A stretch of 64,000 nucleotides of DNA, from IMG/VR virus record IMGVR_UViG_3300034161_000018, positions 1 through 64,000 of that record; one strand, given 5' to 3'. Shown here one piece after another: positions 1-64,000 of the stretch. The notes below the pieces were generated by a model. That model worked only from the letters and a program-made list of their open reading frames with translations, ran no database searches and had not been told where the DNA came from. The position numbers were made by a program, and so were the translations under genes. The stretch comes from a virus (taxonomy: Duplodnaviria; Caudoviricetes). Within the stretch, counting starts at the first letter, position 1. The number at the start of each line of letters is the position of its first letter.

Positions 1-104
1 CGTTTCAGACCTTCCACGTTGATTGGGTCTTTCGCTTTCAGCGTGGTGATGCCGCCGCGAGTGCGAGCCGAAGTATCAACGTCTGGTTTCTTCTTTGCAG
101 CCAT
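1..104 (-). CDS. hypothetical protein, 5' part only (continues past window start)
   Basis: ATG at 104, open frame MAAKKKPDVDTSARTRGG... to window edge. Confidence 0.6.
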   Translation of the reverse strand, partial: MAAKKKPDVDTSARTRGGITTLKAKDPINVEGLK

Positions 105-154
105 TTTCAGAGTTCCTTACTACTGATTGAGATACAACAAGTTTACAGTTTCGC

Positions 155-586
155 TCAGAGGGTCAGTTCAGCGATCAGTGACCGTAGTTCCTGTTCCATG
201 TTCGGTTGTTTGGAATGTTTGCGGATGTGTTCCCGCAAAGAATCGAACTGCACTTTGATAAGGCGCAGCGCTTCCAAACATTCTTGCATATCCCGAATAA
301 CCATTGCCGGGTAATCGGTGTAGATTGGGGAACGCGATTCCGCAAGTACGCGTAACGCATCCCGGCGCTCTACCGCTTCCCTTACTTTGCGTTGTACATA
401 TTCCAGCGTGATACCCATGTCAGATTTTTTCCCTTCGATTATGTCAAAAGTCAGATCAACCGTGCGGACTGACTGTTCACGTTTCTTTGCCTTCGCTTGT
501 TGGTCTTCAACCGAAATCCGAACTTCACGCACAAGGGCCGTGCATGCAACCATCAATTGCGCAAAACCACTTTGTTCACGTCGCAT
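155..586 (-). CDS. hypothetical protein (coiled-coil rich)
   Basis: 143-aa ORF; start overlaps upstream stop (TGATG). Confidence 0.75.
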   Translation of the reverse strand: MRREQSGFAQLMVACTALVREVRISVEDQQAKAKKREQSVRTVDLTFDIIEGKKSDMGITLEYVQRKVREAVERRDALRVLAESRSPIYTDYPAMVIRDMQECLEALRLIKVQFDSLREHIRKHSKQPNMEQELRSLIAELTL

Positions 587-1020
587 CAGCGCTTCCTGTT
601 GTAGCGGCGACTATTGCGCTGCGTTTTGAGTTTCTTGTTTCGGAACTTGCGTTCGCCCGGCGTCAACTCTTTGGGCCGACTGTATTGAGGTCGCGGTTTC
701 GATTCGGTCAGGTAATCGTGTACAGGTTCGGCCACGCAACCAATTTCAATACTTTGTGCCAAGGCCAACGCCGCAAACTTCATTCCGATTCGGCTGGCGC
801 CCAAATGCGTGCGCGTGACCATTCCCATACTGAAACCGCCACCACCGACCACGATAATGTCGCGTTCACGTTCAAGGTATTCCTGTTCGTGTTCCGCCAG
901 CGCTTTTTCCAATTGTTCTGCGGATTCACCGACGTAAATGTTTCCGTTGCGGTCAGGTTGAGTTGCGTAGCCAGCGGCATTCAGCTTTTCGCAAACCTCC
1001 CTTTGCTTGTCTTCATCCAT
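586..1020 (-). CDS. hypothetical protein with basic C-terminal tail
   Basis: 144-aa ORF coupled to neighbours; K/R-rich end. Confidence 0.8.
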   Translation of the reverse strand: MDEDKQREVCEKLNAAGYATQPDRNGNIYVGESAEQLEKALAEHEQEYLERERDIIVVGGGGFSMGMVTRTHLGASRIGMKFAALALAQSIEIGCVAEPVHDYLTESKPRPQYSRPKELTPGERKFRNKKLKTQRNSRRYNRKR

Positions 1021-1358
1021 CAGACGTATTCCATAACGATTTTATTGACTTCATCGAACGCCGCTTGCGGGTCGAAGGTTTGCAGGCGGTACAGATAAAC
1101 TTTCTGTTCCTCGATGCGCTGTTTCAGGTGTTGCACCGAATCCAACACTTCAATCAAATGCACGCCACCAGAAAAACCGACCGGGCCTTTCGAGCCACTG
1201 ACGCGACCGAGCAAACCTTGAATTTGGCGATCCAGTTCTTCGGATACCGGGCGCAGTTTGTAGAAAAGTTGTAACGCACTGCCGAGGCAATCGGTGTAGT
1301 GCTGGCCGTGGTCAATTTCCGCTTTCGATTTCAAATCCCGCAAGTCTTCGGCACGCAT
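1020..1358 (-). CDS. hypothetical protein
   Basis: 112-aa ORF abutting neighbours. Confidence 0.8.
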   Translation of the reverse strand: MRAEDLRDLKSKAEIDHGQHYTDCLGSALQLFYKLRPVSEELDRQIQGLLGRVSGSKGPVGFSGGVHLIEVLDSVQHLKQRIEEQKVYLYRLQTFDPQAAFDEVNKIVMEYV

Positions 1359-2102
1359 TCAGTCCACCATGATCCGGTTGATTTGCATTTTGCGTTCAAC
1401 GACATTCCAAAGCATCTGGTTCTGTTCGCTGTTATGTTCGTCGCGGCAACCGCGATTGAATTCATCCAGACGCCACAGTGCTTTGGTTGCGTAAACATCC
1501 GTGAGAAAAACATGCGGAACGTAAACCAGCACTGCGCCCAATGGAAACTTTACGTTCTTGAGCGCGTCTGCGAGGTTTGACGAATACCCCATGCCGCGAA
1601 GTGTTTGGTTGTCGTGCGAGCCGGTGCCATTCAACAACCAATCTTTCAGTTTGAACGGGTCACAAACAATGCTCGCGTTATGTAACTGGAAAGTGAAATC
1701 TTCATTCACCGCAAGGCCAGCGTCCGGCACTGCCAGTTTGAAACCGGGTGAGAATTCCCATCCGTCTTTAAACGATTCCGGCGCCACGCGAATGTAATAC
1801 GGAATCGTGTTATCTGGTTCGGCCACGTAAGCCGGAATGGTACGGCGAACTTTGCGCGGGTTGCGGAATTCTTGTGGGGCCAGACGATCTTCTGCACGCT
1901 GGCGCTTTTCCATATTGGCGCGAACTTTCCCAAACTCATTCGCCAATGGTGCCCAGTCGCCCGATTGAAGCGCATGTAGGAAAGTGGCGAGCAAATCTTG
2001 GCGCTGGTCAGCCGCACGTTGCAGCGCTTCTTTCTGCGCTTGGGACAAAGGTTTCTTTTCGCGTCCGGAAACATCCGAGACAGAATCAGAGGCCGATGAC
2101 AT
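1359..2102 (-). CDS. hypothetical protein (N-terminal VSDVSGRE motif)
   Basis: 247-aa ORF; AGGA RBS. Confidence 0.85.
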   Translation of the reverse strand: MSSASDSVSDVSGREKKPLSQAQKEALQRAADQRQDLLATFLHALQSGDWAPLANEFGKVRANMEKRQRAEDRLAPQEFRNPRKVRRTIPAYVAEPDNTIPYYIRVAPESFKDGWEFSPGFKLAVPDAGLAVNEDFTFQLHNASIVCDPFKLKDWLLNGTGSHDNQTLRGMGYSSNLADALKNVKFPLGAVLVYVPHVFLTDVYATKALWRLDEFNRGCRDEHNSEQNQMLWNVVERKMQINRIMVD

Positions 2103-2508
2103 TTCCTGCTCCTAAACCGAAATTCATTTCCGGGTTTGCTTCGATCAGTTTGTGAAGGGCCGCAATCGTTTCCTTGCGACTGGATTCGATTGCAAACTTT
2201 ACGTCGTTGCCGTCGATATACACGCTTTTCAGTTCCGGCATAATCAGCGTGCCAACCGGGCCGCGCTCAAGAATGTAGCTCAAGTGGTCGGGGAACCGCA
2301 CGTTCAGAAAGTAAATACCGTGAGGCAACAGTTCCTGAACCATGAGCGGCGCGGTTTTCATTTGTGCGCCGAATTCCGGATCAGAATGCAACATAACCAC
2401 CGGGGCAGTGCCTGCTCTCAAATCGCAAAGCTCAACCCACGTATTGATCGACGGGAATTTCTGCGCGTTACCAACGATTACGCATTTGTCTTGTTTGGCC
2501 TTGAACAT
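2086..2508 (-). CDS. hypothetical protein
   Basis: ORF 2086..2634; start moved to MFKAKQ at 2508 (AAGGGA RBS). Confidence 0.75.
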   Translation of the reverse strand: MFKAKQDKCVIVGNAQKFPSINTWVELCDLRAGTAPVVMLHSDPEFGAQMKTAPLMVQELLPHGIYFLNVRFPDHLSYILERGPVGTLIMPELKSVYIDGNDVKFAIESSRKETIAALHKLIEANPEMNFGLGAGNVIGL

Positions 2509-2519
2509 GGTTTGTTCCC

Positions 2520-2660
2520 TTACGAATTCGGATTTGGAGTGCCGCAGCGGGGGCAGTATGCGAAGTAGCGATAGTTTGTGTACCGCCACATATGGTCGCT
2601 GGAATACGTGTAATACTTTTCGCGCCACTTGCACCCAAAGAGTTTACAGATTAGTGTCAT
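2520..2660 (-). CDS. small Cys-containing (zinc-ribbon-like) protein
   Basis: Hand-translated 46 aa MTLICKLFGCKW...YCPRCGTPNPNS; fills gap, ATGA overlap. Confidence 0.6.
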   Translation of the reverse strand: MTLICKLFGCKWREKYYTYSSDHMWRYTNYRYFAYCPRCGTPNPNS

Positions 2661-3121
2661 TTCTTTTTCTTCTCGACGCTATACCACAGCGGGGACGCGA
2701 AGCCGTAAACTAGAATGCCCAGCGCGAGATACAAACATCCCCATTGCAGTTTTTCCGCTGTGAACGCAAGCGCGGAAGGCCCGCCGTCCAGTTCACGTTG
2801 CGAAACGAAAAGGTCTGTTGGAATTTGTGGTGGGCGACCATCGGGGCCAGTCGCGGCTTTCCACTCGGCTGCCGACCTTTCGTCAATTGGCAGTTGGAAG
2901 ATTTCCAAACCTTGTGAATACGAGGCGAGTTTGAAGAAAACCTTTTGCCCGTCTACCATCTTGGACGTGTCCTCTACGTCAAACAAAATGACGTGTCGGA
3001 CTTCTTTGCGTTTGTAGTTTTCGTGGCGAACGCCAGCTTCTTGTGCGACCAGAACCAGACCGCAAATGGCGAGCACGCCCGCAATAACGCCCCAACGTTT
3101 CAACGTCAACATCCGTGTCAC
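2657..3121 (-). CDS. membrane protein (N- and C-terminal TM helices)
   Basis: Hydrophobic segments at both ends. Confidence 0.8.
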   Translation of the reverse strand: MTRMLTLKRWGVIAGVLAICGLVLVAQEAGVRHENYKRKEVRHVILFDVEDTSKMVDGQKVFFKLASYSQGLEIFQLPIDERSAAEWKAATGPDGRPPQIPTDLFVSQRELDGGPSALAFTAEKLQWGCLYLALGILVYGFASPLWYSVEKKKK

Positions 3122-3122
3122 C

Positions 3123-3560
3123 TCACATCAACATTAGGAAAAGGAGAAACGACAGCGTAAAGAACAGGTAAGACTTTCCGGTTGCGCCGTCTTTGTCTTT
3201 ATCTGGCTGAATGTCTTTTTCAGCGAGATTCATTTCCATAAGCAGAGGCTGGCGCGGAACATACGGACGCCCCATAATCGGCTGGTGCAAAGTGCTGGCT
3301 GTTTCCGCAAACTGGTCAAACGTTTGTTGCGTGATTGGATACTGGAAGTTTCGCTTCGTATCCTTTTCGACAAAGTTGCCGACCAGATAAGTAAGTTTGC
3401 CTTTCTCCGTGGCTTTCGATTCGATACCGGTGCCAATCAAAGAAAGTTCACGCGGCGTTTGCTTTTCGTAAGCGGCGCCAATGTCGTTGTAATGCCAACC
3501 GGCCCACAGTGATGCACCGCCCAACACACAAACAATTAGCGCTCCGTATCCGCTAGACAT
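3123..3560 (-). CDS. membrane protein (N- and C-terminal TM helices)
   Basis: Same topology as 2657..3121. Confidence 0.8.
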   Translation of the reverse strand: MSSGYGALIVCVLGGASLWAGWHYNDIGAAYEKQTPRELSLIGTGIESKATEKGKLTYLVGNFVEKDTKRNFQYPITQQTFDQFAETASTLHQPIMGRPYVPRQPLLMEMNLAEKDIQPDKDKDGATGKSYLFFTLSFLLFLMLM

Positions 3561-3946
3561 TAGCGACGACTCCCTTTATAGCGCGGCACTTGGGCCGGTC
3601 GTTGATTTTCTTTCTCGACTTCTTTTTTGATGGCGCGCTTTTCCGCTGGAGTATGCGGGCGCCAGAATTGCACGTCGCGAACTTCACGGCGAACCCGCAA
3701 CATTCCGGCAAACAATCCGAACGTGTACCAGCAACCACCTTCCCAGTACGCGTCGGTGTAATAACCTTTTTCCAGATGTTCCATGTCAGCGGTACGCACT
3801 GCGCGCCAACCGGGAGTGCGAGGTTTCGTTTTGGTAACGGAACGCCATTCAGGCCCGAGGATCAAATCCGGATCGGTTTCGACTTCTGCAACTTGTGCCA
3901 TTTGAATTTTTCCCAAAAGAATGCCCGTGCAGTTGAACAAACCCAC
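3560..3946 (-). CDS. hypothetical protein
   Basis: 128-aa ORF, coupled to next gene. Confidence 0.7.
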   Translation of the reverse strand: MGLFNCTGILLGKIQMAQVAEVETDPDLILGPEWRSVTKTKPRTPGWRAVRTADMEHLEKGYYTDAYWEGGCWYTFGLFAGMLRVRREVRDVQFWRPHTPAEKRAIKKEVEKENQRPAQVPRYKGSRR

Positions 3947-3958
3947 ACGGGCAGTTGG

Positions 3959-4237
3959 TTACAGGTGTTCGGCGCTTTCGATCAGGATTTCATCGTGACG
4001 CCCGCGACTACCCACGCCGAAAGTTTCGTCGAAACCGGAACACGCAACGCGGCGATCCCACAGTTCAACGGTGCCAGCGGAAATAGGTTTGCCGGTCGGG
4101 ACTTTCGCGAGAGACGTTGCAGCCGAAACGAATTGAGTTGCCTGTTCATTGCTGAAAGCGTGCGAAAACAAAATCGGCAGTTGAACAACGTCGCCATTTT
4201 CACGAACAACTTCAACAATCACATAACGCATTTTCAT
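3959..4237 (-). CDS. small conserved-type phage protein; resembles N-terminus of 21758..22744
   Basis: MKMRYVIV..LPILFS..ISAG..GSRG..D pattern. Confidence 0.75.
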   Translation of the reverse strand: MKMRYVIVEVVRENGDVVQLPILFSHAFSNEQATQFVSAATSLAKVPTGKPISAGTVELWDRRVACSGFDETFGVGSRGRHDEILIESAEHL

Positions 4238-4413
4238 AAAGTAAAACCTCTGTTAACGCTTTGGTCGAGTTACGGTTGGCATGCCCGGAAGATCGAGCGG
4301 TTTGACGACAGGCATTTGGTTACGGCGTTGCTGTTTCGGAACATCGCCCAGCGTGGCCCACATGGCGTCGAATTGGTTTTGGCACAGAGGGTTTACAGGT
4401 TTTGATTGGCGGT

Positions 4414-4974
4414 TCATTTGCAGAATTCTTGATAAGGGATTGAGGCAACGTCTGGCTTTGCGCCTAGAACGAAAACGAGGTTTTGCGCGGGTTTGATGCT
4501 TTGGTCGCCACGGTCAGCAGCGGCAAACACTTTGGTGAAAGCAACATCGGTTCCGTTCAAACCAATCACGGTCAGCGCTTCACCAACACGCAGCGTAACT
4601 TTTGTGGTTTCGGAACTTTCCGTTTCGCTTTTCCAACTCAGCGGCCCAAACGATTGGTAGCGGTCATAAACAGTTCGCGTACCTTCGATCACCACGCCGC
4701 CTTCCGTTTTTGCGCGGCAGGATTTGGTGTAGACATTGGATTTGTACGGCAACAGCTTGTCGCGATATTCTTGCGTGAACAGCGCGAAGTATCCACCAAT
4801 CAATGAAACGATCAACAAGGTTGCGATTACCTGATAACCACGCCAAACAAATCGACCAACCGTTTTAACCTTTCGGAGTCTGGAGGCAATTTCTTCGCCG
4901 GTCAAGTTACTGACGCGGGCGATCTTGGCAACGGTGCTATCTTCTGGAAAATCTTCTTGAGTGAATTCGCTCAT
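4414..4974 (-). CDS. single-pass membrane protein
   Basis: TM segment VIATLLIVSLIGGYFALF. Confidence 0.8.
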   Translation of the reverse strand: MSEFTQEDFPEDSTVAKIARVSNLTGEEIASRLRKVKTVGRFVWRGYQVIATLLIVSLIGGYFALFTQEYRDKLLPYKSNVYTKSCRAKTEGGVVIEGTRTVYDRYQSFGPLSWKSETESSETTKVTLRVGEALTVIGLNGTDVAFTKVFAAADRGDQSIKPAQNLVFVLGAKPDVASIPYQEFCK

Positions 4975-5008
4975 TTTACTACTTCCTTTTATTAGGTGTA
5001 CCGGGCAA

Positions 5009-5392
5009 TTACAGCCCGGCTTCTTTCATTGCTTTTTCGAGTTTTTCAGGATCGGTGATTCGCAACAGTGCGTACACAAACTTTTGAATGTGTTCGCGGG
5101 CCATGCGTTGCAATTCGTCTTGAGCTTTCGGCGCCCCGAGGTGTTCGCCCGGTTCCGATTGGAATTCTGCAAGCGCGATTCCGTCAATGCACTTGTTGCC
5201 TTCGGTGCTCAGGTACAGCGTGCCATACGCGGTGTTATCCGGGTACGAACGCGAGCACAGATTGAAAAGCGTAATGTCGAAATCCATCTTGCCCATGCAG
5301 TCCGGTTTCCAATCGGTCTGGCTGATACACGCATCGGTCACGGCGAATGAAAGTTTGTTTAAGCGTTCCAGTTGTTCCATTTCTACGCTCAT
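5009..5392 (-). CDS. hypothetical protein
   Basis: ORF 5009..5518; start moved to MSVEME (ATGA overlap). Confidence 0.75.
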   Translation of the reverse strand: MSVEMEQLERLNKLSFAVTDACISQTDWKPDCMGKMDFDITLFNLCSRSYPDNTAYGTLYLSTEGNKCIDGIALAEFQSEPGEHLGAPKAQDELQRMAREHIQKFVYALLRITDPEKLEKAMKEAGL

Positions 5393-5805
5393 GATTTCAA
5401 TACCGCGCTCAGTTCGGCCATCAGGTCTTTCACGCGAGCCAGTTTGGTTTCGGCTTCGCGCAATTGCGATTCGGTGTAGGTCGGAATCATTGGCGTGTTG
5501 CCCACGCTGGTTTCGCAAGTCACGCCTTCAAACGCTTTGCGAATGTCGCCAACGTCTTTGCTGAATGAATAACCTTGTGAACCGGAGGCGAGCCAGCCGC
5601 AAATCAGGTGCATGTTTGTGTAGCCGATTTTTACGGCAGTGCCACCGCAAAGCAAAAGCGCAAAACCTTCGCCGACGTGCGGAGCCAAATCAACCGGGCC
5701 GGAATTCAAACCAACGCCGTTATAAGTTGGCGCGGGCTTTTCGGTTTTCGGCGTATCCCAATCGGCGGGTTCGTAACCATCGTTGTTGATAAACGGGCCG
5801 GGCAT
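5389..5805 (-). CDS. hypothetical protein
   Basis: 138-aa ORF. Confidence 0.8.
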   Translation of the reverse strand: MPGPFINNDGYEPADWDTPKTEKPAPTYNGVGLNSGPVDLAPHVGEGFALLLCGGTAVKIGYTNMHLICGWLASGSQGYSFSKDVGDIRKAFEGVTCETSVGNTPMIPTYTESQLREAETKLARVKDLMAELSAVLKS

Positions 5806-5815
5806 GGCAAAGTCC

Positions 5816-6031
5816 TTATGCGGAAGGCAGGCAGAGAGTGAAGTATTTCACATCCGGTTGTTTTTCTTTCATGGTTGCATGCAGAGCAATTTCGGCACGC
5901 GTGCAATCGTCAACCGCGACGTGGAACGACATTGCAGACGGGGCTTGCGTTTGAACAACGGTGCCGCCGAAACGGGAACCGGTAATGTTTTGAACAAACA
6001 TCCATAATACAAATGCGCCAGTCATGAACAA
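5816..6031 (-). CDS. small membrane or secreted protein
   Basis: 71 aa, hydrophobic N-terminus. Confidence 0.6.
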   Translation of the reverse strand: MFMTGAFVLWMFVQNITGSRFGGTVVQTQAPSAMSFHVAVDDCTRAEIALHATMKEKQPDVKYFTLCLPSA

Positions 6032-6240
6032 TGCTCCAAGTTATTCCGGATGCGCTCCAATTGATCGGCGCGCCAATTGAGATATTTGATAATGCCAACC
6101 ACGCGTTCGGCGTAGGTCTGCTTTGCGATCATGGTGTGGAACAGAACCGGAACCGCAATCTTTTCTTTTCCGGTTTCAACGCAGATGAATACGGCAGGGC
6201 CGCGATCAGTGAAATCGTTATACGTGCTCCACTTTCGCAT
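6022..6240 (-). CDS. hypothetical protein
   Basis: ORF 6022..6342; start moved to MRKWST (AGGGGA RBS). Confidence 0.65.
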   Translation of the reverse strand: MRKWSTYNDFTDRGPAVFICVETGKEKIAVPVLFHTMIAKQTYAERVVGIIKYLNWRADQLERIRNNLEHCS

Positions 6241-6637
6241 GGTGTCGTTTCCCCTTTCTAAGTTTTGCAATGGTCGGGCCTGCATACGCTGTGTGGGTAC
6301 GCTTCGCCAACAGTTTGAACAACGCCGTAAACACAACATCACTTCGGTCGCGCATATGAGTCGTGCGAAACTTTACGCGATTGCGCGTCGTCTGGTTGTA
6401 AATCAAATCAGCCTTTATGATCCAGCTAGACGGCAGACCGCCCCAGCCCGTTTTCTGAAAACGTTTTGGAACGTAAATGTCTACCGCTACGCAATAGAGG
6501 TTGAAACCAGAGGCGAGCTTGAGTTGAAAGACGTGCGGGTCAACTGCAAAAATTGGAATGCGCGTGCTATCACAACAGTCCCATATATGGTCGTATTTGT
6601 GAAAGCCTAAAATGATGCGCTGTAGTTTCTTTTCCAT
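6218..6637 (-). CDS. hypothetical protein
   Basis: 139-aa ORF with GAGG RBS. Confidence 0.75.
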   Translation of the reverse strand: MEKKLQRIILGFHKYDHIWDCCDSTRIPIFAVDPHVFQLKLASGFNLYCVAVDIYVPKRFQKTGWGGLPSSWIIKADLIYNQTTRNRVKFRTTHMRDRSDVVFTALFKLLAKRTHTAYAGPTIAKLRKGKRHHAKVEHV

Positions 6638-6655
6638 ACTCGCCTCGGTGTTCGA

Positions 6656-7150
6656 TTACGCCAACTTCTGGATTTCCTGAAACGTAATCCACTTCGATTC
6701 GCAGCCGGTATGCAACCAGCAAACTTTTACGCCAACGCCGAAACCATTGGTGACGATTTCGGTAATGCGGCCCAGTGCATAAACTTCGACCAGCACTTCG
6801 TCGGTTTCGAGAGTGCGCGGCTTATCACCAAACACTTCGATATGGCCGGACAGGTCGTTGCAGTATTTTTCTGGAACGCGAACAGTCTCGCCGATGGAAA
6901 GAGAAACAACCGGCTTTGCGTTTTCTTCTTTCAGTGTTTCGCCCGCAACCGCCAGAGTATCTTTGGTTACAGGAATACCCGCGTCTTCCAGAGCAATGCA
7001 GATTTCCAGCCAGTTAATGATTTGGCTGTTCATGCTGCGGTGATGGTCTTTTGCGAGTTGAGCAATCTTTTCGCGCATGTCATCCGGCAGGCGGATAACG
7101 AATTTGTCAGCGGTACGGGACGAGTAGACTGCTTGTTTGTTCGGGGTCAT
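6656..7150 (-). CDS. Arc-family ribbon-helix-helix regulator, AmrZ/AlgZ-like N-terminal domain
   Basis: [37 protein letters not shown] closely matches Pseudomonas AmrZ as recalled ([37 protein letters not shown]); C-terminus unrelated. Confidence 0.9.
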
Positions 7151-7171
7151 TGCAATATCCAAGAATCAAAT

Positions 7172-7201
7172 GTGAGTGAAGGGAGCCGTTGGCCGACTCC
7201 C
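7172..7201 (-). terminator. possible intrinsic terminator
   Basis: GGGAGTCGG-CCAA-CGGCTCCC hairpin with weak T tail. Confidence 0.45.
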
Positions 7202-7218
7202 GGTGTTGCTCGGTTTGT

Positions 7219-8403
7219 TTATTCCGGACTAACGCGCCCGAAGTAAACGGTTTTCAGTTTGAAGCGGCTCAGCGCATTTCGCACTGCGGCACTTGGATGT
7301 TTACAGGTTTGTTCAACCTTCACGCTTTCGCGGCGGATCGGCACCATCATGTTTGCCATGATGTTTACGCTGGTATCCGGAATGCCGATTTCGTCTTGCA
7401 GGAAAGCCATTTCGCCATTCTCGGCACTCGACATGGAAGCGGTCGGGCGCTGGTCATCGAAAAACTTTTCGAGAGTTTCCGCAACACTGCCGTTGCTCAT
7501 TTCGTCGAAGTCCAGACGCATTGCCATCGGCGCGAATGTCGATTCGGCCAAATCGAATTCAGCACAACCGCGAGAATGTTCGTCGATGATTGTCAGCAAA
7601 TGCAATTGCTCGACGACTTCCAGTTGGTTGTCCACCAGTTCGGAAATCGGAACGTAAACATTCACCGCCCATTCAACGTACTGGCCTTGGGTGTTCACCG
7701 CTTCGACCAGCAAACAATCGAGACGTTTGAACTGTTTCAGGCCGTCGATATATTTGAGCAACGGTGGGAACGGTTTCGATTCTTTCGTTTTCACTGCATC
7801 GAGAGAATCGTCGGCTTCTTCACTTTCCGTTTCCGCAACCGCTGGCCGTTTGCCCGCCATCGGGTCTTTGCCGCGACGTTTCAGGCCGCTAGGTTTTTCG
7901 TCGCCCGACATTTTGTCCAGAAACGCCGCGACCGGGTTGGTTTTGTCGTCGGTCGCCACCTTATCCAGAAAGGCAGCTTTCCGCGAATTGGCTGGTTCTT
8001 CTTTTGGTTCAACGTCAATGCCGTTGTCTTTGTCCACTTCGGCGATCAGCATTGCAAACAGTTGCGTTTCGTTCTTCACGCGAGCGCTCGGTTTGTCGGC
8101 GTCGATCAGATTGGTGAAACACGATTCGCGAATGGTTTCTGCACTAACATCATTGTCAGCACGGAAAATCGACGTAACTGTTTTGCCCGGACGGTGAATA
8201 ACGATTGTGCCGTTCACCACAATGAGCCACTGGCCGTTGATTGGTTGTTGCACGCGCTCAACTTTGACCATTGATTTGTGAGCAACGAGCGCGCTTTTGA
8301 CTTTGCGCTCCAGAAGAATCGTCCAGCTTTTCTGCAAAGCACTGCCGACTTCTGCCGGTGCGTCTTCGCGGCCCGAAACATCAGATACGAAATTGCCTGT
8401 CAT
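7219..8403 (-). CDS. hypothetical protein (N-terminal VSDVSGRE motif)
   Basis: 394-aa ORF; AAGGA RBS. Confidence 0.9.
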   Translation of the reverse strand: MTGNFVSDVSGREDAPAEVGSALQKSWTILLERKVKSALVAHKSMVKVERVQQPINGQWLIVVNGTIVIHRPGKTVTSIFRADNDVSAETIRESCFTNLIDADKPSARVKNETQLFAMLIAEVDKDNGIDVEPKEEPANSRKAAFLDKVATDDKTNPVAAFLDKMSGDEKPSGLKRRGKDPMAGKRPAVAETESEEADDSLDAVKTKESKPFPPLLKYIDGLKQFKRLDCLLVEAVNTQGQYVEWAVNVYVPISELVDNQLEVVEQLHLLTIIDEHSRGCAEFDLAESTFAPMAMRLDFDEMSNGSVAETLEKFFDDQRPTASMSSAENGEMAFLQDEIGIPDTSVNIMANMMVPIRRESVKVEQTCKHPSAAVRNALSRFKLKTVYFGRVSPE

Positions 8404-8430
8404 GATTGCATTCCTTTATTTGCGATTGGA

Positions 8431-8703
8431 TTAGTGAAGCGTTTCCAGCGATTGGCCGAAGTCCAAAACGTTTGCCAGTGCATCGAACGTGAATGAACCG
8501 TCCGATTTAATTGTTTGGTAAACGTCGTTGTCCACCGAAACGATCAGGTCAACACGCGACTCGAAACGGGAGCCGATTTGTTTATCGACGTGCAAGACGC
8601 GCCAGTCTTCAAACTGACCTTGATGGGACAAAACTTTTTCAAGCTGTTCCGGTGCCAACACTGAAAGGGCAGGCACTCGATACACATACACATAGGATTT
8701 CAT
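8431..8703 (-). CDS. hypothetical protein
   Basis: 90-aa ORF; GAGG RBS. Confidence 0.75.
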   Translation of the reverse strand: MKSYVYVYRVPALSVLAPEQLEKVLSHQGQFEDWRVLHVDKQIGSRFESRVDLIVSVDNDVYQTIKSDGSFTFDALANVLDFGQSLETLH

Positions 8704-8735
8704 AACTGCCTCTCCAGTGTTGGTGAATGGAATGT

Positions 8736-9659
8736 TTATTCGGTTGTAGGGTTAAGCGCTTTCGCCACGTTCTGCATTCCCAACGTTTTGATTACGCCTT
8801 TGAATTCTTGCAGCGACAACTGCATGCCGGGCGCGTCGGTTTTCTTGTTCGGAATCTTTCCGCGCTCAAGCATCGACACATACATTTGGCTTTCCCCAAT
8901 CAGCTTGCCCGCGTCGGTCTGGTTGATACCGGCTTCGGTGCGCAGCTTCTTGAATTCCTTGCCAACTGTTTTGGCGATTTCCAACAGGCCCACGGGTGGC
9001 CGCGCTTTCTCAGGCTTTGCAGATTTCGACGGTTTCACCGAACTATTTGGTTCTGCACACGACACGCGACCAGTCGTTGCGCCAGTGGTAGACATTGCCG
9101 GACGAAACTTTTCCATTTCGTTCAGATGTTCTTCCAACTGTTTCGGTGTCCAGCTTTCCACAACGCCGCTCGCCATTGATTCTGGCCCCGGATGTTTGCT
9201 GGTGAATTCGTAACCGACAATCGGATCACCGACCGACCACATGACGCGGAAGTCATGTTTCTTTTCTTCCGGCAAGATTACGTTAACACCTTTGCACTGC
9301 TCGCGCATTTCTTTCAGCGATTCGCGCATTTGCTCACGGTCGCCCAAAGGTGATTCCGGATGCAACAGATTCGGATAGTCCAGCACTTTGATTTCGTGGA
9401 ATTGCGGCGCACTCAACGGTTGCTTACCGATTTCGACAATGCGCTCAACACTCAAGCCCCACAGTTCCGCCAGATCACCGACCGAAGCTTTGCAGGTCAG
9501 CGCAAAGCGAATGGCCTGATTGCGATGCCACGACAACTTTTCCAAAACGCGCTGTAAAGCTTTCGCGTCCTCGGCGGTAAACATTGCGCCCGTACCGATT
9601 ACATGAGACAGGCGGTCGATGTTGTCGCGCATTTCCGAAACAGTTTGCACACGTTCCAT
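8736..9659 (-). CDS. protein with C-terminal XRE/Cro-type HTH
   Basis: VGKEFKKLRTEAGINQTDAGKLIGESQMYVSMLERGK fits XRE HTH pattern. Confidence 0.8.
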   Translation of the reverse strand: MERVQTVSEMRDNIDRLSHVIGTGAMFTAEDAKALQRVLEKLSWHRNQAIRFALTCKASVGDLAELWGLSVERIVEIGKQPLSAPQFHEIKVLDYPNLLHPESPLGDREQMRESLKEMREQCKGVNVILPEEKKHDFRVMWSVGDPIVGYEFTSKHPGPESMASGVVESWTPKQLEEHLNEMEKFRPAMSTTGATTGRVSCAEPNSSVKPSKSAKPEKARPPVGLLEIAKTVGKEFKKLRTEAGINQTDAGKLIGESQMYVSMLERGKIPNKKTDAPGMQLSLQEFKGVIKTLGMQNVAKALNPTTE

Positions 9660-9660
9660 T

Positions 9661-10200
9661 TTATTTCTCCACGGTCAAATTTGTAAACGAGCCGGTTCCG
9701 TAGGTCATGTCCTCGAAAGCTTCCGCAAGTTGTTTGTAAACTTTTGCGAGCCATTCGCGGTACGGCGTTTTTATAGTCGCTGCCTCAGAGGCCCATCCGG
9801 AACACGCATTGCGCAACGGCACCACGTATTTGTAGATGAACCATTCTTGTTGGTCAAACTCTTTCGACCGCCCCGGAATCGAAAGTGGGCGATACACGTT
9901 AAACGAAAGATGAATCACGCCGTCGTTTTTGAATTCCCGCTCGACGGAACGAATGCAGCGAAACAAACCACGCATATGTTGCGCGGCCCGCTTCTCACCT
10001 TCCGAAAACGTTGTCGCCATCGGGTGCAACATCACGTTGCATTCCCGAACCATTCGTTGCACAACTTCGGTAATGAAAAACTCAGTGACCTGATGCGCAG
10101 TCCGCTGTTCTTCCTTCCGGCGTGGTTCAGGCCATGCGTCGTCAAACGCCAGCGCGTTGATCGACATTCTCACTTTCAAAATTGGAGCAACGAGTTCCAT
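9661..10200 (-). CDS. hypothetical protein
   Basis: 179-aa ORF. Confidence 0.8.
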   Translation of the reverse strand: MELVAPILKVRMSINALAFDDAWPEPRRKEEQRTAHQVTEFFITEVVQRMVRECNVMLHPMATTFSEGEKRAAQHMRGLFRCIRSVEREFKNDGVIHLSFNVYRPLSIPGRSKEFDQQEWFIYKYVVPLRNACSGWASEAATIKTPYREWLAKVYKQLAEAFEDMTYGTGSFTNLTVEK

Positions 10201-10205
10201 TGTTT

Positions 10206-10523
10206 TTACACCCTTGGGTTTTTGCGTTGGTCGATACCGGACAGCATCCGGTTGAACCGATTCTTTTCAATTGTTTGCAGTTGCGCCCGCACCATTTCGT
10301 CGAACACGTCCATTGCATCTTTGACGTGTTCAAACACTTTGTCGTAAGCCTCGGTCATTTTCGGATCGAAGCGGCCAACACGCGGCGGCAGGTGAACCGG
10401 AATATCCAGTTCGTGAATGATTTTCGCTTGGCTGTTCAAATCCAGATGCAGCCAGTTGCGGCGAACTTCACTCGGAATGATAAAACTTTCCGCCAAAGCA
10501 TTGTAGTCAATTTGAGTGTTCAT
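10206..10523 (-). CDS. hypothetical protein
   Basis: 105-aa ORF; GAAGG RBS. Confidence 0.8.
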   Translation of the reverse strand: MNTQIDYNALAESFIIPSEVRRNWLHLDLNSQAKIIHELDIPVHLPPRVGRFDPKMTEAYDKVFEHVKDAMDVFDEMVRAQLQTIEKNRFNRMLSGIDQRKNPRV

Positions 10524-10652
10524 GTTTTGCCTTCGTTAATTAGGTGAATCCCCGGATGGTAAGGGCCACACAACTACGCGACTAAAACTACTCCATATGC
10601 GCAATGTGTGGCGGTACAGCGACCGACCAGCTTATGATGCCGGTTCGGTTTG

Positions 10653-11054
10653 TTACTTGATCGCACCGCGCAAATAGTTTGGCGAGCTTTCTTTTTGTTG
10701 GATCAGTTCGTAGAAGTCAGCGAGCCGGTCGCAGTTTTCTTGTGCGGCCTCGACAATGATTCGTTTGCAGTCAAACAGACAACCGATTTCAAACGAAAGG
10801 TCTGGATACTCGGTGTCTTTCACCATAACCCACTTGCCAGAAACTGTTTGGATGTAAACTTGTTCGGCGCAGCTAATCAGGCTGGAGTTGATACCGTTCG
10901 ACGAATACATGGAAACGTAAAAGCCACGCGGCTCATGCTCCAAACTTTTCTTGACCTTGATCGTTGTGTGCGCGATTCGGTTTTTGTCAGCCAAGTGACG
11001 CAGGCTCGCCAGCGAATTCATATGCTGTGCGTCCGTGACTAAAATATATTCCAT
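10653..11054 (-). CDS. hypothetical protein
   Basis: 133-aa ORF. Confidence 0.8.
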   Translation of the reverse strand: MEYILVTDAQHMNSLASLRHLADKNRIAHTTIKVKKSLEHEPRGFYVSMYSSNGINSSLISCAEQVYIQTVSGKWVMVKDTEYPDLSFEIGCLFDCKRIIVEAAQENCDRLADFYELIQQKESSPNYLRGAIK

Positions 11055-11056
11055 AC

Positions 11057-11344
11057 TCAGTTCCCTTCAACCGTTACTTCGTTGTCTACAAAAAGGTTTG
11101 GCGAGCCGACGAAAAGTTTCGGCCCGAAGAAGTTTGCGAAATCCCAAAGCTGCATTTCCAGCGTTGGGTCATCGGGATTGGTTGTTGCCTTTACCTTCTG
11201 ACGCGGCGTGCTGGCCTTGAACTCGACCATTTCAGCTTGCGCCAATTTATCCCAACATTCATTTCCGAAATCAGTCAGCACAAACTGAACCTTGTTGTTT
11301 ATGTTGGCCTGAATGGTCTTTGTAGCGGGCACGGTAGTGGTCAT
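11057..11344 (-). CDS. hypothetical protein
   Basis: 95-aa ORF. Confidence 0.8.
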   Translation of the reverse strand: MTTTVPATKTIQANINNKVQFVLTDFGNECWDKLAQAEMVEFKASTPRQKVKATTNPDDPTLEMQLWDFANFFGPKLFVGSPNLFVDNEVTVEGN

Positions 11345-11354
11345 GATTCTATCC

Positions 11355-11783
11355 CTATGGCTGATTTATTGTGATGATCCCTTTCGCTTCCAGATCATCT
11401 AGTTCGTCGCGCAAAATATCGCGGATTCGTTCTTCTTGTTTGCTGCGCTTACGCAATTTCTTTTGCGCATCGCGTTCTGCATTGCGGCGGCGCATTACCC
11501 GGTCGTGAACAACCATCGACAGAACCCAACCCATCGAAGAACCGGCGCCGCCTGCAATTGCGGTGACTACAGAAAAATAATGATCGCCAGAAGTTGCGGC
11601 TTCAACAGCAACCGCACCGACCAACGAAATAGTTACCACGTCACACACGGCCATTGCGAAACCGAAGCCCGCAGCCAGCCGCTTGTGTCCACCGGCCACG
11701 TTTTTGTTTTGGAACCCGCGCAGAAACGTGGTGGCAAACATTGTTGCAAAGATTGCAGCACAACCCAACAGAAGGCTAGTCAT
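11355..11783 (-). CDS. multi-pass membrane protein, paralogue of 19209..19478
   Basis: Three hydrophobic segments; FLRGFQNKNV motif. Confidence 0.8.
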   Translation of the reverse strand: MTSLLLGCAAIFATMFATTFLRGFQNKNVAGGHKRLAAGFGFAMAVCDVVTISLVGAVAVEAATSGDHYFSVVTAIAGGAGSSMGWVLSMVVHDRVMRRRNAERDAQKKLRKRSKQEERIRDILRDELDDLEAKGIITINQP

Positions 11784-12192
11784 AGAAACCCCGCGTTACG
11801 TTGTGGTGAGCCTCCATCAAAAAGGCTTGCTGGTAACGGTCAACTTTCTTCATTGCTTTTTCAACCGGAAGCCATTTCACTTCGCGAATATCTTCTTCCT
11901 CCCAAACGGCGGCGTCGGTGTCGTACTCAGCGACAAACATTTCTACTTCTTGCACTTGCTCCTGTTTGACGAAACGATAAGAGCCAAGCCTTTCTTTCGG
12001 CGTACACAACACGCCAGCTTCTTCGCGAACTTCTTTCGCAGCCGAAGCACGCGAACTCATATTCTGCTCAACGCCACCTTTCGGAAAGCCCCACGAAGCC
12101 CCACGCTCCGCACGACGAAGGATCAGATACTCCGGAACCTTTTGTTCGTTTTTACGAAAGACGATGCAACCCGAGCAATTACGAATATCCAT
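11776..12192 (-). CDS. Nudix hydrolase
   Basis: WGFPKGGVE...AAKEVREEAGV Nudix box. Confidence 0.92.
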   Translation of the reverse strand: MDIRNCSGCIVFRKNEQKVPEYLILRRAERGASWGFPKGGVEQNMSSRASAAKEVREEAGVLCTPKERLGSYRFVKQEQVQEVEMFVAEYDTDAAVWEEEDIREVKWLPVEKAMKKVDRYQQAFLMEAHHNVTRGFYD

Positions 12193-12245
12193 GCTTGCAA
12201 ACTTTCCAAATCTAATGGTTAATGGTCAAATGTTTGTCGATCTAG

Positions 12246-12584
12246 TTATGCTTTGTTTTCCAGCTTCGATGGCTGGTTGTAAAACGGTTCTTCATGCCAC
12301 GTCGGCAGTTCACCTTTGCCGAGTTTCCATTTCTCCAAAAGAGATTTGACCAGCGCGTAACGCTCGCCGGGGAATTCCCACGAAAGAGTCGTGGAGCCGT
12401 CATAACAAGTTTCGCGTCGATCAGCCCCGCCCCACAAACAAAGGGAATCCAAAACGAATTCCATTTTGCCGTAACCGATTGACCACTTCGCAGCCAAATC
12501 AATGTTTACCCAAATGCGAGCGGACGCACCGTTTGGTTCTGGCTCCACGCCATGAATGAGTTGCGCCCAGTAGAAAAGAATCAC
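12246..12584 (-). CDS. hypothetical protein
   Basis: ORF 12246..12683; probable GTG start at 12584 just after upstream stop. Confidence 0.65.
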   Translation of the reverse strand: MILFYWAQLIHGVEPEPNGASARIWVNIDLAAKWSIGYGKMEFVLDSLCLWGGADRRETCYDGSTTLSWEFPGERYALVKSLLEKWKLGKGELPTWHEEPFYNQPSKLENKA

Positions 12585-12589
12585 GATGC

Positions 12590-13036
12590 CTACTCCATTG
12601 CTTTCGTGTGAACATTTACGCCACTGCCAGTCCGCACCGCTTCCGCAAGTTTGCCAACCAATGCGCAAAGCAGAGTCACGCATTCAAACTCGGTTTGGTT
12701 GTTTACGATCAGCGGTGGCGGGTTTTCCAAAATGGCATTCGGGTTTTTGCGCTGCCAGCGGAAAATCATGCTGATAGTCGATTCCGTACTTTTTGTGTAA
12801 TCAGTCAAACAGGCCACAACCAGATTGTAAAGGTTGCGCGTGTTTTCGTAATCGTAAGCCATATGCGACGTGACGCCCGGCGACCGACACATTGCCAACA
12901 TTTCGCGAAAGGCCGTAGCGTTCCACTCTTTGTCTTGGGCCATCAGCACCAAACATTCACAAAGCATGACTGCATTGATTTCCGGAAAGACAACTTCGGA
13001 ACCATTATCGAGAGTGAACGCTAAGACCTTTTCCAT
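12590..13036 (-). CDS. hypothetical protein
   Basis: 148-aa ORF. Confidence 0.8.
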   Translation of the reverse strand: MEKVLAFTLDNGSEVVFPEINAVMLCECLVLMAQDKEWNATAFREMLAMCRSPGVTSHMAYDYENTRNLYNLVVACLTDYTKSTESTISMIFRWQRKNPNAILENPPPLIVNNQTEFECVTLLCALVGKLAEAVRTGSGVNVHTKAME

Positions 13037-13587
13037 CAGACTTTACCTTTGGCGTCGCGATTGAATTTCGCGTAAACAATTTTCATAACCGCTTCCATCG
13101 CCTGTTGCTGATTGCGATAGATCGGGCTTTCTTTGATTGTGGTCGCGGGCAAACCATAGACCGCATCCGGAAACAGAATCACCCAACCTTCGTTGAACTG
13201 TTGTGCCAGCGTGTCTTCCGCAAAGTGGTGCGGCAAAACAGTTGCGACCGCGTACATATCGAAAATCAAAGTTTGCTGACCTTCGATGTAATCGACCGCG
13301 TGTTTCGGTTCGATCCATTCGCATTCGTTGGCGCCCAACCAATCGACCGGCTGAATGTTTGCGTCGGAAAAGAATTGCTCAAACAGCAAAAAGTTTGCGC
13401 TGCCTTCGTCGCCGAGCGCGTTGATTTCGTCCGCAATAGTTTGCGGCGTGATGCCGTGACGGGAAAGGCATGCACTGAGGATTGCGTCGGGCAGTTGGCC
13501 CGCTTCGTTAAGGCCGGTAATCATAGCCATCAGGGCGGCGATTTTTACTTGCGGATTCAGGTCGGCAAAAGCGAGTTTATGGTTCAT
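13036..13587 (-). CDS. hypothetical protein; first gene after cassette 1
   Basis: ORF 13036..13593; ATG at 13587 with GAGG RBS. Confidence 0.85.
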   Translation of the reverse strand: MNHKLAFADLNPQVKIAALMAMITGLNEAGQLPDAILSACLSRHGITPQTIADEINALGDEGSANFLLFEQFFSDANIQPVDWLGANECEWIEPKHAVDYIEGQQTLIFDMYAVATVLPHHFAEDTLAQQFNEGWVILFPDAVYGLPATTIKESPIYRNQQQAMEAVMKIVYAKFNRDAKGKV

Positions 13588-13592
13588 GTCCA

Positions 13593-13704
13593 AACATCCT
13601 CTAAGTCGTAAGTGTTAAATCTGAGGCACAGTCTCCTCAACGTATACATTGTAACACAGTGGGCACCCTTGGCAATCCATAAGCCTTACGGGATACCGTA
13701 AGTT
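13593..13704 (-). promoter_or_regulatory. promoter cassette 1: sigma70-like promoter between two inverted 20-bp sites
   Basis: -35 TTGCCA (13670-75), 16 bp, extended -10 TGtTACAAT (13648-53). Sites 13593-612 (- strand CTTACGACTTAGAGGATGTT) and 13685-704 (+ strand CTTACGGGATACCGTAAGTT). Confidence 0.85.
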
Positions 13705-13712
13705 CAGGCGCC

Positions 13713-13750
13713 GAAATGGAAATGCCCCGCGCTGAATAAACAGGCGAGGC
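13713..13750 (-). terminator. intrinsic terminator upstream of cassette 1
   Basis: GCCTCGC..GCGGGGC stem followed by ATTTCCATTT. Confidence 0.55.
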
Positions 13751-13761
13751 AAGTCCGTTTG

Positions 13762-14202
13762 TTACAGGGCCAAAGCGGCCAGTTTCGCTTCCAGTCGTTT
13801 TTTCAAATGTTCGGGCGTCAAAGCCGCCTCAATCATTTCGTCCAGTTGCTTTTGGAATTCCGGCAACTTCGCTTCAAACACTTTCTGGATAACCGGCGTC
13901 ACCGATTGGATAATCAGTTCTTCCGTTGCTTGCTCGATTTGAGCGTTAATCAGTTTCTTCAACAAGTCATGTAGCGGACTATTGTGAAACGGATTAATCA
14001 TGGAGCTGTTGCGATTCCAACCAGCCGCAAAGTTTGCCAGTTGGTCAAGCTGCGCTTTCAGCTTTTCCAAGACGGCGGCTTTGCAAACATCATCGGAAAT
14101 GTTTTTCAACACTGCCGAACTGATTTGCAGTTTCAGTTCCGGATCGGATTCAACCAGCGCACGCAGCAAACCTGTATCGGCTTTCAGTACGATTGGTTTC
14201 AT
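13762..14202 (-). CDS. hypothetical protein
   Basis: 146-aa helical ORF. Confidence 0.85.
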   Translation of the reverse strand: MKPIVLKADTGLLRALVESDPELKLQISSAVLKNISDDVCKAAVLEKLKAQLDQLANFAAGWNRNSSMINPFHNSPLHDLLKKLINAQIEQATEELIIQSVTPVIQKVFEAKLPEFQKQLDEMIEAALTPEHLKKRLEAKLAALAL

Positions 14203-14465
14203 TCCGACACCTTGCCCTTTGCCTGCAAACGTTTGTGCGCTTCACGAATACGCGCATACACCGCACACAGAAACGTCCACGCCAGCAGCGCAAAATGTTT
14301 GACTCCATCCCACACGATGCGCGCTGTGGTCAGCATGTTTGCAATAACCAGTGCCGCGAATTCCCAACCGTCGTCGCATTGTTTGCGCTGGCGGTACGTG
14401 AAAAACAGCGATACCCAAAACCAACCGACCAAACAGCCGATTAGAAACAGAACAATTTGTCCCAT
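14199..14465 (-). CDS. small membrane protein
   Basis: Hydrophobic segments; overlap coupling. Confidence 0.7.
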   Translation of the reverse strand: MGQIVLFLIGCLVGWFWVSLFFTYRQRKQCDDGWEFAALVIANMLTTARIVWDGVKHFALLAWTFLCAVYARIREAHKRLQAKGKVSE

Positions 14466-14471
14466 GATTGT

Positions 14472-15809
14472 TTACTCGTTTTCGATCAAGACGTGCGGAA
14501 CAAACCGTTCGTTCTTGATGCCAAGCACCGGCGAATCGAATTCGCGAATGCAGAGCGTTGCGGCAGTTGCCGATTTCATCGTGTTCAGGTTGTCCGCAAC
14601 ATCCGGCACCATAAACATTCCGATGATGAAGTTTTCGCGACCGGGCACTTGATAAGGTGGGACGTAGTGCTGAAACACTTTGTCCTCCGGATACGGGCCG
14701 TCGGTTTTGAATTGCGTAGCGCCAGCGCCGTTGATGATTTCGATGTTGCAACTCATGCGGCCAACTTTTGGTTTGGCAACATACGGCAAGTGGTAATCAG
14801 TGAACGGTTTGGTATCGACGTAAGTTTTGATCGCGGGGACTTCTTTGTACTTCGCGTAAAACTCTTTGTCGTTTTCAAACAGATGGGTGACGTAGGCCCA
14901 AATGCCTTTGTTCGACGCAAACCAACGCCACGCCGGTTCAAAGAAAGTCAGGTTGCCTGCCCAGTTCGCCCATTCTTTGTAGGCTTGCGGGAACGACTCG
15001 ACCATTTCTTCCCACGGCACCAGCGCGAAGATTACCGAAAGGTGATCGTTGCCAACCACGAACGGCAAACTTTTGCTTTCAAAGTCGTAGTCGATTTCGT
15101 TTATGTCGGTGAACAGGCAGATATTGTTTTCGCCGAGAATCTGCGCAATGACTTCACAGGTCGCCATGTCTTCAAACGATTTGCTGTCGAAGATTACGGC
15201 GGCAGTTCCCGGCATTGGGCCGAGGTCGGAAATCAAAGTTTGCAGCAACGGATAAAAACTATTCAGTTGCAGTTCAATGTCGCCGGTCACTTGTTCGCAA
15301 ACGTGGTTTTGCACGGCCACGGATTCAAACAGCATGGTCGGAGTGTCGCCGTTGAATTCGTAGATGCCGACGATTTCTTCTTTCACCGGATCGAATGCGG
15401 CATCAAAGCGACCGTAGATCGACTGGCGTGCCGAACCGAAATCGCGATACGAAAACTTTGCGTAGTCGATGAAGTACGGATGTTTGCGCAGGAACTCACA
15501 GCCGACGTAGTGCATCAGCGTGTCGTTCGATTCGCCAAACAAACGGCCAACCGCTTCGACCAGCATTGCGTAGGCCAGTTCAAATTGCGTTTCGATCTTC
15601 GCGCAGGAACTCAGGCCCAGTTCGTAAACCGGCATGGCCGCACTGTTTGCCAACGGGAAAGAAAAATACTCTTTTACGTCAGCGTGAAACTCGCCATCGC
15701 TTTGGCTTTCTGGACGCGGAGCTTCGCGGTAAAACGCTTGAGTCCACGGCAGTTCTTCAACCATCAGAGCATTGAGGTTGAAATTGATGTTGTGGTAATT
15801 GCAACGCAT
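14472..15809 (-). CDS. glutathionylspermidine synthase family ATP-grasp protein (YgiC/YjfC-like)
   Basis: YGRFD, IYEFNGDTPTMLFES, LVPWE, FEPAWRWFASNKGI, KPKVGR motifs. Confidence 0.9.
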   Translation of the reverse strand: MRCNYHNINFNLNALMVEELPWTQAFYREAPRPESQSDGEFHADVKEYFSFPLANSAAMPVYELGLSSCAKIETQFELAYAMLVEAVGRLFGESNDTLMHYVGCEFLRKHPYFIDYAKFSYRDFGSARQSIYGRFDAAFDPVKEEIVGIYEFNGDTPTMLFESVAVQNHVCEQVTGDIELQLNSFYPLLQTLISDLGPMPGTAAVIFDSKSFEDMATCEVIAQILGENNICLFTDINEIDYDFESKSLPFVVGNDHLSVIFALVPWEEMVESFPQAYKEWANWAGNLTFFEPAWRWFASNKGIWAYVTHLFENDKEFYAKYKEVPAIKTYVDTKPFTDYHLPYVAKPKVGRMSCNIEIINGAGATQFKTDGPYPEDKVFQHYVPPYQVPGRENFIIGMFMVPDVADNLNTMKSATAATLCIREFDSPVLGIKNERFVPHVLIENE

Positions 15810-15839
15810 TGAAAAAATCTCCTGAATGCCGAAACCGAA

Positions 15840-16493
15840 TTAGCTACCGCCACCGCCGCCGTGTGCAGCGGCTCGCCCACCACCGCCAGCCATAACGCCG
15901 GTTGCGCGGGAAGTTGTACCGCTAGAAGTGTACGAACCACCGGAACGGTAATTGGAAACACTCGAACTCATGTTTTGACGGTAAGTCGGCGATTGACGAA
16001 CATAACCGCGATTATTGTTCATCATCATGTTTGTGTAACCAGCGGTCGCCGTGTTGCGATGTTTGCGGCGTTCTTCTTCGTCGTAATGCGCTTGGCTCAT
16101 TGGCGGGTGAGAGTTTTGGTAACTGTTGTAACCGCCTTGGCTGTTCATTGCCTTTGCCAAAGCGTAACCGCCAAGCGCACCGACTGCCGCGCCGCCCAAC
16201 ATCGGCCAAACGGAATCGCTGTTTTTCCCATTGGCTTCTTCACGTACAATGTGCAGAACCTTTTCGCCTTTCTCGTTGTACGAGTAGTAGGCGTCTTTCA
16301 CCGACGGGTCTTTCGTTTGTAATTCTTTTACCGTGGCGTCCAAATCTTTTTGATCTTCGGCCAGTTGAGCGCGAGTCGTGTTGCCCGCTTCTTCGTCCAC
16401 ATACGCCGCTTCTTCTGCGGGTGTTGGCTCTTGGTCACAGCCGGACAATACAGCGGCCAGCGCGCCGATAATCAAAAATGCCTTCTTATTCAT
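15840..16493 (-). CDS. lipoprotein with Gly-rich tail (YgiB/DUF1190-like partner)
   Basis: Lipobox LSGC; C-terminal GGGGRAAAHGGGGGS; directly upstream of GspS-like gene. Confidence 0.75.
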   Translation of the reverse strand: MNKKAFLIIGALAAVLSGCDQEPTPAEEAAYVDEEAGNTTRAQLAEDQKDLDATVKELQTKDPSVKDAYYSYNEKGEKVLHIVREEANGKNSDSVWPMLGGAAVGALGGYALAKAMNSQGGYNSYQNSHPPMSQAHYDEEERRKHRNTATAGYTNMMMNNNRGYVRQSPTYRQNMSSSVSNYRSGGSYTSSGTTSRATGVMAGGGGRAAAHGGGGGS

Positions 16494-17307
16494 TTTCCAA
16501 CTTTTCCTCTTTTGTGGTTTCGATTGAAGTTTCCAAATGTTCGCGCACTGCTTTTTCCGCCCACTCGCCCAACATCGGGTGCGCAGTGCATGGGCCGAAT
16601 CCAGAATCAGGGTCTTCCGGATTGTGGAATGACATTACCTGCCCGACGATATAGCGAATGTTGGCTTCCAAACCAACTGGCCGAGTCGTCGGAACGGTAA
16701 CACCTTCGTTCCGAATGTAACCCATGTTTTCAAACCGCGTATACATTTCAGCAATGTCCACGTCGGCACCAATGCGATCTTGTCCAGCGATATAACGAAT
16801 CAGCCAGCGGCCCATATCCAGATAATCAAAATCCGGACGCAGATCACGCAGAACCTGTTTCATGTTTTCGGCAGCTTCACGTTTGGAGTTTTCCATCTTC
16901 GCTTGGCTTGCCGCGTATTCCGGAGTCAAACGGTAGGCAGCCGAAGCTTCCTCGTTCACGCGCTCCACTGTAGCTTTACAGATTTCTTCATCGTCCCCAG
17001 CCAACGCGGGAAACAACTTGCCGTTCATGCGAAGGTAAACGGTGCATTTGTTTGGACTGTATTTCGGATAGTGGGTTTCCAGATATTTCAGAAAGTCCAC
17101 AAGCTTGAGCAGGCCGTGCGCCAACAGGCCCAACCCTTCAAACTTGAACGCCACGGAATTTTCATCAGGCATATGCGGCTGCGAAATGTCTGGCGAATCG
17201 TTGTGGTTATCCCAATACACTTGTCGGTAATCGCGCCACGCTTCCAGCACATACATTTGCTGTTTGGTTGTCTTGCGTTCTTTTGGGAGCGCTACTTCCT
17301 TACTCAT
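16486..17307 (-). CDS. hypothetical protein
   Basis: Start moved to MSKEVA (GGAGG RBS, ATGA overlap). Confidence 0.85.
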   Translation of the reverse strand: MSKEVALPKERKTTKQQMYVLEAWRDYRQVYWDNHNDSPDISQPHMPDENSVAFKFEGLGLLAHGLLKLVDFLKYLETHYPKYSPNKCTVYLRMNGKLFPALAGDDEEICKATVERVNEEASAAYRLTPEYAASQAKMENSKREAAENMKQVLRDLRPDFDYLDMGRWLIRYIAGQDRIGADVDIAEMYTRFENMGYIRNEGVTVPTTRPVGLEANIRYIVGQVMSFHNPEDPDSGFGPCTAHPMLGEWAEKAVREHLETSIETTKEEKLENE

Positions 17308-17765
17308 TTCAATTCCTCCAGCGTGGTTTGGAAGTTTTCGTCTTGCGTGTCCGCAATCGGTTTCATCTGCCAATACGGGCCAGCGCTGAAACTGTCCGGA
17401 ACGTAAGTCAGTTCCGAAGCCAGAATCAATTTTCTCGAAACGGGCGCGTACCAGTTGCGCTCAAGTTCCATTGTCATTACCGCTTCCGCTTTGCGAATGC
17501 GATGACGGAAAGTCACCAAGCGAATTTTGGCACAGATCAAACCGGCTTCGCGTTCCTTGTTGCGTTCACGGGTACGCGGCACCGAAAACCACGTAATGTA
17601 AAACGAACCGTCAACAATTCCGAAAGCGTTGGCAACGTCCTCGACTGCGGCCTGTACTTGCCCGTAGGTCATTGCAGGCTTTTGCGAAAGAATCTTTTCA
17701 AACTCCCGCGCAAGATTCCTTTCGGTTACGTGCCACTTTGGAAACAACCGGGCGAACCAATTCAT
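17304..17765 (-). CDS. hypothetical protein
   Basis: Start moved to MNWFAR (ATGA overlap). Confidence 0.8.
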   Translation of the reverse strand: MNWFARLFPKWHVTERNLAREFEKILSQKPAMTYGQVQAAVEDVANAFGIVDGSFYITWFSVPRTRERNKEREAGLICAKIRLVTFRHRIRKAEAVMTMELERNWYAPVSRKLILASELTYVPDSFSAGPYWQMKPIADTQDENFQTTLEELK

Positions 17766-18367
17766 GCGGGCACCAATACAGGCGCGGCCATGATTTGTTC
17801 GATGGTCATGTTCATCGGGTCGGTCACGTCCCAATCGAAACGGAAGGAAGGATTCTGGCGAATGCGGCGATAGGATTCCGGCAGACCGTCGATCAACACT
17901 TCAAACGTTTGCGTGTCGGTGCCGAAGAAACATTCCGAATCTTCGTCGATACAGATATGGAAAGTTTTTGGCTCGCCGGGATAAACCGGTTCCATAAGCA
18001 GCGGGTGCCCACCGAAGGCCCACTGTTCCAAACACATAATCAACGATTGTTCTTTCGACTTGCGCACCAGATAGTGAATGGTGATTTGTTTGTCGCGGCA
18101 ATTGATCGTTTGTTTGTCCACGTCAAAGGTGACGGTCGGCCCCGGCTTCAACATCTTACCAGCGCGCAGAACCAGTTTGCCAAACACTTTCGGTTCTTGC
18201 GCTTTGCAGAAACGCAGAATTGCTTTAGGAATTGCGCCGAACTCAAATTCAGCCGAACCCATGTATTCCATATCGAGCATGGACAGCAGCGGTGTCTTCG
18301 CCAGATTTTCGCGAACGGTGTTTTCGTCGTCGCGGATTCGGATAGTCGCAGCCTGTATCAGTCTCAT
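17762..18367 (-). CDS. hypothetical protein
   Basis: 201-aa ORF; MEYMGSAEFEFGAIP motif. Confidence 0.85.
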   Translation of the reverse strand: MRLIQAATIRIRDDENTVRENLAKTPLLSMLDMEYMGSAEFEFGAIPKAILRFCKAQEPKVFGKLVLRAGKMLKPGPTVTFDVDKQTINCRDKQITIHYLVRKSKEQSLIMCLEQWAFGGHPLLMEPVYPGEPKTFHICIDEDSECFFGTDTQTFEVLIDGLPESYRRIRQNPSFRFDWDVTDPMNMTIEQIMAAPVLVPA

Positions 18368-18633
18368 TGGAATTCCTTATTCATTTCGTCGAGTTCAGCC
18401 ATTGCGCGATTGTATTTCGCAATGTTGATGCCTTGAACCATCGTGACCGCTGGATAGAATGCAGCGAAAGCCACGACCATAAAAATACAATACAGCGTAG
18501 TCAGATATTCCAACGACCACGGCAAGGCGATTAAATGGAAGTAGGAACCGATTGCCCAAAGGGTCGGAGCCAGCCCGAGGCCGATGAACGCGAGTATAAA
18601 CAAAACTAGTTTCTCTAACTTGCGCCCTTCCAT
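18364..18633 (-). CDS. two-TM membrane protein
   Basis: Two hydrophobic helices. Confidence 0.8.
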   Translation of the reverse strand: MEGRKLEKLVLFILAFIGLGLAPTLWAIGSYFHLIALPWSLEYLTTLYCIFMVVAFAAFYPAVTMVQGINIAKYNRAMAELDEMNKEFQ

Positions 18634-19212
18634 TTACTTACCCTCCTTCCAGAACACAAAGCAGCCGCCGTCGAATGGTGAGTTATCCGGATTGCGATTT
18701 GGAATTTCAATCCAGACCTGTACGCAGCCCATCATTTCCCCGTAATCGCACATACCGCGTGCGTGCGGGTCATACGAATAATGGAATTCTTCGCGGGCGC
18801 GGCGATCACCAATGAAAGGCAGAATATGTTCCTGCCCAAGTACGACGTAATCAACGTCGAAATAGTTTACGTGAACCGCATCCCACAATTCAGTCGCATT
18901 GCGGAAACGCTCTTTGCGCGCAAAACCTTCTGGCGGTGTCATTGCCATCTGCGCGTTGATCGGCATTGCGTGCCATTCTTCCCGACCGAAGTTTTTAATC
19001 ATTCGGTAGAAGTCGCGGTGTTCAACTTCGTAAGCGGTGCCGTCCGGAATGTAATCGGCTTTGGTTTGTTTGCGCGAGTGGTACGCACGCCAGCCTCCCG
19101 GTTGCTCAGGGCCGTCCGGGTATTCGCGTTCCCAATGGTGGCGCGGGCCGGTTGCCCATTTGTACGGCGGGCGTTTATCCGGGCTTGTTTGGAATTTATG
19201 TTTCTCCGTCAT
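18634..19212 (-). CDS. hypothetical protein
   Basis: 192-aa ORF. Confidence 0.85.
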   Translation of the reverse strand: MTEKHKFQTSPDKRPPYKWATGPRHHWEREYPDGPEQPGGWRAYHSRKQTKADYIPDGTAYEVEHRDFYRMIKNFGREEWHAMPINAQMAMTPPEGFARKERFRNATELWDAVHVNYFDVDYVVLGQEHILPFIGDRRAREEFHYSYDPHARGMCDYGEMMGCVQVWIEIPNRNPDNSPFDGGCFVFWKEGK

Positions 19213-19478
19213 ACCTTAATTCCTTTTTGAAAGTAGCGAGCATGAACCCACATCGACGAAACCATGCCCAGTGCAGCGGCAGTGCCAGAAACAAACGCGT
19301 ACCAATAGTTTCCGTCGATTATGATTTTCGCATTCAGCCCGACCAGAAATACGTCAAACACGTTCATCGCGTAAGACGTGGCGGCTGTGCTCCAGTACAT
19401 ATTGTGGATTACGTTTTTGTGTTGGAACCCTTTCAGGAAGATGCTGATAAAGGTCACAACAAATGCTGTTGCAAACAT
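19209..19478 (-). CDS. multi-pass membrane protein, paralogue of 11355..11783
   Basis: FLKGFQHKNV motif; three TM segments. Confidence 0.8.
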   Translation of the reverse strand: MFATAFVVTFISIFLKGFQHKNVIHNMYWSTAATSYAMNVFDVFLVGLNAKIIIDGNYWYAFVSGTAAALGMVSSMWVHARYFQKGIKV

Positions 19479-19487
19479 TTCTGTTCC

Positions 19488-19703
19488 TTAGAAGTCGTCG
19501 TTAGCGATTTGCTTGAAGCGTTTTCGCATATGGGCAATTTGCAGAATCGCAAACGCCCCGTACACAAATACCACGACGTATGCGACCGCCAGTTCTTTCG
19601 TCGGTGCCCAAGATTCCCAACAGTGCGCCGGGCCGTGGAAAAACCAAAGGGATACTGCGACCATCGGGAGAAACACAAACAGAAAGAATTTGGTGTTGGA
19701 CAT
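19488..19703 (-). CDS. small two-TM protein
   Basis: 71 aa hydrophobic. Confidence 0.75.
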   Translation of the reverse strand: MSNTKFFLFVFLPMVAVSLWFFHGPAHCWESWAPTKELAVAYVVVFVYGAFAILQIAHMRKRFKQIANDDF

Positions 19704-20473
19704 TATAGTTCCGCGTTAATGCCGTGAGATTCAAGGAGTGCTTTGACTTCTTTCAGAAGTTCAAGGCGGGCCGCAACCACGCGCTTATCCGCACTGCCCA
19801 TAAAGTCGCCGGGCAGTTTCGGAACAGCAGGCGGTAGTTTGATGTTTACAGTGTTGGCGAGGTCGGGCTTTTCGCGCACCATTGCGGTGTAAACTTTGTC
19901 AGCCAGAACCCGGTAGTTAGTTCCAGACGGAATGAAAGTCCCAAACGCTTCAATTGTTTGGGCGCCTGCCGCTTTCATTTCGTCGGTCATGTGATATTTG
20001 TACGGCGCAGACCACGCGGCTTGAACCAGATTCTCGCTGGTGTCCGCAAGATGCTCAAGGTTTTGCTGGAGTTGGTAAACCTTTTCGTTGAAGTCGCCGA
20101 GGGATTGGCGCAGAAGGTTTTCCGCTTTCTTCTTTACCGCCGCCTCGAAGTCATTAAACTTCACACGCTCCAAACGTTCGGTCAGCATGCGGCCAGAGAA
20201 TTCGGAAATCATCGCTTCAAAAGTTGCGTGGATAATCCGAACGCCGTTCACGTCGATAGTGACCTGCATCGCTTCGGGATTCCAACCGGGAGTCGCCAGC
20301 ATTTCGGAGAACTGCGGTTCCGGAATGTAGCCAAGCATGATATGGGAAAGCCAATCGCCCTGCCCACCGTCCGGGCGGCGAATATCATTGAACTTGAGAG
20401 TTTCAAACATCGGTTCGTCGCCGTCTTTAACATCACGTTCAACGAAGTTTTTATTCTGTGCCATTTGTTTCAA
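19703..20473 (-). CDS. hypothetical protein
   Basis: 256-aa ORF. Confidence 0.85.
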   Translation of the reverse strand: MKQMAQNKNFVERDVKDGDEPMFETLKFNDIRRPDGGQGDWLSHIMLGYIPEPQFSEMLATPGWNPEAMQVTIDVNGVRIIHATFEAMISEFSGRMLTERLERVKFNDFEAAVKKKAENLLRQSLGDFNEKVYQLQQNLEHLADTSENLVQAAWSAPYKYHMTDEMKAAGAQTIEAFGTFIPSGTNYRVLADKVYTAMVREKPDLANTVNIKLPPAVPKLPGDFMGSADKRVVAARLELLKEVKALLESHGINAEL

Positions 20474-20490
20474 TTCCCTGTGAAAGTAAG

Positions 20491-20533
20491 CGCTACGGTT
20501 CCGACTGGTGTTAGGTGCGCCAGAACCGTAGCG
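20491..20533. terminator. intergenic hairpin, possible terminator
   Basis: Perfect 11-bp stem CGCTACGGTTC/GAACCGTAGCG. Confidence 0.5.
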
Positions 20534-20542
20534 GATTTCGTT

Positions 20543-20884
20543 TTACTCAGCAGCCGGTGTTGTGTGGCTGGTTCGTTTTCGGTGTCGTTGTGCCCTTACG
20601 TCAAAGGCTTTGTGAGAAGTACGTTTTGCGGTTTTGTGATCCCATGCCCATCGAGCAACATCACGCGGCATTAGCGATTTGAAATCCGCATTCTCAAAAG
20701 TGCCGTCGTCATGCAGCTTTAGTTTCATTGGAATGTTCACGCGGGCGTAGGGACTGGCGACAGCGGTTCGCACCGTGCAGACGGCATGTTTGCCGGTTTC
20801 TGTTTGGATGACCGGCCCCCGTGTTACAACAAATCGCGGGCCACCCAAAAAGAAAACAGTTTGTCCTGCCTTTGGAATTTCCAT
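20543..20884 (-). CDS. hypothetical protein
   Basis: 113-aa ORF. Confidence 0.8.
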   Translation of the reverse strand: MEIPKAGQTVFFLGGPRFVVTRGPVIQTETGKHAVCTVRTAVASPYARVNIPMKLKLHDDGTFENADFKSLMPRDVARWAWDHKTAKRTSHKAFDVRAQRHRKRTSHTTPAAE

Positions 20885-20896
20885 GTAACGCTCCGT

Positions 20897-21238
20897 TTAT
20901 TGTTTGGACGCATCGTCCTCGTGAGTAAAGGAGACTTCGATTTCCAAATTCAACGCCGGTTTATATTCACAACCACCGTCCAAGGTGCAGACGATTGACA
21001 ATCGCGGTTCACGGCCAACGATTGTAATATCGCCTTCCTCTTTCTCGAAGTCGCTGATTTCCTTTTGCAACCTTTCGTTTACATCTTGCAGCATGGTGTT
21101 CAGTTCAGCAGGAACAGCCATAATGCTCATTGGATGCGCTGGAGAAATGCCGCCCATAGTGGGAAGTTCCAACGCATCGAAAAACTCGTAGGCTTCAAAC
21201 GTCTTTTTGTAAACTGGTTGTTTAACGGCAATGTTCAT
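20897..21238 (-). CDS. hypothetical protein
   Basis: Start moved to MNIAVK (AAGGA RBS). Confidence 0.75.
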   Translation of the reverse strand: MNIAVKQPVYKKTFEAYEFFDALELPTMGGISPAHPMSIMAVPAELNTMLQDVNERLQKEISDFEKEEGDITIVGREPRLSIVCTLDGGCEYKPALNLEIEVSFTHEDDASKQ

Positions 21239-21246
21239 AAACGTCC

Positions 21247-21411
21247 TTATTTCTTTTCGGCACGCAACTGGTTGACAGTCATTGCGGTGTTGACGCGAAG
21301 GAAACCCGGAACCTGTTTCGCTTGCTTCAAACATTCCGCGTAGGTGGCGCCGGTACGCTCAACCGTCACTTTGCCTTTCTTCGTGACCAGTTCAAATTTT
21401 ACTTTCATCAT
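21247..21411 (-). CDS. small basic protein
   Basis: Hand-translated 54 aa MMKVKFELVTKKGKVTVERTG...; AAGGA RBS. Confidence 0.65.
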   Translation of the reverse strand: MMKVKFELVTKKGKVTVERTGATYAECLKQAKQVPGFLRVNTAMTVNQLRAEKK

Positions 21412-21754
21412 TGTCGTTTCCTTTTCGAGTCATGAGTTGAAGGCCAATGTCGTCGAGCGGGCCATCGTTGGTAAAACCGATTTGTTCGTACAGCAGAATA
21501 GCCCCGGTGTTATCCGGGTAAACCATTAGCGAGAATTCGCGGTCGGGGAATTCCGAAATAATGTGTTCCATCATTTGCCGACCGTGACCTTGGCGGCGCT
21601 GTTCATCGCACACAAACAAATCGTTTATGTGAGATTGATTGCTGCCCGCGTCATGCCAAACAGTGGCGCCGGAAACCCACGCGCCTTTGAAGTGCGTGTC
21701 GAAACGGTTTTCGTTTTCCGCCATCTTGCGGTTCTTTGTTTGGTAGTCGCTCAT
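21392..21754 (-). CDS. GNAT acetyltransferase
   Basis: LFVCDEQRRQGHG (motif A), LMVYPDNTGAILLYEQIGF (motif B). Confidence 0.9.
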   Translation of the reverse strand: MSDYQTKNRKMAENENRFDTHFKGAWVSGATVWHDAGSNQSHINDLFVCDEQRRQGHGRQMMEHIISEFPDREFSLMVYPDNTGAILLYEQIGFTNDGPLDDIGLQLMTRKGNDNDESKI

Positions 21755-21757
21755 GGT

Positions 21758-22744
21758 TCAGCCTTTCACAAACTTTTCTGCACGTTGGTGGAAGTCACGC
21801 ATACGCATGGTCACAACGAAACCGACTTTGCCGTTTTCCATTACGACGTGGAACTGCGCGTGTGCAAACCCTTCGCCCGAAAGCATAACGTCTTGTTGCG
21901 GGCGCTGCATCCGGATTTCTTTCAGCGAAACGAAACCAATGTGTTCCGGTTTGTCCGCTGGCTTGCCCGCCATTACGTGGCCTTCGTCAAACGTTACAAC
22001 CACGTCGAGGTCTTTGATAACTTTACCGAAGTCGAAAAGCGTTTTGTTTGAAAGCAACGCAAGGCTTCGGTTGACAGTCATTGCACTCGGCAGCATGTAA
22101 CAAACGGCACTGTCCGGAATCTCGACCAGTTCATGCGTACCGGCCAAACGAATCATATGCGACAGGCCGTTGAAATTGATTGTGCTGATCGGGCCAACAT
22201 AATCAAAACGCAAACCGGCTGGCATTGTCAGCGATTCACCTTTCGCCGTGGAGCAACCGCGTACAATCCCGCCGAGCGCGAAGCCATTGGAATGCAGCGT
22301 GCGCAATTCGTAAGCGGCTTTCGTTGCGTCTGCCGTCGCTGCCAACAGCATGTCGGCGTGATCGGTAACTTTCAATTGAGGCAACATGAAACCTAGCGGC
22401 GAAAAGAATTCTTCAACCGTGCTTTCAACTGTTTGCAGGTAGGAGAACCCGTGCGCGTAACGCATCTGATTCATCACGTCGGAATCCAAATCACCACGGC
22501 TGGCAATCTTCAAACTTTCCGATTCGCCGTAGCACTTGTACCCGCCCAATGCGCTATCAACGAAACCGGCACCCACGCATTGAATGTCGCCGAAGTCGCG
22601 GTCGTCGTCACGCGCCAGATTGTGATAAACCGCTTCGTACATATCGCTGTGTACCAGAACTTTCGAGAACGTGACCGGAATCAAAACAGTCATGTCGTCT
22701 TCGTTGCGTTTGCACAGACGGGCTTGCACCATAATGTATTTCAT
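21758..22744 (-). CDS. multi-domain hypothetical protein
   Basis: 328 aa; N-terminal ~95 aa resemble 3959..4237. Confidence 0.85.
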   Translation of the reverse strand: MKYIMVQARLCKRNEDDMTVLIPVTFSKVLVHSDMYEAVYHNLARDDDRDFGDIQCVGAGFVDSALGGYKCYGESESLKIASRGDLDSDVMNQMRYAHGFSYLQTVESTVEEFFSPLGFMLPQLKVTDHADMLLAATADATKAAYELRTLHSNGFALGGIVRGCSTAKGESLTMPAGLRFDYVGPISTINFNGLSHMIRLAGTHELVEIPDSAVCYMLPSAMTVNRSLALLSNKTLFDFGKVIKDLDVVVTFDEGHVMAGKPADKPEHIGFVSLKEIRMQRPQQDVMLSGEGFAHAQFHVVMENGKVGFVVTMRMRDFHQRAEKFVKG

Positions 22745-23316
22745 TTCAGTTCCTTCAAATCTTTGGCGAGGTTAGAAAGTGTGTCGAGTCGGGATTTCGA
22801 CATTCGCATTGTGATAGGCCGACCATTGTTTTCCGGATTGTTTGGGTCTTCGATTACGCGGGCCTGCACAAAAACTTGCATGTCCACGCTTGCCCGACAG
22901 GAACCGCTGATCCCACTGAGGAAATCCGGTTCTTTGTACTCGCCCGGTTCCGGCGCCTTTGCCGTGATAATGTGAATCGGTGGAAGTTTGCGCGGCAGCA
23001 TGCGAACCATTGGACTGCGCCGTTTCGCTTTCTTCTTGTCGTAATGCCAGTACCGTTTGAAAATCGCTTCATTTCGGAATGGGTTGTCGATCAACCAATC
23101 AACCGAAAAGTTTATGAGCGTTCCATCCTGTTTGAACTCAATGCTACACCGCTCGCCTTTGAACCAGCAATCGGAAAACTGTTTGTCACCTTTGCGGTTC
23201 GCACGAATGATTTGAATCGGCGTACCGTTGTGGTCGTAAACGGTGTGTCCAGCTTTCGGCAGTACCAGCGGTTTGTACTGGATTCGTTTCTGGAATTTCA
23301 CGTAGCGCTGTTTCAT
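22741..23316 (-). CDS. hypothetical basic protein
   Basis: 191-aa ORF, ATGA overlaps. Confidence 0.8.
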   Translation of the reverse strand: MKQRYVKFQKRIQYKPLVLPKAGHTVYDHNGTPIQIIRANRKGDKQFSDCWFKGERCSIEFKQDGTLINFSVDWLIDNPFRNEAIFKRYWHYDKKKAKRRSPMVRMLPRKLPPIHIITAKAPEPGEYKEPDFLSGISGSCRASVDMQVFVQARVIEDPNNPENNGRPITMRMSKSRLDTLSNLAKDLKELK

Positions 23317-24116
23317 AATTGCTGAATCCGTTGGAATTCGTGGTGGTACATCATCAGTGGCATGACCAATGCTTTCACCGGCCCGCCGTGCATGTTTTCC
23401 CCGAGTGGGCGAATGTCACCGACCGGGCAAATGTTTGCACAACGTTTGGCAATCTGGCCCAGCGCTTCATATGCTTTGCACAAAGAGATTGCGTACTCCC
23501 CGCGATACAGGTCAGCGTCACCGCGAATTTCCAACACGACGAAAACGTTTTGTTGGTAGTCTTTGCCAGCAGGGCCGATACCGTTCGCCATAAACAATTT
23601 GCTGAACGTGTAGCCGACCGGGTAATACTTGTCGAATTCAAGCACGATGCCGAGGTTGAAATGCTCGTTGGCTTCCAGCACAAACTTCGGCAATTGCGAC
23701 CGGTTGTAATGCGGGGCGACGATTTGTTTCACGCTGGTGATGTTGTGTTCAACAACCGATTCGTGGTCGTAAACACTTTCGACCGTCAGCAGTTTGTCTT
23801 CGCGCCGCGCTGCCCGATGTTTGTTTAACTGGTAACGGAAATTGGAAAGCGCATGCTGTTCGTCGCCCAACACATTCAGCGCATTGTTCACCGGGCCAAT
23901 GACGGAATTGCGCAAACGTTCGATTGCAAGACGGGCGTTCGACAAATGTTCGTGCGTGCAATTCATCGCCAACATCCAACCAGCATACGCGGCTTCACGA
24001 ACAGAGGCGTCTTCAAAATTCAGTTCCTGAGCGGCGCCGTAATCGTGGCCTTCGGGGATAGCCATTTCGTCGTTGTAAACACTCTCGAAAAAATCACGTC
24101 CGGACAAATCGTTCAT
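23313..24116 (-). CDS. hypothetical protein
   Basis: Start moved to MNDLSG (ATGA overlap). Confidence 0.85.
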   Translation of the reverse strand: MNDLSGRDFFESVYNDEMAIPEGHDYGAAQELNFEDASVREAAYAGWMLAMNCTHEHLSNARLAIERLRNSVIGPVNNALNVLGDEQHALSNFRYQLNKHRAARREDKLLTVESVYDHESVVEHNITSVKQIVAPHYNRSQLPKFVLEANEHFNLGIVLEFDKYYPVGYTFSKLFMANGIGPAGKDYQQNVFVVLEIRGDADLYRGEYAISLCKAYEALGQIAKRCANICPVGDIRPLGENMHGGPVKALVMPLMMYHHEFQRIQQL

Positions 24117-24925
24117 TTGAATGCTGCCTCGTTGTATTCCAGTTCGTTGAGTGCTTGCGCGCACCAGTGTTGCAACAGCGTGTGTTGCACGTTTGCGAAT
24201 GCGTAAAACGTTTCGTCAATCGGGCGCGGCGGGCGGTTCTGCATCCGCAACCCAATCGTGTGATATGCAAAATGCACAACCTTCTGAAACAGTTCGCCTT
24301 CTTTGAACTTCGCGTAATCACCGGCGCCCATATTGCGAAGGCTGGTCAGCACGGCGTATTCGTCGTCAGGGAAATCTGCCGGACGAATCGAATTCATATC
24401 GGTATGCAGTTTCGAGCCGCCGTAAACTTGTTGGGCCATGCAGGCGAAACGGATCATGTACTGCAAATCTTTCGACGTGATTGATTCGATTGGATCGACT
24501 TCGGAATTCTTGAGCAGAATCTTTTTCGTGTGGCCGCACAGCGAGTCAAACAAAACACCCGGCGCGTAGTAGTGATCGACCGCCAGCTTCATCAGCTTGT
24601 AGGTTTGTTCGTCTTGCGCGTAACGCAAAGGACTGTAGAGCATTTCGTACATTCCGAGATTGGAATTGCACGCCAACGCAAACGCCCGACGAATATCGTA
24701 GCCTCGGAAATCCACGCCTTCAAACTTTGTGTAATGGATATTGTTGGAGGTATCTTCCAACTTTTTCATCCACGGCAACTGGTGGTAGATGAATGCAATA
24801 TCGTTGTCGCTGCTTTTCGTGGCTAAGCCCCACGCCCGGCTGCTACTTTCGGTCAGCATGAGAATGCGAATGCCGTAGATGCGTTCAAGTTCAGCAACCA
24901 AGCCTTCTAGTTTTTCGCGATTCAT
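24113..24925 (-). CDS. Pol-beta-superfamily nucleotidyltransferase (RlaP/YcgL-like)
   Basis: ILMLTESSSRAWGLATKSSDNDIAFIY, GYDIRR, SNLGMYEMLYSP. Confidence 0.85.
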   Translation of the reverse strand: MNREKLEGLVAELERIYGIRILMLTESSSRAWGLATKSSDNDIAFIYHQLPWMKKLEDTSNNIHYTKFEGVDFRGYDIRRAFALACNSNLGMYEMLYSPLRYAQDEQTYKLMKLAVDHYYAPGVLFDSLCGHTKKILLKNSEVDPIESITSKDLQYMIRFACMAQQVYGGSKLHTDMNSIRPADFPDDEYAVLTSLRNMGAGDYAKFKEGELFQKVVHFAYHTIGLRMQNRPPRPIDETFYAFANVQHTLLQHWCAQALNELEYNEAAFK

Positions 24926-24952
24926 TTGTGGCTTCCCTTTTCAGTTTTCTAG

Positions 24953-25219
24953 TTATGCGAGTGTGTTACGCAAACGGCAAAGTTTGGTGCGTGCGTCTTT
25001 GATTTGCCCTTTGTACATCAGGGTAATCGCCTGTTCCAGTTCCGGCAGAATCAGCGCCTGCTTTTCTTTGGCAGTGCGCAGGCTTTCCAGTTCCTTTTCG
25101 TTTTTCTGGTTGTCGCGTTGGTGGCGGATAACCGAGGCCAGTGCGCAAAGCGCGAGAACCACAATGATTAACCAAGGCATGATTGGACTACTTCCTAGAC
25201 GTTCGATTGATTGGATCAT
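24953..25219 (-). CDS. TM plus coiled-coil small protein
   Basis: 88 aa. Confidence 0.75.
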   Translation of the reverse strand: MIQSIERLGSSPIMPWLIIVVLALCALASVIRHQRDNQKNEKELESLRTAKEKQALILPELEQAITLMYKGQIKDARTKLCRLRNTLA

Positions 25220-25464
25220 TTCGTTTTGCTCAAAATGTTTGGATCGTTTAGTTCGGCGCGATACTTCACAACCAAGGCCCGCGCTTTCTTTACATCATGG
25301 TCGTTCAACGCTTCCATGATTGCGTCGTACTGCGGATTGAAACCGGCGCGCATTCCATCCAGCACAATCTTTTTCAGTTTCTGTTTATCAACTTCGCCGC
25401 CAGCAAACAAGCTGTAGACCAGATAAGCAACGAACGCCCACAACAGGAATTCCCAAAAGCTCAT
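25216..25464 (-). CDS. small membrane-anchored protein
   Basis: 82 aa, N-terminal TM. Confidence 0.75.
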   Translation of the reverse strand: MSFWEFLLWAFVAYLVYSLFAGGEVDKQKLKKIVLDGMRAGFNPQYDAIMEALNDHDVKKARALVVKYRAELNDPNILSKTK

Positions 25465-25467
25465 GAC

Positions 25468-25776
25468 TTACCCCGTATGCAAAATGTATGTGCGCAGACA
25501 CAGATAGGCGCCAGTCTTTCCGGGCTTGCTATCAATCCACAAATAGTTTGTACGCTCGCCGCATTCGCGTGCATTCTGTTTGTCGAGAAAGGCTGTGATG
25601 CGCTTTTCAATGTTTGCGTTTCCGCGTGCAATGATTGGCGCCAGTTCCGAGTCGAGGCACGCAAGCGAGCGCGGCATTGGCCCGCCGTGAATGTCTTTGT
25701 CCGGCCCGCTAATCCGGTAAGACTGATTGAAGCATTTGTATTCTTTGCGCGGGAACTTCAAGATTTGAGCGGTCAT
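25468..25776 (-). CDS. hypothetical protein
   Basis: Start moved to MTAQIL. Confidence 0.7.
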   Translation of the reverse strand: MTAQILKFPRKEYKCFNQSYRISGPDKDIHGGPMPRSLACLDSELAPIIARGNANIEKRITAFLDKQNARECGERTNYLWIDSKPGKTGAYLCLRTYILHTG

Positions 25777-25777
25777 A

Positions 25778-26464
25778 TCATTCGCCCCGCTTTTTCCAGT
25801 AACGTTTGAAGTCCATGTTTGCAATGGTCGGATCGGTGTGTAACCAATCCCACTGCACCGAAACAAAACGATTGCTCATTGTCTCGGCGTCCGCTTCCGA
25901 AATACCTCCGTACAGCGCGGACGTGAAAACGTATTGGCTGCACAACCAGTTCAACCAAAGCTGATCTTTTTGTTGATTCACCGCTGGCGTTTTGTAATTC
26001 GATTCGGTGCTACGGTTGAATCCGACACGCAACCCGAGTTGTTCCCACATCGGGGCCGCAAACATTCGGGAGCGGTATTCATCCTCGCCGTATGTGAATT
26101 GGCTGGAGCAGTTATTGAATTCCGGAAACCCGCGCAGCCTGCCGCGAATTGTTTGCGCAATACCGAAGGCCATAATGCCGACCGTGGCGCCGAGTTTCAG
26201 ATTGGAATCATTCCATTGCGGATTTTTGAAAACACGTTCGACCGCTGCATCGCACTGGGCTAGCCGGTCAAGGTCGAGGTGGTGTTGATGGTCGGGAATC
26301 AACGCCTGAATTGCTTTCAACAACATGAGGCCAAACGAATGAACCGCCGTGTGAGTTTCGTCGAGCAGCGAAGCGAATTCCGAAACAGTGGTTTTCATTT
26401 CGGTCAGCTTTGCGTCAGTCACGCCCGGCCATACAACCGATTTACCGTTCTGTTTAGTTGTCAT
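25778..26464 (-). CDS. hypothetical protein
   Basis: Start moved to MTTKQN. Confidence 0.85.
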   Translation of the reverse strand: MTTKQNGKSVVWPGVTDAKLTEMKTTVSEFASLLDETHTAVHSFGLMLLKAIQALIPDHQHHLDLDRLAQCDAAVERVFKNPQWNDSNLKLGATVGIMAFGIAQTIRGRLRGFPEFNNCSSQFTYGEDEYRSRMFAAPMWEQLGLRVGFNRSTESNYKTPAVNQQKDQLWLNWLCSQYVFTSALYGGISEADAETMSNRFVSVQWDWLHTDPTIANMDFKRYWKKRGE

Positions 26465-27017
26465 GAGGAAGCCCCTTTTCGTTACCTGCAAAAAGAATGT
26501 CGTTGAAAATGGAGTCGAGTTCTTCGACGGAAAGGAATTCTTTCAGCGCCAGACGGAAACCGAGAACCATGTCGAAGGATTCGGTGGCGCCATGTACGTG
26601 CGGCTTTGGAATCGTTGCTTTGAAAGCGAGCAGTACCATTTTCAAATGCAGCAAAGCATTCCGTCGCGGGTGCCCGTCAGCAACGGGAATCACAATACCG
26701 AACGGCAACATTTCATTCGGCAAAATAGTTTGGTACGTTGGAACGTTTGAATCCTGCGCCCGCATGCGATCCATATCAGCATCCGACAGGCCCATGAGTT
26801 TGCCTTGCATGCGCAGTTCATCGCTGATCGGTTCGACGATAGGCGCAAACTTTTTCAGTTCGGAAACAACCGGCGCAAACAAACCGAGTGCCGTGTAAAC
26901 CTGCGCGACGTAGAAAGCATCCCCGCTTACCGAAAGACGGCGCGTGTCTACCGTCTGAACTTGTTTGCCGAGTGCTTCCAGTTGGTCGATTGTGTAACCT
27001 TCGATTTTGAATTCCAT
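26454..27017 (-). CDS. hypothetical protein
   Basis: 187-aa ORF. Confidence 0.85.
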   Translation of the reverse strand: MEFKIEGYTIDQLEALGKQVQTVDTRRLSVSGDAFYVAQVYTALGLFAPVVSELKKFAPIVEPISDELRMQGKLMGLSDADMDRMRAQDSNVPTYQTILPNEMLPFGIVIPVADGHPRRNALLHLKMVLLAFKATIPKPHVHGATESFDMVLGFRLALKEFLSVEELDSIFNDILFAGNEKGLPHDN

Positions 27018-27325
27018 TACTGCGGTTCCTTTTGCTCAGGGTTGTAGGGTTTGACGTGCCAAGAAAAAACGCCGCCCCAGTAAAACATATCGTTGCTGCA
27101 ATTCAGCGGGACGCAACCCAGCCACGAAACGAATTCGCGCCACATTGCTTTTGGAAGATTCCGCCATTTGATTTCGTCGAAAGCGTCGTGCCTAAACATT
27201 GCGTAAACAAACAGCAGGTGCCAACTGACCACGGCAGCGAACGCATGCAGAATCGGCCAGATGAAAGGGCGCCAGCAAACCAGAACCAAAACAAGCAACA
27301 TTACTTGCGTGGTTGAGAAATTCAT
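27017..27325 (-). CDS. membrane protein, tandem paralogue of 27322..27954
   Basis: Trp-rich; shares SxHxLxxYA and FxWxGxFxW patterns. Confidence 0.8.
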   Translation of the reverse strand: MNFSTTQVMLLVLVLVCWRPFIWPILHAFAAVVSWHLLFVYAMFRHDAFDEIKWRNLPKAMWREFVSWLGCVPLNCSNDMFYWGGVFSWHVKPYNPEQKEPQ

Positions 27326-27954
27326 TTGTTTGTGTCCTTGGGAATAATTGGTTCGTGGAGTTTACGCAACAGCGCATCATCCGGGTGTTCGTTTGGGTGT
27401 TTGTCGAAGCACGAATAGTTTAGATCGGCTTCATCGCGTCTATCGGATTCGCGCATTTCGGCCATAGTCAACTTTGCGTAATCTTCGTCGTCCGGCCATT
27501 CATCGTCGTCAGACAAATCATCCGACTCAGGAACTGGATCAACAGTTGGTTCGGTTTTGAAACTTTGGGCAACCAGTGTCCAAGTGAACGGCCCGCGCCA
27601 GATAAAGTATTGGCTGCGAATCGTTGTGCCTTTGTAACCGGCGAACGTGAAGTCCAACCAGCGCGAAAGCAAATACGGAATCAACATCCACCAGCGGATT
27701 TTGTTTAGACGTTTGAATTTGTACGCCGCGTAAATGGTCAGGGCGTGCAGAGAGATTGCGCAGACCAAACCGACCAACAGCGCCCAAACAATTTTGACGC
27801 CCGGTTTCAGCACTTGATAATAGAGCCAGAAGCCGAAAAGGTTTACGCTCACAAACAGCGCCAGCTTTTGCAGCGGAGTTTCGATATTGATTGTTTGGTG
27901 AATCGGTGGGAGCCATGCGGTCAAGACTTCTAACAGCCAGTTTACGAATTCCAT
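27322..27954 (-). CDS. membrane protein with acidic C-terminal tail
   Basis: TM segments then DDLSDDDEWPDDED. Confidence 0.85.
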   Translation of the reverse strand: MEFVNWLLEVLTAWLPPIHQTINIETPLQKLALFVSVNLFGFWLYYQVLKPGVKIVWALLVGLVCAISLHALTIYAAYKFKRLNKIRWWMLIPYLLSRWLDFTFAGYKGTTIRSQYFIWRGPFTWTLVAQSFKTEPTVDPVPESDDLSDDDEWPDDEDYAKLTMAEMRESDRRDEADLNYSCFDKHPNEHPDDALLRKLHEPIIPKDTNK

Positions 27955-27970
27955 AAAATATCCCCGAATG

Positions 27971-27995
27971 AAAACGGCGCCCGTTGTGGACGCCG
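27971..27995 (-). terminator. intrinsic terminator
   Basis: CGGCGTCC-ACAAC-GGGCGCCG-TTTT. Confidence 0.7.
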
Positions 27996-28001
27996 ATTAT
28001 G

Positions 28002-28238
28002 TTACTGTTTCGTTGCCATCATGAATTCGCTGTATTTGCGCAGCGTTTCCTGTTCCGCTTCGGAAAGGTTGTCCATGATTTCGTTGAGGTCTTCTTCGCT
28101 CACGCCGATGTTTTGCATCATTGTGTTTACGGTGTTGGCGATCTTGCTTTTGTGTTTGTGCAATTCGCCTTCAATTGCCGCCAGCAAACCGGCGAGCAAA
28201 CAAACCTGCAACTTCGGTGGTAGGTCTTTAAACTGCAT
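28002..28238 (-). CDS. hypothetical protein
   Basis: 78-aa ORF. Confidence 0.75.
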   Translation of the reverse strand: MQFKDLPPKLQVCLLAGLLAAIEGELHKHKSKIANTVNTMMQNIGVSEEDLNEIMDNLSEAEQETLRKYSEFMMATKQ

Positions 28239-28572
28239 AGGTTGCGAATTCCTCTTTTAGCAAACGTTCATAAGTTGCGCGCTCAAACTGGCGAACCTGA
28301 ACAACTTGCGGGTAATAGTTTTTGTGACCTTCGCGCAACCACGAACGATCACGGCCTTTGTGGTAAGTACGAACCCACTCATGAACTGTTTGGTTTTGTT
28401 TGGACAGACTCATGATTACCAAATGTTTGGCTTCGGTCAGCGACCGGGCACGAACGTCCCCCACGTAAAAGCGGGTTACGTCTAACTCCTTGTCGTAAAC
28501 GGTGTACTCGAAAACAAATACGTCCAACAGTTGCGACGCTTCCGAATATTCCTTTTTGATTTTGCGTGCCAT
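28228..28572 (-). CDS. hypothetical protein; first gene after cassette 2
   Basis: Start MARKIK. Confidence 0.8.
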   Translation of the reverse strand: MARKIKKEYSEASQLLDVFVFEYTVYDKELDVTRFYVGDVRARSLTEAKHLVIMSLSKQNQTVHEWVRTYHKGRDRSWLREGHKNYYPQVVQVRQFERATYERLLKEEFATYAV

Positions 28573-28586
28573 GCTATATGTCCCCA

Positions 28587-28700
28587 AACTTCCAGTAAGT
28601 CGTAAGTGTTAACCTTCGGGCTGGTGTTTCTCCAGCAGGGTCATTGTATCACAAACGACAGTAGGCCGGAAGCTCTTACGCTTACAGCCTACTGGAAGTT
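28587..28700 (-). promoter_or_regulatory. promoter cassette 2
   Basis: -35 TTCCGG (28666-71), 17 bp, TGaTACAAT (28643-48). Sites 28587-606 (- CTTACGACTTACTGGAAGTT) and 28681-700 (+ CTTACAGCCTACTGGAAGTT). Confidence 0.85.
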
Positions 28701-28712
28701 CCCCGTCAGGTT

Positions 28713-29642
28713 TTAGGAATCGGAACGCGGCGGCGTTTCCTCAATCGAACCGGCTGGCTGTTGCGGCCAAACCGCTTGTGGCCCTTCGATCTTAAACATT
28801 TGGTACGCGAACGGCGATTTGATTTGTGCGCGTTCTTCTTCCGTCAGATTCACAAGAAGCGAAACGGCTTCCAACGGTTTCTCAAACATATGCACGATTT
28901 CTTTGACCGTGTGAACCAGCATCGCTTTGTCTTGCGAGTTTTCCCACAATTCAAATTCGGTTTCGTCCATCAACTCTTTCAGTTCGATGATCTTGCCAAA
29001 CTTTTCTTGCGGCTGGTGCAGAGCGCGCATCACCAGAACCCGGCCAAACTTTCGCGCTTCCATCAAGTCACGGCGTTGCGTGGTCGGCATTTCCGCTGGC
29101 GCTTTTTCCGGAGCATCGGTTTCATCATCGTCAGAATCTTCGTCGGAGTCGCGATTTTCATCCGACAAATCGTCGTCTTCTTCGTCGCTTTTCCCGTCGA
29201 GGTCTTCACGCTTCACAAACACTTCGGCGTAATGGCGCGAAGCCAAAGACAGAACGACCAGCAATTGCGAAAGGCGTTCGACTTCTTCGTGGCCTTGCGA
29301 AGCTGCCAACATATCGTCGGTCAGTTTCAAACCATTCTTGCCCCAGCGTTGGTTTTCAACTTTGTCGTTTACCTGATTCATCCGGTACGCGTAATGCGCC
29401 AGACGTTCGGTGACGGTGCGAAGCAAATAGTTTGCGAGTTTCGCCGAGAAGGTAATGGAACCGGTGTTGTCTTCTTTCGACAATTTGGTCAGCGCTTTGA
29501 TTACTTGCGCGCCTTCACCGCGAGCCAGATAGCCTTCATACGAACGACCGAGAACGTTGAGCAAAAGTTTCCCCGGAGCTTCCTCGAAAACGGCTTCTGC
29601 GAAGTACGGGCTGTTGCAGGAAATGCGAATAACTGTAGACAC
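28713..29642 (-). CDS. hypothetical protein with central acidic tract
   Basis: GTG start at 29642 with AGGAG RBS. Confidence 0.85.
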   Translation of the reverse strand: MSTVIRISCNSPYFAEAVFEEAPGKLLLNVLGRSYEGYLARGEGAQVIKALTKLSKEDNTGSITFSAKLANYLLRTVTERLAHYAYRMNQVNDKVENQRWGKNGLKLTDDMLAASQGHEEVERLSQLLVVLSLASRHYAEVFVKREDLDGKSDEEDDDLSDENRDSDEDSDDDETDAPEKAPAEMPTTQRRDLMEARKFGRVLVMRALHQPQEKFGKIIELKELMDETEFELWENSQDKAMLVHTVKEIVHMFEKPLEAVSLLVNLTEEERAQIKSPFAYQMFKIEGPQAVWPQQPAGSIEETPPRSDS

Positions 29643-29655
29643 AAAAACTCTCCTA

Positions 29656-30171
29656 TTAATTGGCGGGGAAACCGTAGCCGCATTCGTTCCGTTCGGCCAT
29701 GTATTTCTTGTTGCGGTCGGCGTACAGATCGTTGCCGTGGTTCGTGTAAACATCCACGAATTCCTGTGCGCCACTGTGCGGGTCAAACAGAATATCGCGA
29801 ATGTCGATTTCGACTTTCCATTCATCTGCAATCAGCGGCAGGATGCGTGTCAAAATGTCGATGCCGCCCGGAATGACTTTCATACATTGCGTGCCTTTCA
29901 TCATTCCGGTAAGCCAACTGTAATACCGGGTAATCAGCGGCCAGTCTTGCGGGTTGAAGTGCATCAAATCCGAATCCGGCCACGCCAGCGAAATCGGATG
30001 ATCCAGAAATTCTTTCCACAGCTTTGCGTCAGCCGGGTTATCAAACTTCAACCGGGCCGCGTTCCAACTGATAATGTCGGCGCCTTCTTTGCGGTTGTTT
30101 GCGTCGGCCACCGATTGCTTGTGTGCCGGTTTGATTTTCAGGTGGTAACGAATTGCAATGTAATCGCCCAT
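29656..30171 (-). CDS. hypothetical protein
   Basis: 171-aa ORF; GAGGA RBS. Confidence 0.85.
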   Translation of the reverse strand: MGDYIAIRYHLKIKPAHKQSVADANNRKEGADIISWNAARLKFDNPADAKLWKEFLDHPISLAWPDSDLMHFNPQDWPLITRYYSWLTGMMKGTQCMKVIPGGIDILTRILPLIADEWKVEIDIRDILFDPHSGAQEFVDVYTNHGNDLYADRNKKYMAERNECGYGFPAN

Positions 30172-30174
30172 TTC

Positions 30175-30504
30175 TCAATCCTCGCGGTGAAAGTGATTCC
30201 ATTCTTGTTGCGCACGGTGCGCGTCGGCCATGCGATCAAACTTTGCTTGGCATTCGGAACAGTCGTCTTCTTCAATGTCGTGTTCGCAAATGGTGGGCAT
30301 GTCCGATTCCATTTCCCGGTCATGTTCTTCGTCGCACTTTTCGCATTCGTCACCGAACACAATGCCGTGCCCGCATTTCGGCGGAGGGTTGCAAACTTCG
30401 CAGCAATTGATTTCCTCGCCGTGCTCGCAGTTGTTGCAGTTTTCGCAGCCGGTGCATTTGTTGCTTTCGCATTCGGCGTAAAGTTGGTCGGCTGTCTTTT
30501 CCAT
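30175..30504 (-). CDS. Cys/His-rich acidic putative metal-binding protein
   Basis: 14 Cys in 109 aa; three CxH..CxxC units. Confidence 0.8.
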   Translation of the reverse strand: MEKTADQLYAECESNKCTGCENCNNCEHGEEINCCEVCNPPPKCGHGIVFGDECEKCDEEHDREMESDMPTICEHDIEEDDCSECQAKFDRMADAHRAQQEWNHFHRED

Positions 30505-30535
30505 TTCAAAATCCCCCTGAATATAGTGTTTACAG

Positions 30536-31120
30536 TTACTCGCCGCGTTGGATTGCGCCGTCTTGCGAAGGTGGGGCCAACAGTTCGTCGTGCAGCTTTT
30601 GGAATTCTGCGGCAACGTCGTCGTTCTTTCCGTTCATGTAGGAAGGCGTCAACTGTTCAATCAGTTCGCGCAGTTCCTCGATCTTGACCAACGCTACAGC
30701 GGCCCCACGGTTTTCGCGCAGGTTTAGAATCGCTTCGCGAATTTCCCGAACGTAATGTTTGGCTACCATTTTGCGCGCCGGGTCTTTCGACGGGAAAGTC
30801 AAACGGCCTTCCAAACAATCTGCGCCGTAACGAATCTCCATATGGAAATCTACGGCACCAACTGCGCCACCGCCGTAACCAGCTTTGGTGAATGCGTCGG
30901 AAACATTGAAGCCGGTGATTTTGTCATACTGGCCGTCTTGCCAGAAAACCCAAAACTCTTGCGTGACGTTGATTACCACTTTGCCCGATTTGAGGTCGGC
31001 TTGGTGTTTGTGCAGTTGCTGCGCCATCTTGTTTGCCTTGTGACGCAAGCCCGAATGGTCAGGGCCGAGCGAGCAAACTTGTTTCAACAACGAATCCAGT
31101 TCCTCTAAAAACTTTTCCAT
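30536..31120 (-). CDS. hypothetical protein
   Basis: Start moved to MEKFLE (AAGGAG RBS). Confidence 0.8.
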   Translation of the reverse strand: MEKFLEELDSLLKQVCSLGPDHSGLRHKANKMAQQLHKHQADLKSGKVVINVTQEFWVFWQDGQYDKITGFNVSDAFTKAGYGGGAVGAVDFHMEIRYGADCLEGRLTFPSKDPARKMVAKHYVREIREAILNLRENRGAAVALVKIEELRELIEQLTPSYMNGKNDDVAAEFQKLHDELLAPPSQDGAIQRGE

Positions 31121-31122
31121 GT

Positions 31123-31326
31123 TTACTCCTTCACTTTCTTTGGCTTGTGTTTGATTGGGCGCAGCATTTTGGTTTTCTCGGACGACCAGCGATACCACGG
31201 ATGCGGGCCTTCTTCTTTGTTTTTGGCTTCAACGTATTGTCGCGCCATCTTGTCGGTGCTCAGGCAACCCATGACTTCCGGTTTGGCGTCCACGTCTGCC
31301 AGATACTTTCGATAGATGATTTGCAT
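31123..31326 (-). CDS. small basic protein
   Basis: 67-aa ORF. Confidence 0.7.
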   Translation of the reverse strand: MQIIYRKYLADVDAKPEVMGCLSTDKMARQYVEAKNKEEGPHPWYRWSSEKTKMLRPIKHKPKKVKE

Positions 31327-31329
31327 TTG

Positions 31330-31818
31330 TTACGCCTTCAATTCCGAAACGCCGAGATAGTCCAGCCAGTTATGGAAATAGCGAATCAACTGACCAGAAC
31401 GTTCGTGCGTTCCGTAATGATGTGCCATGAAATCTTTTTGGTTCTGTTGCTTGTCGGCGATCAGCATATGCCGAACTTCCATTCCGAGAACGCCAACGTT
31501 TGCCGCAATATCCTCTTGCGTCCAGTGGTCGGTGCTTGGGCGGCACAGATACGCGTTTGCGTGGCGACGATAATCAACAGCCAACGCGAATTCAGTGATA
31601 CCGACTCTATCGTCAGCAGACAACCGAGTGCAGTTGTTGTGGTAATCCAAATCGTTCTGCAACATCGGATGCAGACAGAAAGCGGCTTTTGCGTTTTCGG
31701 TAGCGCCGAGGCCGTCGAGGATTTCCAAACCTTCGTGAATGTGATTAATCAATGGAAGGCCGGAGCGTTCAGCAGTGCGTTCGCCATAAAAAGCTTCGAT
31801 CAAAGTCAGTGCGTACAT
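31330..31818 (-). CDS. HD-domain-like protein with degenerate motif
   Basis: RSGLPLINHIHEGL..AAFCLHP..ADKQQN resembles RelA/SpoT-type HD fold, HD changed to HP. Confidence 0.55.
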   Translation of the reverse strand: MYALTLIEAFYGERTAERSGLPLINHIHEGLEILDGLGATENAKAAFCLHPMLQNDLDYHNNCTRLSADDRVGITEFALAVDYRRHANAYLCRPSTDHWTQEDIAANVGVLGMEVRHMLIADKQQNQKDFMAHHYGTHERSGQLIRYFHNWLDYLGVSELKA

Positions 31819-31819
31819 T

Positions 31820-32047
31820 TCAATTCTTTCCTAAACGTTTGCAGCCTTGCGGCCCAACTGGCCCACGCGGCCCGGTGTATTCACGGGCGTATTGACCAGT
31901 TTGCATTTTGTAAATGAGTTCGTCCGTTGCCCGCTGTTCTGATTTCAGCACAGACAACTCCAATTGCCGGAAGCGCATAGAATGGTTGTGCTGAAACAGA
32001 ATTGCTAGCGGCAACCCGAGTAGGCTAAGCGCTAAAAGGATTTCCAT
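31820..32047 (-). CDS. TM, coiled-coil and short collagen-like tail
   Basis: Start MEILLA; ends GPRGPVGPQG. Confidence 0.65.
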   Translation of the reverse strand: MEILLALSLLGLPLAILFQHNHSMRFRQLELSVLKSEQRATDELIYKMQTGQYAREYTGPRGPVGPQGCKRLGKN

Positions 32048-32814
32048 TAGAACGCTGGCAGCCCTTCCAGTTCGTAACCCATGATGAATTTGAAAAACGT
32101 TTTGGATGGAAGCAAACCGCCTTCGATATACGTGCGGTAGCCAACCGGCCAACGCCAGCCTTTGTATTTCAATTCGCAGGAACCGTTTTGGCTCCCGTCC
32201 CAACGGTTCGTACTCCAACCTTTGAAATGGTTGCGATGGGCTTTCGCTTCCACTTTTTCCAGTTTGGTCAGGAACGCATCTAGGTCAAACGTTTCGAGTT
32301 TCATCCGAACCGGGAAAGGCAAACGTTGTCCAGCCGGGAAACGTTCTTTCGGATCGAACGGTGCGCTTTCACGCCAGAAGCCAGCGGTCTTCGGCTCCTG
32401 ATAGCAACCGATGTTTAGTTTGCACCACGTTTTCTGTCCGGAGAAACGCGGAATCTTTTTCGGCGCTGGCAATTCCTGAAACTCAGGCTGCGAAGAACTG
32501 ATTCGCCCGGTCGGTGTGCCAAGACGCCGTTGTGCCGCACGTTCGACAATTTGTTTGCCGTTCTTGCGTTTCCAATGCAGCACTTCGCGGGCCGCTTTGG
32601 TTGTCACCACTTGTTCAACGCCGTCGAAGAACTGCAACAGCGTGCCGCCAGCAGTCAACAGCTTTTTGATTTCAAACAGGGCCGTCGTGCTTTTCAGCAG
32701 CAACGATTCCAGTTCTTCGATTTCCAGATTGGCGGAAACTCGGAGTTCCAACGCGCTCAAGTCTTTCAAATCTTGGCCCACCTTCTTTGTGAATTCTTTG
32801 GCAATACGTTTCAT
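32047..32814 (-). CDS. hypothetical protein
   Basis: 255 aa; C-terminal KGWS..NGS..WRWPVG..YI motif. Confidence 0.85.
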   Translation of the reverse strand: MKRIAKEFTKKVGQDLKDLSALELRVSANLEIEELESLLLKSTTALFEIKKLLTAGGTLLQFFDGVEQVVTTKAAREVLHWKRKNGKQIVERAAQRRLGTPTGRISSSQPEFQELPAPKKIPRFSGQKTWCKLNIGCYQEPKTAGFWRESAPFDPKERFPAGQRLPFPVRMKLETFDLDAFLTKLEKVEAKAHRNHFKGWSTNRWDGSQNGSCELKYKGWRWPVGYRTYIEGGLLPSKTFFKFIMGYELEGLPAF

Positions 32815-33293
32815 TTAAGCCCCGGTGTCAGTCTGTATTCAGAGGAAAGGCGCAGCCGGTGTACGCCGTTTTCGTCGATGTAATAGCGCCAGTTGCGATC
32901 TTCCTCACGGAAGTTTTTCGGCGTGCGTTTGTTGTGCGGCCCGACGTGTCGCAGATAAAACACTGCATCCCAAACCAAATCTTTCAGCGGTTTGTTTTTG
33001 GTGTACGGCAATTCGCGCACCAGCTTGTCGGTAAACTCGCCGTCGATTACCCAGTTCGCATACACTTCAATTTGAAACGTGCGCTTTGCGTCAGCGGCTC
33101 GGCGCAGGTCTTCAAAAATACCGTCCTGCAAAAGATAGTAGGTCAGCGCCCCGCCGTATGCCGAAACATACGTGCGCGTATTGAAGTGCGAAATGAACAA
33201 CGGTTCCGCGCAAAACATTTCAGTGTTTACGCCACGACGTTTGACCAGCGGAGTTTGAACCGGAACCTCTACGGTTTTGTCCGCGAGCCTCAT
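32811..33293 (-). CDS. hypothetical protein
   Basis: 160-aa ORF. Confidence 0.8.
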   Translation of the reverse strand: MRLADKTVEVPVQTPLVKRRGVNTEMFCAEPLFISHFNTRTYVSAYGGALTYYLLQDGIFEDLRRAADAKRTFQIEVYANWVIDGEFTDKLVRELPYTKNKPLKDLVWDAVFYLRHVGPHNKRTPKNFREEDRNWRYYIDENGVHRLRLSSEYRLTPGLK

Positions 33294-34216
33294 GATGGCG
33301 ACTTCACAACAACGGTCAACACTTCAACATTATCGGCAATCTCTTTCAGTGCCGGATTCTTGAAGCGGAACGGAAGCGCAAACATGCACTTGTCGAGTTC
33401 CCGATTTGGTTCGGCGTATTCCACAAACACCGTCGAGTCAACGATTAGGTGCAGGCGCTGGCCCGGCCCTTCGTGTTCGCGAATCTTTGCAACCGCCGCA
33501 ATCAGTTCAACCGGCGATTTCACATGCAGGAAAGCGTGCGGGTCGGGTTTGCGTTCCAAGGCGCGTTTGTCGAATTCGATGCGTTGAATCTTCGACAGGC
33601 TGTTCATGGAAAACATAATCACGTTTTCACGATTGCGAATGCGGCTTACCAGAATGGTTTCGATTGCACGCTTTACAATGCGATTATCGTCACCGACCAT
33701 CAAGCAATTGTAGGAACGGGACGGGCGCGGTTTTTCTGAAACCCCAAACGCCACCATGCTACCGGCAGGAATTCCCCCTTTCAACTTTTCGTCCCGCAGC
33801 GGCAGGCCGGTTTCCAGTTTCTCCGACATTTGTTGCGGAGGCATACGCACGCGGGTTTGAACAGGAAGCGCGTTCCACGCTTTAATCTTTTCTTGGCCGA
33901 TTGGTGAAGCCATAAACAGGCGCCACATTCGATCATGCGATTTCATACGGCGGTCACGGTCGCCTTCTTGCGGATAGTTGTCAAACAGAAATGTCGAAAT
34001 GTCCGCGCTATCCAGTGCGAAGATTTTGGAGGTGCCGTCCGGAAGGATCAAATAGCTGACAACGTTTTCGATTTCCAAAAACGCTTGCCCTTGTCCCCAC
34101 TTCTTAACCAGTTTCACAACACAGCGCGGAAACTGTTTGGCGAAAGCGAACTGCATGCGCTTCAACATCATTGCTGCGCGTTCTTCTTGGGTGCGTTTAC
34201 CTTTTGGTGGTGCCAT
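33290..34216 (-). CDS. hypothetical protein
   Basis: Start moved to MAPPKG (AGGA RBS). Confidence 0.85.
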   Translation of the reverse strand: MAPPKGKRTQEERAAMMLKRMQFAFAKQFPRCVVKLVKKWGQGQAFLEIENVVSYLILPDGTSKIFALDSADISTFLFDNYPQEGDRDRRMKSHDRMWRLFMASPIGQEKIKAWNALPVQTRVRMPPQQMSEKLETGLPLRDEKLKGGIPAGSMVAFGVSEKPRPSRSYNCLMVGDDNRIVKRAIETILVSRIRNRENVIMFSMNSLSKIQRIEFDKRALERKPDPHAFLHVKSPVELIAAVAKIREHEGPGQRLHLIVDSTVFVEYAEPNRELDKCMFALPFRFKNPALKEIADNVEVLTVVVKSPS

Positions 34217-34220
34217 GATA

Positions 34221-34367
34221 TTAAGTCCTGAACCTGAGAGAAAGAAGAATTGCTGTGATGAAAATAAAAGCGTAGCCACAAACATTCGCTGGCGTAGCTT
34301 CGGAGTGTTGCAGCATTACGGCGGCGCCTCCAGCTACTGCGGCGCAAGCGTACCAGCGAATGTTCAT
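34221..34367 (-). CDS. small hydrophobic protein
   Basis: Hand-translated 48 aa MNIRWYACAAVAGG...; AAGGA RBS. Confidence 0.55.
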   Translation of the reverse strand: MNIRWYACAAVAGGAAVMLQHSEATPANVCGYAFIFITAILLSLRFRT

Positions 34368-34382
34368 GTTTCGTTTCCTTGT

Positions 34383-34670
34383 TTATTCGAGATATTCACG
34401 CGCTTTCAAAATGTCGCGCCAGTACCAAACCAAACCGTCTTTGTTGCACATACCGTCAACGACGAGGTGACACAAATCATCAAACGTTTCTGCAACGGTT
34501 CGCTGGTCGTAACGCTGGTGAACATCCAGCTTGCCGTCTTCACGTTGATAAATGTGCATTTCGCTTTTCGAGCCGGTCTGCATATCGAAGCACACGCCGA
34601 ATTCGGTTTTACGGATTTCGACCTGTACGCCTTCCTCAATCGCTTCGAGAATCGCCTGATGAATTTGCAT
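34383..34670 (-). CDS. hypothetical protein
   Basis: 95-aa ORF. Confidence 0.8.
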   Translation of the reverse strand: MQIHQAILEAIEEGVQVEIRKTEFGVCFDMQTGSKSEMHIYQREDGKLDVHQRYDQRTVAETFDDLCHLVVDGMCNKDGLVWYWRDILKAREYLE

Positions 34671-34671
34671 T

Positions 34672-34956
34672 TTAGTTTCCCCGTGTGCCAGAACGGTCTA
34701 CGAAATGTTCACCGTCCGAATTGGTTTTCGTGTGGCGGGCGTTGTCCAGCGCTTCGTCGAGAGATTGGCCGGTTGCGCTGATCCAACCGTGATCTTTGAC
34801 GTGCCAAACAATGCGATGTTGTTTGTAGGTGCCCGTCGAATCGAAGTCCACCGAAACACTGGCAAACCGACTGCGCTCTTTCAACCAGTGGTAATTCGCC
34901 AGATCGTTTTTCAGAACTTCGTTTTGTTCGGCCAGATACTCGGGTGTGTTTTCCAT
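34672..34956 (-). CDS. hypothetical protein
   Basis: 94-aa ORF. Confidence 0.8.
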   Translation of the reverse strand: MENTPEYLAEQNEVLKNDLANYHWLKERSRFASVSVDFDSTGTYKQHRIVWHVKDHGWISATGQSLDEALDNARHTKTNSDGEHFVDRSGTRGN

Positions 34957-34957
34957 A

Positions 34958-35311
34958 TTACACCTGTTGGATTGGAGTACGGCGAAGTTTATCTACGTCC
35001 TTCTGCGCTTGTTTGCGAGCGGCGCGTTTGATGGCGTAGGCCAGTGCGTCTTGATATTCCTGTTCGTAAACTTTGTTGTAAAGTTTTTGTACGTCTTCTT
35101 GAACACGTTCGTCGGTCATGGCGCTAAGAACCAAATCTTCGACGTGTTTGCGAATCTGCGCACGCACCGGGCCGAGCTTCTGGCCGTAGAAAGAATTGTC
35201 GCTCAGCAGATTCGTTGCGACCTTATTGAATTCGTCGGTCACAACTGTTTGAAGTCTTGCTGCAATGTCGCGCTTGATCTTGGAATCGTCTACTTCAAAA
35301 TCTACTTTCAC
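34958..35311 (-). CDS. hypothetical protein
   Basis: 117-aa helical ORF. Confidence 0.8.
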   Translation of the reverse strand: MKVDFEVDDSKIKRDIAARLQTVVTDEFNKVATNLLSDNSFYGQKLGPVRAQIRKHVEDLVLSAMTDERVQEDVQKLYNKVYEQEYQDALAYAIKRAARKQAQKDVDKLRRTPIQQV

Positions 35312-35313
35312 GC

Positions 35314-35718
35314 TTAGGCTTCCTGTTGTTGGTCAGTGTTTTCTGGTTTGGCGATTCGCTCAAACCGCGCCGGAACCCGTTCGCCCTGTGAATCGTTTGG
35401 CGCAGTGTCGAACAGTCGGATGGTTTCACAACCGCGCAAAGCTTGGTGAAGCAAGCGCAACATTTTTCCGTTGTACGGGCCTTGCCCCGCCAGTAGAGTC
35501 GTAATGCCAAACGTTTGTCCGACCGGCATCCTTTCGATTTTCGCCATGCAGCGTTTTACCCACGCTTCGTCGGAACAGTGGTCTTCCAGATATTGCAATT
35601 GTTGCGTCAACAGTTTCTCGACCGCTTCGTTGAACTGCAAACCGGCAACGCTTGGTTCGTTCACGATTCGGCCAACCAGTTCAGCACTCAATGCAACACC
35701 AGTGTTTACGCGTTCCAT
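35314..35718 (-). CDS. possible RHH/CopG-like DNA-binding protein
   Basis: Strand-helix-helix-like N-terminus RVNTGVALSAELVGRI..GLQFNEAVEKLL (weak). Confidence 0.4.
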   Translation of the reverse strand: MERVNTGVALSAELVGRIVNEPSVAGLQFNEAVEKLLTQQLQYLEDHCSDEAWVKRCMAKIERMPVGQTFGITTLLAGQGPYNGKMLRLLHQALRGCETIRLFDTAPNDSQGERVPARFERIAKPENTDQQQEA

Positions 35719-35720
35719 TG

Positions 35721-36044
35721 TTAGTCTTCCTTGTACAAGAATTCGTGATCGAAATTCAGTTCTTCCGGATTCGGATTGAAACTCGGATTCGGTGGGTCGG
35801 CCTCGCCAAGCAGTTTTAGGAGGTCTTTGTTTATGATGTTTACCGTGGCCCCTTGCATCCACTTTTTGTTTTCTTCCATGCGCTCGCTGGTAATGCTGAA
35901 AGAACCGTGGTTGTCTTGGTGCGAAATGCTCAGGCCGTGTTTGTCGTAAAGCTCAAACAATTCCTTTTTGAAATCTTCGGCCTTCCGTTCGTTTGGCGAG
36001 AGCGGCGGCGGGTAATCATCGGAACCACTAAACAGTCTCACCAC
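35721..36044 (-). CDS. hypothetical protein
   Basis: 107-aa ORF. Confidence 0.8.
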   Translation of the reverse strand: MVRLFSGSDDYPPPLSPNERKAEDFKKELFELYDKHGLSISHQDNHGSFSITSERMEENKKWMQGATVNIINKDLLKLLGEADPPNPSFNPNPEELNFDHEFLYKED

Positions 36045-36291
36045 GTTGTTCGTCCTCCTGCATTTCCCGCACAGTGATTTTCATAACCTGTTCTTCGGAA
36101 AACTGGCCGTCGTTAATAAGTTCCTCCAGCGCATCACCGGCGCTACGCAAAACATCGGCCAGATAGTTTGGGCGGAAAACTCCAGCCGCATCGCGCAGCG
36201 GATACGAACGGGTCAGTTCGATTGTCTCAAACGGATTGCCCAAGTCGATTTCCGCTTCGACGATAAACATCTTTTGTTCGGTGCTTGCCAT
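36028..36291 (-). CDS. hypothetical acidic protein
   Basis: 87-aa ORF. Confidence 0.8.
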   Translation of the reverse strand: MASTEQKMFIVEAEIDLGNPFETIELTRSYPLRDAAGVFRPNYLADVLRSAGDALEELINDGQFSEEQVMKITVREMQEDEQRGETV

Positions 36292-37026
36292 TTAATGAAC
36301 CTCGTAACCCGGAACGTTCAGGCGTACCACGGTGCGGTTGCAGTCAAACGGAACCGGCAAACTTTCGTGAACAAACGTCACGTTCCCGGCGTAGGCCATG
36401 TTCGCTTCAAACATCATTTCGCGCATATGCGAAAAGTCCAAATGCGAAACATCGCCGCCCTGTCCAATCACACCATCCCATTCGCCAATCATTGCGCGGC
36501 AAGCTGGAATGTTTGAAGCGAGAATAATCGCTTCGGTCGGCCAGTAGGTTTCCATCGTGCGGTGCGTATTGTGTTGCCCAATCATTTCGATTGTGCGGTG
36601 CCCCGGCGTTGGCGTTGTTCCGTGACGCGGCCCGCTTGGCCCTGTGCGGTGACGGCCCGGTTCGGTACGGTGTCCAGCGAGAAGAATTTCGGTTTCACGC
36701 GGCGCAGTAAAATGTTTTGGCCGAACGTTGTGTTGCGGTTCTTCCGGCTTTGGATTTCCATGCGCGTTGTATTGCGGAACCCAGTAACCGTCAATGTGCA
36801 TTCCGCCGCGACGGTGCAACTGTTGGGCCGGTACAAACTTTTCGTCAACCATCAGAAAGATTGGGCCGTCAGTATCAACGCCGTCGAGCATTTGTTCTAC
36901 GGTCGGCGCCCAGCGTTGCAGGTCTTTCGGCAAACCTTTCTTCTTGGTGAATTCGCGCATGTACACGCGCTCGGCCATGAATTCTGGAAACTGAACAGCG
37001 CCAATTGTTTGAACGATACTTTGCAT
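36292..37026 (-). CDS. putative 2OG-Fe(II) dioxygenase
   Basis: GGMHIDG (HxD), FVHESLP (distal H), RTVVRL (2OG-binding R). Confidence 0.7.
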   Translation of the reverse strand: MQSIVQTIGAVQFPEFMAERVYMREFTKKKGLPKDLQRWAPTVEQMLDGVDTDGPIFLMVDEKFVPAQQLHRRGGMHIDGYWVPQYNAHGNPKPEEPQHNVRPKHFTAPRETEILLAGHRTEPGRHRTGPSGPRHGTTPTPGHRTIEMIGQHNTHRTMETYWPTEAIILASNIPACRAMIGEWDGVIGQGGDVSHLDFSHMREMMFEANMAYAGNVTFVHESLPVPFDCNRTVVRLNVPGYEVH

Positions 37027-37037
37027 TTCTATTTCCC

Positions 37038-37277
37038 TTACCGGAGGCCAGTGGTTGCCGCGATGATTACGGAATACGCTGTGCGACGGTTGCGCATTTT
37101 GTTGAGTTCGGACGCCTGCTTTTCCGCAACCGCCTGATCGGAAAAGTGCATTGCGTGTTGGCCGACGCCCGTGTGGCACACGCCGCCGTTCGCCATAAAC
37201 ATCGAAACGTAACGCGTGTTTGGAACGGTGTTGTCACGGATGATAAAAAGATCGACTTCCTTTTCTTCGGCCATCAC
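37038..37277 (-). CDS. hypothetical protein
   Basis: 79-aa ORF. Confidence 0.75.
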   Translation of the reverse strand: MMAEEKEVDLFIIRDNTVPNTRYVSMFMANGGVCHTGVGQHAMHFSDQAVAEKQASELNKMRNRRTAYSVIIAATTGLR

Positions 37278-37792
37278 TCAATCTCCAAACCATCAACGCG
37301 TTCGCGCAGTTCGTTCGACTCTTTGTACGAATCCTGCAATTGTTTGTACCACTGCATATGCTGATCGAAATCCAGTTCTGCAAGTGGCGTGAATTGGAAA
37401 GTTCGCGAAGTGGTGCCACCCATTCGGTCGAAGTGGTCTTCGATTTCCCACGTCAACAGTCCCGGCTGAAAGTGCGTGAGCAAAGGCGTTTGGCCTTCGT
37501 CCATCACATACCGGCGCAGGTCTTCGACTTCGCAAAGGTCGAGGTCTTCCAGAAACCCGATAACGCCGTCGCCGGTTTCTTCTTCAAACTCTGGCTCGGT
37601 CGCCAAACCTTTTTCGCGCAGCCATTCGACCAGCACGTCGTCATTGATTTGCAGAAACGTTTGGATTTCGGAAACAGCGAGTTCGGCAGGAAACAGCGAA
37701 CCATCGGTTTCGTCTTCCGGTCGGAACAGGATTTGCCCAATAAGGGTTTTCAACTGTTCGGGAGTTTTCACAATTACTTGCAACATAGTCAA
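37274..37792 (-). CDS. hypothetical acidic protein
   Basis: 172-aa ORF. Confidence 0.85.
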   Translation of the reverse strand: MTMLQVIVKTPEQLKTLIGQILFRPEDETDGSLFPAELAVSEIQTFLQINDDVLVEWLREKGLATEPEFEEETGDGVIGFLEDLDLCEVEDLRRYVMDEGQTPLLTHFQPGLLTWEIEDHFDRMGGTTSRTFQFTPLAELDFDQHMQWYKQLQDSYKESNELRERVDGLEIE

Positions 37793-38259
37793 ACCTCTCT
37801 ATCGGTTCCGATAACCATATGGTCGCCAAGTTCAAACGAAACTTCGTCTTTCGTTGCAATCCAGTAGTCGAGCAAGGCGCTGAAATTGTCCACGATAGAA
37901 TGGCACAAACTATCGCGGGTGATTGACGAACCGCCGTGTGGTTGCGGCAGAACGTGCGGCTCTGTCATTTCGCAAAGGTTTGAATAAACGTCTTCGTAAA
38001 TCGACGACGCTTTCATGTCTGCGTTAGAACCGGCTTTAATGTCCATGAGAAACGGCAACTGCAATTTGAGCGCATCGAGTTCGTGCATCAAATCGTTTAC
38101 AGCTTCTAGCGTGATCGACTCGCCGTCTTTGCCGGAGATAAAGTTTGTGCCGAAAATGTATTGCGCAACCATATGCAGCAACACAAGTTTATCGGCATTC
38201 GACTTACGTTGCATCATGGCGTTAATGCGGCCCTGTGCAGTTGCTGGTGTCATGGTCAT
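37789..38259 (-). CDS. hypothetical protein
   Basis: 156-aa ORF. Confidence 0.85.
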   Translation of the reverse strand: MTMTPATAQGRINAMMQRKSNADKLVLLHMVAQYIFGTNFISGKDGESITLEAVNDLMHELDALKLQLPFLMDIKAGSNADMKASSIYEDVYSNLCEMTEPHVLPQPHGGSSITRDSLCHSIVDNFSALLDYWIATKDEVSFELGDHMVIGTDREV

Positions 38260-38260
38260 T

Positions 38261-38494
38261 TCAAATATCCCCTATGCAACGAGCGCACTTTTCTTTAGAG
38301 AGTTTTTTCCGAAGGTGCGTGATGGTGTTATCCGCGACAAACATATCCTTGCGCAACGAATCGTTTGTTTCCTCCAGCGAATTTATTTTCCAGACCAACA
38401 CAGTGATTGCGTAGGTCAGGCCAGCGATCAAAACGGTGACAACGCAAATCAGCGCAGCCAGAATGATTAGATCGAAAGACAGTATATGGTTCAT
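38261..38494 (-). CDS. TM plus coiled-coil small protein
   Basis: 77 aa. Confidence 0.75.
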   Translation of the reverse strand: MNHILSFDLIILAALICVVTVLIAGLTYAITVLVWKINSLEETNDSLRKDMFVADNTITHLRKKLSKEKCARCIGDI

Positions 38495-38601
38495 TGGTGC
38501 GGCCCCAAGTGTTTAGCGTTAAGGCCGACCTTGGCCTATAAAGTTTCCATCGCAAAATCCTAACTACTTAATAGGTGGTGGCGTCCATGCCTGATTGATC
38601 C

Positions 38602-38769
38602 TTATTCCGCGACTTGCGGAGGGTGCAGCAAGGAAACCGATTTGATCGGCCCCTTGAATTTGAAACAGCGCTGGATGAAATCGCGCACGTCTTCCTCAGA
38701 CTTTCCGTATTCTTCTTGCGACGGTTGGTCTGCGCGTTCAAACTCAATTACATAAAGTTGTTCGGCCAT
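38602..38769 (-). CDS. small hypothetical protein
   Basis: Hand-translated 55 aa MAEQLYVIEFER...; AAGGAG RBS. Confidence 0.65.
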   Translation of the reverse strand: MAEQLYVIEFERADQPSQEEYGKSEEDVRDFIQRCFKFKGPIKSVSLLHPPQVAE

Positions 38770-38778
38770 CTTGGCTCC

Positions 38779-40041
38779 TTAAAATTTCAGTTTGGTAACT
38801 TTGCACATACGGCACGGCGCCTCATTTACGTGTCGTACAGCCTTGCGAAACATTTTTGCGCCTGCATCGTTGGTCAACACAATGTCGCCCCGGCGCAGAT
38901 AAAGTTCGTCAACGTTGCGGCCAGCGATTCGCACGTCTTCGTCAACGAAATGCACAAGCTGCCCATCCGTTTTGTCGGTGTCGTATTCCATCAACGTGAC
39001 GGCGTGCGTGTAATCATCGGCCCAACGCAATTGCGAAATGTCACCCATCGCTTCACGGAACGATTTGTCAATAACTGCAAACAATGCCTGTGCGTTAAAC
39101 ACTTTGGCAATTGGCTTTTCAACTTTCGGAGCGCGTGGTGCCCGAATGATTGGTACGCTGCCCTTTGGCCGACGTGGGCGAATGATTGGAACATGCGAAT
39201 CACGTTCGGCAATATGATCGAACGCAACACGCACAACCGTTTTCGCTACCACAACCTTTTGCGCCTGTTTCGCCAGCGCCTTGTTTAGCTGGTCGATGAA
39301 TTCAGGCTCGCTCGGCCAGAAGGTAATCAGTTCGCGGAATTGTTCGTGTGTGCAAACAACCGTAAACGTCGCGGAATGTTTCATGCGGTCGCCGATTCGC
39401 ACGACAGCCTGTTTGATAATCCCGGCCCATTCCTTTTTCGGAATCTTTGTTTGAACCTTTGGCACGACGGGTTGCGGCGCCGAGACGTGGCCTTTCTTCT
39501 TCACAATTACCACGCTGAATTTCCCGAAAGTCACATTGCCCGCGAGAAACGAAACCTTGAGCGCAACCGTCCGCATCAGGTCGCGGAACATATTTCTGAA
39601 ACGCCCGTCGAAGTCCGCTGTTTTGTAGAAGGCCAGCACGCGAGTTTCAAAAGCCGCTTGGGTAATCGTGTATTCCGGGTGACGATTGTGCTCGAAATCT
39701 TCGACGAACGAATCGCGCAAACGAATCATATGCGAAGCCCAATCACATTTCGCGGCGCGCTTCGGTTCTTCCATAGGAACCAGTTCAGTTTGGTTCGGTT
39801 TCATGTACGCCAAAACAAAACCACGGCCTTGCGGCTGCATCAAATAGTTTTTGCTGCTCAGGTATTGGCGAACCTGCATGGTGATTTGCGGCGTGGACGT
39901 GTGACCGAAATAATGTTGCACCAGATCGTTGTACTTCTTGCGCGAAACAACATAAGTGTCTTGCAGCGAAGTATTCAGGTGGCTCAGCATTCCATTTGCC
40001 ACTTCGACGATGCTGGGATTTGCTTGAACTAAAGAAACCAT
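38779..40041 (-). CDS. hypothetical basic protein
   Basis: 420-aa ORF; AAGGA RBS. Confidence 0.9.
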   Translation of the reverse strand: MVSLVQANPSIVEVANGMLSHLNTSLQDTYVVSRKKYNDLVQHYFGHTSTPQITMQVRQYLSSKNYLMQPQGRGFVLAYMKPNQTELVPMEEPKRAAKCDWASHMIRLRDSFVEDFEHNRHPEYTITQAAFETRVLAFYKTADFDGRFRNMFRDLMRTVALKVSFLAGNVTFGKFSVVIVKKKGHVSAPQPVVPKVQTKIPKKEWAGIIKQAVVRIGDRMKHSATFTVVCTHEQFRELITFWPSEPEFIDQLNKALAKQAQKVVVAKTVVRVAFDHIAERDSHVPIIRPRRPKGSVPIIRAPRAPKVEKPIAKVFNAQALFAVIDKSFREAMGDISQLRWADDYTHAVTLMEYDTDKTDGQLVHFVDEDVRIAGRNVDELYLRRGDIVLTNDAGAKMFRKAVRHVNEAPCRMCKVTKLKF

Positions 40042-40047
40042 CGTGAA

Positions 40048-40218
40048 TCATCCTTTGTGGTGCGGGCCGTAAATAGCGTTCATTACTTTGCATTCAGATT
40101 CTGCCGTGATGGCGCGGCGTTTCCATTCGCGTAGCTCAAAGGCTTGGAAAATAATCAACGCAGCTTCCACTAAAACGCCGACCAACATAATTGTCATCGC
40201 AACATTTTCAGTATTCAT
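40048..40218 (-). CDS. small membrane protein
   Basis: Hand-translated 56 aa MNTENVAMTIMLVGVLVEAALIIF... Confidence 0.6.
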   Translation of the reverse strand: MNTENVAMTIMLVGVLVEAALIIFQAFELREWKRRAITAESECKVMNAIYGPHHKG

Positions 40219-40270
40219 GGCAGAACCCCGTTTGAGTCAGCGGCCCTTTCGAGCCGCAAACATTTTTGTG

Positions 40271-41875
40271 TTACTTCGTGGCGGCTGCGGATTCGCGTTC
40301 GATGCGATTCAGCAGGTTTGCATATTGCGCGAAGGTTTTGATTTCAACCGACAGTTCTTCAACAGCCAGTGTTGGCTGGCCGGTGCCGCTGGCGACAAAC
40401 ACGTCAGCGAGGAAACGCACGGCATTGCGCGGTTTGAATTCCAGCGACAGGTCGAAACGTTTGCCCGATTGCAGTTTGCCGGTCAGGCGGTAAACGTCGT
40501 TGCCTTCGTCTTTGGTCAGCTTGAATACAAACTTTTTCTGTTTCGCCAGCGCACGGATTTGGTCGAGGAACGCGGTGTCCTTGGCCGCTTGTTTTGCGTC
40601 GAGAGCGCTTTGCACTTCTGGCGAATTGTTTGCACGTTGCGCAGCTTGCAGCAAGTCGATACGGGCCGCGATGTTGCGTTGCGAATCCAGAAGCTGGCGC
40701 AGTTCGGTTTCAGCCGCTGCATTCCAAACTTTTTCTGGTTTGGCTTTCACAACCGGAACAGCTTTCGCGCCCGGTGCCGCTGGTGCCCGCGCTTTCAAAA
40801 CGGTGCGCGCTTCGACCGGGCGTTTGTCGCCGAGGATTGCGTCGGAAATCAGCGCCAAATCATTTTGGCCTTTTGCGCGTGGTGCGCGTTTCGGAATCGG
40901 CTTCGCGGCCAGTTCAGCTTTGGTCGGCTTGCCTTTCGCGGCTGGCTTTTTCGCTGCGGCTTTTTTGCCGTCTTCGATGGTCTTGGCAACTTGAGCCACA
41001 ATCGGGCCTTTGTTTCCATTCAGTTTTTCAACCGGCTTTTTCGGTGCTGCGGTTTTGCGGGTGCCGTTTGTAGTAGTGGCAGTCATGTTGTTCCCCTTGG
41101 TTTCGATTTTCAAAAGTTGGATTGCGTTGCGAAGTGCGGTCAGTGTTGCGCCTTGAGCGGTGAACGGTGAAACGTTGAACGGAACTTTGCGGGAGTCTTG
41201 GCCCATTGCATCAAGAAAAACACTTTCAAGCTCAAACTCAAGCTCACGCCCGATTCGCTCAAACTTGAAATGCAGCGAGTTGGGAATTCCGTTCCAGTCG
41301 AAAATCATATGGGCCGCGTATGGCTTACCCAATTCGTTGCGGTCACTGGATTCAGACAGATGCAACGAAATGTATTTCAGCGGTTTATGTTTGCACCGTT
41401 TCTGCGCCTGTTCAAGAATGAAGCGCAGCACTTTGTTTGACTGTTCCTTGTCGGCCTTTTCGGCAGCAACATCTTTCAGGAACTTTGGAAGGCGTGCGCG
41501 GAATGCTGCAAACACCTCTTTGAGAATAGTCGGGCCGATTACGATCAGGTCGCCGGTTCCGCCCACGCCCAATTGTTTGTGGCCCATTGTGCCGTTGCCG
41601 TAACGAACATTCAGGATTTTGAAAACCGGGCGCTGGTTTTCGTATTCGCCAGTGTGTGCCGCTTCGATAAACCATTGCAGCACGTAGCCTTCGACAGTCG
41701 CCACGCCATGCGCTTTAAACACAGTGGTCTTAGTCGGCTTGTCGGTTTCCAAATCGAAACGTTCGTGATGCGCGTCATACACGCGATGGAAATTTGTTTG
41801 GAACAGAGCTTGATTCAAGCGGAGTTTGAATTGATCGCGCATTTTGGTGCGCTCGCCTTTGGTCATGCGGATCAT
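40271..41875 (-). CDS. hypothetical protein with K/A/P-rich region and internal in-frame start at 41086
   Basis: ORF 40271..41938; start MIRMTK; internal AAGGGGAACAAC-ATG. Confidence 0.85.
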   Translation of the reverse strand: MIRMTKGERTKMRDQFKLRLNQALFQTNFHRVYDAHHERFDLETDKPTKTTVFKAHGVATVEGYVLQWFIEAAHTGEYENQRPVFKILNVRYGNGTMGHKQLGVGGTGDLIVIGPTILKEVFAAFRARLPKFLKDVAAEKADKEQSNKVLRFILEQAQKRCKHKPLKYISLHLSESSDRNELGKPYAAHMIFDWNGIPNSLHFKFERIGRELEFELESVFLDAMGQDSRKVPFNVSPFTAQGATLTALRNAIQLLKIETKGNNMTATTTNGTRKTAAPKKPVEKLNGNKGPIVAQVAKTIEDGKKAAAKKPAAKGKPTKAELAAKPIPKRAPRAKGQNDLALISDAILGDKRPVEARTVLKARAPAAPGAKAVPVVKAKPEKVWNAAAETELRQLLDSQRNIAARIDLLQAAQRANNSPEVQSALDAKQAAKDTAFLDQIRALAKQKKFVFKLTKDEGNDVYRLTGKLQSGKRFDLSLEFKPRNAVRFLADVFVASGTGQPTLAVEELSVEIKTFAQYANLLNRIERESAAATK

Positions 41876-41949
41876 TTTGAATTCCTGTTCAGATTGCCTA
41901 ATACGAAAAAGGGCGACTCCACCGAATCGCCCGAACATTTCGTTTTACA

Positions 41950-42969
41950 TTATGCCGCTTTTGCGCGGGTTGCTTTGACCAGACATACAGCGGCTTTGGT
42001 TGGCTTCAACACTTTAGAGAAGTGCGAACCTTTCGACTTGGCGGCTTCCAGTTCCTTGATTTCGGAAAGGGTCACGCCGCTGTATTCGTAAACCGCGCCG
42101 GACTTGAAAGTCACGGTCAAAGTTTTGCGCGCTTTCTCGTAGCTGGCGCCTGCAATGTTTGTGCTGGTGCCGATTTCCAGAACGCGCACGCCTTCTTTCA
42201 TTGCGGTAGTGGCTTTCGGTGCGGTCTTGGCTACGGCAGTTTCTTTGCCGAGTTTGACGCGCAAGTTGCCACGGTTGTTGCGTTCAATGTCGGTCAGAAC
42301 AATGCGCGAACCTTTGTCAGTCACGGCAACGCGGGCGTCGAGTTTGTGGTCGCGAACAATGCGGATCACTTTCTCTTTCGCACGACCGATCAAAACTTCT
42401 TGATCGCGAATGTCGGTGCCTTTCAGTTCAGCGGCTTCCGAAGTGTTTGCAACTTTTGCCGCTGGAGTTTTGGTGGCCGCTGGTTTGGCTTCCACTTCTG
42501 GCTTAACGCGCAGGTTGCCACGGTTGTTCCGTTCAATGTTTGCAACTGGAACACGAACACCACTTTCCAGCACTGCAACGCGGTTGCCTTCCGGCGCCTT
42601 CACAACGTTTGCAATTTTTTCGCGAGTGCGGCCAACCAGAATAACCGAACCTTTCAGTTCAACAGTGGTGAATTCGGTCTGCGCAGTTTTCGCCGCTGGT
42701 TTGGTTTCGGCTTTCGGTGCAACCGGTTTAACCGCTGGCTTGGCGCCCGGTTTGGTTTCGCCTTTCAGGGCAGTGACGACTTCGGTTTGTTTGGCTTTGA
42801 AATCTTTCAGCCAGTTTTTCAGTTCGCGGTAAGTAACGCCGTTGCCCAAATCAGCCGACAGTGCAAACATTTGTTCGCCGGTTTCTTTCTTGTGGGCGTT
42901 CGCCAGTTTCACCAGTTGGGAACCAGCAGCGAACAGGATGGCAGCGGCGGTGTGAGTGTTAGTGGTCAT
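41950..42969 (-). CDS. KTSC-domain protein with duplicated internal domain
   Basis: C-terminal STNIAGASY..LTVTFKSGAVYEYSGV..AKSKGSHF is KTSC; two IERNNRGNLRVK units. Confidence 0.85.
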   Translation of the reverse strand: MTTNTHTAAAILFAAGSQLVKLANAHKKETGEQMFALSADLGNGVTYRELKNWLKDFKAKQTEVVTALKGETKPGAKPAVKPVAPKAETKPAAKTAQTEFTTVELKGSVILVGRTREKIANVVKAPEGNRVAVLESGVRVPVANIERNNRGNLRVKPEVEAKPAATKTPAAKVANTSEAAELKGTDIRDQEVLIGRAKEKVIRIVRDHKLDARVAVTDKGSRIVLTDIERNNRGNLRVKLGKETAVAKTAPKATTAMKEGVRVLEIGTSTNIAGASYEKARKTLTVTFKSGAVYEYSGVTLSEIKELEAAKSKGSHFSKVLKPTKAAVCLVKATRAKAA

Positions 42970-43028
42970 GTTGAATCCCCTTGCGTTTCGTTTAGTATGA
43001 AATGTTTGATTGAGTGAGTTCAATCCAA

Positions 43029-43051
43029 CTAGCGACTCCCTGAATCGCTAG
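43029..43051. terminator. intergenic hairpin
   Basis: CTAGCGA-N9-TCGCTAG. Confidence 0.4.
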
Positions 43052-43062
43052 GAAAATTTATC

Positions 43063-43404
43063 TCATTCGTTCCACGGGAAACCTTTCGGCGTCACCATGA
43101 TTTCGCGTTCGTCTTTAAACAAACGTTTTTCGACCGGCACTTCATGGTAGTCCACAAGCGCCTCCATTTCTTCTGGCGTACCGGCGAAACGGAAAAGCGG
43201 AATCCACTCGTCTGTTTCGTATTGGTACGTCCATTTACTGTTCGCCCATTCCGGCGACACGTCCACCAACCGAACATCCATATGGGATGTTTGCGTCGGG
43301 TAGAGTTCACCGTCTACCGGAATCCGCAGAAACGGCGAGTCGCGCAGTTCCAACGTTTCGATTTCGGCCAGTGTGTAAGTTTGGCCGCGTACTGGATACG
43401 TCAT
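43063..43404 (-). CDS. hypothetical protein; first gene after cassette 3
   Basis: Start MTYPVR; AAAGGGGACAAC-ATG. Confidence 0.85.
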   Translation of the reverse strand: MTYPVRGQTYTLAEIETLELRDSPFLRIPVDGELYPTQTSHMDVRLVDVSPEWANSKWTYQYETDEWIPLFRFAGTPEEMEALVDYHEVPVEKRLFKDEREIMVTPKGFPWNE

Positions 43405-43422
43405 GTTGTCCCCTTTCCGTTG

Positions 43423-43537
43423 AACTTCCACTAAGTCGTAAGTGTCAGTGTATCAGGCACGCTGCGCCGAACACGTAGTCAATATAGCACGAAACCCCGC
43501 AATGGGCAGGGTTAAGGCTTACGGTTTAAAGGAGGTT
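43423..43537 (-). promoter_or_regulatory. promoter cassette 3
   Basis: -35 CTGCCC (43504-09), 17 bp, TGcTATATT (43481-86). Sites 43423-442 (- CTTACGACTTAGTGGAAGTT) and 43518-537 (+ CTTACGGTTTAAAGGAGGTT). Confidence 0.8.
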
Positions 43538-43554
43538 CCGGAACCGCCCCGGCA

Positions 43555-43989
43555 TTAGCGGGCCAGCGTTCCCATTACCCTGTGGATTGTGTCGGCGCGG
43601 TTCAGCAGATTTTGCGCGAAGTCGTACAGGCTCATTTCGCCAATGTCCGAGGAACTGAGTTCTGCAAACATTTCCGTAATGGCCGAACGGAACAGGCGCG
43701 CAATCTTGAGCACGTCGTCGTGCCGGTCGCTGGAAATCTTTTCGTCGCAAACGCTGACAGAAATGCGCAGCGCCATCGGCAAAGAAACGCGAACCAGATT
43801 CGCAAGGAAGTCTTTGTCTATGTCAAACATATCGAGAGGCAATCCGGCCTCCAAATAGTTTACGGCTGGATAAGTCGGGTCGGGGCGCAGCGTGCGGAAA
43901 TTTTGTTCCAGCGCATACGCAAACTCTTTCGGACTCAATTCAGCGAAACGATCCATCAACATCGAAGGGTATTGTTTTGGAGTGTTCAT
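43555..43989 (-). CDS. hypothetical protein
   Basis: Start moved to MNTPKQ. Confidence 0.8.
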   Translation of the reverse strand: MNTPKQYPSMLMDRFAELSPKEFAYALEQNFRTLRPDPTYPAVNYLEAGLPLDMFDIDKDFLANLVRVSLPMALRISVSVCDEKISSDRHDDVLKIARLFRSAITEMFAELSSSDIGEMSLYDFAQNLLNRADTIHRVMGTLAR

Positions 43990-44189
43990 TAGTTTTGTTC
44001 CTGATTGTGTTGTTGAACCCGCGAATCGCAGGCGTCTGATTTGGTGCAGTGTCCGCCAGTCCACGAACACGCATAGCCGTTGTGACTGGTTCCGTTCCGG
44101 GCCGCGTCGATCTTCATTCGCAGCGGGCAATTTGTTTGTGAGTGGCCCGGATGGTTTTCATGATTTCCACGGTGCGGCATTAGTGACAA
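43989..44189 (-). CDS. small Cys/His protein
   Basis: 66 aa; overlaps both neighbours. Confidence 0.5.
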   Translation of the reverse strand: MSLMPHRGNHENHPGHSQTNCPLRMKIDAARNGTSHNGYACSWTGGHCTKSDACDSRVQQHNQEQN

Positions 44190-44419
44190 ACTCCTGTGAG
44201 GAACGCGACCTGTTCAATTAGTTTGTAGCAAGACAGCGCCAGCAGCGCGTGGAAAATCCACGGCAGCCGAATGTATTCGTAACGGAAATTCGCAGCAACG
44301 TACAGCGGGTTTTCGTTGTGCTTCTTTTCCTCGCGGGCATTCACCTTGCGCAGATACCACTTGATCCAGATGAAACCAATAATCCCCGAAACCGCCAGTG
44401 CTAAAATAATCCAGTTCAT
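44180..44419 (-). CDS. two-TM membrane protein
   Basis: 79 aa. Confidence 0.8.
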   Translation of the reverse strand: MNWIILALAVSGIIGFIWIKWYLRKVNAREEKKHNENPLYVAANFRYEYIRLPWIFHALLALSCYKLIEQVAFLTGVCH

Positions 44420-44431
44420 TGCCGTAGTCCT

Positions 44432-44887
44432 TTATCGTCTTGCGACTTTCTTTGTCGTCGCCTTCTTGAGCGTCGAATGCGGGAAGCCGTGATTTTCGTC
44501 CGCGTACAGAATGCGGTTTAGTTCCAGCGAATTGTCGGCGAATGAAATAATGTCGAAGGCCAGTTGCCCAGCGCTATCGAAACAAACCGCCATGCCGCCA
44601 GACGGATCAAACATTCGTGCAAACATTACGCCGCCTTCTTTCGGTTTCAGCACAACGAAACGCGGAGCCGACCTAGAGTTCACAACCGGTTCCACCGTTG
44701 TGTCTGCATCCTCGAAATAAATTGCATCGTATTCCGTGGCGGCGATTCCCATCATGCCTGCAAGTTCGTCCGCTGAAAGTTCGCGGTCACGGAATGGAAT
44801 TCGCACGCGGGTCAACTGTGAAGCGTCGAGCACAAACGTTGCGATTCCGCCGTGATGGAACCAGAAACCAAACAGACCAGTTTTCAC
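44432..44887 (-). CDS. hypothetical protein
   Basis: 151 aa; GGAGG RBS. Confidence 0.8.
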   Translation of the reverse strand: MKTGLFGFWFHHGGIATFVLDASQLTRVRIPFRDRELSADELAGMMGIAATEYDAIYFEDADTTVEPVVNSRSAPRFVVLKPKEGGVMFARMFDPSGGMAVCFDSAGQLAFDIISFADNSLELNRILYADENHGFPHSTLKKATTKKVARR

Positions 44888-44918
44888 GATAACCTCCCGA
44901 GCCGAAGCTCGTTACAAA

Positions 44919-45398
44919 CTATTCGCTTTCTTCTTCGTGGCGCCCAAGGTGAGTGCCAGAAACTTCGCGATGAACTTCAAACATCGGTTCGGACGTTTTC
45001 AGCAGGCGTCTCGCTTCGCCTTGCGTGTGGCAGAAATCGTAAATGTCCACGCGCTTTTCCGATCCTTCTTCGGTCAACTGATTGTCGTAACCGATTCGGG
45101 CGTCGAAGAATTGCCAACTGCGTTCGGTGATTTCCACCACGCTTTTCGTGATTGCAATCGGAGGTGTCAGGCAATGGTCAAATACGATTTCGACCGACAC
45201 GTTTTGTTTGAGGAAAGTTTTGCTGGTGCGTTCCTCAATGCAAACATCCAGCAACGGTTTCAGCGCCGCCACTTCTTTAGTGGTCAGGTGATAGTTTAGC
45301 GCGGCTTCGTGGTTCTGGTCGATGATGAAAAACGGCTTGCGACCTTCTGCGTAAATCCAGAAGCCGAGGATTGGTTTCAGTTTTGGAGTGCGTGCCAT
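44919..45398 (-). CDS. hypothetical protein
   Basis: 159 aa; GGAG RBS. Confidence 0.85.
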   Translation of the reverse strand: MARTPKLKPILGFWIYAEGRKPFFIIDQNHEAALNYHLTTKEVAALKPLLDVCIEERTSKTFLKQNVSVEIVFDHCLTPPIAITKSVVEITERSWQFFDARIGYDNQLTEEGSEKRVDIYDFCHTQGEARRLLKTSEPMFEVHREVSGTHLGRHEEESE

Positions 45399-45413
45399 GT
45401 TTGTGTCTCCCGA

Positions 45414-45638
45414 TTATGTGCGACGAATGCCGCCGTTGTTTTGTTTCGGTTGAGTGATGAGCTTGTCCAGCCTGTAGAAACAGTATGCGACCACGCAAAC
45501 AATTGCGTAGGCCAGCGCTTTCATTTGCCAGTGCGCAGCCATTAATTCCATGCCGCCTTTCTGGTACATCAGCCAGCCGGTGACGGCAGGCAAAAGGAAC
45601 ATCGGTAAAACGTAAAACAGAAACGTGCTAACTTTCAT
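45414..45638 (-). CDS. two-TM membrane protein
   Basis: 74 aa. Confidence 0.8.
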   Translation of the reverse strand: MKVSTFLFYVLPMFLLPAVTGWLMYQKGGMELMAAHWQMKALAYAIVCVVAYCFYRLDKLITQPKQNNGGIRRT

Positions 45639-46108
45639 ACGCGTTGCATACCCTTCTTTTTCTTCCGCTTCGGCGCGCTGCCAGTGGCAACCCGCGCAAT
45701 GGTTTCGTGTTCTTTGGCGTGGCGTTTCGCCCGGTCAGATTTCTTTTCGTGTTTGACCTTAGAATCCCCGCCAAGTAAATCGTTGCCCTGATCCATCGTC
45801 ATTGAAACGTCAAACACAACGTCAACATTTGGCCGTTGCGGTTTCGGCATTCGTGCGCTGGCTTCCGGCGACTTGTGCGAAATTGACGCTACAGGTTTCG
45901 GGCGTTTCTTCACAACCACAACCGGGTCGGGCCGTGGTACGTCAATGCGTCCGGCCAAACGCAAAAGCAATCGAGTGGCGACCAGTGAGAGCGTGGCGAC
46001 TTCCTCCAAAGTGTTTGCGTCAACAGTGGAAGCGGTTTTGCCGTTGAGCAAGGCCAACGCTCCCGCTAACTGCCGTGTGCCTTTCTCAAACAAAACTGCG
46101 TTTTTCAT
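45635..46108 (-). CDS. hypothetical protein with basic C-terminus
   Basis: Start MKNAVL; GAGG RBS. Confidence 0.8.
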   Translation of the reverse strand: MKNAVLFEKGTRQLAGALALLNGKTASTVDANTLEEVATLSLVATRLLLRLAGRIDVPRPDPVVVVKKRPKPVASISHKSPEASARMPKPQRPNVDVVFDVSMTMDQGNDLLGGDSKVKHEKKSDRAKRHAKEHETIARVATGSAPKRKKKKGMQRV

Positions 46109-46115
46109 ATTCACC

Positions 46116-46307
46116 TCAAATGTTTACGTCGATCCCGCAAGTGTCGAGTTCGCCCACCATTTCAATTTGGCGGTACGCATTCAGCTTGCGCATCGTTTCA
46201 CAACTCGGAACATCCGGCACCAGCACAACGTCCATCGAATCTCTTGCAGCGTCTTTCCGAACATCCGAACTTTTGTAATCGGCTACCACGTTACCATTGC
46301 GTTCCAT
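46116..46307 (-). CDS. hypothetical protein
   Basis: 63 aa. Confidence 0.65.
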   Translation of the reverse strand: MERNGNVVADYKSSDVRKDAARDSMDVVLVPDVPSCETMRKLNAYRQIEMVGELDTCGIDVNI

Positions 46308-46319
46308 GCTGACTCCAAA

Positions 46320-46796
46320 CTATTTTCGTTTTTTCTCCTTGGGTTTCGGCATGACAGGCCGCATCATAACGAACCGTAGGACGAATTGGCTTTGGTTGGT
46401 AAAGCGACTTCGTGCAGCGTGTTTTTCGATCACGCGCAGAAGTGTATCGGCAAACTCAAACACTGCCCGCTGTGCAGGCGACGGCAAAACTTCGGTCGGC
46501 GACTTCTCCTTAAACAATAATCTGAATGCCTTGGCGCGTTGTTGTAAACGCACGGCCCTCATTTCGTAAAGCGCGTCGGCCAGTTTCAGAATCTCCCGGC
46601 AATCGAAGTTTACGAAAGTGAGTCTGTCCGGGTCAGCGTCTGCAAACTTTTTCAGTTCGGCAACGCCGTTGTATCCCGAGTGCTTTTTCAGAACAGCGGG
46701 GAATGCTTTGAGCACTCCCGCCGTGGTGGTGCAGGCAAAGCTTCCGCTGGCGATCACGCTAACAATGTTTGTGTTCATAAATCCCCAGCGGAGCAT
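46320..46796 (-). CDS. hypothetical protein
   Basis: 158 aa (alternative start 46778). Confidence 0.8.
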   Translation of the reverse strand: MLRWGFMNTNIVSVIASGSFACTTTAGVLKAFPAVLKKHSGYNGVAELKKFADADPDRLTFVNFDCREILKLADALYEMRAVRLQQRAKAFRLLFKEKSPTEVLPSPAQRAVFEFADTLLRVIEKHAARSRFTNQSQFVLRFVMMRPVMPKPKEKKRK

Positions 46797-46797
46797 T

Positions 46798-47508
46798 TTA
46801 GTAGGTCAGTGAAACGCGGCGTTTGCCGAGCGGTCGGTTGAAATGGTCGGCCAGTGTTGTGTCGGCGTAATAACCTTTCGAGTTCAAGTAGCAGCGGTAC
46901 GCGACGGCTTCCGCTTCGTCTTGGTCTTCTTCACCAAAATAAAGGTCGTCGTATTTCACCGCGCAAATGTCGGTGTGGTCGCATTCGGTAATCAGAATCT
47001 GGTGAAATTCTTCGCCATACAGAAAACCTTTGATATGGTCTTCGTTGTCGGCGTCGTCGCCGGTGTATTCCGAAAGCAGGCGATTGGTGTCAACTGCCGT
47101 GCGGCTGTTGCTGAATTCCACAAACGACATAAACTTGCCGTCGTCTTTGTGAACAATTTCCATGAAGTCGAAACCCGTAGGAACGCGGATAACGTGGACG
47201 CTGTTTTCCAAAAGATTGCGACGATTGTGCGGCAAGTTGTAGTAGAGTTCAGCGACCGGCGACAGGCAAAGCGCGGCACGCAAAACAGTTTGGTAATCGC
47301 CCTGCATGATTGCAACCGGCGTCGTGATATGCGCGTTTTGCTGGTTGCGGATTTCAACGAGGAACACGCCGTAACGATTGTCCTCGGTGTCGAAAGTTTT
47401 TGCAATGTCTTCCAGTTGGCGTTTGTTGCGCGGCAGTGCGAAAGCGCTCAACAAAACATTGCCGTAAGATTGGTTGCTTACGTTTGTAGCCAGTTCCAAA
47501 TAACGCAT
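46798..47508 (-). CDS. hypothetical protein
   Basis: 236 aa; AGGGG RBS. Confidence 0.85.
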   Translation of the reverse strand: MRYLELATNVSNQSYGNVLLSAFALPRNKRQLEDIAKTFDTEDNRYGVFLVEIRNQQNAHITTPVAIMQGDYQTVLRAALCLSPVAELYYNLPHNRRNLLENSVHVIRVPTGFDFMEIVHKDDGKFMSFVEFSNSRTAVDTNRLLSEYTGDDADNEDHIKGFLYGEEFHQILITECDHTDICAVKYDDLYFGEEDQDEAEAVAYRCYLNSKGYYADTTLADHFNRPLGKRRVSLTY

Positions 47509-47539
47509 GGTGATTTTCCCCTGAAATGTTTGCAGTGAA

Positions 47540-48049
47540 TTAGTTTGCAGCTTCGGTCAGGCCGTCGTCTTCGTCTTTCAACGACGGCAGTTGTTCGTGC
47601 TTTTCTTCGCCGTAGGCCAGCAGTGCCATTGCTTCCAGAACCGGCATTGAAACGTTGTCGTTCTTGTCGGTGAAGTATGGCGTCACGCTCGCGAAGTCGT
47701 CGAGGTACGAAATGATTGCGAACGGTGCCCAGCGGGAAACGCGACCATCACTGCAAACAACGCGGTGACGAAATCCCGAATCATTCCAACCGGCGCCAAC
47801 TTCTTTGGTTTCGATCTTGTAGGTTTTCGGCAGCGCACTTTCCAAAACAGTTTCGCTGATTTCGATGTTGCTCGCGAACCCGATAACTTCATCGACGGTC
47901 AGGTCGGAAAGTTTCTTGCCGGTGAAATGGCTCAGGCGTACAACGTTGCCGTCCGCAATGCGGAACCCGTAACCGCGACCGATACGCACAAATGAAATCG
48001 GCAGGTCTTTCAGGCGGGCATTAACTTCTTCAAACTTTTGCTCAGACAT
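47540..48049 (-). CDS. hypothetical protein
   Basis: 169 aa. Confidence 0.85.
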   Translation of the reverse strand: MSEQKFEEVNARLKDLPISFVRIGRGYGFRIADGNVVRLSHFTGKKLSDLTVDEVIGFASNIEISETVLESALPKTYKIETKEVGAGWNDSGFRHRVVCSDGRVSRWAPFAIISYLDDFASVTPYFTDKNDNVSMPVLEAMALLAYGEEKHEQLPSLKDEDDGLTEAAN

Positions 48050-48070
48050 TTCGATTGTCCCTGAATAGAT

Positions 48071-48093
48071 CGGAGCGCCGAAAGGGCGCCCCG
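48071..48093 (-). terminator. GC-rich hairpin after 48105 gene
   Basis: CGGGGCGCC-CTTTC-GGCGCTCCG; weak U tail. Confidence 0.45.
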
Positions 48094-48104
48094 TGTTGCG
48101 GTGA

Positions 48105-49589
48105 TTAGTTGCGCGCTGCGGTCACTGCCGCCGAAACGGCTTCGGTGCAGATTGCAGATTTCTTGGCGAGGTCAATCAGGCGCTCGCGAATCTTTTTGTC
48201 GGTGAAACCTTTGTGGGCAATATCAACCGCCACACAAATGCGTTCCAGTTCTTCGCGGGTCGTGTGCGACAAACTATCGCGCAGCGAAATGATTTCGTTG
48301 GATTCTTTCGGTTCGGCGAAGTCGTCATCTTCTTCGTCGTCTTCGTCTTCGTCCTCGAAATCTTCTTCGTCTTCTTCTTCGTCGTCCACCAGATCAAAAG
48401 TTTCGTTGAACCGTTCCTGTGCCGCGTGCAAATCAGCCTCGGAACTGGCAATTAAAACAGTGACCATCACGGTTTCGTTGTCGTGAACAGTTTTCGCGTC
48501 CAGAACAACAACCGAAGGGTCAGCGGTGAACGCTTTGTGCATTGCGAGCTTCGCGACTTCGTGGATGCTCTCAACTTTTTCGTTGCTCAGCAGAATGCGC
48601 GCCGGGGTTTCTTCTTCTTCTTCGTCGTCGATTTCTTCCGCTTCAAATTCGTCATCGTCCGAATCATCTTCGTCTTCGTCGTCTTCCATTTCGACTGTTG
48701 GGTCGAAGCCGAAGTCTTCCCACTCGCAAACATTTGCAACGAACGGTTCAAACTCCAGCAAAATATCTGAACCTTCGGTCAGGCGGCTTTCGTCCGCCAA
48801 ATCCGTAATCGCATCTTTCAGTTCACTGAGAATCTGGAAAGGCGATTCAAAGTAAGCTGGTTTGAAACGCTCGCTCGGAATGGCCGGAATGTTTTCGACC
48901 GATTCTTTGAAGTTGTTGCGTTCTTCTTTGCGGCGGTAATCGGCGAAGTCGATCAACTGATAACCGAGTTCGACGATTGAGTCGCGGTCGAAACCGAGTT
49001 TGTTTGGCAGAGTTGCCGGAATGAACGTGGCGCGTTCTTCTTCGGTCGCATCCTGTTTCGGGGTTTTGACTTCCAACCCTTCTACCAGCGACAGCAGCGA
49101 CGAATAGGAAACCAGACGTTTCAAATTGTTTGCAGCAACCGCCAGCGATTCGGTCGGCCAGATACCGATTACTTCACCGCCGAGAGTAACGCGGGTCAAT
49201 TGCAAATCGCCTTCGTAATCTTCCGGCGAGAATTCGTTGCCGTCCACGTCGTCGCGAACCACGATCAAAACATCACCGTCTTCGTCCGGCTCCAGTTCGT
49301 CGCGGCATTCTTCCAGTTCTTCCAACAAACCGGAAACCAGTTCTTCGCCTTCAACCAGCGTCAAACATTTTGCTGGCGAGTAACCGACGAAAAGATTCAC
49401 TTCCAAATCTTTGTTCAACGTCGCCAGCAGGTAATCGTTTTCGCGACCTTCTTTATCGGCGGCGTCCGGATTGATTTCAGGGTAACTACCCACAACTGCG
49501 GCGAACCCATAAAGTGCTTGCGGTTGCACTTCGCCGTTTTCGTCCATTGCGCGAATGATTACACGTTGGCCGTTTTGGTATTGTTGCAT
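48105..49589 (-). CDS. very acidic protein with possible C-terminal HeH/Rho-N-like motif; first gene after cassette 4
   Basis: 494 aa; long D/E tracts; LSHTTREELERICVAVDI..KIRERL. Confidence 0.9.
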   Translation of the reverse strand: MQQYQNGQRVIIRAMDENGEVQPQALYGFAAVVGSYPEINPDAADKEGRENDYLLATLNKDLEVNLFVGYSPAKCLTLVEGEELVSGLLEELEECRDELEPDEDGDVLIVVRDDVDGNEFSPEDYEGDLQLTRVTLGGEVIGIWPTESLAVAANNLKRLVSYSSLLSLVEGLEVKTPKQDATEEERATFIPATLPNKLGFDRDSIVELGYQLIDFADYRRKEERNNFKESVENIPAIPSERFKPAYFESPFQILSELKDAITDLADESRLTEGSDILLEFEPFVANVCEWEDFGFDPTVEMEDDEDEDDSDDDEFEAEEIDDEEEEETPARILLSNEKVESIHEVAKLAMHKAFTADPSVVVLDAKTVHDNETVMVTVLIASSEADLHAAQERFNETFDLVDDEEEDEEDFEDEDEDDEEDDDFAEPKESNEIISLRDSLSHTTREELERICVAVDIAHKGFTDKKIRERLIDLAKKSAICTEAVSAAVTAARN

Positions 49590-49642
49590 GGGTGAATCTC
49601 CTGAATTGTTTGTGTGTTGCCTGTGCGGGCAAGGTGCCCTTA

Positions 49643-49755
49643 AACTTCCGCTAACTCGTAAGTGTCAACATGCGGGGTGCGGATTTCCCAGCTAAGACAT
49701 TGTATCATACTGGCCCCGGATTGGAATAGCCTACGCTTACGCGCTAGGGTACGTT
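49643..49755 (-). promoter_or_regulatory. promoter cassette 4
   Basis: -35 TTCCAA (49721-26), 16 bp, TGaTACAAT (49699-704). Sites 49643-662 (- CTTACGAGTTAGCGGAAGTT) and 49736-755 (+ CTTACGCGCTAGGGTACGTT). Confidence 0.85.
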
Positions 49756-49781
49756 CCCCCGGCCCGTTTTCCGGAATCCAG

Positions 49782-49812
49782 AAACGCGAAAGGGGAACCG
49801 CAATGGCTCCCC
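49782..49812 (-). terminator. intrinsic terminator upstream of cassette 4
   Basis: GGGGAGCC-ATTGC-GGTTCCCC-TTTCGCGTTT. Confidence 0.7.
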
Positions 49813-49818
49813 AATCGT

Positions 49819-50436
49819 TTACATATCGTCGTCGTCGAACTCGTCCGAATCGTCGTCTTCATCTTGAACGCGCCGCGCCTTTTTCTGAGGCTGGCCGTTA
49901 ACTGGAACGCAACCGTTTGGAATGGCGCGCAGAATCCACGGTTTGGTTTCGAGCAACGTCCGGCGTTGTGTTTGCAGTCGGTCGCGTGCGTCTTCCAAAT
50001 CGTCCAGCGGGTCATTCACCGCCGAACCCAAAACATTGCGCAGCGATTCGATTGCCGCGTTTACGTGCGCAATGTCGGAGTCGATTTTGTCGAGTTGTGC
50101 TTGTTCCTGAATCGCCAACACTTCCAAAACGTTTTTCGCGAACTGAACTTTCTCGCGCTGGTTTACAGGCAGACGCCAGCCGGGAGGCGCCGCTTGGATT
50201 TTCGTAGTGCGTCCGGGCGATACCTGTTCCACTTTCGGGAACTGATTGGTTTCCACCAGATAGTTGCGAATCAGGCGTTGCACGGCGCGGCCATTCATCG
50301 TGGTGAAAAACAATTGCGCGCCGGTAGGTTCAACCAGTTCGATCACGCTTTGCGCTTGCTGTGCAGAAAGTTCGGGCGCAATTTGGCGCAGCCGTTCTTC
50401 CAACATTTTTACGATTTCAACCCGCTTAACAGTCAT
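49819..50436 (-). CDS. hypothetical protein with coiled coil and acidic tail
   Basis: 205 aa. Confidence 0.85.
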   Translation of the reverse strand: MTVKRVEIVKMLEERLRQIAPELSAQQAQSVIELVEPTGAQLFFTTMNGRAVQRLIRNYLVETNQFPKVEQVSPGRTTKIQAAPPGWRLPVNQREKVQFAKNVLEVLAIQEQAQLDKIDSDIAHVNAAIESLRNVLGSAVNDPLDDLEDARDRLQTQRRTLLETKPWILRAIPNGCVPVNGQPQKKARRVQDEDDDSDEFDDDDM

Positions 50437-51104
50437 GCCATTTCCCTTTCGGTTTTGGTTAGGAACGCGTCAATCTTTTTGCGGATACGCGACGTGCCGA
50501 TCAAGGCTAGGCCGTTCTCCACTCTCTGAATATCTTTTACAGTTTCCAGAATCTCTGCCGCCATTTCCTCACGGCGGATATGCAGCGCCTTGCGACGGAG
50601 CAACAACCGGTTGGCTTCTATTTTGAAAGTGTCGCGGCGCCGTTTCCAAATTGGAGCCATCGCAGGTTTGCGTTCCAAACGTTTTGCTTTGTGTTGTTCG
50701 GCAGCTTGGCGACCGGCTACAACATCGGCCATCAGTTCCGGGTCGTCGTCTTCTAAAGCGATTTGTTCAAGTTCTGCATCCCACGTCGATTCGTAAACAA
50801 ATGGCGTGTCGCCGGGGCTTTCGGAAATGTAGTTCTGCAATGCGTCCAACACTTTCGGCTCAATGTTTGCACTCGGCACGTCATCGAGAATTGGCAGAAT
50901 GGTACGGGCCAGAAACTCGTTGCGTTCATTGATTTGGCGATGCAGGTTCGCCATGTTTGCGGAAACCGAAGGATCGAGTGCAACCGCCACGTTCCACTGA
51001 ATCAGATTTTGCAACGTGGTCATTGGATCAGCCGGATCGAAGTCACAGTGGCTGATAATGCAAAGTTGTTCAACTGCGGTTTGGAAAGTGAATGATTCAC
51101 TCAT
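50433..51104 (-). CDS. hypothetical protein
   Basis: Start moved to MSESFT; LIQWNVAVALDPSVS motif. Confidence 0.8.
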   Translation of the reverse strand: MSESFTFQTAVEQLCIISHCDFDPADPMTTLQNLIQWNVAVALDPSVSANMANLHRQINERNEFLARTILPILDDVPSANIEPKVLDALQNYISESPGDTPFVYESTWDAELEQIALEDDDPELMADVVAGRQAAEQHKAKRLERKPAMAPIWKRRRDTFKIEANRLLLRRKALHIRREEMAAEILETVKDIQRVENGLALIGTSRIRKKIDAFLTKTEREMA

Positions 51105-51444
51105 TTTCGCTAATGTCCTTTTTCGATTTCTTTGGAACGACAGGGCCGTCAACCAGATAACTGAGTGGGGCTTCGGTTAGAACACGCTCAAGGTTTCGGG
51201 CCAGCCGGGTTTCGCGGGCGGTTTCCAAACGGGCGCGCATTCTGATTTCGGAAAGCTGGGCTTCGCGCAAGTCGAAATATTTCTTGGCGAAGTCGTCGCG
51301 TTCAACTTCCGTTTGTTTGCAGCGTTGCTTCCACATTGCGGCGCGCATAAAGTCACCGATCCACAGAAGCAAAAACAGAATGGCCAGCAGTATCGCTACT
51401 GCCAGCCAGAAGTTTGAAATGAAGTCGTCGAAGTTTAGCGTCAT
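51097..51444 (-). CDS. TM plus coiled-coil protein
   Basis: 115 aa. Confidence 0.8.
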   Translation of the reverse strand: MTLNFDDFISNFWLAVAILLAILFLLLWIGDFMRAAMWKQRCKQTEVERDDFAKKYFDLREAQLSEIRMRARLETARETRLARNLERVLTEAPLSYLVDGPVVPKKSKKDISENE

Positions 51445-52049
51445 TCTGTTTTCCTCAGATCATGGTAAACACATTTGGAATATTTCTTGGCGAAAGCCAG
51501 AATCTCGCGGCGCTGTTTGAAAGGCAGCGTGTTGAAAAACTCGGGGTTGTTGCAGCAAACAACGTGTTCCGGTTTTACTGTTTGGGCCAGCGCAACAACG
51601 TGTTCACCTTCGTCACCATTCCCGCCATTCAAATAACCTTGCGCAGCGAGGCGGTGCGTTTCGTTTGCCCACAATGCCGCTTCCTTAAACGCGGCCTCCA
51701 CGTCGAGGATGCGGCCAAACTTTTCAATTTTCACCACAATCCAATCGGTCGGGCGTGCGCTGTTTGTTGACGCGTACTGCAAATCGAATCCAGCAGCGTG
51801 CGTAGGGCAATCGGTTGTGCAAACAATTTTGCCGGGAACGAGAGAGTCCAGTTGGTCGCGGTGCATTTTCCGGTAAACAAATTCCGGCATGGGCGACGAT
51901 TGTTTGCCGATCAATTCAGCGGCAGCCAACGCCCCGGACACGCAATAAACCCGGTGGCGTTTGTGGCGATACCGACTGTTGATCCATTCGTCACCGTTTA
52001 CGTGATAGGCCAAATGTTTGATGATTTGGTCGGCGGTGCGTTTGTTCAT
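51441..52049 (-). CDS. putative ADP-ribosyltransferase (R-S-E / exotoxin-like fold)
   Basis: Ordered motifs YHVNGDEWINSRYR, FVYRK, LVPGKIV, CTT..AAGF, IVVKI..G.ILDV, DEGEHVV. Confidence 0.55.
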   Translation of the reverse strand: MNKRTADQIIKHLAYHVNGDEWINSRYRHKRHRVYCVSGALAAAELIGKQSSPMPEFVYRKMHRDQLDSLVPGKIVCTTDCPTHAAGFDLQYASTNSARPTDWIVVKIEKFGRILDVEAAFKEAALWANETHRLAAQGYLNGGNGDEGEHVVALAQTVKPEHVVCCNNPEFFNTLPFKQRREILAFAKKYSKCVYHDLRKTE

Positions 52050-52324
52050 CGACGCGTTCTCTTTTCGTCCAAACGTTTGTGCAGAATGCGGATTGCTTCA
52101 CTGCCTTCTTGAACCGTTTTAACCAAGGTCATGATGTGCGCGTGCTGTTCCATATTGTTCAGCAGCAAATCAGCGTTGCCCTTTTCCAAAACCTTGATGT
52201 GCTGGTTCCGAATTTCAGACATTTTCTTGTGGTGGTTTTTCCGAAGCCACAAAGTCAGCACCAGACAGCCAACGGTGAGACATGCCATAACGACTTGAGC
52301 CAATGCCGAGTATTTTCCAAACAT
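52046..52324 (-). CDS. TM plus coiled-coil protein
   Basis: 92 aa. Confidence 0.8.
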   Translation of the reverse strand: MFGKYSALAQVVMACLTVGCLVLTLWLRKNHHKKMSEIRNQHIKVLEKGNADLLLNNMEQHAHIMTLVKTVQEGSEAIRILHKRLDEKRTRR

Positions 52325-52325
52325 T

Positions 52326-52769
52326 TCAAACCTCCTTGATTGCGCGTCGGGCGTGGTCAGTGAACTGTTTGTTCAACCATTCCAGATTACAGTCGCGCAT
52401 GAAATAAACGATGTTGCCGTTTTCGGTAACGCCTTGCTCAACATCTGCCGGGTCGATGTGTTCAGCCATTCCATCGCGGAACGCTGTGATTTCGTCGGCG
52501 CGGCGATCCAACACAAACTGGTATTCTTCCAAACTTTTTTGGTCGCGACTTTGGTTGAACATCACAACCATCGTCAGGTCGTTGCTGGTTTCGTTTTCGT
52601 CACGGAGGCGCCAAACAAAGCGGCGCATCTTGCCGGGGGCCATGCTGGATTCCGCCATTTCGACAACGCCTTTAAAGCAGACGCCGTGATACTGCGGATT
52701 GTGGCCGAGCACTTTCAGAAAATCTTCTTTGGACATTGAAGCATCGACCAGCGCAGCGCAGAAAATCAT
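52326..52769 (-). CDS. hypothetical protein
   Basis: 147 aa. Confidence 0.8.
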   Translation of the reverse strand: MIFCAALVDASMSKEDFLKVLGHNPQYHGVCFKGVVEMAESSMAPGKMRRFVWRLRDENETSNDLTMVVMFNQSRDQKSLEEYQFVLDRRADEITAFRDGMAEHIDPADVEQGVTENGNIVYFMRDCNLEWLNKQFTDHARRAIKEV

Positions 52770-52993
52770 TTTGGTTCGTCCTTCGGGAAAACCCGTTCTT
52801 TGGTCACAGCGTTGTAGACGTGAAAGCCGACTGGATTAATCTCGCCCATTTCAGCAGCGCACGTTTTCGCATTTTGTTCGTCTTGAAATTCCGCGCCAAT
52901 CTTTTCGCGGTTGATGTAACCGGTGCGATTCAGGGTCGGGCCGAAATACGGTTTGCCGGTGTAGGCACGGCTGGCCTTGATAACGTGAAACAT
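52766..52993 (-). CDS. hypothetical protein
   Basis: 75 aa. Confidence 0.75.
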   Translation of the reverse strand: MFHVIKASRAYTGKPYFGPTLNRTGYINREKIGAEFQDEQNAKTCAAEMGEINPVGFHVYNAVTKERVFPKDEPK

Positions 52994-52994
52994 T

Positions 52995-53279
52995 TTATTC
53001 GTCCTTTAATTGGCTGTTCGTAAAACCGAGGATTGGGATTTTCATGTACGTGCTGCAAACTAAATAGGTGTCCCAACCAATGCGCGCATCCGGGCCGTAG
53101 GCTTCGACACGAACTGTTTGCAGCGTCAGTTCCCGGTCGAGTTCTTCTTGCGTGAACGGGAAACCAGATTCCAGCGCCAGCTTTTTCGCGTGGGCGATCA
53201 CTGCGCTTTTCGTTGGTTCCAGTTCGACAACCGTTTCCATTGAAGCGGCAAGCGAGCCGCGATGTTCGCGAAATTTCAT
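52995..53279 (-). CDS. hypothetical phage protein
   Basis: MKFREHRGSLAASM..DARIGWDTYLV. Confidence 0.8.
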   Translation of the reverse strand: MKFREHRGSLAASMETVVELEPTKSAVIAHAKKLALESGFPFTQEELDRELTLQTVRVEAYGPDARIGWDTYLVCSTYMKIPILGFTNSQLKDE

Positions 53280-53288
53280 TTTGAATCC

Positions 53289-53597
53289 TCAGTGCAGAAC
53301 AGGAATGACGGATTCGATTTCGCCACCAAACAAACCGAAAGTGCTGGAGCGCAATTCATCGTCCGGCCACGGCTTCATCCGGTTTTCATCTTTCCAGATT
53401 GTGTCGGCGTCCATTTGCACGACGATGGTGTCAGGGCAGCGGCACTGATTATCGCGAATTCCCAAAACGGTGCCAGTGCCGGTCGTGCCGTGGCGGGTCT
53501 TCACTTTCACGCGGTCGCCCTTCTTGATGATTAAGCGGCCCGAATCAGACTCGAAAGAATCCAGCAGACCAGAAGTGTTTACAGTTACGTCATTCAT
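53289..53597 (-). CDS. small protein with SH3/KOW-like strand pattern
   Basis: IKKGDRVKVKTRHGTTGTGTV. Confidence 0.7.
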   Translation of the reverse strand: MNDVTVNTSGLLDSFESDSGRLIIKKGDRVKVKTRHGTTGTGTVLGIRDNQCRCPDTIVVQMDADTIWKDENRMKPWPDDELRSSTFGLFGGEIESVIPVLH

Positions 53598-54199
53598 TTT
53601 ACAGCCTCCGAAATGTTGAGAGAGTTGACTGCGGCAATCATTTTGTCGAGTCGGGCTTTGAAACTCTTAAACGATTTGAATTCGATTCCCCACGCTTCAC
53701 ACTCACCCAACACGTCCCACTGGCTTGTTGTGAGTTTGGTTTGGTTGTGGGCCTTCATCCCCTCAGTGGTCGCGTTAATTGAGTAGGCCAAATAATCTTC
53801 GTCTTTGCATTTCGAGTTTCCCATCGGGACTTCGATGTTGACTTCGATAACCGCGCCGGATTTACCAATTGGCAGCGAAAACCTTTGTTCGCCGAAAAAC
53901 TCGGAATGGTTCCAAACAGTTGGAACTTCAAACTGCGGGTCTTTGTGTGCGTAATGTTTGCGGTCGAGTTTGAATCCGGCGTCAACCAAAGCGGCTGTCG
54001 ATTTGGTGAAAGCAGGCAGCAACTTTTCCAACGGGGCGCGGCGTTGTGCGATAAAAGTTTCCGGCGCTATCTTGTGGGTCTGTCCATAGCTCAGAACTAA
54101 AGCACGTTCGCGCAGCGGGCGCAGTTGGGCTTCCAGTCGGGCGATTTTCTTTTTCAGTTCTGCGGCTTCGTCGGCGTGTGCTTTAGTGAAACGTGCCAT
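53594..54199 (-). CDS. hypothetical protein
   Basis: 201 aa; AAGGA RBS. Confidence 0.85.
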   Translation of the reverse strand: MARFTKAHADEAAELKKKIARLEAQLRPLRERALVLSYGQTHKIAPETFIAQRRAPLEKLLPAFTKSTAALVDAGFKLDRKHYAHKDPQFEVPTVWNHSEFFGEQRFSLPIGKSGAVIEVNIEVPMGNSKCKDEDYLAYSINATTEGMKAHNQTKLTTSQWDVLGECEAWGIEFKSFKSFKARLDKMIAAVNSLNISEAVK

Positions 54200-54226
54200 G
54201 ATTCGATTCCTTGAAATGTTTGCAGG

Positions 54227-54508
54227 TTAAACGGTGAAGTGGAATTCTTCGACCGGCATTGCGACGGCGCGGCTTTCTGCGCGGTTCCAGTCGCACGCGT
54301 AGAAACGTTCGCGAACCAGCATGTCGTTTTTGTCGCGGCATTCCAGAATCACAACACACGACGATTCATACGTGCAAAGCTTGTTGGCCTGTTCGACCAT
54401 AAACTTTTCGGTCGTGTTGAAATGTTGGAACAGGCGAGTACGCATTTCGTCGCGGATTTCAAAACCCACAACCTTGTTGCCTTTCGGTGAAATTTTAATC
54501 TTGGCCAT
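54227..54508 (-). CDS. hypothetical protein
   Basis: Start moved to MAKIKI (AAGGGG RBS). Confidence 0.75.
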   Translation of the reverse strand: MAKIKISPKGNKVVGFEIRDEMRTRLFQHFNTTEKFMVEQANKLCTYESSCVVILECRDKNDMLVRERFYACDWNRAESRAVAMPVEEFHFTV

Positions 54509-54518
54509 GTCTATCCCC

Positions 54519-54719
54519 TTACCATTCTGCGTATGCTTGTTTGCCCAATGCAACAACTTGAGCGACCGAAAGTTTGTCGAGCGGTTCATCGGTCAGGTCT
54601 TCTAACCGGGCTTTCGTATCGCGGAAGTGGAAAGCGTAGCTGCCACCGGCGCCCAACCGAAACTCAATTCCGGTTCCAATCAATTCGCGATTCACCGCGT
54701 CAGTGTTTACGTGTGCCAC
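54519..54719 (-). CDS. hypothetical protein
   Basis: Probable GTG start at 54719 (GAGGA RBS). Confidence 0.65.
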   Translation of the reverse strand: MAHVNTDAVNRELIGTGIEFRLGAGGSYAFHFRDTKARLEDLTDEPLDKLSVAQVVALGKQAYAEW

Positions 54720-54747
54720 GATTCTGTCCTCTGAAAATGTTTGCAGT

Positions 54748-54894
54748 TTAGATCGAGCTACGGAAACGGCGCTGTGCATTACGAACCTGTTGTTCGCGGG
54801 CCTGTTCGGCTTCGATCAGTGCGCTATTCCACTGCCAAGTTTTGCGGGCAGTGCGGGAGGTTTTGTTTTCGGCGGTCTGAGTGTTTGTACGCAT
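54748..54894 (-). CDS. small protein; first gene after cassette 5
   Basis: Hand-translated 48 aa MRTNTQTAENKTSRTARK...; GGGGA RBS. Confidence 0.55.
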   Translation of the reverse strand: MRTNTQTAENKTSRTARKTWQWNSALIEAEQAREQQVRNAQRRFRSSI

Positions 54895-54944
54895 GGCAAT
54901 GTGTCCCCAATTATTATGTTTGCAGGAAGGTGGCGGTGTGCCTG

Positions 54945-55058
54945 AACTTCAGTTAAGTCGTAAGTGTTAACTTGCGGGCTGGTGTTTCCCGAGTATTGAC
55001 ATTATCCCATAGCGGGCCGGGATTGGAAATCAGTTACCCTTACGGCCTAGTGTACGTT
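54945..55058 (-). promoter_or_regulatory. promoter cassette 5
   Basis: -35 TTCCAA (55023-28), 16 bp, TGgGATAAT (55001-06). Sites 54945-964 (- CTTACGACTTAACTGAAGTT) and 55039-058 (+ CTTACGGCCTAGTGTACGTT). Confidence 0.85.
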
Positions 55059-55081
55059 CCCGTCTGGTTTCCGGGGGCCAG

Positions 55082-55115
55082 AAACGACGAAAGGGCAGCA
55101 CAGGGCCACCCTTTC
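55082..55115 (-). terminator. intrinsic terminator upstream of cassette 5
   Basis: GAAAGGGTGGC-CCTGT-GCTGCCCTTTC-GTCGTTT. Confidence 0.65.
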
Positions 55116-55118
55116 GGT

Positions 55119-55589
55119 TTACACAACAGCCGCCAGCGGAGTTACGCGCAGTCGGTCGTCCAAACGTTTGAACAGTTGCAGGATGTAGCTGACTTGGAAA
55201 TAAAGTTCTTCCGAGTCTTCGTGAATGCCAAACGTTTGTTGCAGCGCTGCCAGAATACGCCGAGCCAATCCGGTCGAACCGATGCTCAGTTTTTCCAAAA
55301 TCAGCAAACGCGTAAACAAATCAAAAACCACGGATGGTTCTTTGCCGGAGCGCACAGCCAGTTGGGCCAAACCATTCAGCGTCGGTTCGATTGCCAACAA
55401 CCCGATTGGGTTTTTGATTCGGAAACCGATTGGTGCCGAAACGTTTGGATCACCGCTGTGAATCGCTTCGACGTAAAAATGGTCACGCACATGCTCGCCA
55501 ATATCTTCGGCAGTCAGCGGAATGTCAGAGCCGAAAACCGTGACGCCTTTGTAGTGCCAGTCTTCGACGTGTTCTGGAAGTCGTTGCAT
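55119..55589 (-). CDS. hypothetical protein
   Basis: 156 aa. Confidence 0.85.
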   Translation of the reverse strand: MQRLPEHVEDWHYKGVTVFGSDIPLTAEDIGEHVRDHFYVEAIHSGDPNVSAPIGFRIKNPIGLLAIEPTLNGLAQLAVRSGKEPSVVFDLFTRLLILEKLSIGSTGLARRILAALQQTFGIHEDSEELYFQVSYILQLFKRLDDRLRVTPLAAVV

Positions 55590-55592
55590 GTT

Positions 55593-56306
55593 TTACCCTT
55601 TCAGGGATTTCAAAAGCGTAGCCTTCTCGTTGTCGCAACGATCTTCGATGCTTTTCTGAGTAGCGATGCTGCTACTTTTGAAATACGTCGGAACCGTGCG
55701 CTTCTTGAAGTCTTGCACTTTCGTAATGAGTTGTTCGTCAGAATCAGTAGGCAGCGCGGGGCTGTTGATAATGACACCGGTTGCTTTGCCGTATTGCACG
55801 GAAGTGGAATAAACCATTTCACGCACGGCTTGGTGGCGCTTGTCCAGATGATACCCGGCAGCGTCCAGCTTTGCGGCCTGCGGATCATAATGCGATTCGC
55901 GAATGTACTGGGCTTGCGCCGTCGCAAATTCGTCACCACGTTTTGCGGCAACGGATTTGTAAATTGCGTTGAACGCGTCGGTGCCCGGAGTCTTGCCGTT
56001 GAATTCGGTAAACGGTTTCCCGTAAACAGATTTCAGAAACGCGGCCATCGTTCCGGAGTTGGTGCTCAGTTGGTGCTTCCCGTAGGAAACGCCGCCGTTG
56101 TCACCTTTGCCAGTGCTCACAGTTGCAACACCACGCCCACCGGATTCGTAGAGTTCGCTAACCCATCCGGTTACGACTGCTGGAGTATTTGGCATTTCGA
56201 TTTCCTCTGGTTTTACTTCCGGTACTGGAACTGGAACCGGCGCCGGAACTTGTGGTTCGGGTGCCCGCCGAAACAGCGACAGAAACAGGTCGAGTAAAGT
56301 TTTCAT
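55593..56306 (-). CDS. lysozyme-like peptidoglycan hydrolase (VgrG3 C-terminal-like domain)
   Basis: SELYESGGRGVATVSTGKGDNGGVSYGKHQL and VYSTSVQYG motifs. Confidence 0.75.
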   Translation of the reverse strand: MKTLLDLFLSLFRRAPEPQVPAPVPVPVPEVKPEEIEMPNTPAVVTGWVSELYESGGRGVATVSTGKGDNGGVSYGKHQLSTNSGTMAAFLKSVYGKPFTEFNGKTPGTDAFNAIYKSVAAKRGDEFATAQAQYIRESHYDPQAAKLDAAGYHLDKRHQAVREMVYSTSVQYGKATGVIINSPALPTDSDEQLITKVQDFKKRTVPTYFKSSSIATQKSIEDRCDNEKATLLKSLKG

Positions 56307-56382
56307 AGTAGTGGCCTCTTTGTGTCACTAACTATAAATTCTTCAAATCAGAGAAAATCGAATGCTTTTATTTCGGCAATTG

Positions 56383-56592
56383 TTACAGGTCGTGTTCCAC
56401 CAACATGCTGGCCTTGTTGGTCAACGGTTCGAGTTTTTCGTCGCCGCCTTCCGCTTGATATTCAGCGAGTGGCAACAATTGGAAAACGTGAACTTCTTTG
56501 GCGTTCTTGTCGTGACCTGCGCCGAGAAATTCAAACCCGGCTTCTGCCAGTTTGTTGTCTTCTTCAATGCTGTAGGAAAACACAAGGTTCAT
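56383..56592 (-). CDS. hypothetical protein
   Basis: Start moved to MNLVFS (ATGA overlap). Confidence 0.7.
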   Translation of the reverse strand: MNLVFSYSIEEDNKLAEAGFEFLGAGHDKNAKEVHVFQLLPLAEYQAEGGDEKLEPLTNKASMLVEHDL

Positions 56593-57074
56593 TGTGCTTC
56601 CCCTTGCGCGACTTCGGCAATCGTCGGATCGAGCGAAGCCAGTTTCAGTTTGCCGCGTTCGGTTCCGGCAGCCGGAAACCAATTCATCAGCGGGCCGTTT
56701 GCACGCGACTGCATCAGTTCGACATAACCTTTTCCAACTTCGTCTTCGGTGCCGAAAGGAACAAACATCGAATATACCATGATGTGGTGCGGGTCTTTGT
56801 GAACGACTTGATTGTTTGGCAGTGCGTGGCGCAGTTTGCCTTTCACTTTGCACACGCCGATTTGACCAGTCCAGCCGACGTATTCAAACGCGCCTTCGTC
56901 GTTGATTCGCAGAACCACAAAAATGTGATTCAGTTTCAGGCCGGGAATCTGATTGCCTTTGGCATCCCGTTCGCCCGAAGGCATTGCACGGCCACCCGGC
57001 AGCGTTATCCAACGAACGCGACGGCCAGTTTTCTCGCCAGTTACTGTGAGGCGGTTCTTATAACGTTTGCTCAT
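56589..57074 (-). CDS. hypothetical protein
   Basis: Start MSKRYK (AAGGAG RBS). Confidence 0.8.
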   Translation of the reverse strand: MSKRYKNRLTVTGEKTGRRVRWITLPGGRAMPSGERDAKGNQIPGLKLNHIFVVLRINDEGAFEYVGWTGQIGVCKVKGKLRHALPNNQVVHKDPHHIMVYSMFVPFGTEDEVGKGYVELMQSRANGPLMNWFPAAGTERGKLKLASLDPTIAEVAQGEAQ

Positions 57075-57951
57075 TTTGCAGTTCTCCTTTAACGACGAAT
57101 TTGAATTCGACAATCAGTTTGCTGTAGCCACCAACGTGATGCGGCAACACCACAATATCAGGGCCAAACTTTTCAGTGAGTTCCATTGCGCGAGCAACAG
57201 GATCGCCCATGATGATTTCGCTTTCGCCGATTTGCTCAGTGGTCACAATGTCACGCAACAGCGGCCACGTTTCCCCGAAGGAATGGACGTAAAAGGTTTT
57301 CTTGCGCCAGTCCCAAACCATATGGACGTGCATGTTTTGCGTTTTGTAGAAAATGCCGCGACCGAATTCCAGTTGATCGGCGAAGCCTGTACTGCACTTC
57401 TGCCCGAATGGAATCCAGCGGCGGATTTCAAATTCGTGAATGATCCGTTGCGCGTAATGTTCCAGCGCGTACTCGCCAACCATGCGGTCGCTGCCAACAC
57501 GAAACAGCATGTCGTACAAGTCTTGATTGGATTGCAGCGATTTGCGGAACTCATGCAGGAACGTGCCGAGCAAAAGCACTTCTTGCAAATGAATTTCGGT
57601 GCCTGAGATAAACCCACCGGCCAGCAGCGGCCCGAGTCCCGGCGCTCTCCAGAAATGGTTTATGCCGTGGCGGTACAGCTTATCGCGTTCGGCCTGTTTC
57701 AAATAACCGATAGCGAATGGAAAATTGAAATTGTAGTAGCGCGTGTGATACTCAGCCTGCCGCTCGTAATACAGGTCGAGGTATTCGGCAATCATTACTT
57801 TTGCCGCGTCCGGAGAAATAGGATCATCCGGATACGGTTGAACATTTGCAAAGTAATGCACCTTGCCCTTTTCCAGATTCGTGAAGTCGATTTGCTCAAC
57901 CTTGTCGTGCAGATGGATGATTGGGTTTTTCGGTTTCAGGTGTTGGATCAT
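57058..57951 (-). CDS. hypothetical protein
   Basis: Start moved to MIQHLK (AAGGAG RBS). Confidence 0.85.
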   Translation of the reverse strand: MIQHLKPKNPIIHLHDKVEQIDFTNLEKGKVHYFANVQPYPDDPISPDAAKVMIAEYLDLYYERQAEYHTRYYNFNFPFAIGYLKQAERDKLYRHGINHFWRAPGLGPLLAGGFISGTEIHLQEVLLLGTFLHEFRKSLQSNQDLYDMLFRVGSDRMVGEYALEHYAQRIIHEFEIRRWIPFGQKCSTGFADQLEFGRGIFYKTQNMHVHMVWDWRKKTFYVHSFGETWPLLRDIVTTEQIGESEIIMGDPVARAMELTEKFGPDIVVLPHHVGGYSKLIVEFKFVVKGELQNEQTL

Positions 57952-58487
57952 TACGCGGCTCTCCTTTCTGCGACGTACTCTTTGATTTCTCGGCGGTGAT
58001 CTTTGCGTTGCAGATTGTAAACCGGTACGCCAAACAGGTCGGCCACGTTTATCGCAATGCCAGTCCCGCCAGTTACGTCGCGGTTGTATTCGGCCATAGT
58101 GGTTGCCCCGTCCGGCGTCCAGCACAGCACGAATTTAGATTTCTTGATTTCCCGTTCGTGACTACAAATGCCTAGAACCTGAAACACGTTGCGACGGAAG
58201 AACATCATCGTTTCGTATTTGTGGATTCGGTACGGGTAAACCTTCTTGAGAATCGAATCAGCAAACTTCAACTGCTCTTTCGAGTATTGCCAAATGCCGG
58301 TGGTGTGATCGTTGAAACCTTCCCACGGTAAAAGCAATTCGATGTTTGGCGAACCTAGAAAGAACGCATGGTCAGAACCGTCAGCTCCCCCGGTGCGGCA
58401 GCGGGAACGCTTTAACGCAGCGAAATTCTTCATTAGGTGAAAAATGTTTGCGGGAACTCTCCTGCTCCCGATCCCTGTCCACGGCAT
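57951..58487 (-). CDS. SLOG/DprA-like nucleotide-binding protein
   Basis: TGIGSR..RTGGADGSD..FVLCWTPDG..GGTGIA..VPVYNL. Confidence 0.75.
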   Translation of the reverse strand: MPWTGIGSRRVPANIFHLMKNFAALKRSRCRTGGADGSDHAFFLGSPNIELLLPWEGFNDHTTGIWQYSKEQLKFADSILKKVYPYRIHKYETMMFFRRNVFQVLGICSHEREIKKSKFVLCWTPDGATTMAEYNRDVTGGTGIAINVADLFGVPVYNLQRKDHRREIKEYVAERRAA

Positions 58488-58815
58488 CTTGAACCTCCGC
58501 TGCAAACGCGAGTCCCATCCTGTACGCGTAAAACAAATTGATGTTTATCAATGAGGTGGTCAAATCCGTTGCACGCAGACGGCGCTGCAAACGTTTTTCC
58601 AAACATGCAATACACGCCAGTTGCTTCGGTTCCAGAAACGCATGCGCCCACAATTCATCGTGAACCATGTACGGCTCGACCTGACATTTGCAATCCACAC
58701 AACCACGGAACGAACGGCGGGCGCGGGCCGGAATGGTCAGCGGCAAGTCTTTCACCCGGCGCTTTGCTGCCATTTCCAAAACTTCAATAATGTCATTGAT
58801 TGTTTCGAGGTTCAT
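58381..58815 (-). CDS. Cys-motif phage protein
   Basis: CVDC..YMVHDELW..CIACLEKRL; overlaps next gene by ~105 bp. Confidence 0.7.
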   Translation of the reverse strand: MNLETINDIIEVLEMAAKRRVKDLPLTIPARARRSFRGCVDCKCQVEPYMVHDELWAHAFLEPKQLACIACLEKRLQRRLRATDLTTSLININLFYAYRMGLAFAAEVQDAVDRDREQESSRKHFSPNEEFRCVKAFPLPHRGS

Positions 58816-58887
58816 TTACGCGGCCCTTTATCTGCGCGGAATTCACGCGGGTTGTAGGTATTTGCTTTTGCGTCGAAGGCTTTCAGT

Positions 58888-59466
58888 TCAACCTTCCCGC
58901 CGCGCATTATCGAAAGTGAAGGCTCTGAACACGCTGGCGCTGCTTGAGATTTTCTCAGGGTGTCCGGCTTCGCGTTGCCAGTCTGCGCGGAACTGCCGAA
59001 CATGCTGGACGGCACAGCTTTTAAACGAGACACAAGCCTTTTGAAATTTAACTTGGCTCGACTTAGCCAGCTTGCTCGCACAATCTTCGGTCGAAATGTA
59101 CCGTTGTGTTTTGTAGTCATAACCCACGGCCTTGTAAAAATCCCAAAGCGATTCGTGGCGAATCCAGTTGGGTTCTGGTTGGAGTTTGAGTTTGTATTTC
59201 GCCAGTGATTGATTCAGCAAGCGGAAATCAACATCCCATTCGTCTTTGTCTTTCAGCGCTGTGCGGATGGCCGGATAGACACACGGCTTTTTGGTTTTAC
59301 GCGCTTTCTGAATTGCTTTCCACAGGCTGGTATTTTGCCCGCCGCGAAAAGCGGAGTAACTACGGATCGTGCGGTTGAAATTCGGATCGCCGAAGTTTGG
59401 CAATGGGAAAATGTGATGGTCAGTTGGCACGTTATTGCGCCACACGATTGCTGTGCAGTCAAACAT
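58888..59466 (-). CDS. hypothetical protein, paralogous motif with 59459..59848
   Basis: Start MFDCTA; HESLWDFYKAVGYDYKT. Confidence 0.7.
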   Translation of the reverse strand: MFDCTAIVWRNNVPTDHHIFPLPNFGDPNFNRTIRSYSAFRGGQNTSLWKAIQKARKTKKPCVYPAIRTALKDKDEWDVDFRLLNQSLAKYKLKLQPEPNWIRHESLWDFYKAVGYDYKTQRYISTEDCASKLAKSSQVKFQKACVSFKSCAVQHVRQFRADWQREAGHPEKISSSASVFRAFTFDNARREG

Positions 59467-59848
59467 TTTCGCGTACCCACTTTTTGGTTTTGTGATCGTA
59501 CCCGACAGCGGTGTACATATCCCAAAGTGATTCGTGTGTGAATGTTGGAACACCCGGAAGCAACGGCTCGTATTCGTGCCCGCTCTTTTCGCAACTGGCT
59601 TTCCAGCGTGCTTCGGTGTCGTCGTGCCACTTTTTCTTTTCAAACGGGCCGAGGTGAAACAGGATTGGCTTACCGTTCACCAGTGCGTCGTAATTACGTT
59701 TTGATTCCCGCTCAGAAAACCACGACATGCTGGTGATTGCCCGGTACGGATTGTGTTTCTCGGTCGGCTCACAAGTGAAAACGTGAATCTCGATAACATC
59801 ATCCCCTTTGAACAGGTACGTGATGTATTCCGGATTTCCTCTAGGCAT
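59459..59848 (-). CDS. hypothetical protein
   Basis: HESLWDMYTAVGYDHKT at C-terminus. Confidence 0.8.
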   Translation of the reverse strand: MPRGNPEYITYLFKGDDVIEIHVFTCEPTEKHNPYRAITSMSWFSERESKRNYDALVNGKPILFHLGPFEKKKWHDDTEARWKASCEKSGHEYEPLLPGVPTFTHESLWDMYTAVGYDHKTKKWVRENV

Positions 59849-59861
59849 GTCGCGGTTCCTT

Positions 59862-60686
59862 TTAGCGTTGTGCCGCTTGTTTGTTTTGGTCAGCGACGTA
59901 TGCGCGCAACAAGTTCAGCGACGGGCCTTTCGCAGCTTTGAACATTGCTTGACCGACCGGCGTGTAGAACTTCGCACTTTCCAGAAAACGCGATTGGCTT
60001 TCGACCATTTCGTCCAGCGAAATAGTTTTGTCCAGTTTGTCTTCCAGTTCTTCGCGCAGACCTTCAATAACCGCGATGGTATCGACGTTGGTGCAGGCGT
60101 ACAGCATGTCGGCGTCACGAATGATTTGTTCGCACTGGCCGCGTGGTTCTTTCACGAACGGGAATTCGGTGATGCGGATGCAGTCTTCGGCGATTTGGAA
60201 AATCAAATCGAAGTTTGCCCACGCAATGCCAGTCGGTTCGATCAGCGTGGAGCGGTAGGCTTTCAGACCGGCGATTGCCAGTTCGATGTTTTGCAGATCA
60301 GGAACGTTGGCGGCAGTGTGGTTGAAGTCGTGGAAAACTGCGCCGAGCAAAATGCCCGCTTGTTCTTCATTGCTCAGGAATTCCGAAGGGAAGATTTCCA
60401 AAGCAGTGTGCGCAACGCCTTTGCAATGACCGGTGCTGTGGTAGCCATTGTTTACGCCGGAGTTGAAAGCGTCGAGATATTCCAACGCGCCCGGAAAACC
60501 CATCGAGGTCAACACAGCTTGCAAACGTGCTTCTTGCACGCGGCGCTGCAAAAGAATTGTTTGTGTCAGTGCGTTGATTGGCATGAGGATTTCGTCGTAG
60601 GTGTCAACGAGGCCGTTGGCAGTTTGGATTTTCGATTCCTGCACGCCGTAAACGGCTGCGGTGAAATCGCAGGTTGCTTGTCTCAT
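59862..60686 (-). CDS. HD-superfamily metal-dependent phosphohydrolase
   Basis: YHSTGH...AVFHDFNH...IRDAD. Confidence 0.85.
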   Translation of the reverse strand: MRQATCDFTAAVYGVQESKIQTANGLVDTYDEILMPINALTQTILLQRRVQEARLQAVLTSMGFPGALEYLDAFNSGVNNGYHSTGHCKGVAHTALEIFPSEFLSNEEQAGILLGAVFHDFNHTAANVPDLQNIELAIAGLKAYRSTLIEPTGIAWANFDLIFQIAEDCIRITEFPFVKEPRGQCEQIIRDADMLYACTNVDTIAVIEGLREELEDKLDKTISLDEMVESQSRFLESAKFYTPVGQAMFKAAKGPSLNLLRAYVADQNKQAAQR

Positions 60687-61213
60687 TTGTCGTCACTCCC
60701 TTCGTAGAATTTCAAATCGGCCAGATGCGCGTCCGGGCGATACTTTGCCAAATCGGTTGGCGTCATTGCACGAACTTGCGCAAGGATTTTGGTCAGCTTG
60801 CGCTTTCCTTTTCCGTCACGACCAGTTCCCCAGTATTCGTCCCACGATGCGTCTTCAATCAGAACGGCATTGTCGGTATCTTTCAACAAACGAAACAGAA
60901 CCGGGTTTTGTGCAAACTTGTGAGCCACGCCGCGCAGCATGATCTTGTCTTTGTTTTCTTCAAATTCAGGATCAAGTGGGCAGCCGCCTTTCGCACTGCC
61001 GAAATACTTTGCCTTCGACCAGTCAAACGCGTTGATGATCTTGGCGCGGAAGGTTTTGTTTTTGGTCTTGTGTGCCTGAAAGTAATGCTCAGCACTTTTG
61101 AACAGAACTGGCTTACCGCCAAACATCGCAATGAATGGGGCCGGGAACGGATTCGACAGAAACGCGTATTTGATTACGCGACTGGTGAAAAGAATTTCCT
61201 TTGGTTTCTTCAT
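60683..61213 (-). CDS. NADAR (YbiA/RibX-like) N-glycosidase
   Basis: FLSNPF, SAEHYFQAHK, KFAQN..L..T....LIED..D.YWG.G..GKG..K. Confidence 0.92.
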   Translation of the reverse strand: MKKPKEILFTSRVIKYAFLSNPFPAPFIAMFGGKPVLFKSAEHYFQAHKTKNKTFRAKIINAFDWSKAKYFGSAKGGCPLDPEFEENKDKIMLRGVAHKFAQNPVLFRLLKDTDNAVLIEDASWDEYWGTGRDGKGKRKLTKILAQVRAMTPTDLAKYRPDAHLADLKFYEGSDDK

Positions 61214-61241
61214 TTGGATTCCTAAACCCATGTGACGCTCC

Positions 61242-61271
61242 AAAAGAAATGGGCAGCCTCGGCCACCCATT
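61242..61271 (-). terminator. intrinsic terminator
   Basis: ATGGGTGGC-CGAG-GCTGCCCAT-TTCTTTT. Confidence 0.75.
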
Positions 61272-61282
61272 CTATTTTTCTA

Positions 61283-62134
61283 TCAGTCTACGCGAGCATA
61301 CGCGTCGATAGTTTTGTTGTACTGAACCGCCAGTTCGACAGTGATTTTGTCGTTGTCGATGTTACCGGCCAGCAACATGCCTTCGACAATATCGGTCAGG
61401 TGTTCGGAGTCTTCGCGACCGTCGGCCCAAACTTTCACGTAACGCGCCGGGTTGGCGAGGTAATCGTTTTTGCTGTACGACAGGCCGTGTTCTTTGGCGC
61501 CGTTCGCGGTACGGAAACGATTGAGAACCGATTTGCAAAGATACTCGGTCAGGAATTGTTCGATGGTGAAGTTTGGGAATACCACGAAGAACGCGTTGAA
61601 AAGATTTTCCCACGCGCCACACAGATCGTAAGTCGTGTAGGTGACTTGCGTTCCGATATGGCGACCGTACAGATTGGTTTGCAGGGATTCCAAATACTTC
61701 ACCGCTTGTTCGGCGCGGCCTTGTTCGGTATTCGGGCCTTCACCGCGATCAGCGCTGTGACGATCTTCGGCGTTGGTGAAACCTTGGTTCATTGCGTCGA
61801 GGTGCGTGTAAACCTGATTCGATTGTGCCCAGTAGAACGGCTGGCCGCTGCGCTGTACAACGTGCGTGAACGAAAGCAGGAAGTGCGCAACGTCGATCAG
61901 TTCCATACGGAATTGCGGTTTGTTGAATTCGGTAGTCGCCCACCACTTGTACGGCGTGTAGGAAATTGCTTCGCCGATTTCAACATTGATTGCGCGGCGA
62001 TACGCGAAACCGTGATTGTTTTCCAGAGTTGCGTTGCGCCACTGCACGCCGCCCATCAGATCATTCAGGTCAGCCTGAACATTCAGCATGGAAGTGAAAA
62101 TGACGGAATGGTTTGCGCGAATTGGTTGGTGCAT
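61283..62134 (-). CDS. dimeric all-alpha dUTPase/dCTPase family protein
   Basis: Q.DLN, EIGEA..YKWW, MELIDVAHFLLS, KSVLNRFR..NG. Confidence 0.85.
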   Translation of the reverse strand: MHQPIRANHSVIFTSMLNVQADLNDLMGGVQWRNATLENNHGFAYRRAINVEIGEAISYTPYKWWATTEFNKPQFRMELIDVAHFLLSFTHVVQRSGQPFYWAQSNQVYTHLDAMNQGFTNAEDRHSADRGEGPNTEQGRAEQAVKYLESLQTNLYGRHIGTQVTYTTYDLCGAWENLFNAFFVVFPNFTIEQFLTEYLCKSVLNRFRTANGAKEHGLSYSKNDYLANPARYVKVWADGREDSEHLTDIVEGMLLAGNIDNDKITVELAVQYNKTIDAYARVD

Positions 62135-62171
62135 GGTTGCCTCGGTTGAGTGTGGTGTTCGTGATTAAAGT

Positions 62172-62357
62172 TTACAGTTTTCCTTCGCGCAGCTTCTTGG
62201 CTACGCTCGGACGGATGCGGGGTTTGCGGCTCAGGAATTGCGGGGCTTTGCGGCAGTCGATTCGGGCCTGTTGCTGTTCAAAGCTCCCCGGCGAAAAGGT
62301 GGACTTGCCGCCGTGGATTGTGTCGGTGACGATTTCGATTCCGTTGTCTTTGCTCAT
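62172..62357 (-). CDS. small basic protein
   Basis: 61 aa. Confidence 0.55.
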   Translation of the reverse strand: MSKDNGIEIVTDTIHGGKSTFSPGSFEQQQARIDCRKAPQFLSRKPRIRPSVAKKLREGKL

Positions 62358-62424
62358 TTTATTGCGTTCCAGAAATGAAAAAACCGTACTTACCCTTTAC
62401 AGTTTTGGGTAAGCACGGCTTGGT

Positions 62425-63348
62425 TTACGCTGGTGGTGTCGGCTCGACGTATTCGGTCACGTCGGCCATTACTTCAACTTCCAGTTCGGTTCCAGCTTTC
62501 CATTTCGGAGTAGCTTTCAGCGCCAGCACGAAAGTGCCGAACGGCGAACCGGCTTCGTTGTACTCGGCGTTTTGGATATACGGTTTGATGAAACCGAAAT
62601 CGTAACGCTGAATCATTTGCACAGCGGTTTTGTCTGCCGACATTGCAGCGTCAGCGATTACAACGTGGCCGGAAACCGCGTTGCTCCAAATGTACCGCTG
62701 GCGCTTGTCGTCGAAGATCAACGCCCAACGGATTGGGTCGGTCGCGCCGGTTGGGTCAACGTCCAGCAACAGTTCGACGTTGTAGAGTTCGCAAACATTT
62801 TTCACGTCGGCATTCAGCGAGCCAACGGTAACGGCGAATGTCCAAAGTTCGGTTGGTTTGAGCGCAATGTCGTAAGTGCCGCCCGCACCGTAATTGGTTG
62901 CGTCGTTGCGTTTGCGAATCGCGATACCCATTTCGATGTTGGCGTTTTTGGTCAACGTGAAATCGTCAACCGGATTGCCCACACCGCTCAGCATGTATTT
63001 CTTGCCGCCGCTTTCAATTGCGAAAACGGTTTCCGTTGCAGGCGTGCCAGCCGGATAGGTCAGGGCCGCGACGAAATCAGGAACAGAAGGATGGCGCACA
63101 ACCAGAATGCCGCCGAGATAAAGCGAAAGATAACGGCCTTCGCGGTCGGTGACGATGTTGTCGATAATCAGCGTATCCGACTGCCCGTAGTATTTCGATA
63201 CGGTAGTGGTGAACGCTCCCGAATCTTGCAATTCCTGCATTTCAGCAGGCGTCAAAACAATCCGACGCACTTCGTTTGGGTGATCGCCAGCGGCAGCAAT
63301 CGCGGCAACCAATTGGTCAACCACGCCACCGTAGTTTTGTACATCCAT
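62425..63348 (-). CDS. hypothetical beta-rich protein, possibly virion-associated
   Basis: 307 aa; GAGGA RBS; composition only. Confidence 0.8.
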   Translation of the reverse strand: MDVQNYGGVVDQLVAAIAAAGDHPNEVRRIVLTPAEMQELQDSGAFTTTVSKYYGQSDTLIIDNIVTDREGRYLSLYLGGILVVRHPSVPDFVAALTYPAGTPATETVFAIESGGKKYMLSGVGNPVDDFTLTKNANIEMGIAIRKRNDATNYGAGGTYDIALKPTELWTFAVTVGSLNADVKNVCELYNVELLLDVDPTGATDPIRWALIFDDKRQRYIWSNAVSGHVVIADAAMSADKTAVQMIQRYDFGFIKPYIQNAEYNEAGSPFGTFVLALKATPKWKAGTELEVEVMADVTEYVEPTPPA

Positions 63349-63359
63349 TGGAAATCCTC

Positions 63360-63542
63360 TTACTTAATCGAGTCAGTGGTTTTGAAAATATCCCACTTGC
63401 GACCGAAAGCCCAAACGTAGACGACGAAATGAGTTGTGTATGAACCCGGATCGCGGCTCAAATAATACCAAAAGCATTTCGACTTGATTAGCGTGCGTGC
63501 CAGCCAAAGCTTGAGCTTCGCGGTTCCGGGTCTTTTAATCAT
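63360..63542 (-). CDS. small hypothetical protein
   Basis: 60 aa; ATGA overlap. Confidence 0.6.
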   Translation of the reverse strand: MIKRPGTAKLKLWLARTLIKSKCFWYYLSRDPGSYTTHFVVYVWAFGRKWDIFKTTDSIK

Positions 63543-63997
63543 TGCGGCGAATGCGCTCTCAGGTCAGGGATAAGGTTTGGTTTTTGTTGAATGACGATTG
63601 GCATTGCTTCCGGTGTCAAACGCACAACGACTTCGCGCTGTTGTGGAAACCAACCAACGATTGGTTCTTGCTTGCCGAACAGGCCGGACGCATTAACAAT
63701 CGAAGTGGCGAAAGCATCGCAAAAGAAATCGCTCATGTGCGTGAAGGTCGGAATCAGTTTTGCAACACGATCCAAACCACGCTCGTTTACCGACAGATCG
63801 GTCAGGTACTTGGCCTGTTCCATAACCGTCAGTTCGCGCAAAACTTTGTTGTGGTACGGCTCACACGGAATCCGATGGGAATCAAATTCTGCAAGCGATT
63901 TGGAACCGGGATACGGCACGTCGTAATAGACGGCACCAATTTTCTCGTCGATGATTACGGGCGCGCACAAATCACACGGCTGCGCAGTCACATACAT
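63539..63997 (-). CDS. hypothetical protein (start may lie beyond window end)
   Basis: At least 152 aa open frame. Confidence 0.7.
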   Translation of the reverse strand: MYVTAQPCDLCAPVIIDEKIGAVYYDVPYPGSKSLAEFDSHRIPCEPYHNKVLRELTVMEQAKYLTDLSVNERGLDRVAKLIPTFTHMSDFFCDAFATSIVNASGLFGKQEPIVGWFPQQREVVVRLTPEAMPIVIQQKPNLIPDLRAHSPQ

Positions 63998-64000
63998 TTC

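Follow-up and report, generated by a model that had tools for sequence, protein, structure and literature searches.

An AmrZ-like DNA-reading head on an orphan C-terminal domain in an uncultured jumbo phage

AmrZ stands at the top of the decisions that Pseudomonas takes on motility, biofilm and c-di-GMP and, in P. aeruginosa, on CRISPR-Cas as well. What, then, would a phage do with a protein that carries the DNA-reading part of AmrZ on an unrelated C-terminal half? The question is raised by a gene, here called P0001 after its 164-residue product, in the first 64 kb (the window, that is, the whole stretch that we analyzed) of a virus record that is 274,896 bp long and has terminal repeats. The phage's tail protein is 45%, 37% and 34% identical to those of HRDY3, Lu11 and PaBG, respectively, all of them Pseudomonas phages, and we therefore take the phage to be an uncultured member of that jumbo-phage group; its host is probably Pseudomonas or a close relative. 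A megablast search with positions 5000-9000 of the window against cultured phages gave no match, and the metagenome sequencing runs that matched shared small portions (≤0.14 of the words), with no RNA run among the matches listed.

The reading frame of P0001 comprises 164 codons and a stop (Table 1). We placed its start at the ATG at 7150 rather than the TTG at 7162, because all 11 full-length homologues open with M-x-P-x-K-Q at the same point. These homologues, collected by a word-based search, are 48–97% identical to P0001 and lie on metagenomic contigs of up to 124 kb. Residues 11-49 match the Pfam Arc family (PF03869) with 56.9 bits (cut-off 20.4, E 1.9e-15), the match is repeated at the DNA level with 58.9 bits, and P0001 is the only Arc-domain gene in the whole 274,896-bp genome. 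The protein is a further member of an established concept, the phage homologues of AmrZ, copies of which have already been published and tested, including that of the related jumbo phage PaBG.

Table 1. Features of the P0001 locus and of the window around it
Feature	Position	Strand	Basis or remark
AmrZ-like protein CDS (P0001, 164 aa)	6656..7150	(-)	stop codon 6656-6658 included; 11 full-length homologues, invariant residues in both domains
N-terminal arm and ribbon-helix-helix domain, AmrZ subfamily, residues 1-55	6986..7150	(-)	Pfam Arc 56.9 bits; 3QOQ E 1.6e-15; 68% identity to chromosomal AmrZ orthologue
DNA-reading beta-strand A-D-K-F-V-I-R-L, residues 14-21	7088..7111	(-)	alignment mapped on PMC3325190; K16/V18/R20 = AmrZ K18/V20/R22
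Linker with one predicted helix (63-77), residues 56-80	6911..6985	(-)	AlphaFold2 model m7d90a7a9582e, pLDDT 74-84 there
Orphan C-terminal small beta-barrel (Tudor/SH3-like, as modelled) with inserted helix-loop (~residues 95-118), residues 81-164	6659..6910	(-)	model; VIA-align
GC-rich hairpin in the 68-bp spacer (7151-7218) upstream of the P0001 gene	7181..7201	(-)	sequence; alignment with L002, L011, L012, L013
307-aa protein with C-terminal HTH_3 (residues 237-273)	8736-9659	(-)	Pfam 30 bits; three genes upstream of P0001; position kept in 3 metagenomic relatives
Nearest strong host-type promoter upstream (TTGCCA, 16 nt, TG-n-TACAAT)	13648..13675	(-)	bracketed by 20-bp sites 13593-13612 and 13685-13704
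Glutathionylspermidine synthase homologue	14472-15809	(-)	phrog_6215, E 1.8e-98

To what extent is the head that of AmrZ? Among solved structures the best match to P0001 is AmrZ itself (3QOQ, E 1.6e-15, residues 2-55), the runner-up being Mnt at E 0.19. Over residues 1-57, without a gap, 39 of 57 positions (68%) are identical to a cluster of chromosomal AmrZ orthologues (P0052, with members from Stutzerimonas, Azotobacter and Metapseudomonas), and the bacterial relatives of the head all belong to the Pseudomonadaceae. AmrZ uses K18, V20 and R22 for its base contacts, and with these it reads two GGC half-sites around a 5-bp A-tract (GGC-AAAAC-GCC); it contacts the backbone with S13, R28, S41, M42, N43 and S44, and Y11, R14, E25 and a salt bridge between H39 and E51 play a supporting part (PMC3325190). 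When the 3QOQ alignment is mapped onto this numbering, the base-reading residues reappear as K16, V18 and R20 of P0001, and Y11, S13, R14, R28, H39, S41, M42, N43, S44 and E51 are also kept, with S11, R12, R26 and S39-S42 as the P0001 numbering on the backbone side. The sole change in the contact set is conservative, from E25 to D23. These data bear out an earlier note on this DNA, which had claimed that the N-terminal ~50 residues match AmrZ with equivalents of K18, V20 and R22, and its description of the product as a phage look-alike of AmrZ with intact reading residues holds for every published contact except E25.

The conservation extends well beyond this one protein. The base-reading and backbone-contact residues are invariant across the 11 homologues of P0001, and the strand motif S-R-[TS]-A-D-K-F-V-x-R runs through the collected family without exception (133 of 133 sequences). 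Helix 2 of P0001, unlike that of AmrZ, carries a family-specific invariant pair, W47 and C51. P0001 thus resembles chromosomal AmrZ (AlgZ, 3QOQ, PMC3325190) in its N-terminal arm, beta-strand, helix 1, start of helix 2 and DNA contacts; however, the chromosomal protein is ~108 aa long and has a helical tetramerisation domain and the sequence Q-x-N-A-L, while the phage-encoded protein, at 164 aa, has neither. The likeness to Arc and Mnt of P22 is that of a shared Pfam family and fold, and Mnt likewise has a C-terminal oligomerisation domain after its ribbon-helix-helix head, but both are distant (E 0.19 for Mnt), read DNA with other beta-strand residues and act on the phage's own operators.

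Beyond the head the picture is entirely different. BLAST similarity to AmrZ stops at residue 57, profile-profile comparison (hhalign) of the P0001 tail with the bacterial AmrZ tail gives a probability of 0.1%, and the structural model shows a beta-barrel where AmrZ has its helical C-terminal tetramerisation domain, which P0001 lacks; the claim that the C-terminal ~110 residues are unrelated to AmrZ is thereby upheld. An exhaustive phmmer search with residues 56-164 against 1.84 billion representatives returned nothing beyond P0001's own cluster, and the tail domain is seen only in ~12 metagenomic relatives. It nonetheless has residues that are invariant among the 11 homologues, including G87, E88, W145, H147, S152, W154 and I155, and is therefore under selection.

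The AlphaFold2 model of P0001 has a mean pLDDT of 72, with ~80-88 in the tail barrel; the ribbon is poorly modelled, as expected because the domain is an obligate dimer. Structural alignment of residues 81-164 (VIA-align) gave Z scores of 8.0 to the Tudor domain of ERCC6-L2 (6hq9_B, rmsd 1.9, 57 residues aligned) and 7.7 to the Tudor domain of SMN (4qq6_A), with KOW, chromo and PWWP domains slightly lower, values to be read with the tool's warning that a Z under 8 may reflect no more than a common arrangement. Foldseek found no match to the tail model in the PDB at E ≤ 0.001, and a feature search of the atlas with the tail yielded nothing usable, the structural rows for PWWP, DUF3310, DUF1642 and Chromo reaching TM values of only ~0.5. 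From the model we read the tail as a small SH3/Tudor-like barrel, with a score at the common-arrangement level. Complex prediction with two copies of the tail (score 0.02, mark 0.42) speaks neither for nor against self-association, and the invariant patch of W145, H147 and W154 may recruit a further partner, which could be a nucleic acid or a protein of host or phage.

It is instructive to compare P0001 with phage proteins whose activity has been studied. The work of Borges and colleagues on mobile AmrZ homologues reportedly appeared in 2020. Such homologues were described there in 14 phages and plasmids of Pseudomonas, and their DNA-contact residues were noted to show "perfect conservation"; an amrZ deletion was complemented by five of the six mobile homologues tested and not by the sixth, and those from PaBG, phi3 and JBD68 acted as repressors of the type I-F Csy complex, i.e. 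CRISPR-Cas (Borges et al., bioRxiv 10.1101/673095). Like P0001, the PaBG, phi3 and JBD68 proteins are phage-borne, AmrZ-homologous ribbon-helix-helix proteins with the contact residues kept, and PaBG is a jumbo-phage relative. The PaBG copy, however, aligns with P0001 only in the head (57% identity over residues 9-73), and the P0001 tail is a different, orphan domain. A 2026 paper describes Gp53 of PhiPA1019, a ribbon-helix-helix protein that is made early and is more similar to AmrZ than to Arc, which binds the fleQ, pslA, amrZ and ftsZ promoters and reprograms the host cell, and which is reported as not functionally equivalent to AmrZ (PMC13650114). Gp53 differs from P0001 in its length, 126 against 164 aa, and in that it also represses ftsZ.

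The nearest relative of the head in a cultured phage is the Arc-like protein of HRDY3 (XDJ14992.1, 205 aa), with 72% identity over residues 9-62 and a shared signature in helix 2 and the linker, S-Q-I-I-N-W-L...C...L-E..G-I. Its C-terminal region is longer and cannot be aligned with the P0001 tail (hhalign probability 0.8%). Both phages carry a glutathionylspermidine synthase in the same region, that of HRDY3 lying ~2 kb from its Arc-like gene. In a tree of the head domain, P0001 groups with the HRDY3 copy and not with that of PaBG: the P0001 and HRDY3 families fall on one side of a long branch with support of 100/99, and bacterial AmrZ, the Noxifer family, PaBG and a 27-member phage-type family fall on the other, although details of this tree are unreliable because it has only 56 columns. 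Judged by these sequences, the P0001 gene does not have the look of one recently captured from a host; rather, it seems to have diverged within a lineage of phages with all its DNA contacts unchanged. In a tblastn search AmrZ-like heads turned up in 24 phage records, those of Pseudomonas phages or metagenomic phages without exception, and several were already annotated "alginate and motility regulator". Phage copies of the AmrZ head are thus a documented way to seize AmrZ-level control, and P0001 adds a further uncultured lineage of Lu11/HRDY3-like jumbo phages, without a new kind of biology.

When would the protein be made? Between the host-type promoter at 13675-13648 and the P0001 gene, no comparable promoter was found on the coding strand. 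On sequence grounds this promoter is the likely driver of an early block that holds the P0001 gene, which is therefore most likely an early gene. The hairpin in the spacer upstream of P0001 recurs in five phages (the window and, ~40-70 nt 5' of their Arc-like genes, contigs L002, L011, L012 and L013), with compensatory stem changes (GAGTC/GGCTC versus GAACC/GGTTC). It is probably a terminator or an RNA (processing) element after the preceding gene and not an AmrZ operator.

The same four contigs keep a gene order of ~285-322 aa, 90 aa, ~380-420 aa, ~90 aa, the Arc-like gene and ~141 aa. The ~285-322-aa gene has HTH-type matches in three of the four, and its counterpart in the window is the 307-aa HTH_3 protein, which was sought in PaBG, HRDY3, Noxifer and Lu11 and not found there. 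The ~141-aa gene lies 3' of the Arc-like gene in three of the four contigs, the downstream neighbour being different in L013; in the window a 139-aa gene begins 18 bp downstream of P0001. Twenty ORFs of the window, either neighbours of P0001 or large, were scanned against PHROG and Pfam, and the only matches were the glutathionylspermidine synthase, the HTH_3 domain and two families of unknown function. A gene of 86-91 aa stands between the ~400-aa gene and the Arc-like gene in all four contigs, and none stands there in the window. A 92-aa ORF at 3959-4237 (-) ends with the C-terminal peptide of this small gene (G-S-R-G-R-H-D-E-I-L-I-E-S-A-E-H-L), so the small gene may have moved in the window, or the ORF may be a paralogue. 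Elsewhere, a 494-aa ORF without a family match (48105-49589) has long runs of GAC/GAA-type codons at 48292-48698, acidic in the minus-strand reading.

If the head reads DNA as AmrZ does, where are its sites? Operators of the amrZ1 type were sought across the 275-kb genome, and none lies near the P0001 gene. Over the whole phage genome, GGC-N5-GCC occurs 86 times against an expectation of 69 ± 6, the A-tract versions, GGC-(A-tract)-GCC, 3 times against 6.2, and the exact amrZ1 core 0 times against 0.6. The spacer 5' of the Arc-like gene contains no conserved operator-like sequence in five relatives.

The genome does contain repeated 20-bp cassette sites, and the earlier note had suggested that a link between these and P0001 be tested. 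We counted these with the pattern AACTTCC-nn-TA-nnn-CGT(A/G)AG, also as CGTAAG, the reversed control pattern giving 0-2 hits per genome with both strands summed. The phage studied here has 16 such sites and one Arc-domain gene, and HRDY3 has 11 sites and an Arc-domain gene. Lu11, in contrast, has 8 sites and no Arc-domain gene, while PaBG and Noxifer have the gene and, under this pattern, 0 sites each. Gene and site are therefore not coupled across these genomes, and because Lu11 has sites without the gene, the binder of the 20-bp site is probably another protein. Since, in addition, the conserved positions of the site hold no GGC, the proposed link is disfavoured. A 13-mer from another genome, ATACTTCCGTAAG, shares the words ACTTCC and GTAAG with the cassette site (e.g. 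28587-28606), adjacent there and 8 nt apart here, which may be coincidence.

By analogy with the published systems, we consider it slightly better than an even bet that P0001 acts early in infection by sitting on GGC sites of the AmrZ type in the host chromosome. In that case it would serve as an early-expressed transcription factor, one that belongs to the AmrZ subfamily within the Arc-type ribbon-helix-helix proteins. A pair of its copies would join through this domain, so that their joint beta-sheet could read GGC-type half-sites with K16, V18 and R20 in the manner of AmrZ. The predicted targets are AmrZ-controlled promoters on a Pseudomonas-type chromosome, namely those of motility, exopolysaccharide, c-di-GMP and possibly CRISPR-Cas genes, and the outcome would be a reset of host gene expression early in infection. 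We favour this reading because phage homologues with the same contacts complement an amrZ deletion and Gp53 binds promoters of the AmrZ regulon. The lack of AmrZ-type operators in the phage's own genome, with A-tract sites below expectation, also counts for it, as weak evidence because AmrZ sites are degenerate. Against it count the long branch that separates the P0001 and HRDY3 families from bacterial AmrZ, the lack of the AmrZ C-terminal domain, which AmrZ needs for activation and repression (Xu et al. 2016, as cited in PMC13650114), the non-equivalence of Gp53 and AmrZ, and the one homologue of six that failed to complement. In addition, since helix 2 differs at W47 and C51, the specificity or the partners of P0001 may have drifted.

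P0001 might instead be the phage's own regulator, binding phage sites such as the inverted 20-bp sites around the early promoters to shut early transcription off, with its AmrZ likeness a matter of ancestry only. It is indeed the genome's only Arc-domain gene and one of two recognisable DNA-binding proteins in the early block (the other being the HTH_3 protein), and ribbon-helix-helix proteins often bind repeated sub-sites. We nevertheless think this unlikely, given that site and gene are uncoupled in Lu11, PaBG and Noxifer, that P0001 keeps the GGC-reading residues of AmrZ yet the site's conserved positions lack GGC, and that no conserved operator precedes the Arc-like gene in five relatives. 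It is also conceivable that the protein acts without DNA binding of its own, as a dominant-negative poison that enters mixed dimers or higher oligomers with host AmrZ: a head 68% identical to host-type AmrZ could form such dimers, and a protein without the tetramerisation tail could cap assemblies. This we judge quite improbable, because the DNA-contact residues are strictly kept in 11 of 11 homologues, which argues that DNA binding is selected, and helix 2, part of the dimer core, has the family-specific W47 and C51, unlike AmrZ; moreover, the effect of the published homologues is to make up for a missing amrZ, not to reproduce the phenotype of its deletion (bioRxiv 10.1101/673095). The earlier note had proposed such poisoning, or else the occupation of host AmrZ sites, as a way in which P0001 could remodel the cell surface, for example for superinfection exclusion.

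A ParD-like antitoxin or ParG-like partition protein, whose tail would bind a neighbouring toxin or ATPase, deserves hardly any credence. The Pfam family ParD_like (PF11903) does match P0001 (24.4 bits, cut-off 23), there are matches to PHROG families named "partition protein ATPase" as well, and the 139-aa gene follows closely. But the ParD_like match covers positions 3-41 of the 73-position profile, the shared head only, and is far weaker than the match to Arc and AmrZ; no neighbour matches a toxin or ParA (apart from HTH_3, the neighbours have no recognisable family), and the downstream neighbour is not the same in L013. Both identities were rejected, as the matches come from the shared head alone.

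If P0001 occupies host AmrZ sites, what might its tail contribute? In the host, SadB binds a conserved stretch near the C-terminus of AmrZ (Q91, A94, L95) and sends AmrZ to Lon (PMC12075610). By their tails, the homologues that we collected sort into a single bacterial family and at least five families of the phage type. Of the 76 bacterial-type tails, 70 carry the SadB-binding motif Q-x-N-A-L, and none of the 57 phage-type tails, that of P0001 included, has it. Every phage-type tail collected lacks the motif by which SadB singles out host AmrZ for degradation, and this is the new, if modest, finding here; from it we infer that the phage versions would escape control by SadB and Lon, and P0001 probably escapes SadB-guided degradation in this way, as far as its sequence can tell. 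[quoted passage not shown] 2016, as cited in PMC13650114), so that phage versions may assemble differently. In P0001, the orphan barrel would stand in for the helical segment that serves AmrZ in both tetramerisation and SadB-guided Lon degradation.

Profile comparison of the tail families did not show a shared ancestry of the phage barrel tails: the P0001 tail reached a probability of 27% with the Noxifer tail family and <1% with the remaining families. A second phage-type family, P0081 (from a 267-kb contig), is unrelated in sequence, and its modelled tail is a confident small barrel (pLDDT ~90) with Z scores of 7.5 to NdhS and 6.9 to the KOW domain of NusG. In none of the ~57 phage-type sequences is the host tail retained; another tail, often a small barrel, takes its place, and at least two sequence-unrelated tail families both model as SH3/Tudor/KOW-like barrels. 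On this basis we offer, as a tentative and somewhat doubtful proposal, that phage look-alikes of AmrZ as a class have swapped the AmrZ tail for unrelated small beta-barrels, which would make them protease-proof and let them hold AmrZ sites whatever the surface-sensing state of the host. Should tail replacement make the phage protein immune to turnover by the host, there would be an explanation for the retention of the head, but not of the tail, in phages. A further protein, P0120 (205 aa, from a 279,725-bp contig), has an N-terminal extension of ~80 aa with a precomputed PF04760 match, an AmrZ-like head and a barrel-like tail, and its branch in the tree of head domains is very long.

Follow-up and report, generated by a model that had tools for sequence, protein, structure and literature searches.

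A putative early-transcription cassette family with paired, inverted 20-bp sites in an uncultured Lu11-like jumbo phage

The 64,000-nt stretch of phage DNA analysed here (the window) carries ten copies of a 20-bp site arranged as inverted pairs around promoters, which raises the question of what reads these sites and with what effect on the genes behind them. A pattern search with CTTACNNNNTANNNNANGTT gave ten matches in the window and none in 100 dinucleotide-preserving shuffles, and the coordinates and start-to-start offsets of the original prediction were reproduced exactly: 13593(-)/13685(+), 28587(-)/28681(+), 43423(-)/43518(+), 49643(-)/49736(+) and 54945(-)/55039(+), with offsets of 92, 94, 95, 93 and 94 bp. 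The five predicted promoter cassettes are all present in the window, but the complete genome of this uncultured Lu11-like jumbo phage (274,896 bp) contains nine, with 18 sites; the remaining four are on the plus strand, with their downstream sites (D) at 160987, 165696, 168514 and 184936. The genome-wide scan suggested earlier showed the arrangement to be phage-wide, every site being located inside one of the nine promoter cassettes, with no stray sites; outside the cassettes, no sequence matched the 27-mer consensus at more than 19 of 27 positions, and site D was found solely beside promoters and never at internal genes.

The strict 11-position pattern was kept in all nine D copies and in seven of the nine copies of the upstream site (U). 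The half-site is ACTT(A/C)C, repeated with two-fold symmetry across a constant 8-bp gap. The symmetry originally proposed, CTTACG-N6-CGTAAG, is perfect at 13685 as claimed, but the site family as a whole is better written as A-CTTAC-N8-G(G/T)AAG-T. The U and D arms within one cassette were identical at 13–17 of 20 positions, with no covariation between them.

All cassettes share one order in the direction of the genes: U at about -63 to -44, the promoter, a 5' leader hairpin whose sequence varies among cassettes while the fold is retained, and D at about +29 to +48, with the first gene starting 3–130 nt past D. The U and D positions lie just outside the usual polymerase footprint. An extended -10 promoter (TGn followed by TACAAT, TATATT or GATAAT) is present inside every pair in the window, as predicted, and a generic promoter scan independently called two of them, in cassettes A and E, each with the TG. 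The prediction of host-type promoters heading gene modules of 5–15 kb likewise held, each cassette standing at the head of a co-oriented block of that size, made up mostly of small genes with function unassigned. The assignment of upstream and downstream sites had to be reversed: all five window promoters read on the minus strand, as does every gene around them, so the minus-strand copies at 13593, 28587, 43423, 49643 and 54945 are the downstream sites, located in the 5' leader, and those on the plus strand lie upstream of the -35. The position of the promoter within the pair is near-constant, as had been stated, but with different distances, namely 7–10 bp from U to the -35 and 34–38 bp from the -10 to D in 13 of 15 cassettes.

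In cassette A, site D (CTTACGACTTAGAGGATGTT, 13593..13612, minus strand, about +29 to +48) includes a GAGGA that forms the Shine-Dalgarno sequence for an ATG 5 nt further on; it is preceded by an initial transcribed region with the 5'-proximal hairpin TGAGG...CCTCA (13613..13647, minus), by the promoter (13648..13675, minus) with a -35 TTGCCA at 13670–13675, a 16-nt spacer and TGt plus TACAAT at 13648–13653, and by site U with the perfect palindrome (13685..13704, plus, about -63 to -44). The sites of the other four cassettes were located by pattern match, with D, leader and promoter on the minus strand and U on the plus strand. Cassette B consists of D (28587..28606), a leader with the hairpin GCTGG...CCAGC (28607..28642), a promoter with a weak -35 CTTCCG, an 18-nt spacer and TGa plus TACAAT (28643..28672), and U (28681..28700). 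Cassette C has D at 43423..43442, a two-tier leader hairpin near-identical in the relative (43443..43480), a promoter with CTGCCC, a 17-nt spacer and TGc plus TATATT (43481..43509), and U at 43518..43537. The 17-nt spacer recurs in cassette D, composed of site D (49643..49662), a leader with hairpin (49663..49698), a promoter with ATTCCA and TGa plus TACAAT (49699..49727) and site U (49736..49755), and in cassette E, with D at 54945..54964, a leader with hairpin at 54965..55000, a promoter with TTTCCA and TGg plus GATAAT at 55001..55029 and U at 55039..55058.

Terminators just upstream had been claimed for three of the five cassettes, while the terminator scan accepted only the one upstream of cassette E (55088..55116, minus strand), which ends the preceding block with a 12-bp stem and a T-rich tail. 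The hairpin upstream of 49736, GGGGAGCC-ATTG-CGGTTCCCC followed by TTTCGCGTTTC (49781..49812, minus), has a good GC stem and a terminator-like tail and falls short of the scan, and the one near 13720–13760 is doubtful as a terminator. Genome-wide, U lies beyond a terminator-like hairpin in six cassettes, and such a hairpin closing the previous block is clear at some cassettes only.

Conserved spacing in relatives had been named as a check on the original prediction, and a distant relative whose proteins are about 45–75% identical bore it out. All six checkable syntenic cassettes are kept, with U–D offsets of 91, 95, 95, 94, 95 and 129 bp against 92, 94, 95, 93, 94 and 127 bp here. Identity to the relative was highest in D (93%), followed by the -10 (86%), the -35 (78%) and U (77%), with the other segments at 65–75%. 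The overall spacing is 91–96 bp, apart from the one cassette with 127/129 bp and the Lu11-type phages with 85/86 bp.

In Lu11 (JQ768459) and other relatives of about 300 kb, sigma70-type early promoters are similarly followed by a D-like element, CTCAC-N8-GGAAGTT, with a hairpin ahead of it in Lu11; one promoter before such an element is marked as sigma70-like early in the annotation of the first 12.5 kb of JQ768459, and in the stretches of the record consulted the promoters are annotated while the D element is not. Three cassettes of the present phage, I (after recA), H and probably G, have orthologues in Lu11. The left half-site is CTCAC there instead of CTTAC, and the inner TTAG is displaced by 1 nt with the length of the element unchanged. 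Most promoters of Lu11 and three relatives of about 300 kb have D without U; in Lu11 itself, U occurs at a single cassette, an orthologous one with an offset of 86 bp, in contrast to all cassettes here. This indicates that D works unpartnered and that U is an add-on, so looping is not the core function of D. The -10-to-D distance in Lu11 (partly counted by hand) is 36–38 nt in six cassettes and 48–49 nt in two, and these outliers, longer by about one helical turn, hint weakly at a constraint on the face of the helix.

The site-paired cassettes most likely act as a shared on/off switch of early transcription. The invariant positions shared by the two orientations, the placement of U past hairpins and the lack of U–D covariation fit a single trans-acting factor on duplex DNA rather than pairing between U and D. 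As the best explanation of the whole, held tentatively and at slightly less than an even chance, D would be the primary and U the auxiliary operator for one dimeric regulator. The nine putative early-transcription cassettes of this Lu11-like phage would then each have a promoter with a weak -35 and an extended -10 read by the host sigma70 RNA polymerase, and one dimeric, sequence-specific and probably phage-encoded protein would read U and D as oppositely oriented copies of one pseudo-palindromic 20-bp site, A-CTTAC-N8-GGAAG-T, with D as a high-affinity operator, presumably ancient in the phage family, and U as a weaker one. Occupancy would most likely lower early transcription at the switch to the phage sigma factor, whose motif AAACTGTAAA has few occurrences in the region headed by cassettes. 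A plausible route of repression is a roadblock, in which protein at D would prevent the polymerase from leaving the promoter and might be stabilised by contact with protein at U over a loop of about 93 bp enclosing the promoter. It speaks against this reading that two AAACTGTAAA promoters were observed upstream of cassette G, whose transcripts would have to cross both sites.

A pair of strong and weak sites mirrors the primary and auxiliary operators of known looping systems. The lac O3–O1 spacing is about 92 bp, and the gal operators OE and OI are centred at -60.5 and +53.5, compared with site centres near -53.5 and +38.5 here; in all of them two pseudo-palindromic copies, one strong and one weak, flank a sigma70 promoter about nine helical turns apart. 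In contrast to one operon in lac or gal, nine phage promoters share the arrangement, its spacing of 91–96 bp is not phase-exact, and most promoters of related phages have just the downstream site. A strict lac-like loop is weakened by this spread, about half a helical turn and poorly tolerated by a stiff 93-bp loop, by the outlying spacings of 127/129 and 85/86 bp, by the occurrence of D on its own in the wider family, and by the strong conservation of D (93%) compared with the weak one of U (77%). The P1 C1 operators, the mycobacteriophage L5 gp71 stoperators and the phiC31 conserved inverted repeats are reportedly cases of one short site scattered genome-wide and coordinating many transcription units, and the L5 stoperators are said to block elongation downstream of promoters, as D might. 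Those sites reportedly keep lysogeny in temperate phages and are asymmetric or single instead of fixed inverted pairs, while the present ones are confined to host-type early promoters in a jumbo phage that has a sigma factor of its own.

Cassette transcripts always include D, which in Lu11-type phages ends 3–6 nt before the start codon, its GGAAG/GAGGA half doubling as the Shine-Dalgarno sequence; this leaves room for an RNA-level role. It is rather unlikely that D is mainly an mRNA element, the 5' hairpin and single-stranded D forming a common early-gene leader (a stability element, a ribosome-loading site or translational operator, or a nut/ops-like site of antiterminator loading) and U being a secondary, lineage-specific DNA feature. 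The fixed place of D after a hairpin of varying sequence and kept fold and the frequent absence of U in Lu11-type phages agree with this, and operons of 5–15 kb would profit from processive antitermination. An RNA reader, however, cannot explain U, which has the same invariants in opposite orientation in mostly untranscribed DNA past the hairpin; moreover, D is conserved even 18–130 nt from the start codon where a separate Shine-Dalgarno sequence is in use, has neither a conserved RNA fold nor an Rfam match, and is absent from internal genes.

A recruiting function, by which a host, virion-delivered or early phage factor at U and D would boost or license promoters with a poor -35, is improbable. 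U occupies the zone used by alpha-CTD and class I activators, and weak -35 hexamers (CTTCCG, CTGCCC, ATTCCA) are found where every cassette has U, in contrast to TTGACA in most U-less Lu11 cassettes. Against it, no activating position is known at +29 to +48, the strongly conserved, ancestral element is D rather than U, and a good -35 is dispensable for extended -10 promoters.

We regard as very improbable that the cassettes are primarily recombination units, whether shuffling modules, miniature inverted-repeat elements or invertible promoters with 20-bp recombinase sites, even though a promoter between inverted repeats is an inverton hallmark. The order of stop codon, hairpin, sigma70 promoter, stem-loop and Shine-Dalgarno sequence resembles the promoter-early stem-loops (PeSLs), repeated cassettes of T4-type phages that likewise precede small-gene blocks in plastic regions and at whose borders homology between relatives breaks (Arbiol et al., 2010; PMC2839356). 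Here, in cassette E, homology to the relative ends precisely with the 3' end of D, the genes beyond being unrelated, one gene changed block between the two phages, and the cassettes at 49736 and 160987 are preceded by near-identical hairpins. PeSLs, however, number about 50 per genome and have a terminator stem-loop variably placed within the promoter and no conserved inverted 20-bp pair, in contrast to nine cassettes whose synteny is held over a large evolutionary distance. The recombination sites offered as an alternative in the original prediction found no support: all six cassettes open to comparison keep their synteny and orientation in the very distant relative, as do the Lu11 orthologues, cassette interiors have diverged with functional motifs alone kept, which speaks against recent mobility or homogenisation, no target duplications were seen, a search of 129 small early ORFs found no recombinase domain, and a 72-bp interior would be very short for site synapsis. 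Targeting by an RNA-guided regulator (a candidate nuclease-dead TnpB-like protein), with CTTAC holding a TTAC-type adjacent motif, reportedly that of IS608, is scarcely credible, as the 15–16 nt after CTTAC have no extra genomic copy outside the cassettes at up to three mismatches, including at 146–152 kb, and the U copies differ exactly at the would-be seed positions.

For the operator-pair reading, Pfam recognised just two DNA-binding proteins among the 129 small ORFs in the regions that the cassettes head, both in the block of cassette A. Of the three candidate regulators named previously, the one at 35314 lacks any detectable DNA-binding domain. The protein at 6656..7162 (minus strand, 168 aa) does have an N-terminal AmrZ-like ribbon-helix-helix domain, but its DNA-reading residues (K/V/R strand) are those of AmrZ, whose target GGC-N5-GCC (PMC3325190) differs from U and D, making it the weaker candidate. 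Homologues of this protein and of the one at 8736 were sought in Lu11 and none were found, and the contig of the distant relative stops short of the position syntenic to both. The candidate at 8736..9659 (minus strand, 307 aa), with a C-terminal XRE-type HTH (HTH_3), stays a putative binder of the sites.

A search of the window with the 11-position pattern CTTAC-N4-TA-N4-A-N-GTT gave exactly 10 matches, against none in 100 shuffles, and recovered all ten of the predicted 20-mers; the claimed start-to-start offsets within the five pairs (92, 94, 95, 93 and 94 bp) were confirmed as well. The strand had been assigned wrongly: on inspection of the sequence, the minus-strand site copies proved to have start codons and Shine-Dalgarno motifs of that strand immediately to their left, and all the long ORFs neighbouring the cassettes are on the minus strand, so that the cassettes must be read in the minus-strand gene orientation. 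Apart from the strand and the count of terminators (three of the five cassettes had been credited with one, while only the hairpin at 55088–55116 passed a terminator scan), the architecture given in the original prediction was right. Each cassette (A–E) begins in gene orientation with an upstream site, U, at about -63 to -44, followed after 7–10 bp by a mostly weak -35 hexamer, a 16–18 bp spacer and an extended -10 consisting of TGn and TACAAT, TATATT or GATAAT. The downstream site, D, located on the minus strand at 13593, 28587, 43423, 49643 and 54945, respectively, lies 34–38 nt after the -10, at about +29 to +48, and 5 to about 55 nt before the first gene. The expected extended -10 promoter was present inside all five pairs, and those of cassettes A and E, both carrying the TG extension, were called independently by a generic promoter scan. 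Two inverted copies of one recognition sequence, centred at about -53.5 and +38.5, thus flank the promoter, and this paired-site pattern is real, stands up statistically and has been conserved in evolution.

The complete record (274,896 bp with direct terminal repeats and 50.6% G+C, of which the window is the first 64 kb) consists of two arms that diverge at about 155 kb, with the genes on the minus strand before this point and on the plus strand after it, and its only DNA-level match among sequenced phages was Pseudomonas phage Lu11. The whole-genome site scan that had been suggested, performed with a consensus, identified exactly nine copies each of D (22 or more of the 27 positions matching) and of U, with no further sites outside the nine cassettes and no other genome position above 19/27. 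The four D copies beyond the window, at 160987, 165696, 168514 and 184936, are all on the plus arm. The 11-position pattern was kept in 9/9 D and 7/9 U sites. The genes behind the cassettes are nearly all without assigned function, and when the first gene behind each of the nine cassettes was compared with Pfam and PHROG, there were almost no matches. Cassette I follows recA, and its block includes a homologue of the topoisomerase II A-subunit. At this locus, outside the window (genome 183238–184809 and 185353–186825), U, a terminator and then cassette I come directly after the RecA homologue, and the block also encodes a 138-aa phrog_9342 protein beside the topoisomerase II/gyrase A-like protein.

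Pattern scans of viral contigs revealed one distantly related phage with the same cassettes (contigs of 124 kb and 18.7 kb, with a duplicate from another sample); a first scan with 14-mers had given mostly chance matches, and a metagenome-wide pattern scan for further relatives recovered only the same phage. Its proteins were about 45–75% identical to those of the window phage and its DNA was alignable in patches only. All six comparable cassettes were present, syntenic and identically oriented, and the spacing was conserved, as the original prediction required, with offsets of 91, 95, 95, 94, 95 and 129 bp vs 92, 94, 95, 93, 94 and 127 bp here. Identity between the two phages was highest in D (93%), followed by the -10 (86%), the -35 (78%) and U (77%), and amounted to 65–75% in the other cassette segments; within U the invariant positions were kept, while the remaining positions drifted. 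Selection therefore acts on the sites as well as on their placement, and far more strongly on D than on U.

In the wider family, the sequence CTCAC-N8-GGAAGTT was found behind TTGAC-type promoters and a hairpin in Lu11, in a 26-kb contig (G004) and in three viral contigs of ~300 kb. In the part of the Lu11 record consulted, one D-preceding promoter is annotated as sigma70-like early, and the D element itself carries no annotation. D in the Lu11-type phages is usually located 3–6 nt before the ATG, with its GGAAG/GAGGA half forming the Shine-Dalgarno sequence, and the distance from the -10 to D in Lu11, partly counted by hand, was 36–38 nt in six cassettes and 48–49 nt in two. U rose above background only in the Lu11 orthologue of cassette I, which adjoins recA (offset 86), and in the G004 orthologue of that cassette (offset 85); cassette H, another of those outside the window, has its Lu11 counterpart by orthology at 117408. 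Since D is shared across the family and U is mostly absent, D must be ancient and able to work without U. The presence of U at every cassette is a feature of the window phage's lineage, and the family-wide comparison moves the emphasis to D as the core element: 20 bp present at every early promoter and common to phages with protein identities of only about one half. Lu11 is cultivable, which makes the element directly testable there.

The assignment of the cassettes to the host-sigma70 early class is consistent with the distribution of a second motif, AAACTGTAAA, presumably the promoter of the phage sigma factor, judging from its match to the core of the annotated middle/late promoter of Lu11, CTGTAAATATACAGTA. 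It occurs in 25 copies genome-wide, four of them in the window (142, 50536, 62171 and 62396, minus strand) vs 0.24 expected, its orientation tracks the gene direction, and it is largely absent from the cassette-headed region, as would fit an early class of the cassettes. Cassette G (D at 165696) has two copies directly upstream of U and one downstream of D. Lu11-group jumbo phages are not known to encode an RNA polymerase, and their sigma factor is an unusual one; the cassettes bear on the time at which these phages pass from early genes read with host sigma70 to genes read with the phage sigma.

The sites have a two-fold symmetry (A-CTTAC-N8-G[G/T]AAG-T), and in the Lu11-type sites, in which the inner TTAG is shifted by one base, the outer blocks are still 8 bp apart; such symmetry with a fixed outer gap is typical of a dimer contacting two half-sites. 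Several features point to a single factor reading duplex DNA rather than to pairing of U with D or to an element acting in RNA alone. The invariant positions do not change with the orientation of the site, and most U copies are found past the preceding hairpin, where the cassette promoter does not transcribe. The two arms of a cassette, only 13–17/20 identical, show no covariation, on which grounds a U-D stem, either in RNA or as a cruciform, was rejected. U and D are proposed to be operators of a regulator of early transcription, D being primary and U auxiliary. The most economical model would be repression through a block at +29 to +48, stabilized by a loop of ~93 bp, and a looping repressor is a reasonable inference. 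With one site immediately beyond each end of the polymerase footprint, and one strong and one weak, the arrangement is reminiscent of lac O1/O3 and gal OE/OI. The cassettes are a variation on the familiar operator/promoter-cassette logic of phages. The loop-repression model is weakened by the spread of the U-D offsets over about half a turn (91–96 bp), by the existence of D-only cassettes, and by the two phage-sigma promoters upstream of cassette G, which would need to read across both sites. Outlying offsets were 127/129 bp at cassette I and 85/86 bp in Lu11/G004, which differ from the mode by roughly 3 turns and 0.8 turn, respectively.

D might have a role at the RNA level coexisting with that on DNA; a search for a conserved RNA fold of D found none and the cassettes had no match among Rfam families. 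Activation from U is possible, and the weakness of the -35 hexamers in the U-bearing lineage speaks in its favor. A divergent promoter directed at U was provisionally set aside, that strand having the -10 only as its reverse complement and neither a -35 nor a hairpin that is conserved. We consider improbable a more far-reaching reading, in which D is an undescribed family-wide element of the Lu11-like jumbo phages gating every host-polymerase early promoter, read by a putative factor without a recognizable DNA-binding fold, perhaps both as DNA operator and as the identical mRNA-leader sequence with its Shine-Dalgarno, with U copied upstream of every promoter as a clamp in one lineage. If such joint reading were true, one protein would silence the early genes at the level of transcription and of translation alike. 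The element offers a concrete handle on the early regulon, both predicting early genes and serving as a bait for its regulator, and the cassettes might be of use as compact, possibly switchable promoters for Pseudomonas-type hosts.

Between the -10 and D, 13 of the 15 cassettes of the two phages have a leader hairpin of 4–9 bp starting at about +2, whose sequence varies among cassettes and among orthologues. Decay of mRNA can depend on its 5'-end, and the simplest reading of this hairpin is a 5'-terminal stabilizer. Besides the hairpin at 55088–55116, only the one preceding the 49736 site was convincing among the hairpins upstream of the cassettes, with its GC stem and T-rich tail; the others were weak. 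The terminator-like hairpins at window 49781–49812 (minus) and genome 160905–160950 (plus) are near-identical, with GGGGAGCCATTGCGGTTCCCC followed by a T-rich tail, and a TTCCGGA(A)-type motif is located after several cassette hairpins; the repeated unit may therefore reach about 60 bp upstream of U.

Another explanation considered was that of recombination cassettes like the promoter-early stem-loop (PeSL) cassettes of T4-type phages. The composition is similar, with a sigma70-like early promoter, a stem-loop and a Shine-Dalgarno inside or after D at the 3' end, and the hairpins upstream of two cassettes are near-identical. In cassette E, the homology between the window phage and its distant relative stops exactly where D ends on its 3' side. 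The genes just downstream are replaced (window 52800–54700 vs 74500–76900 in the relative, G001), and one gene is relocated to another cassette-headed block (window 47603–47821 vs G001 76071–76289). This indicates a gene flux beside the cassettes, the relative being too distant for mapping of the events. In contrast to PeSL, the cassettes here contain the inverted site pair and are stably syntenic. In closer relatives (~90–95% identical over window 42500–56000), represented by contigs of freshwater-sediment, wetland and wastewater runs and of one run with a coded organism name, with one sediment run covering this region at about 64x, several gene-block indels were present, such as a deletion of 54508–54720 and a replacement of 53599–54227, and none was listed inside cassettes C–E. 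The public runs listed as carrying the sequence included none of RNA.

Recombination sites, an alternative raised in the original prediction, found no support, as the orientation is constant and no mobility is evident. No recombinase domain was found among the 129 small ORFs of the early regions. An inverton was rejected on the identical orientation in 15/15 cassettes of the two phages and in the Lu11 orthologues; no strand-change joints were seen at cassettes C–E in contigs of four DNA runs with the ~90–95% relatives, contigs being prone to miss rare variants, and an apparent loose end at 49774 belongs to a contig that derives from the paralogous hairpin preceding the 160987 cassette. A MITE or Correia-like element was discarded because the interiors are diverged (63% mean column identity), no target duplications were seen at the cassettes and six of the six comparable copies are syntenic in the distant relative. 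RNA-guided (TnpB/TldR-like) target sites were dismissed since no guide-like copy with at most 3 mismatches in 15–16 nt exists outside the cassettes, a 9-nt match at 149053 being at chance level, and the resemblances noted by eye to a GacA box (TGTAAG-N6-CTTACA), to rrn boxA, to a segment of 16S rRNA and to the consensus sequences for IHF, Fis and LexA were dropped as out of register with the sites.

Pfam analysis of the 129 small ORFs of the cassette-headed regions found only two DNA-binding proteins, both in block A. Of the three regulators proposed originally, the 307-aa protein at 8736–9659 with a C-terminal XRE HTH stays as a candidate binder, and that at 35314 has no recognizable domain. 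The third, a 168-aa protein at 6656–7162 (minus), has an N-terminal ribbon-helix-helix highly similar to Pseudomonas AmrZ (PDB 3QOQ; phmmer E 1e-15). The K/V/R strand with which AmrZ reads DNA is preserved in it as ADKFV(I/V)R; the C-terminal ~110 aa are unrelated. The AmrZ operator consists of GGC half-sites, GGC-N5-GCC with an A/T linker (PMC3325190). The reading strand thus predicts GGC half-sites, in place of the CTTAC-N8-GGAAG of U and D, and the protein was set aside as an unlikely binder of these sites; it is more likely a mimic of host AmrZ and may, by its sequence, act as a phage version of this motility/biofilm regulator, which hints at a Pseudomonas host. Homologues of both candidates were absent from Lu11, G004 and the 124-kb contig of the relative, which ends before the syntenic position and so says little. 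Lu11, for its part, encodes a LytTR protein and an early HTH_3 protein of its own.

Several minor features were observed beside the cassettes. The one at 168514 has a degenerate upstream U copy and a third, partial inverted site copy ~13 bp past D (CTTACGCCTTAACGCCGTTC; genome 168546–168565, minus). The product of the second gene of block C (41950–43023, minus) is 357 aa long, has a KTSC domain at its C-terminus (Pfam E 3e-15) and is homologous to Lu11_0007 of Lu11. Finally, three to four tandem 19-bp repeats, GCGCACGCGTATAGAGGCT, loosely like D (CnCACG...TAGAGG), are located at 161–239 in Lu11 (JQ768459), directly upstream of the -35 of an early promoter near the left end of its genome.
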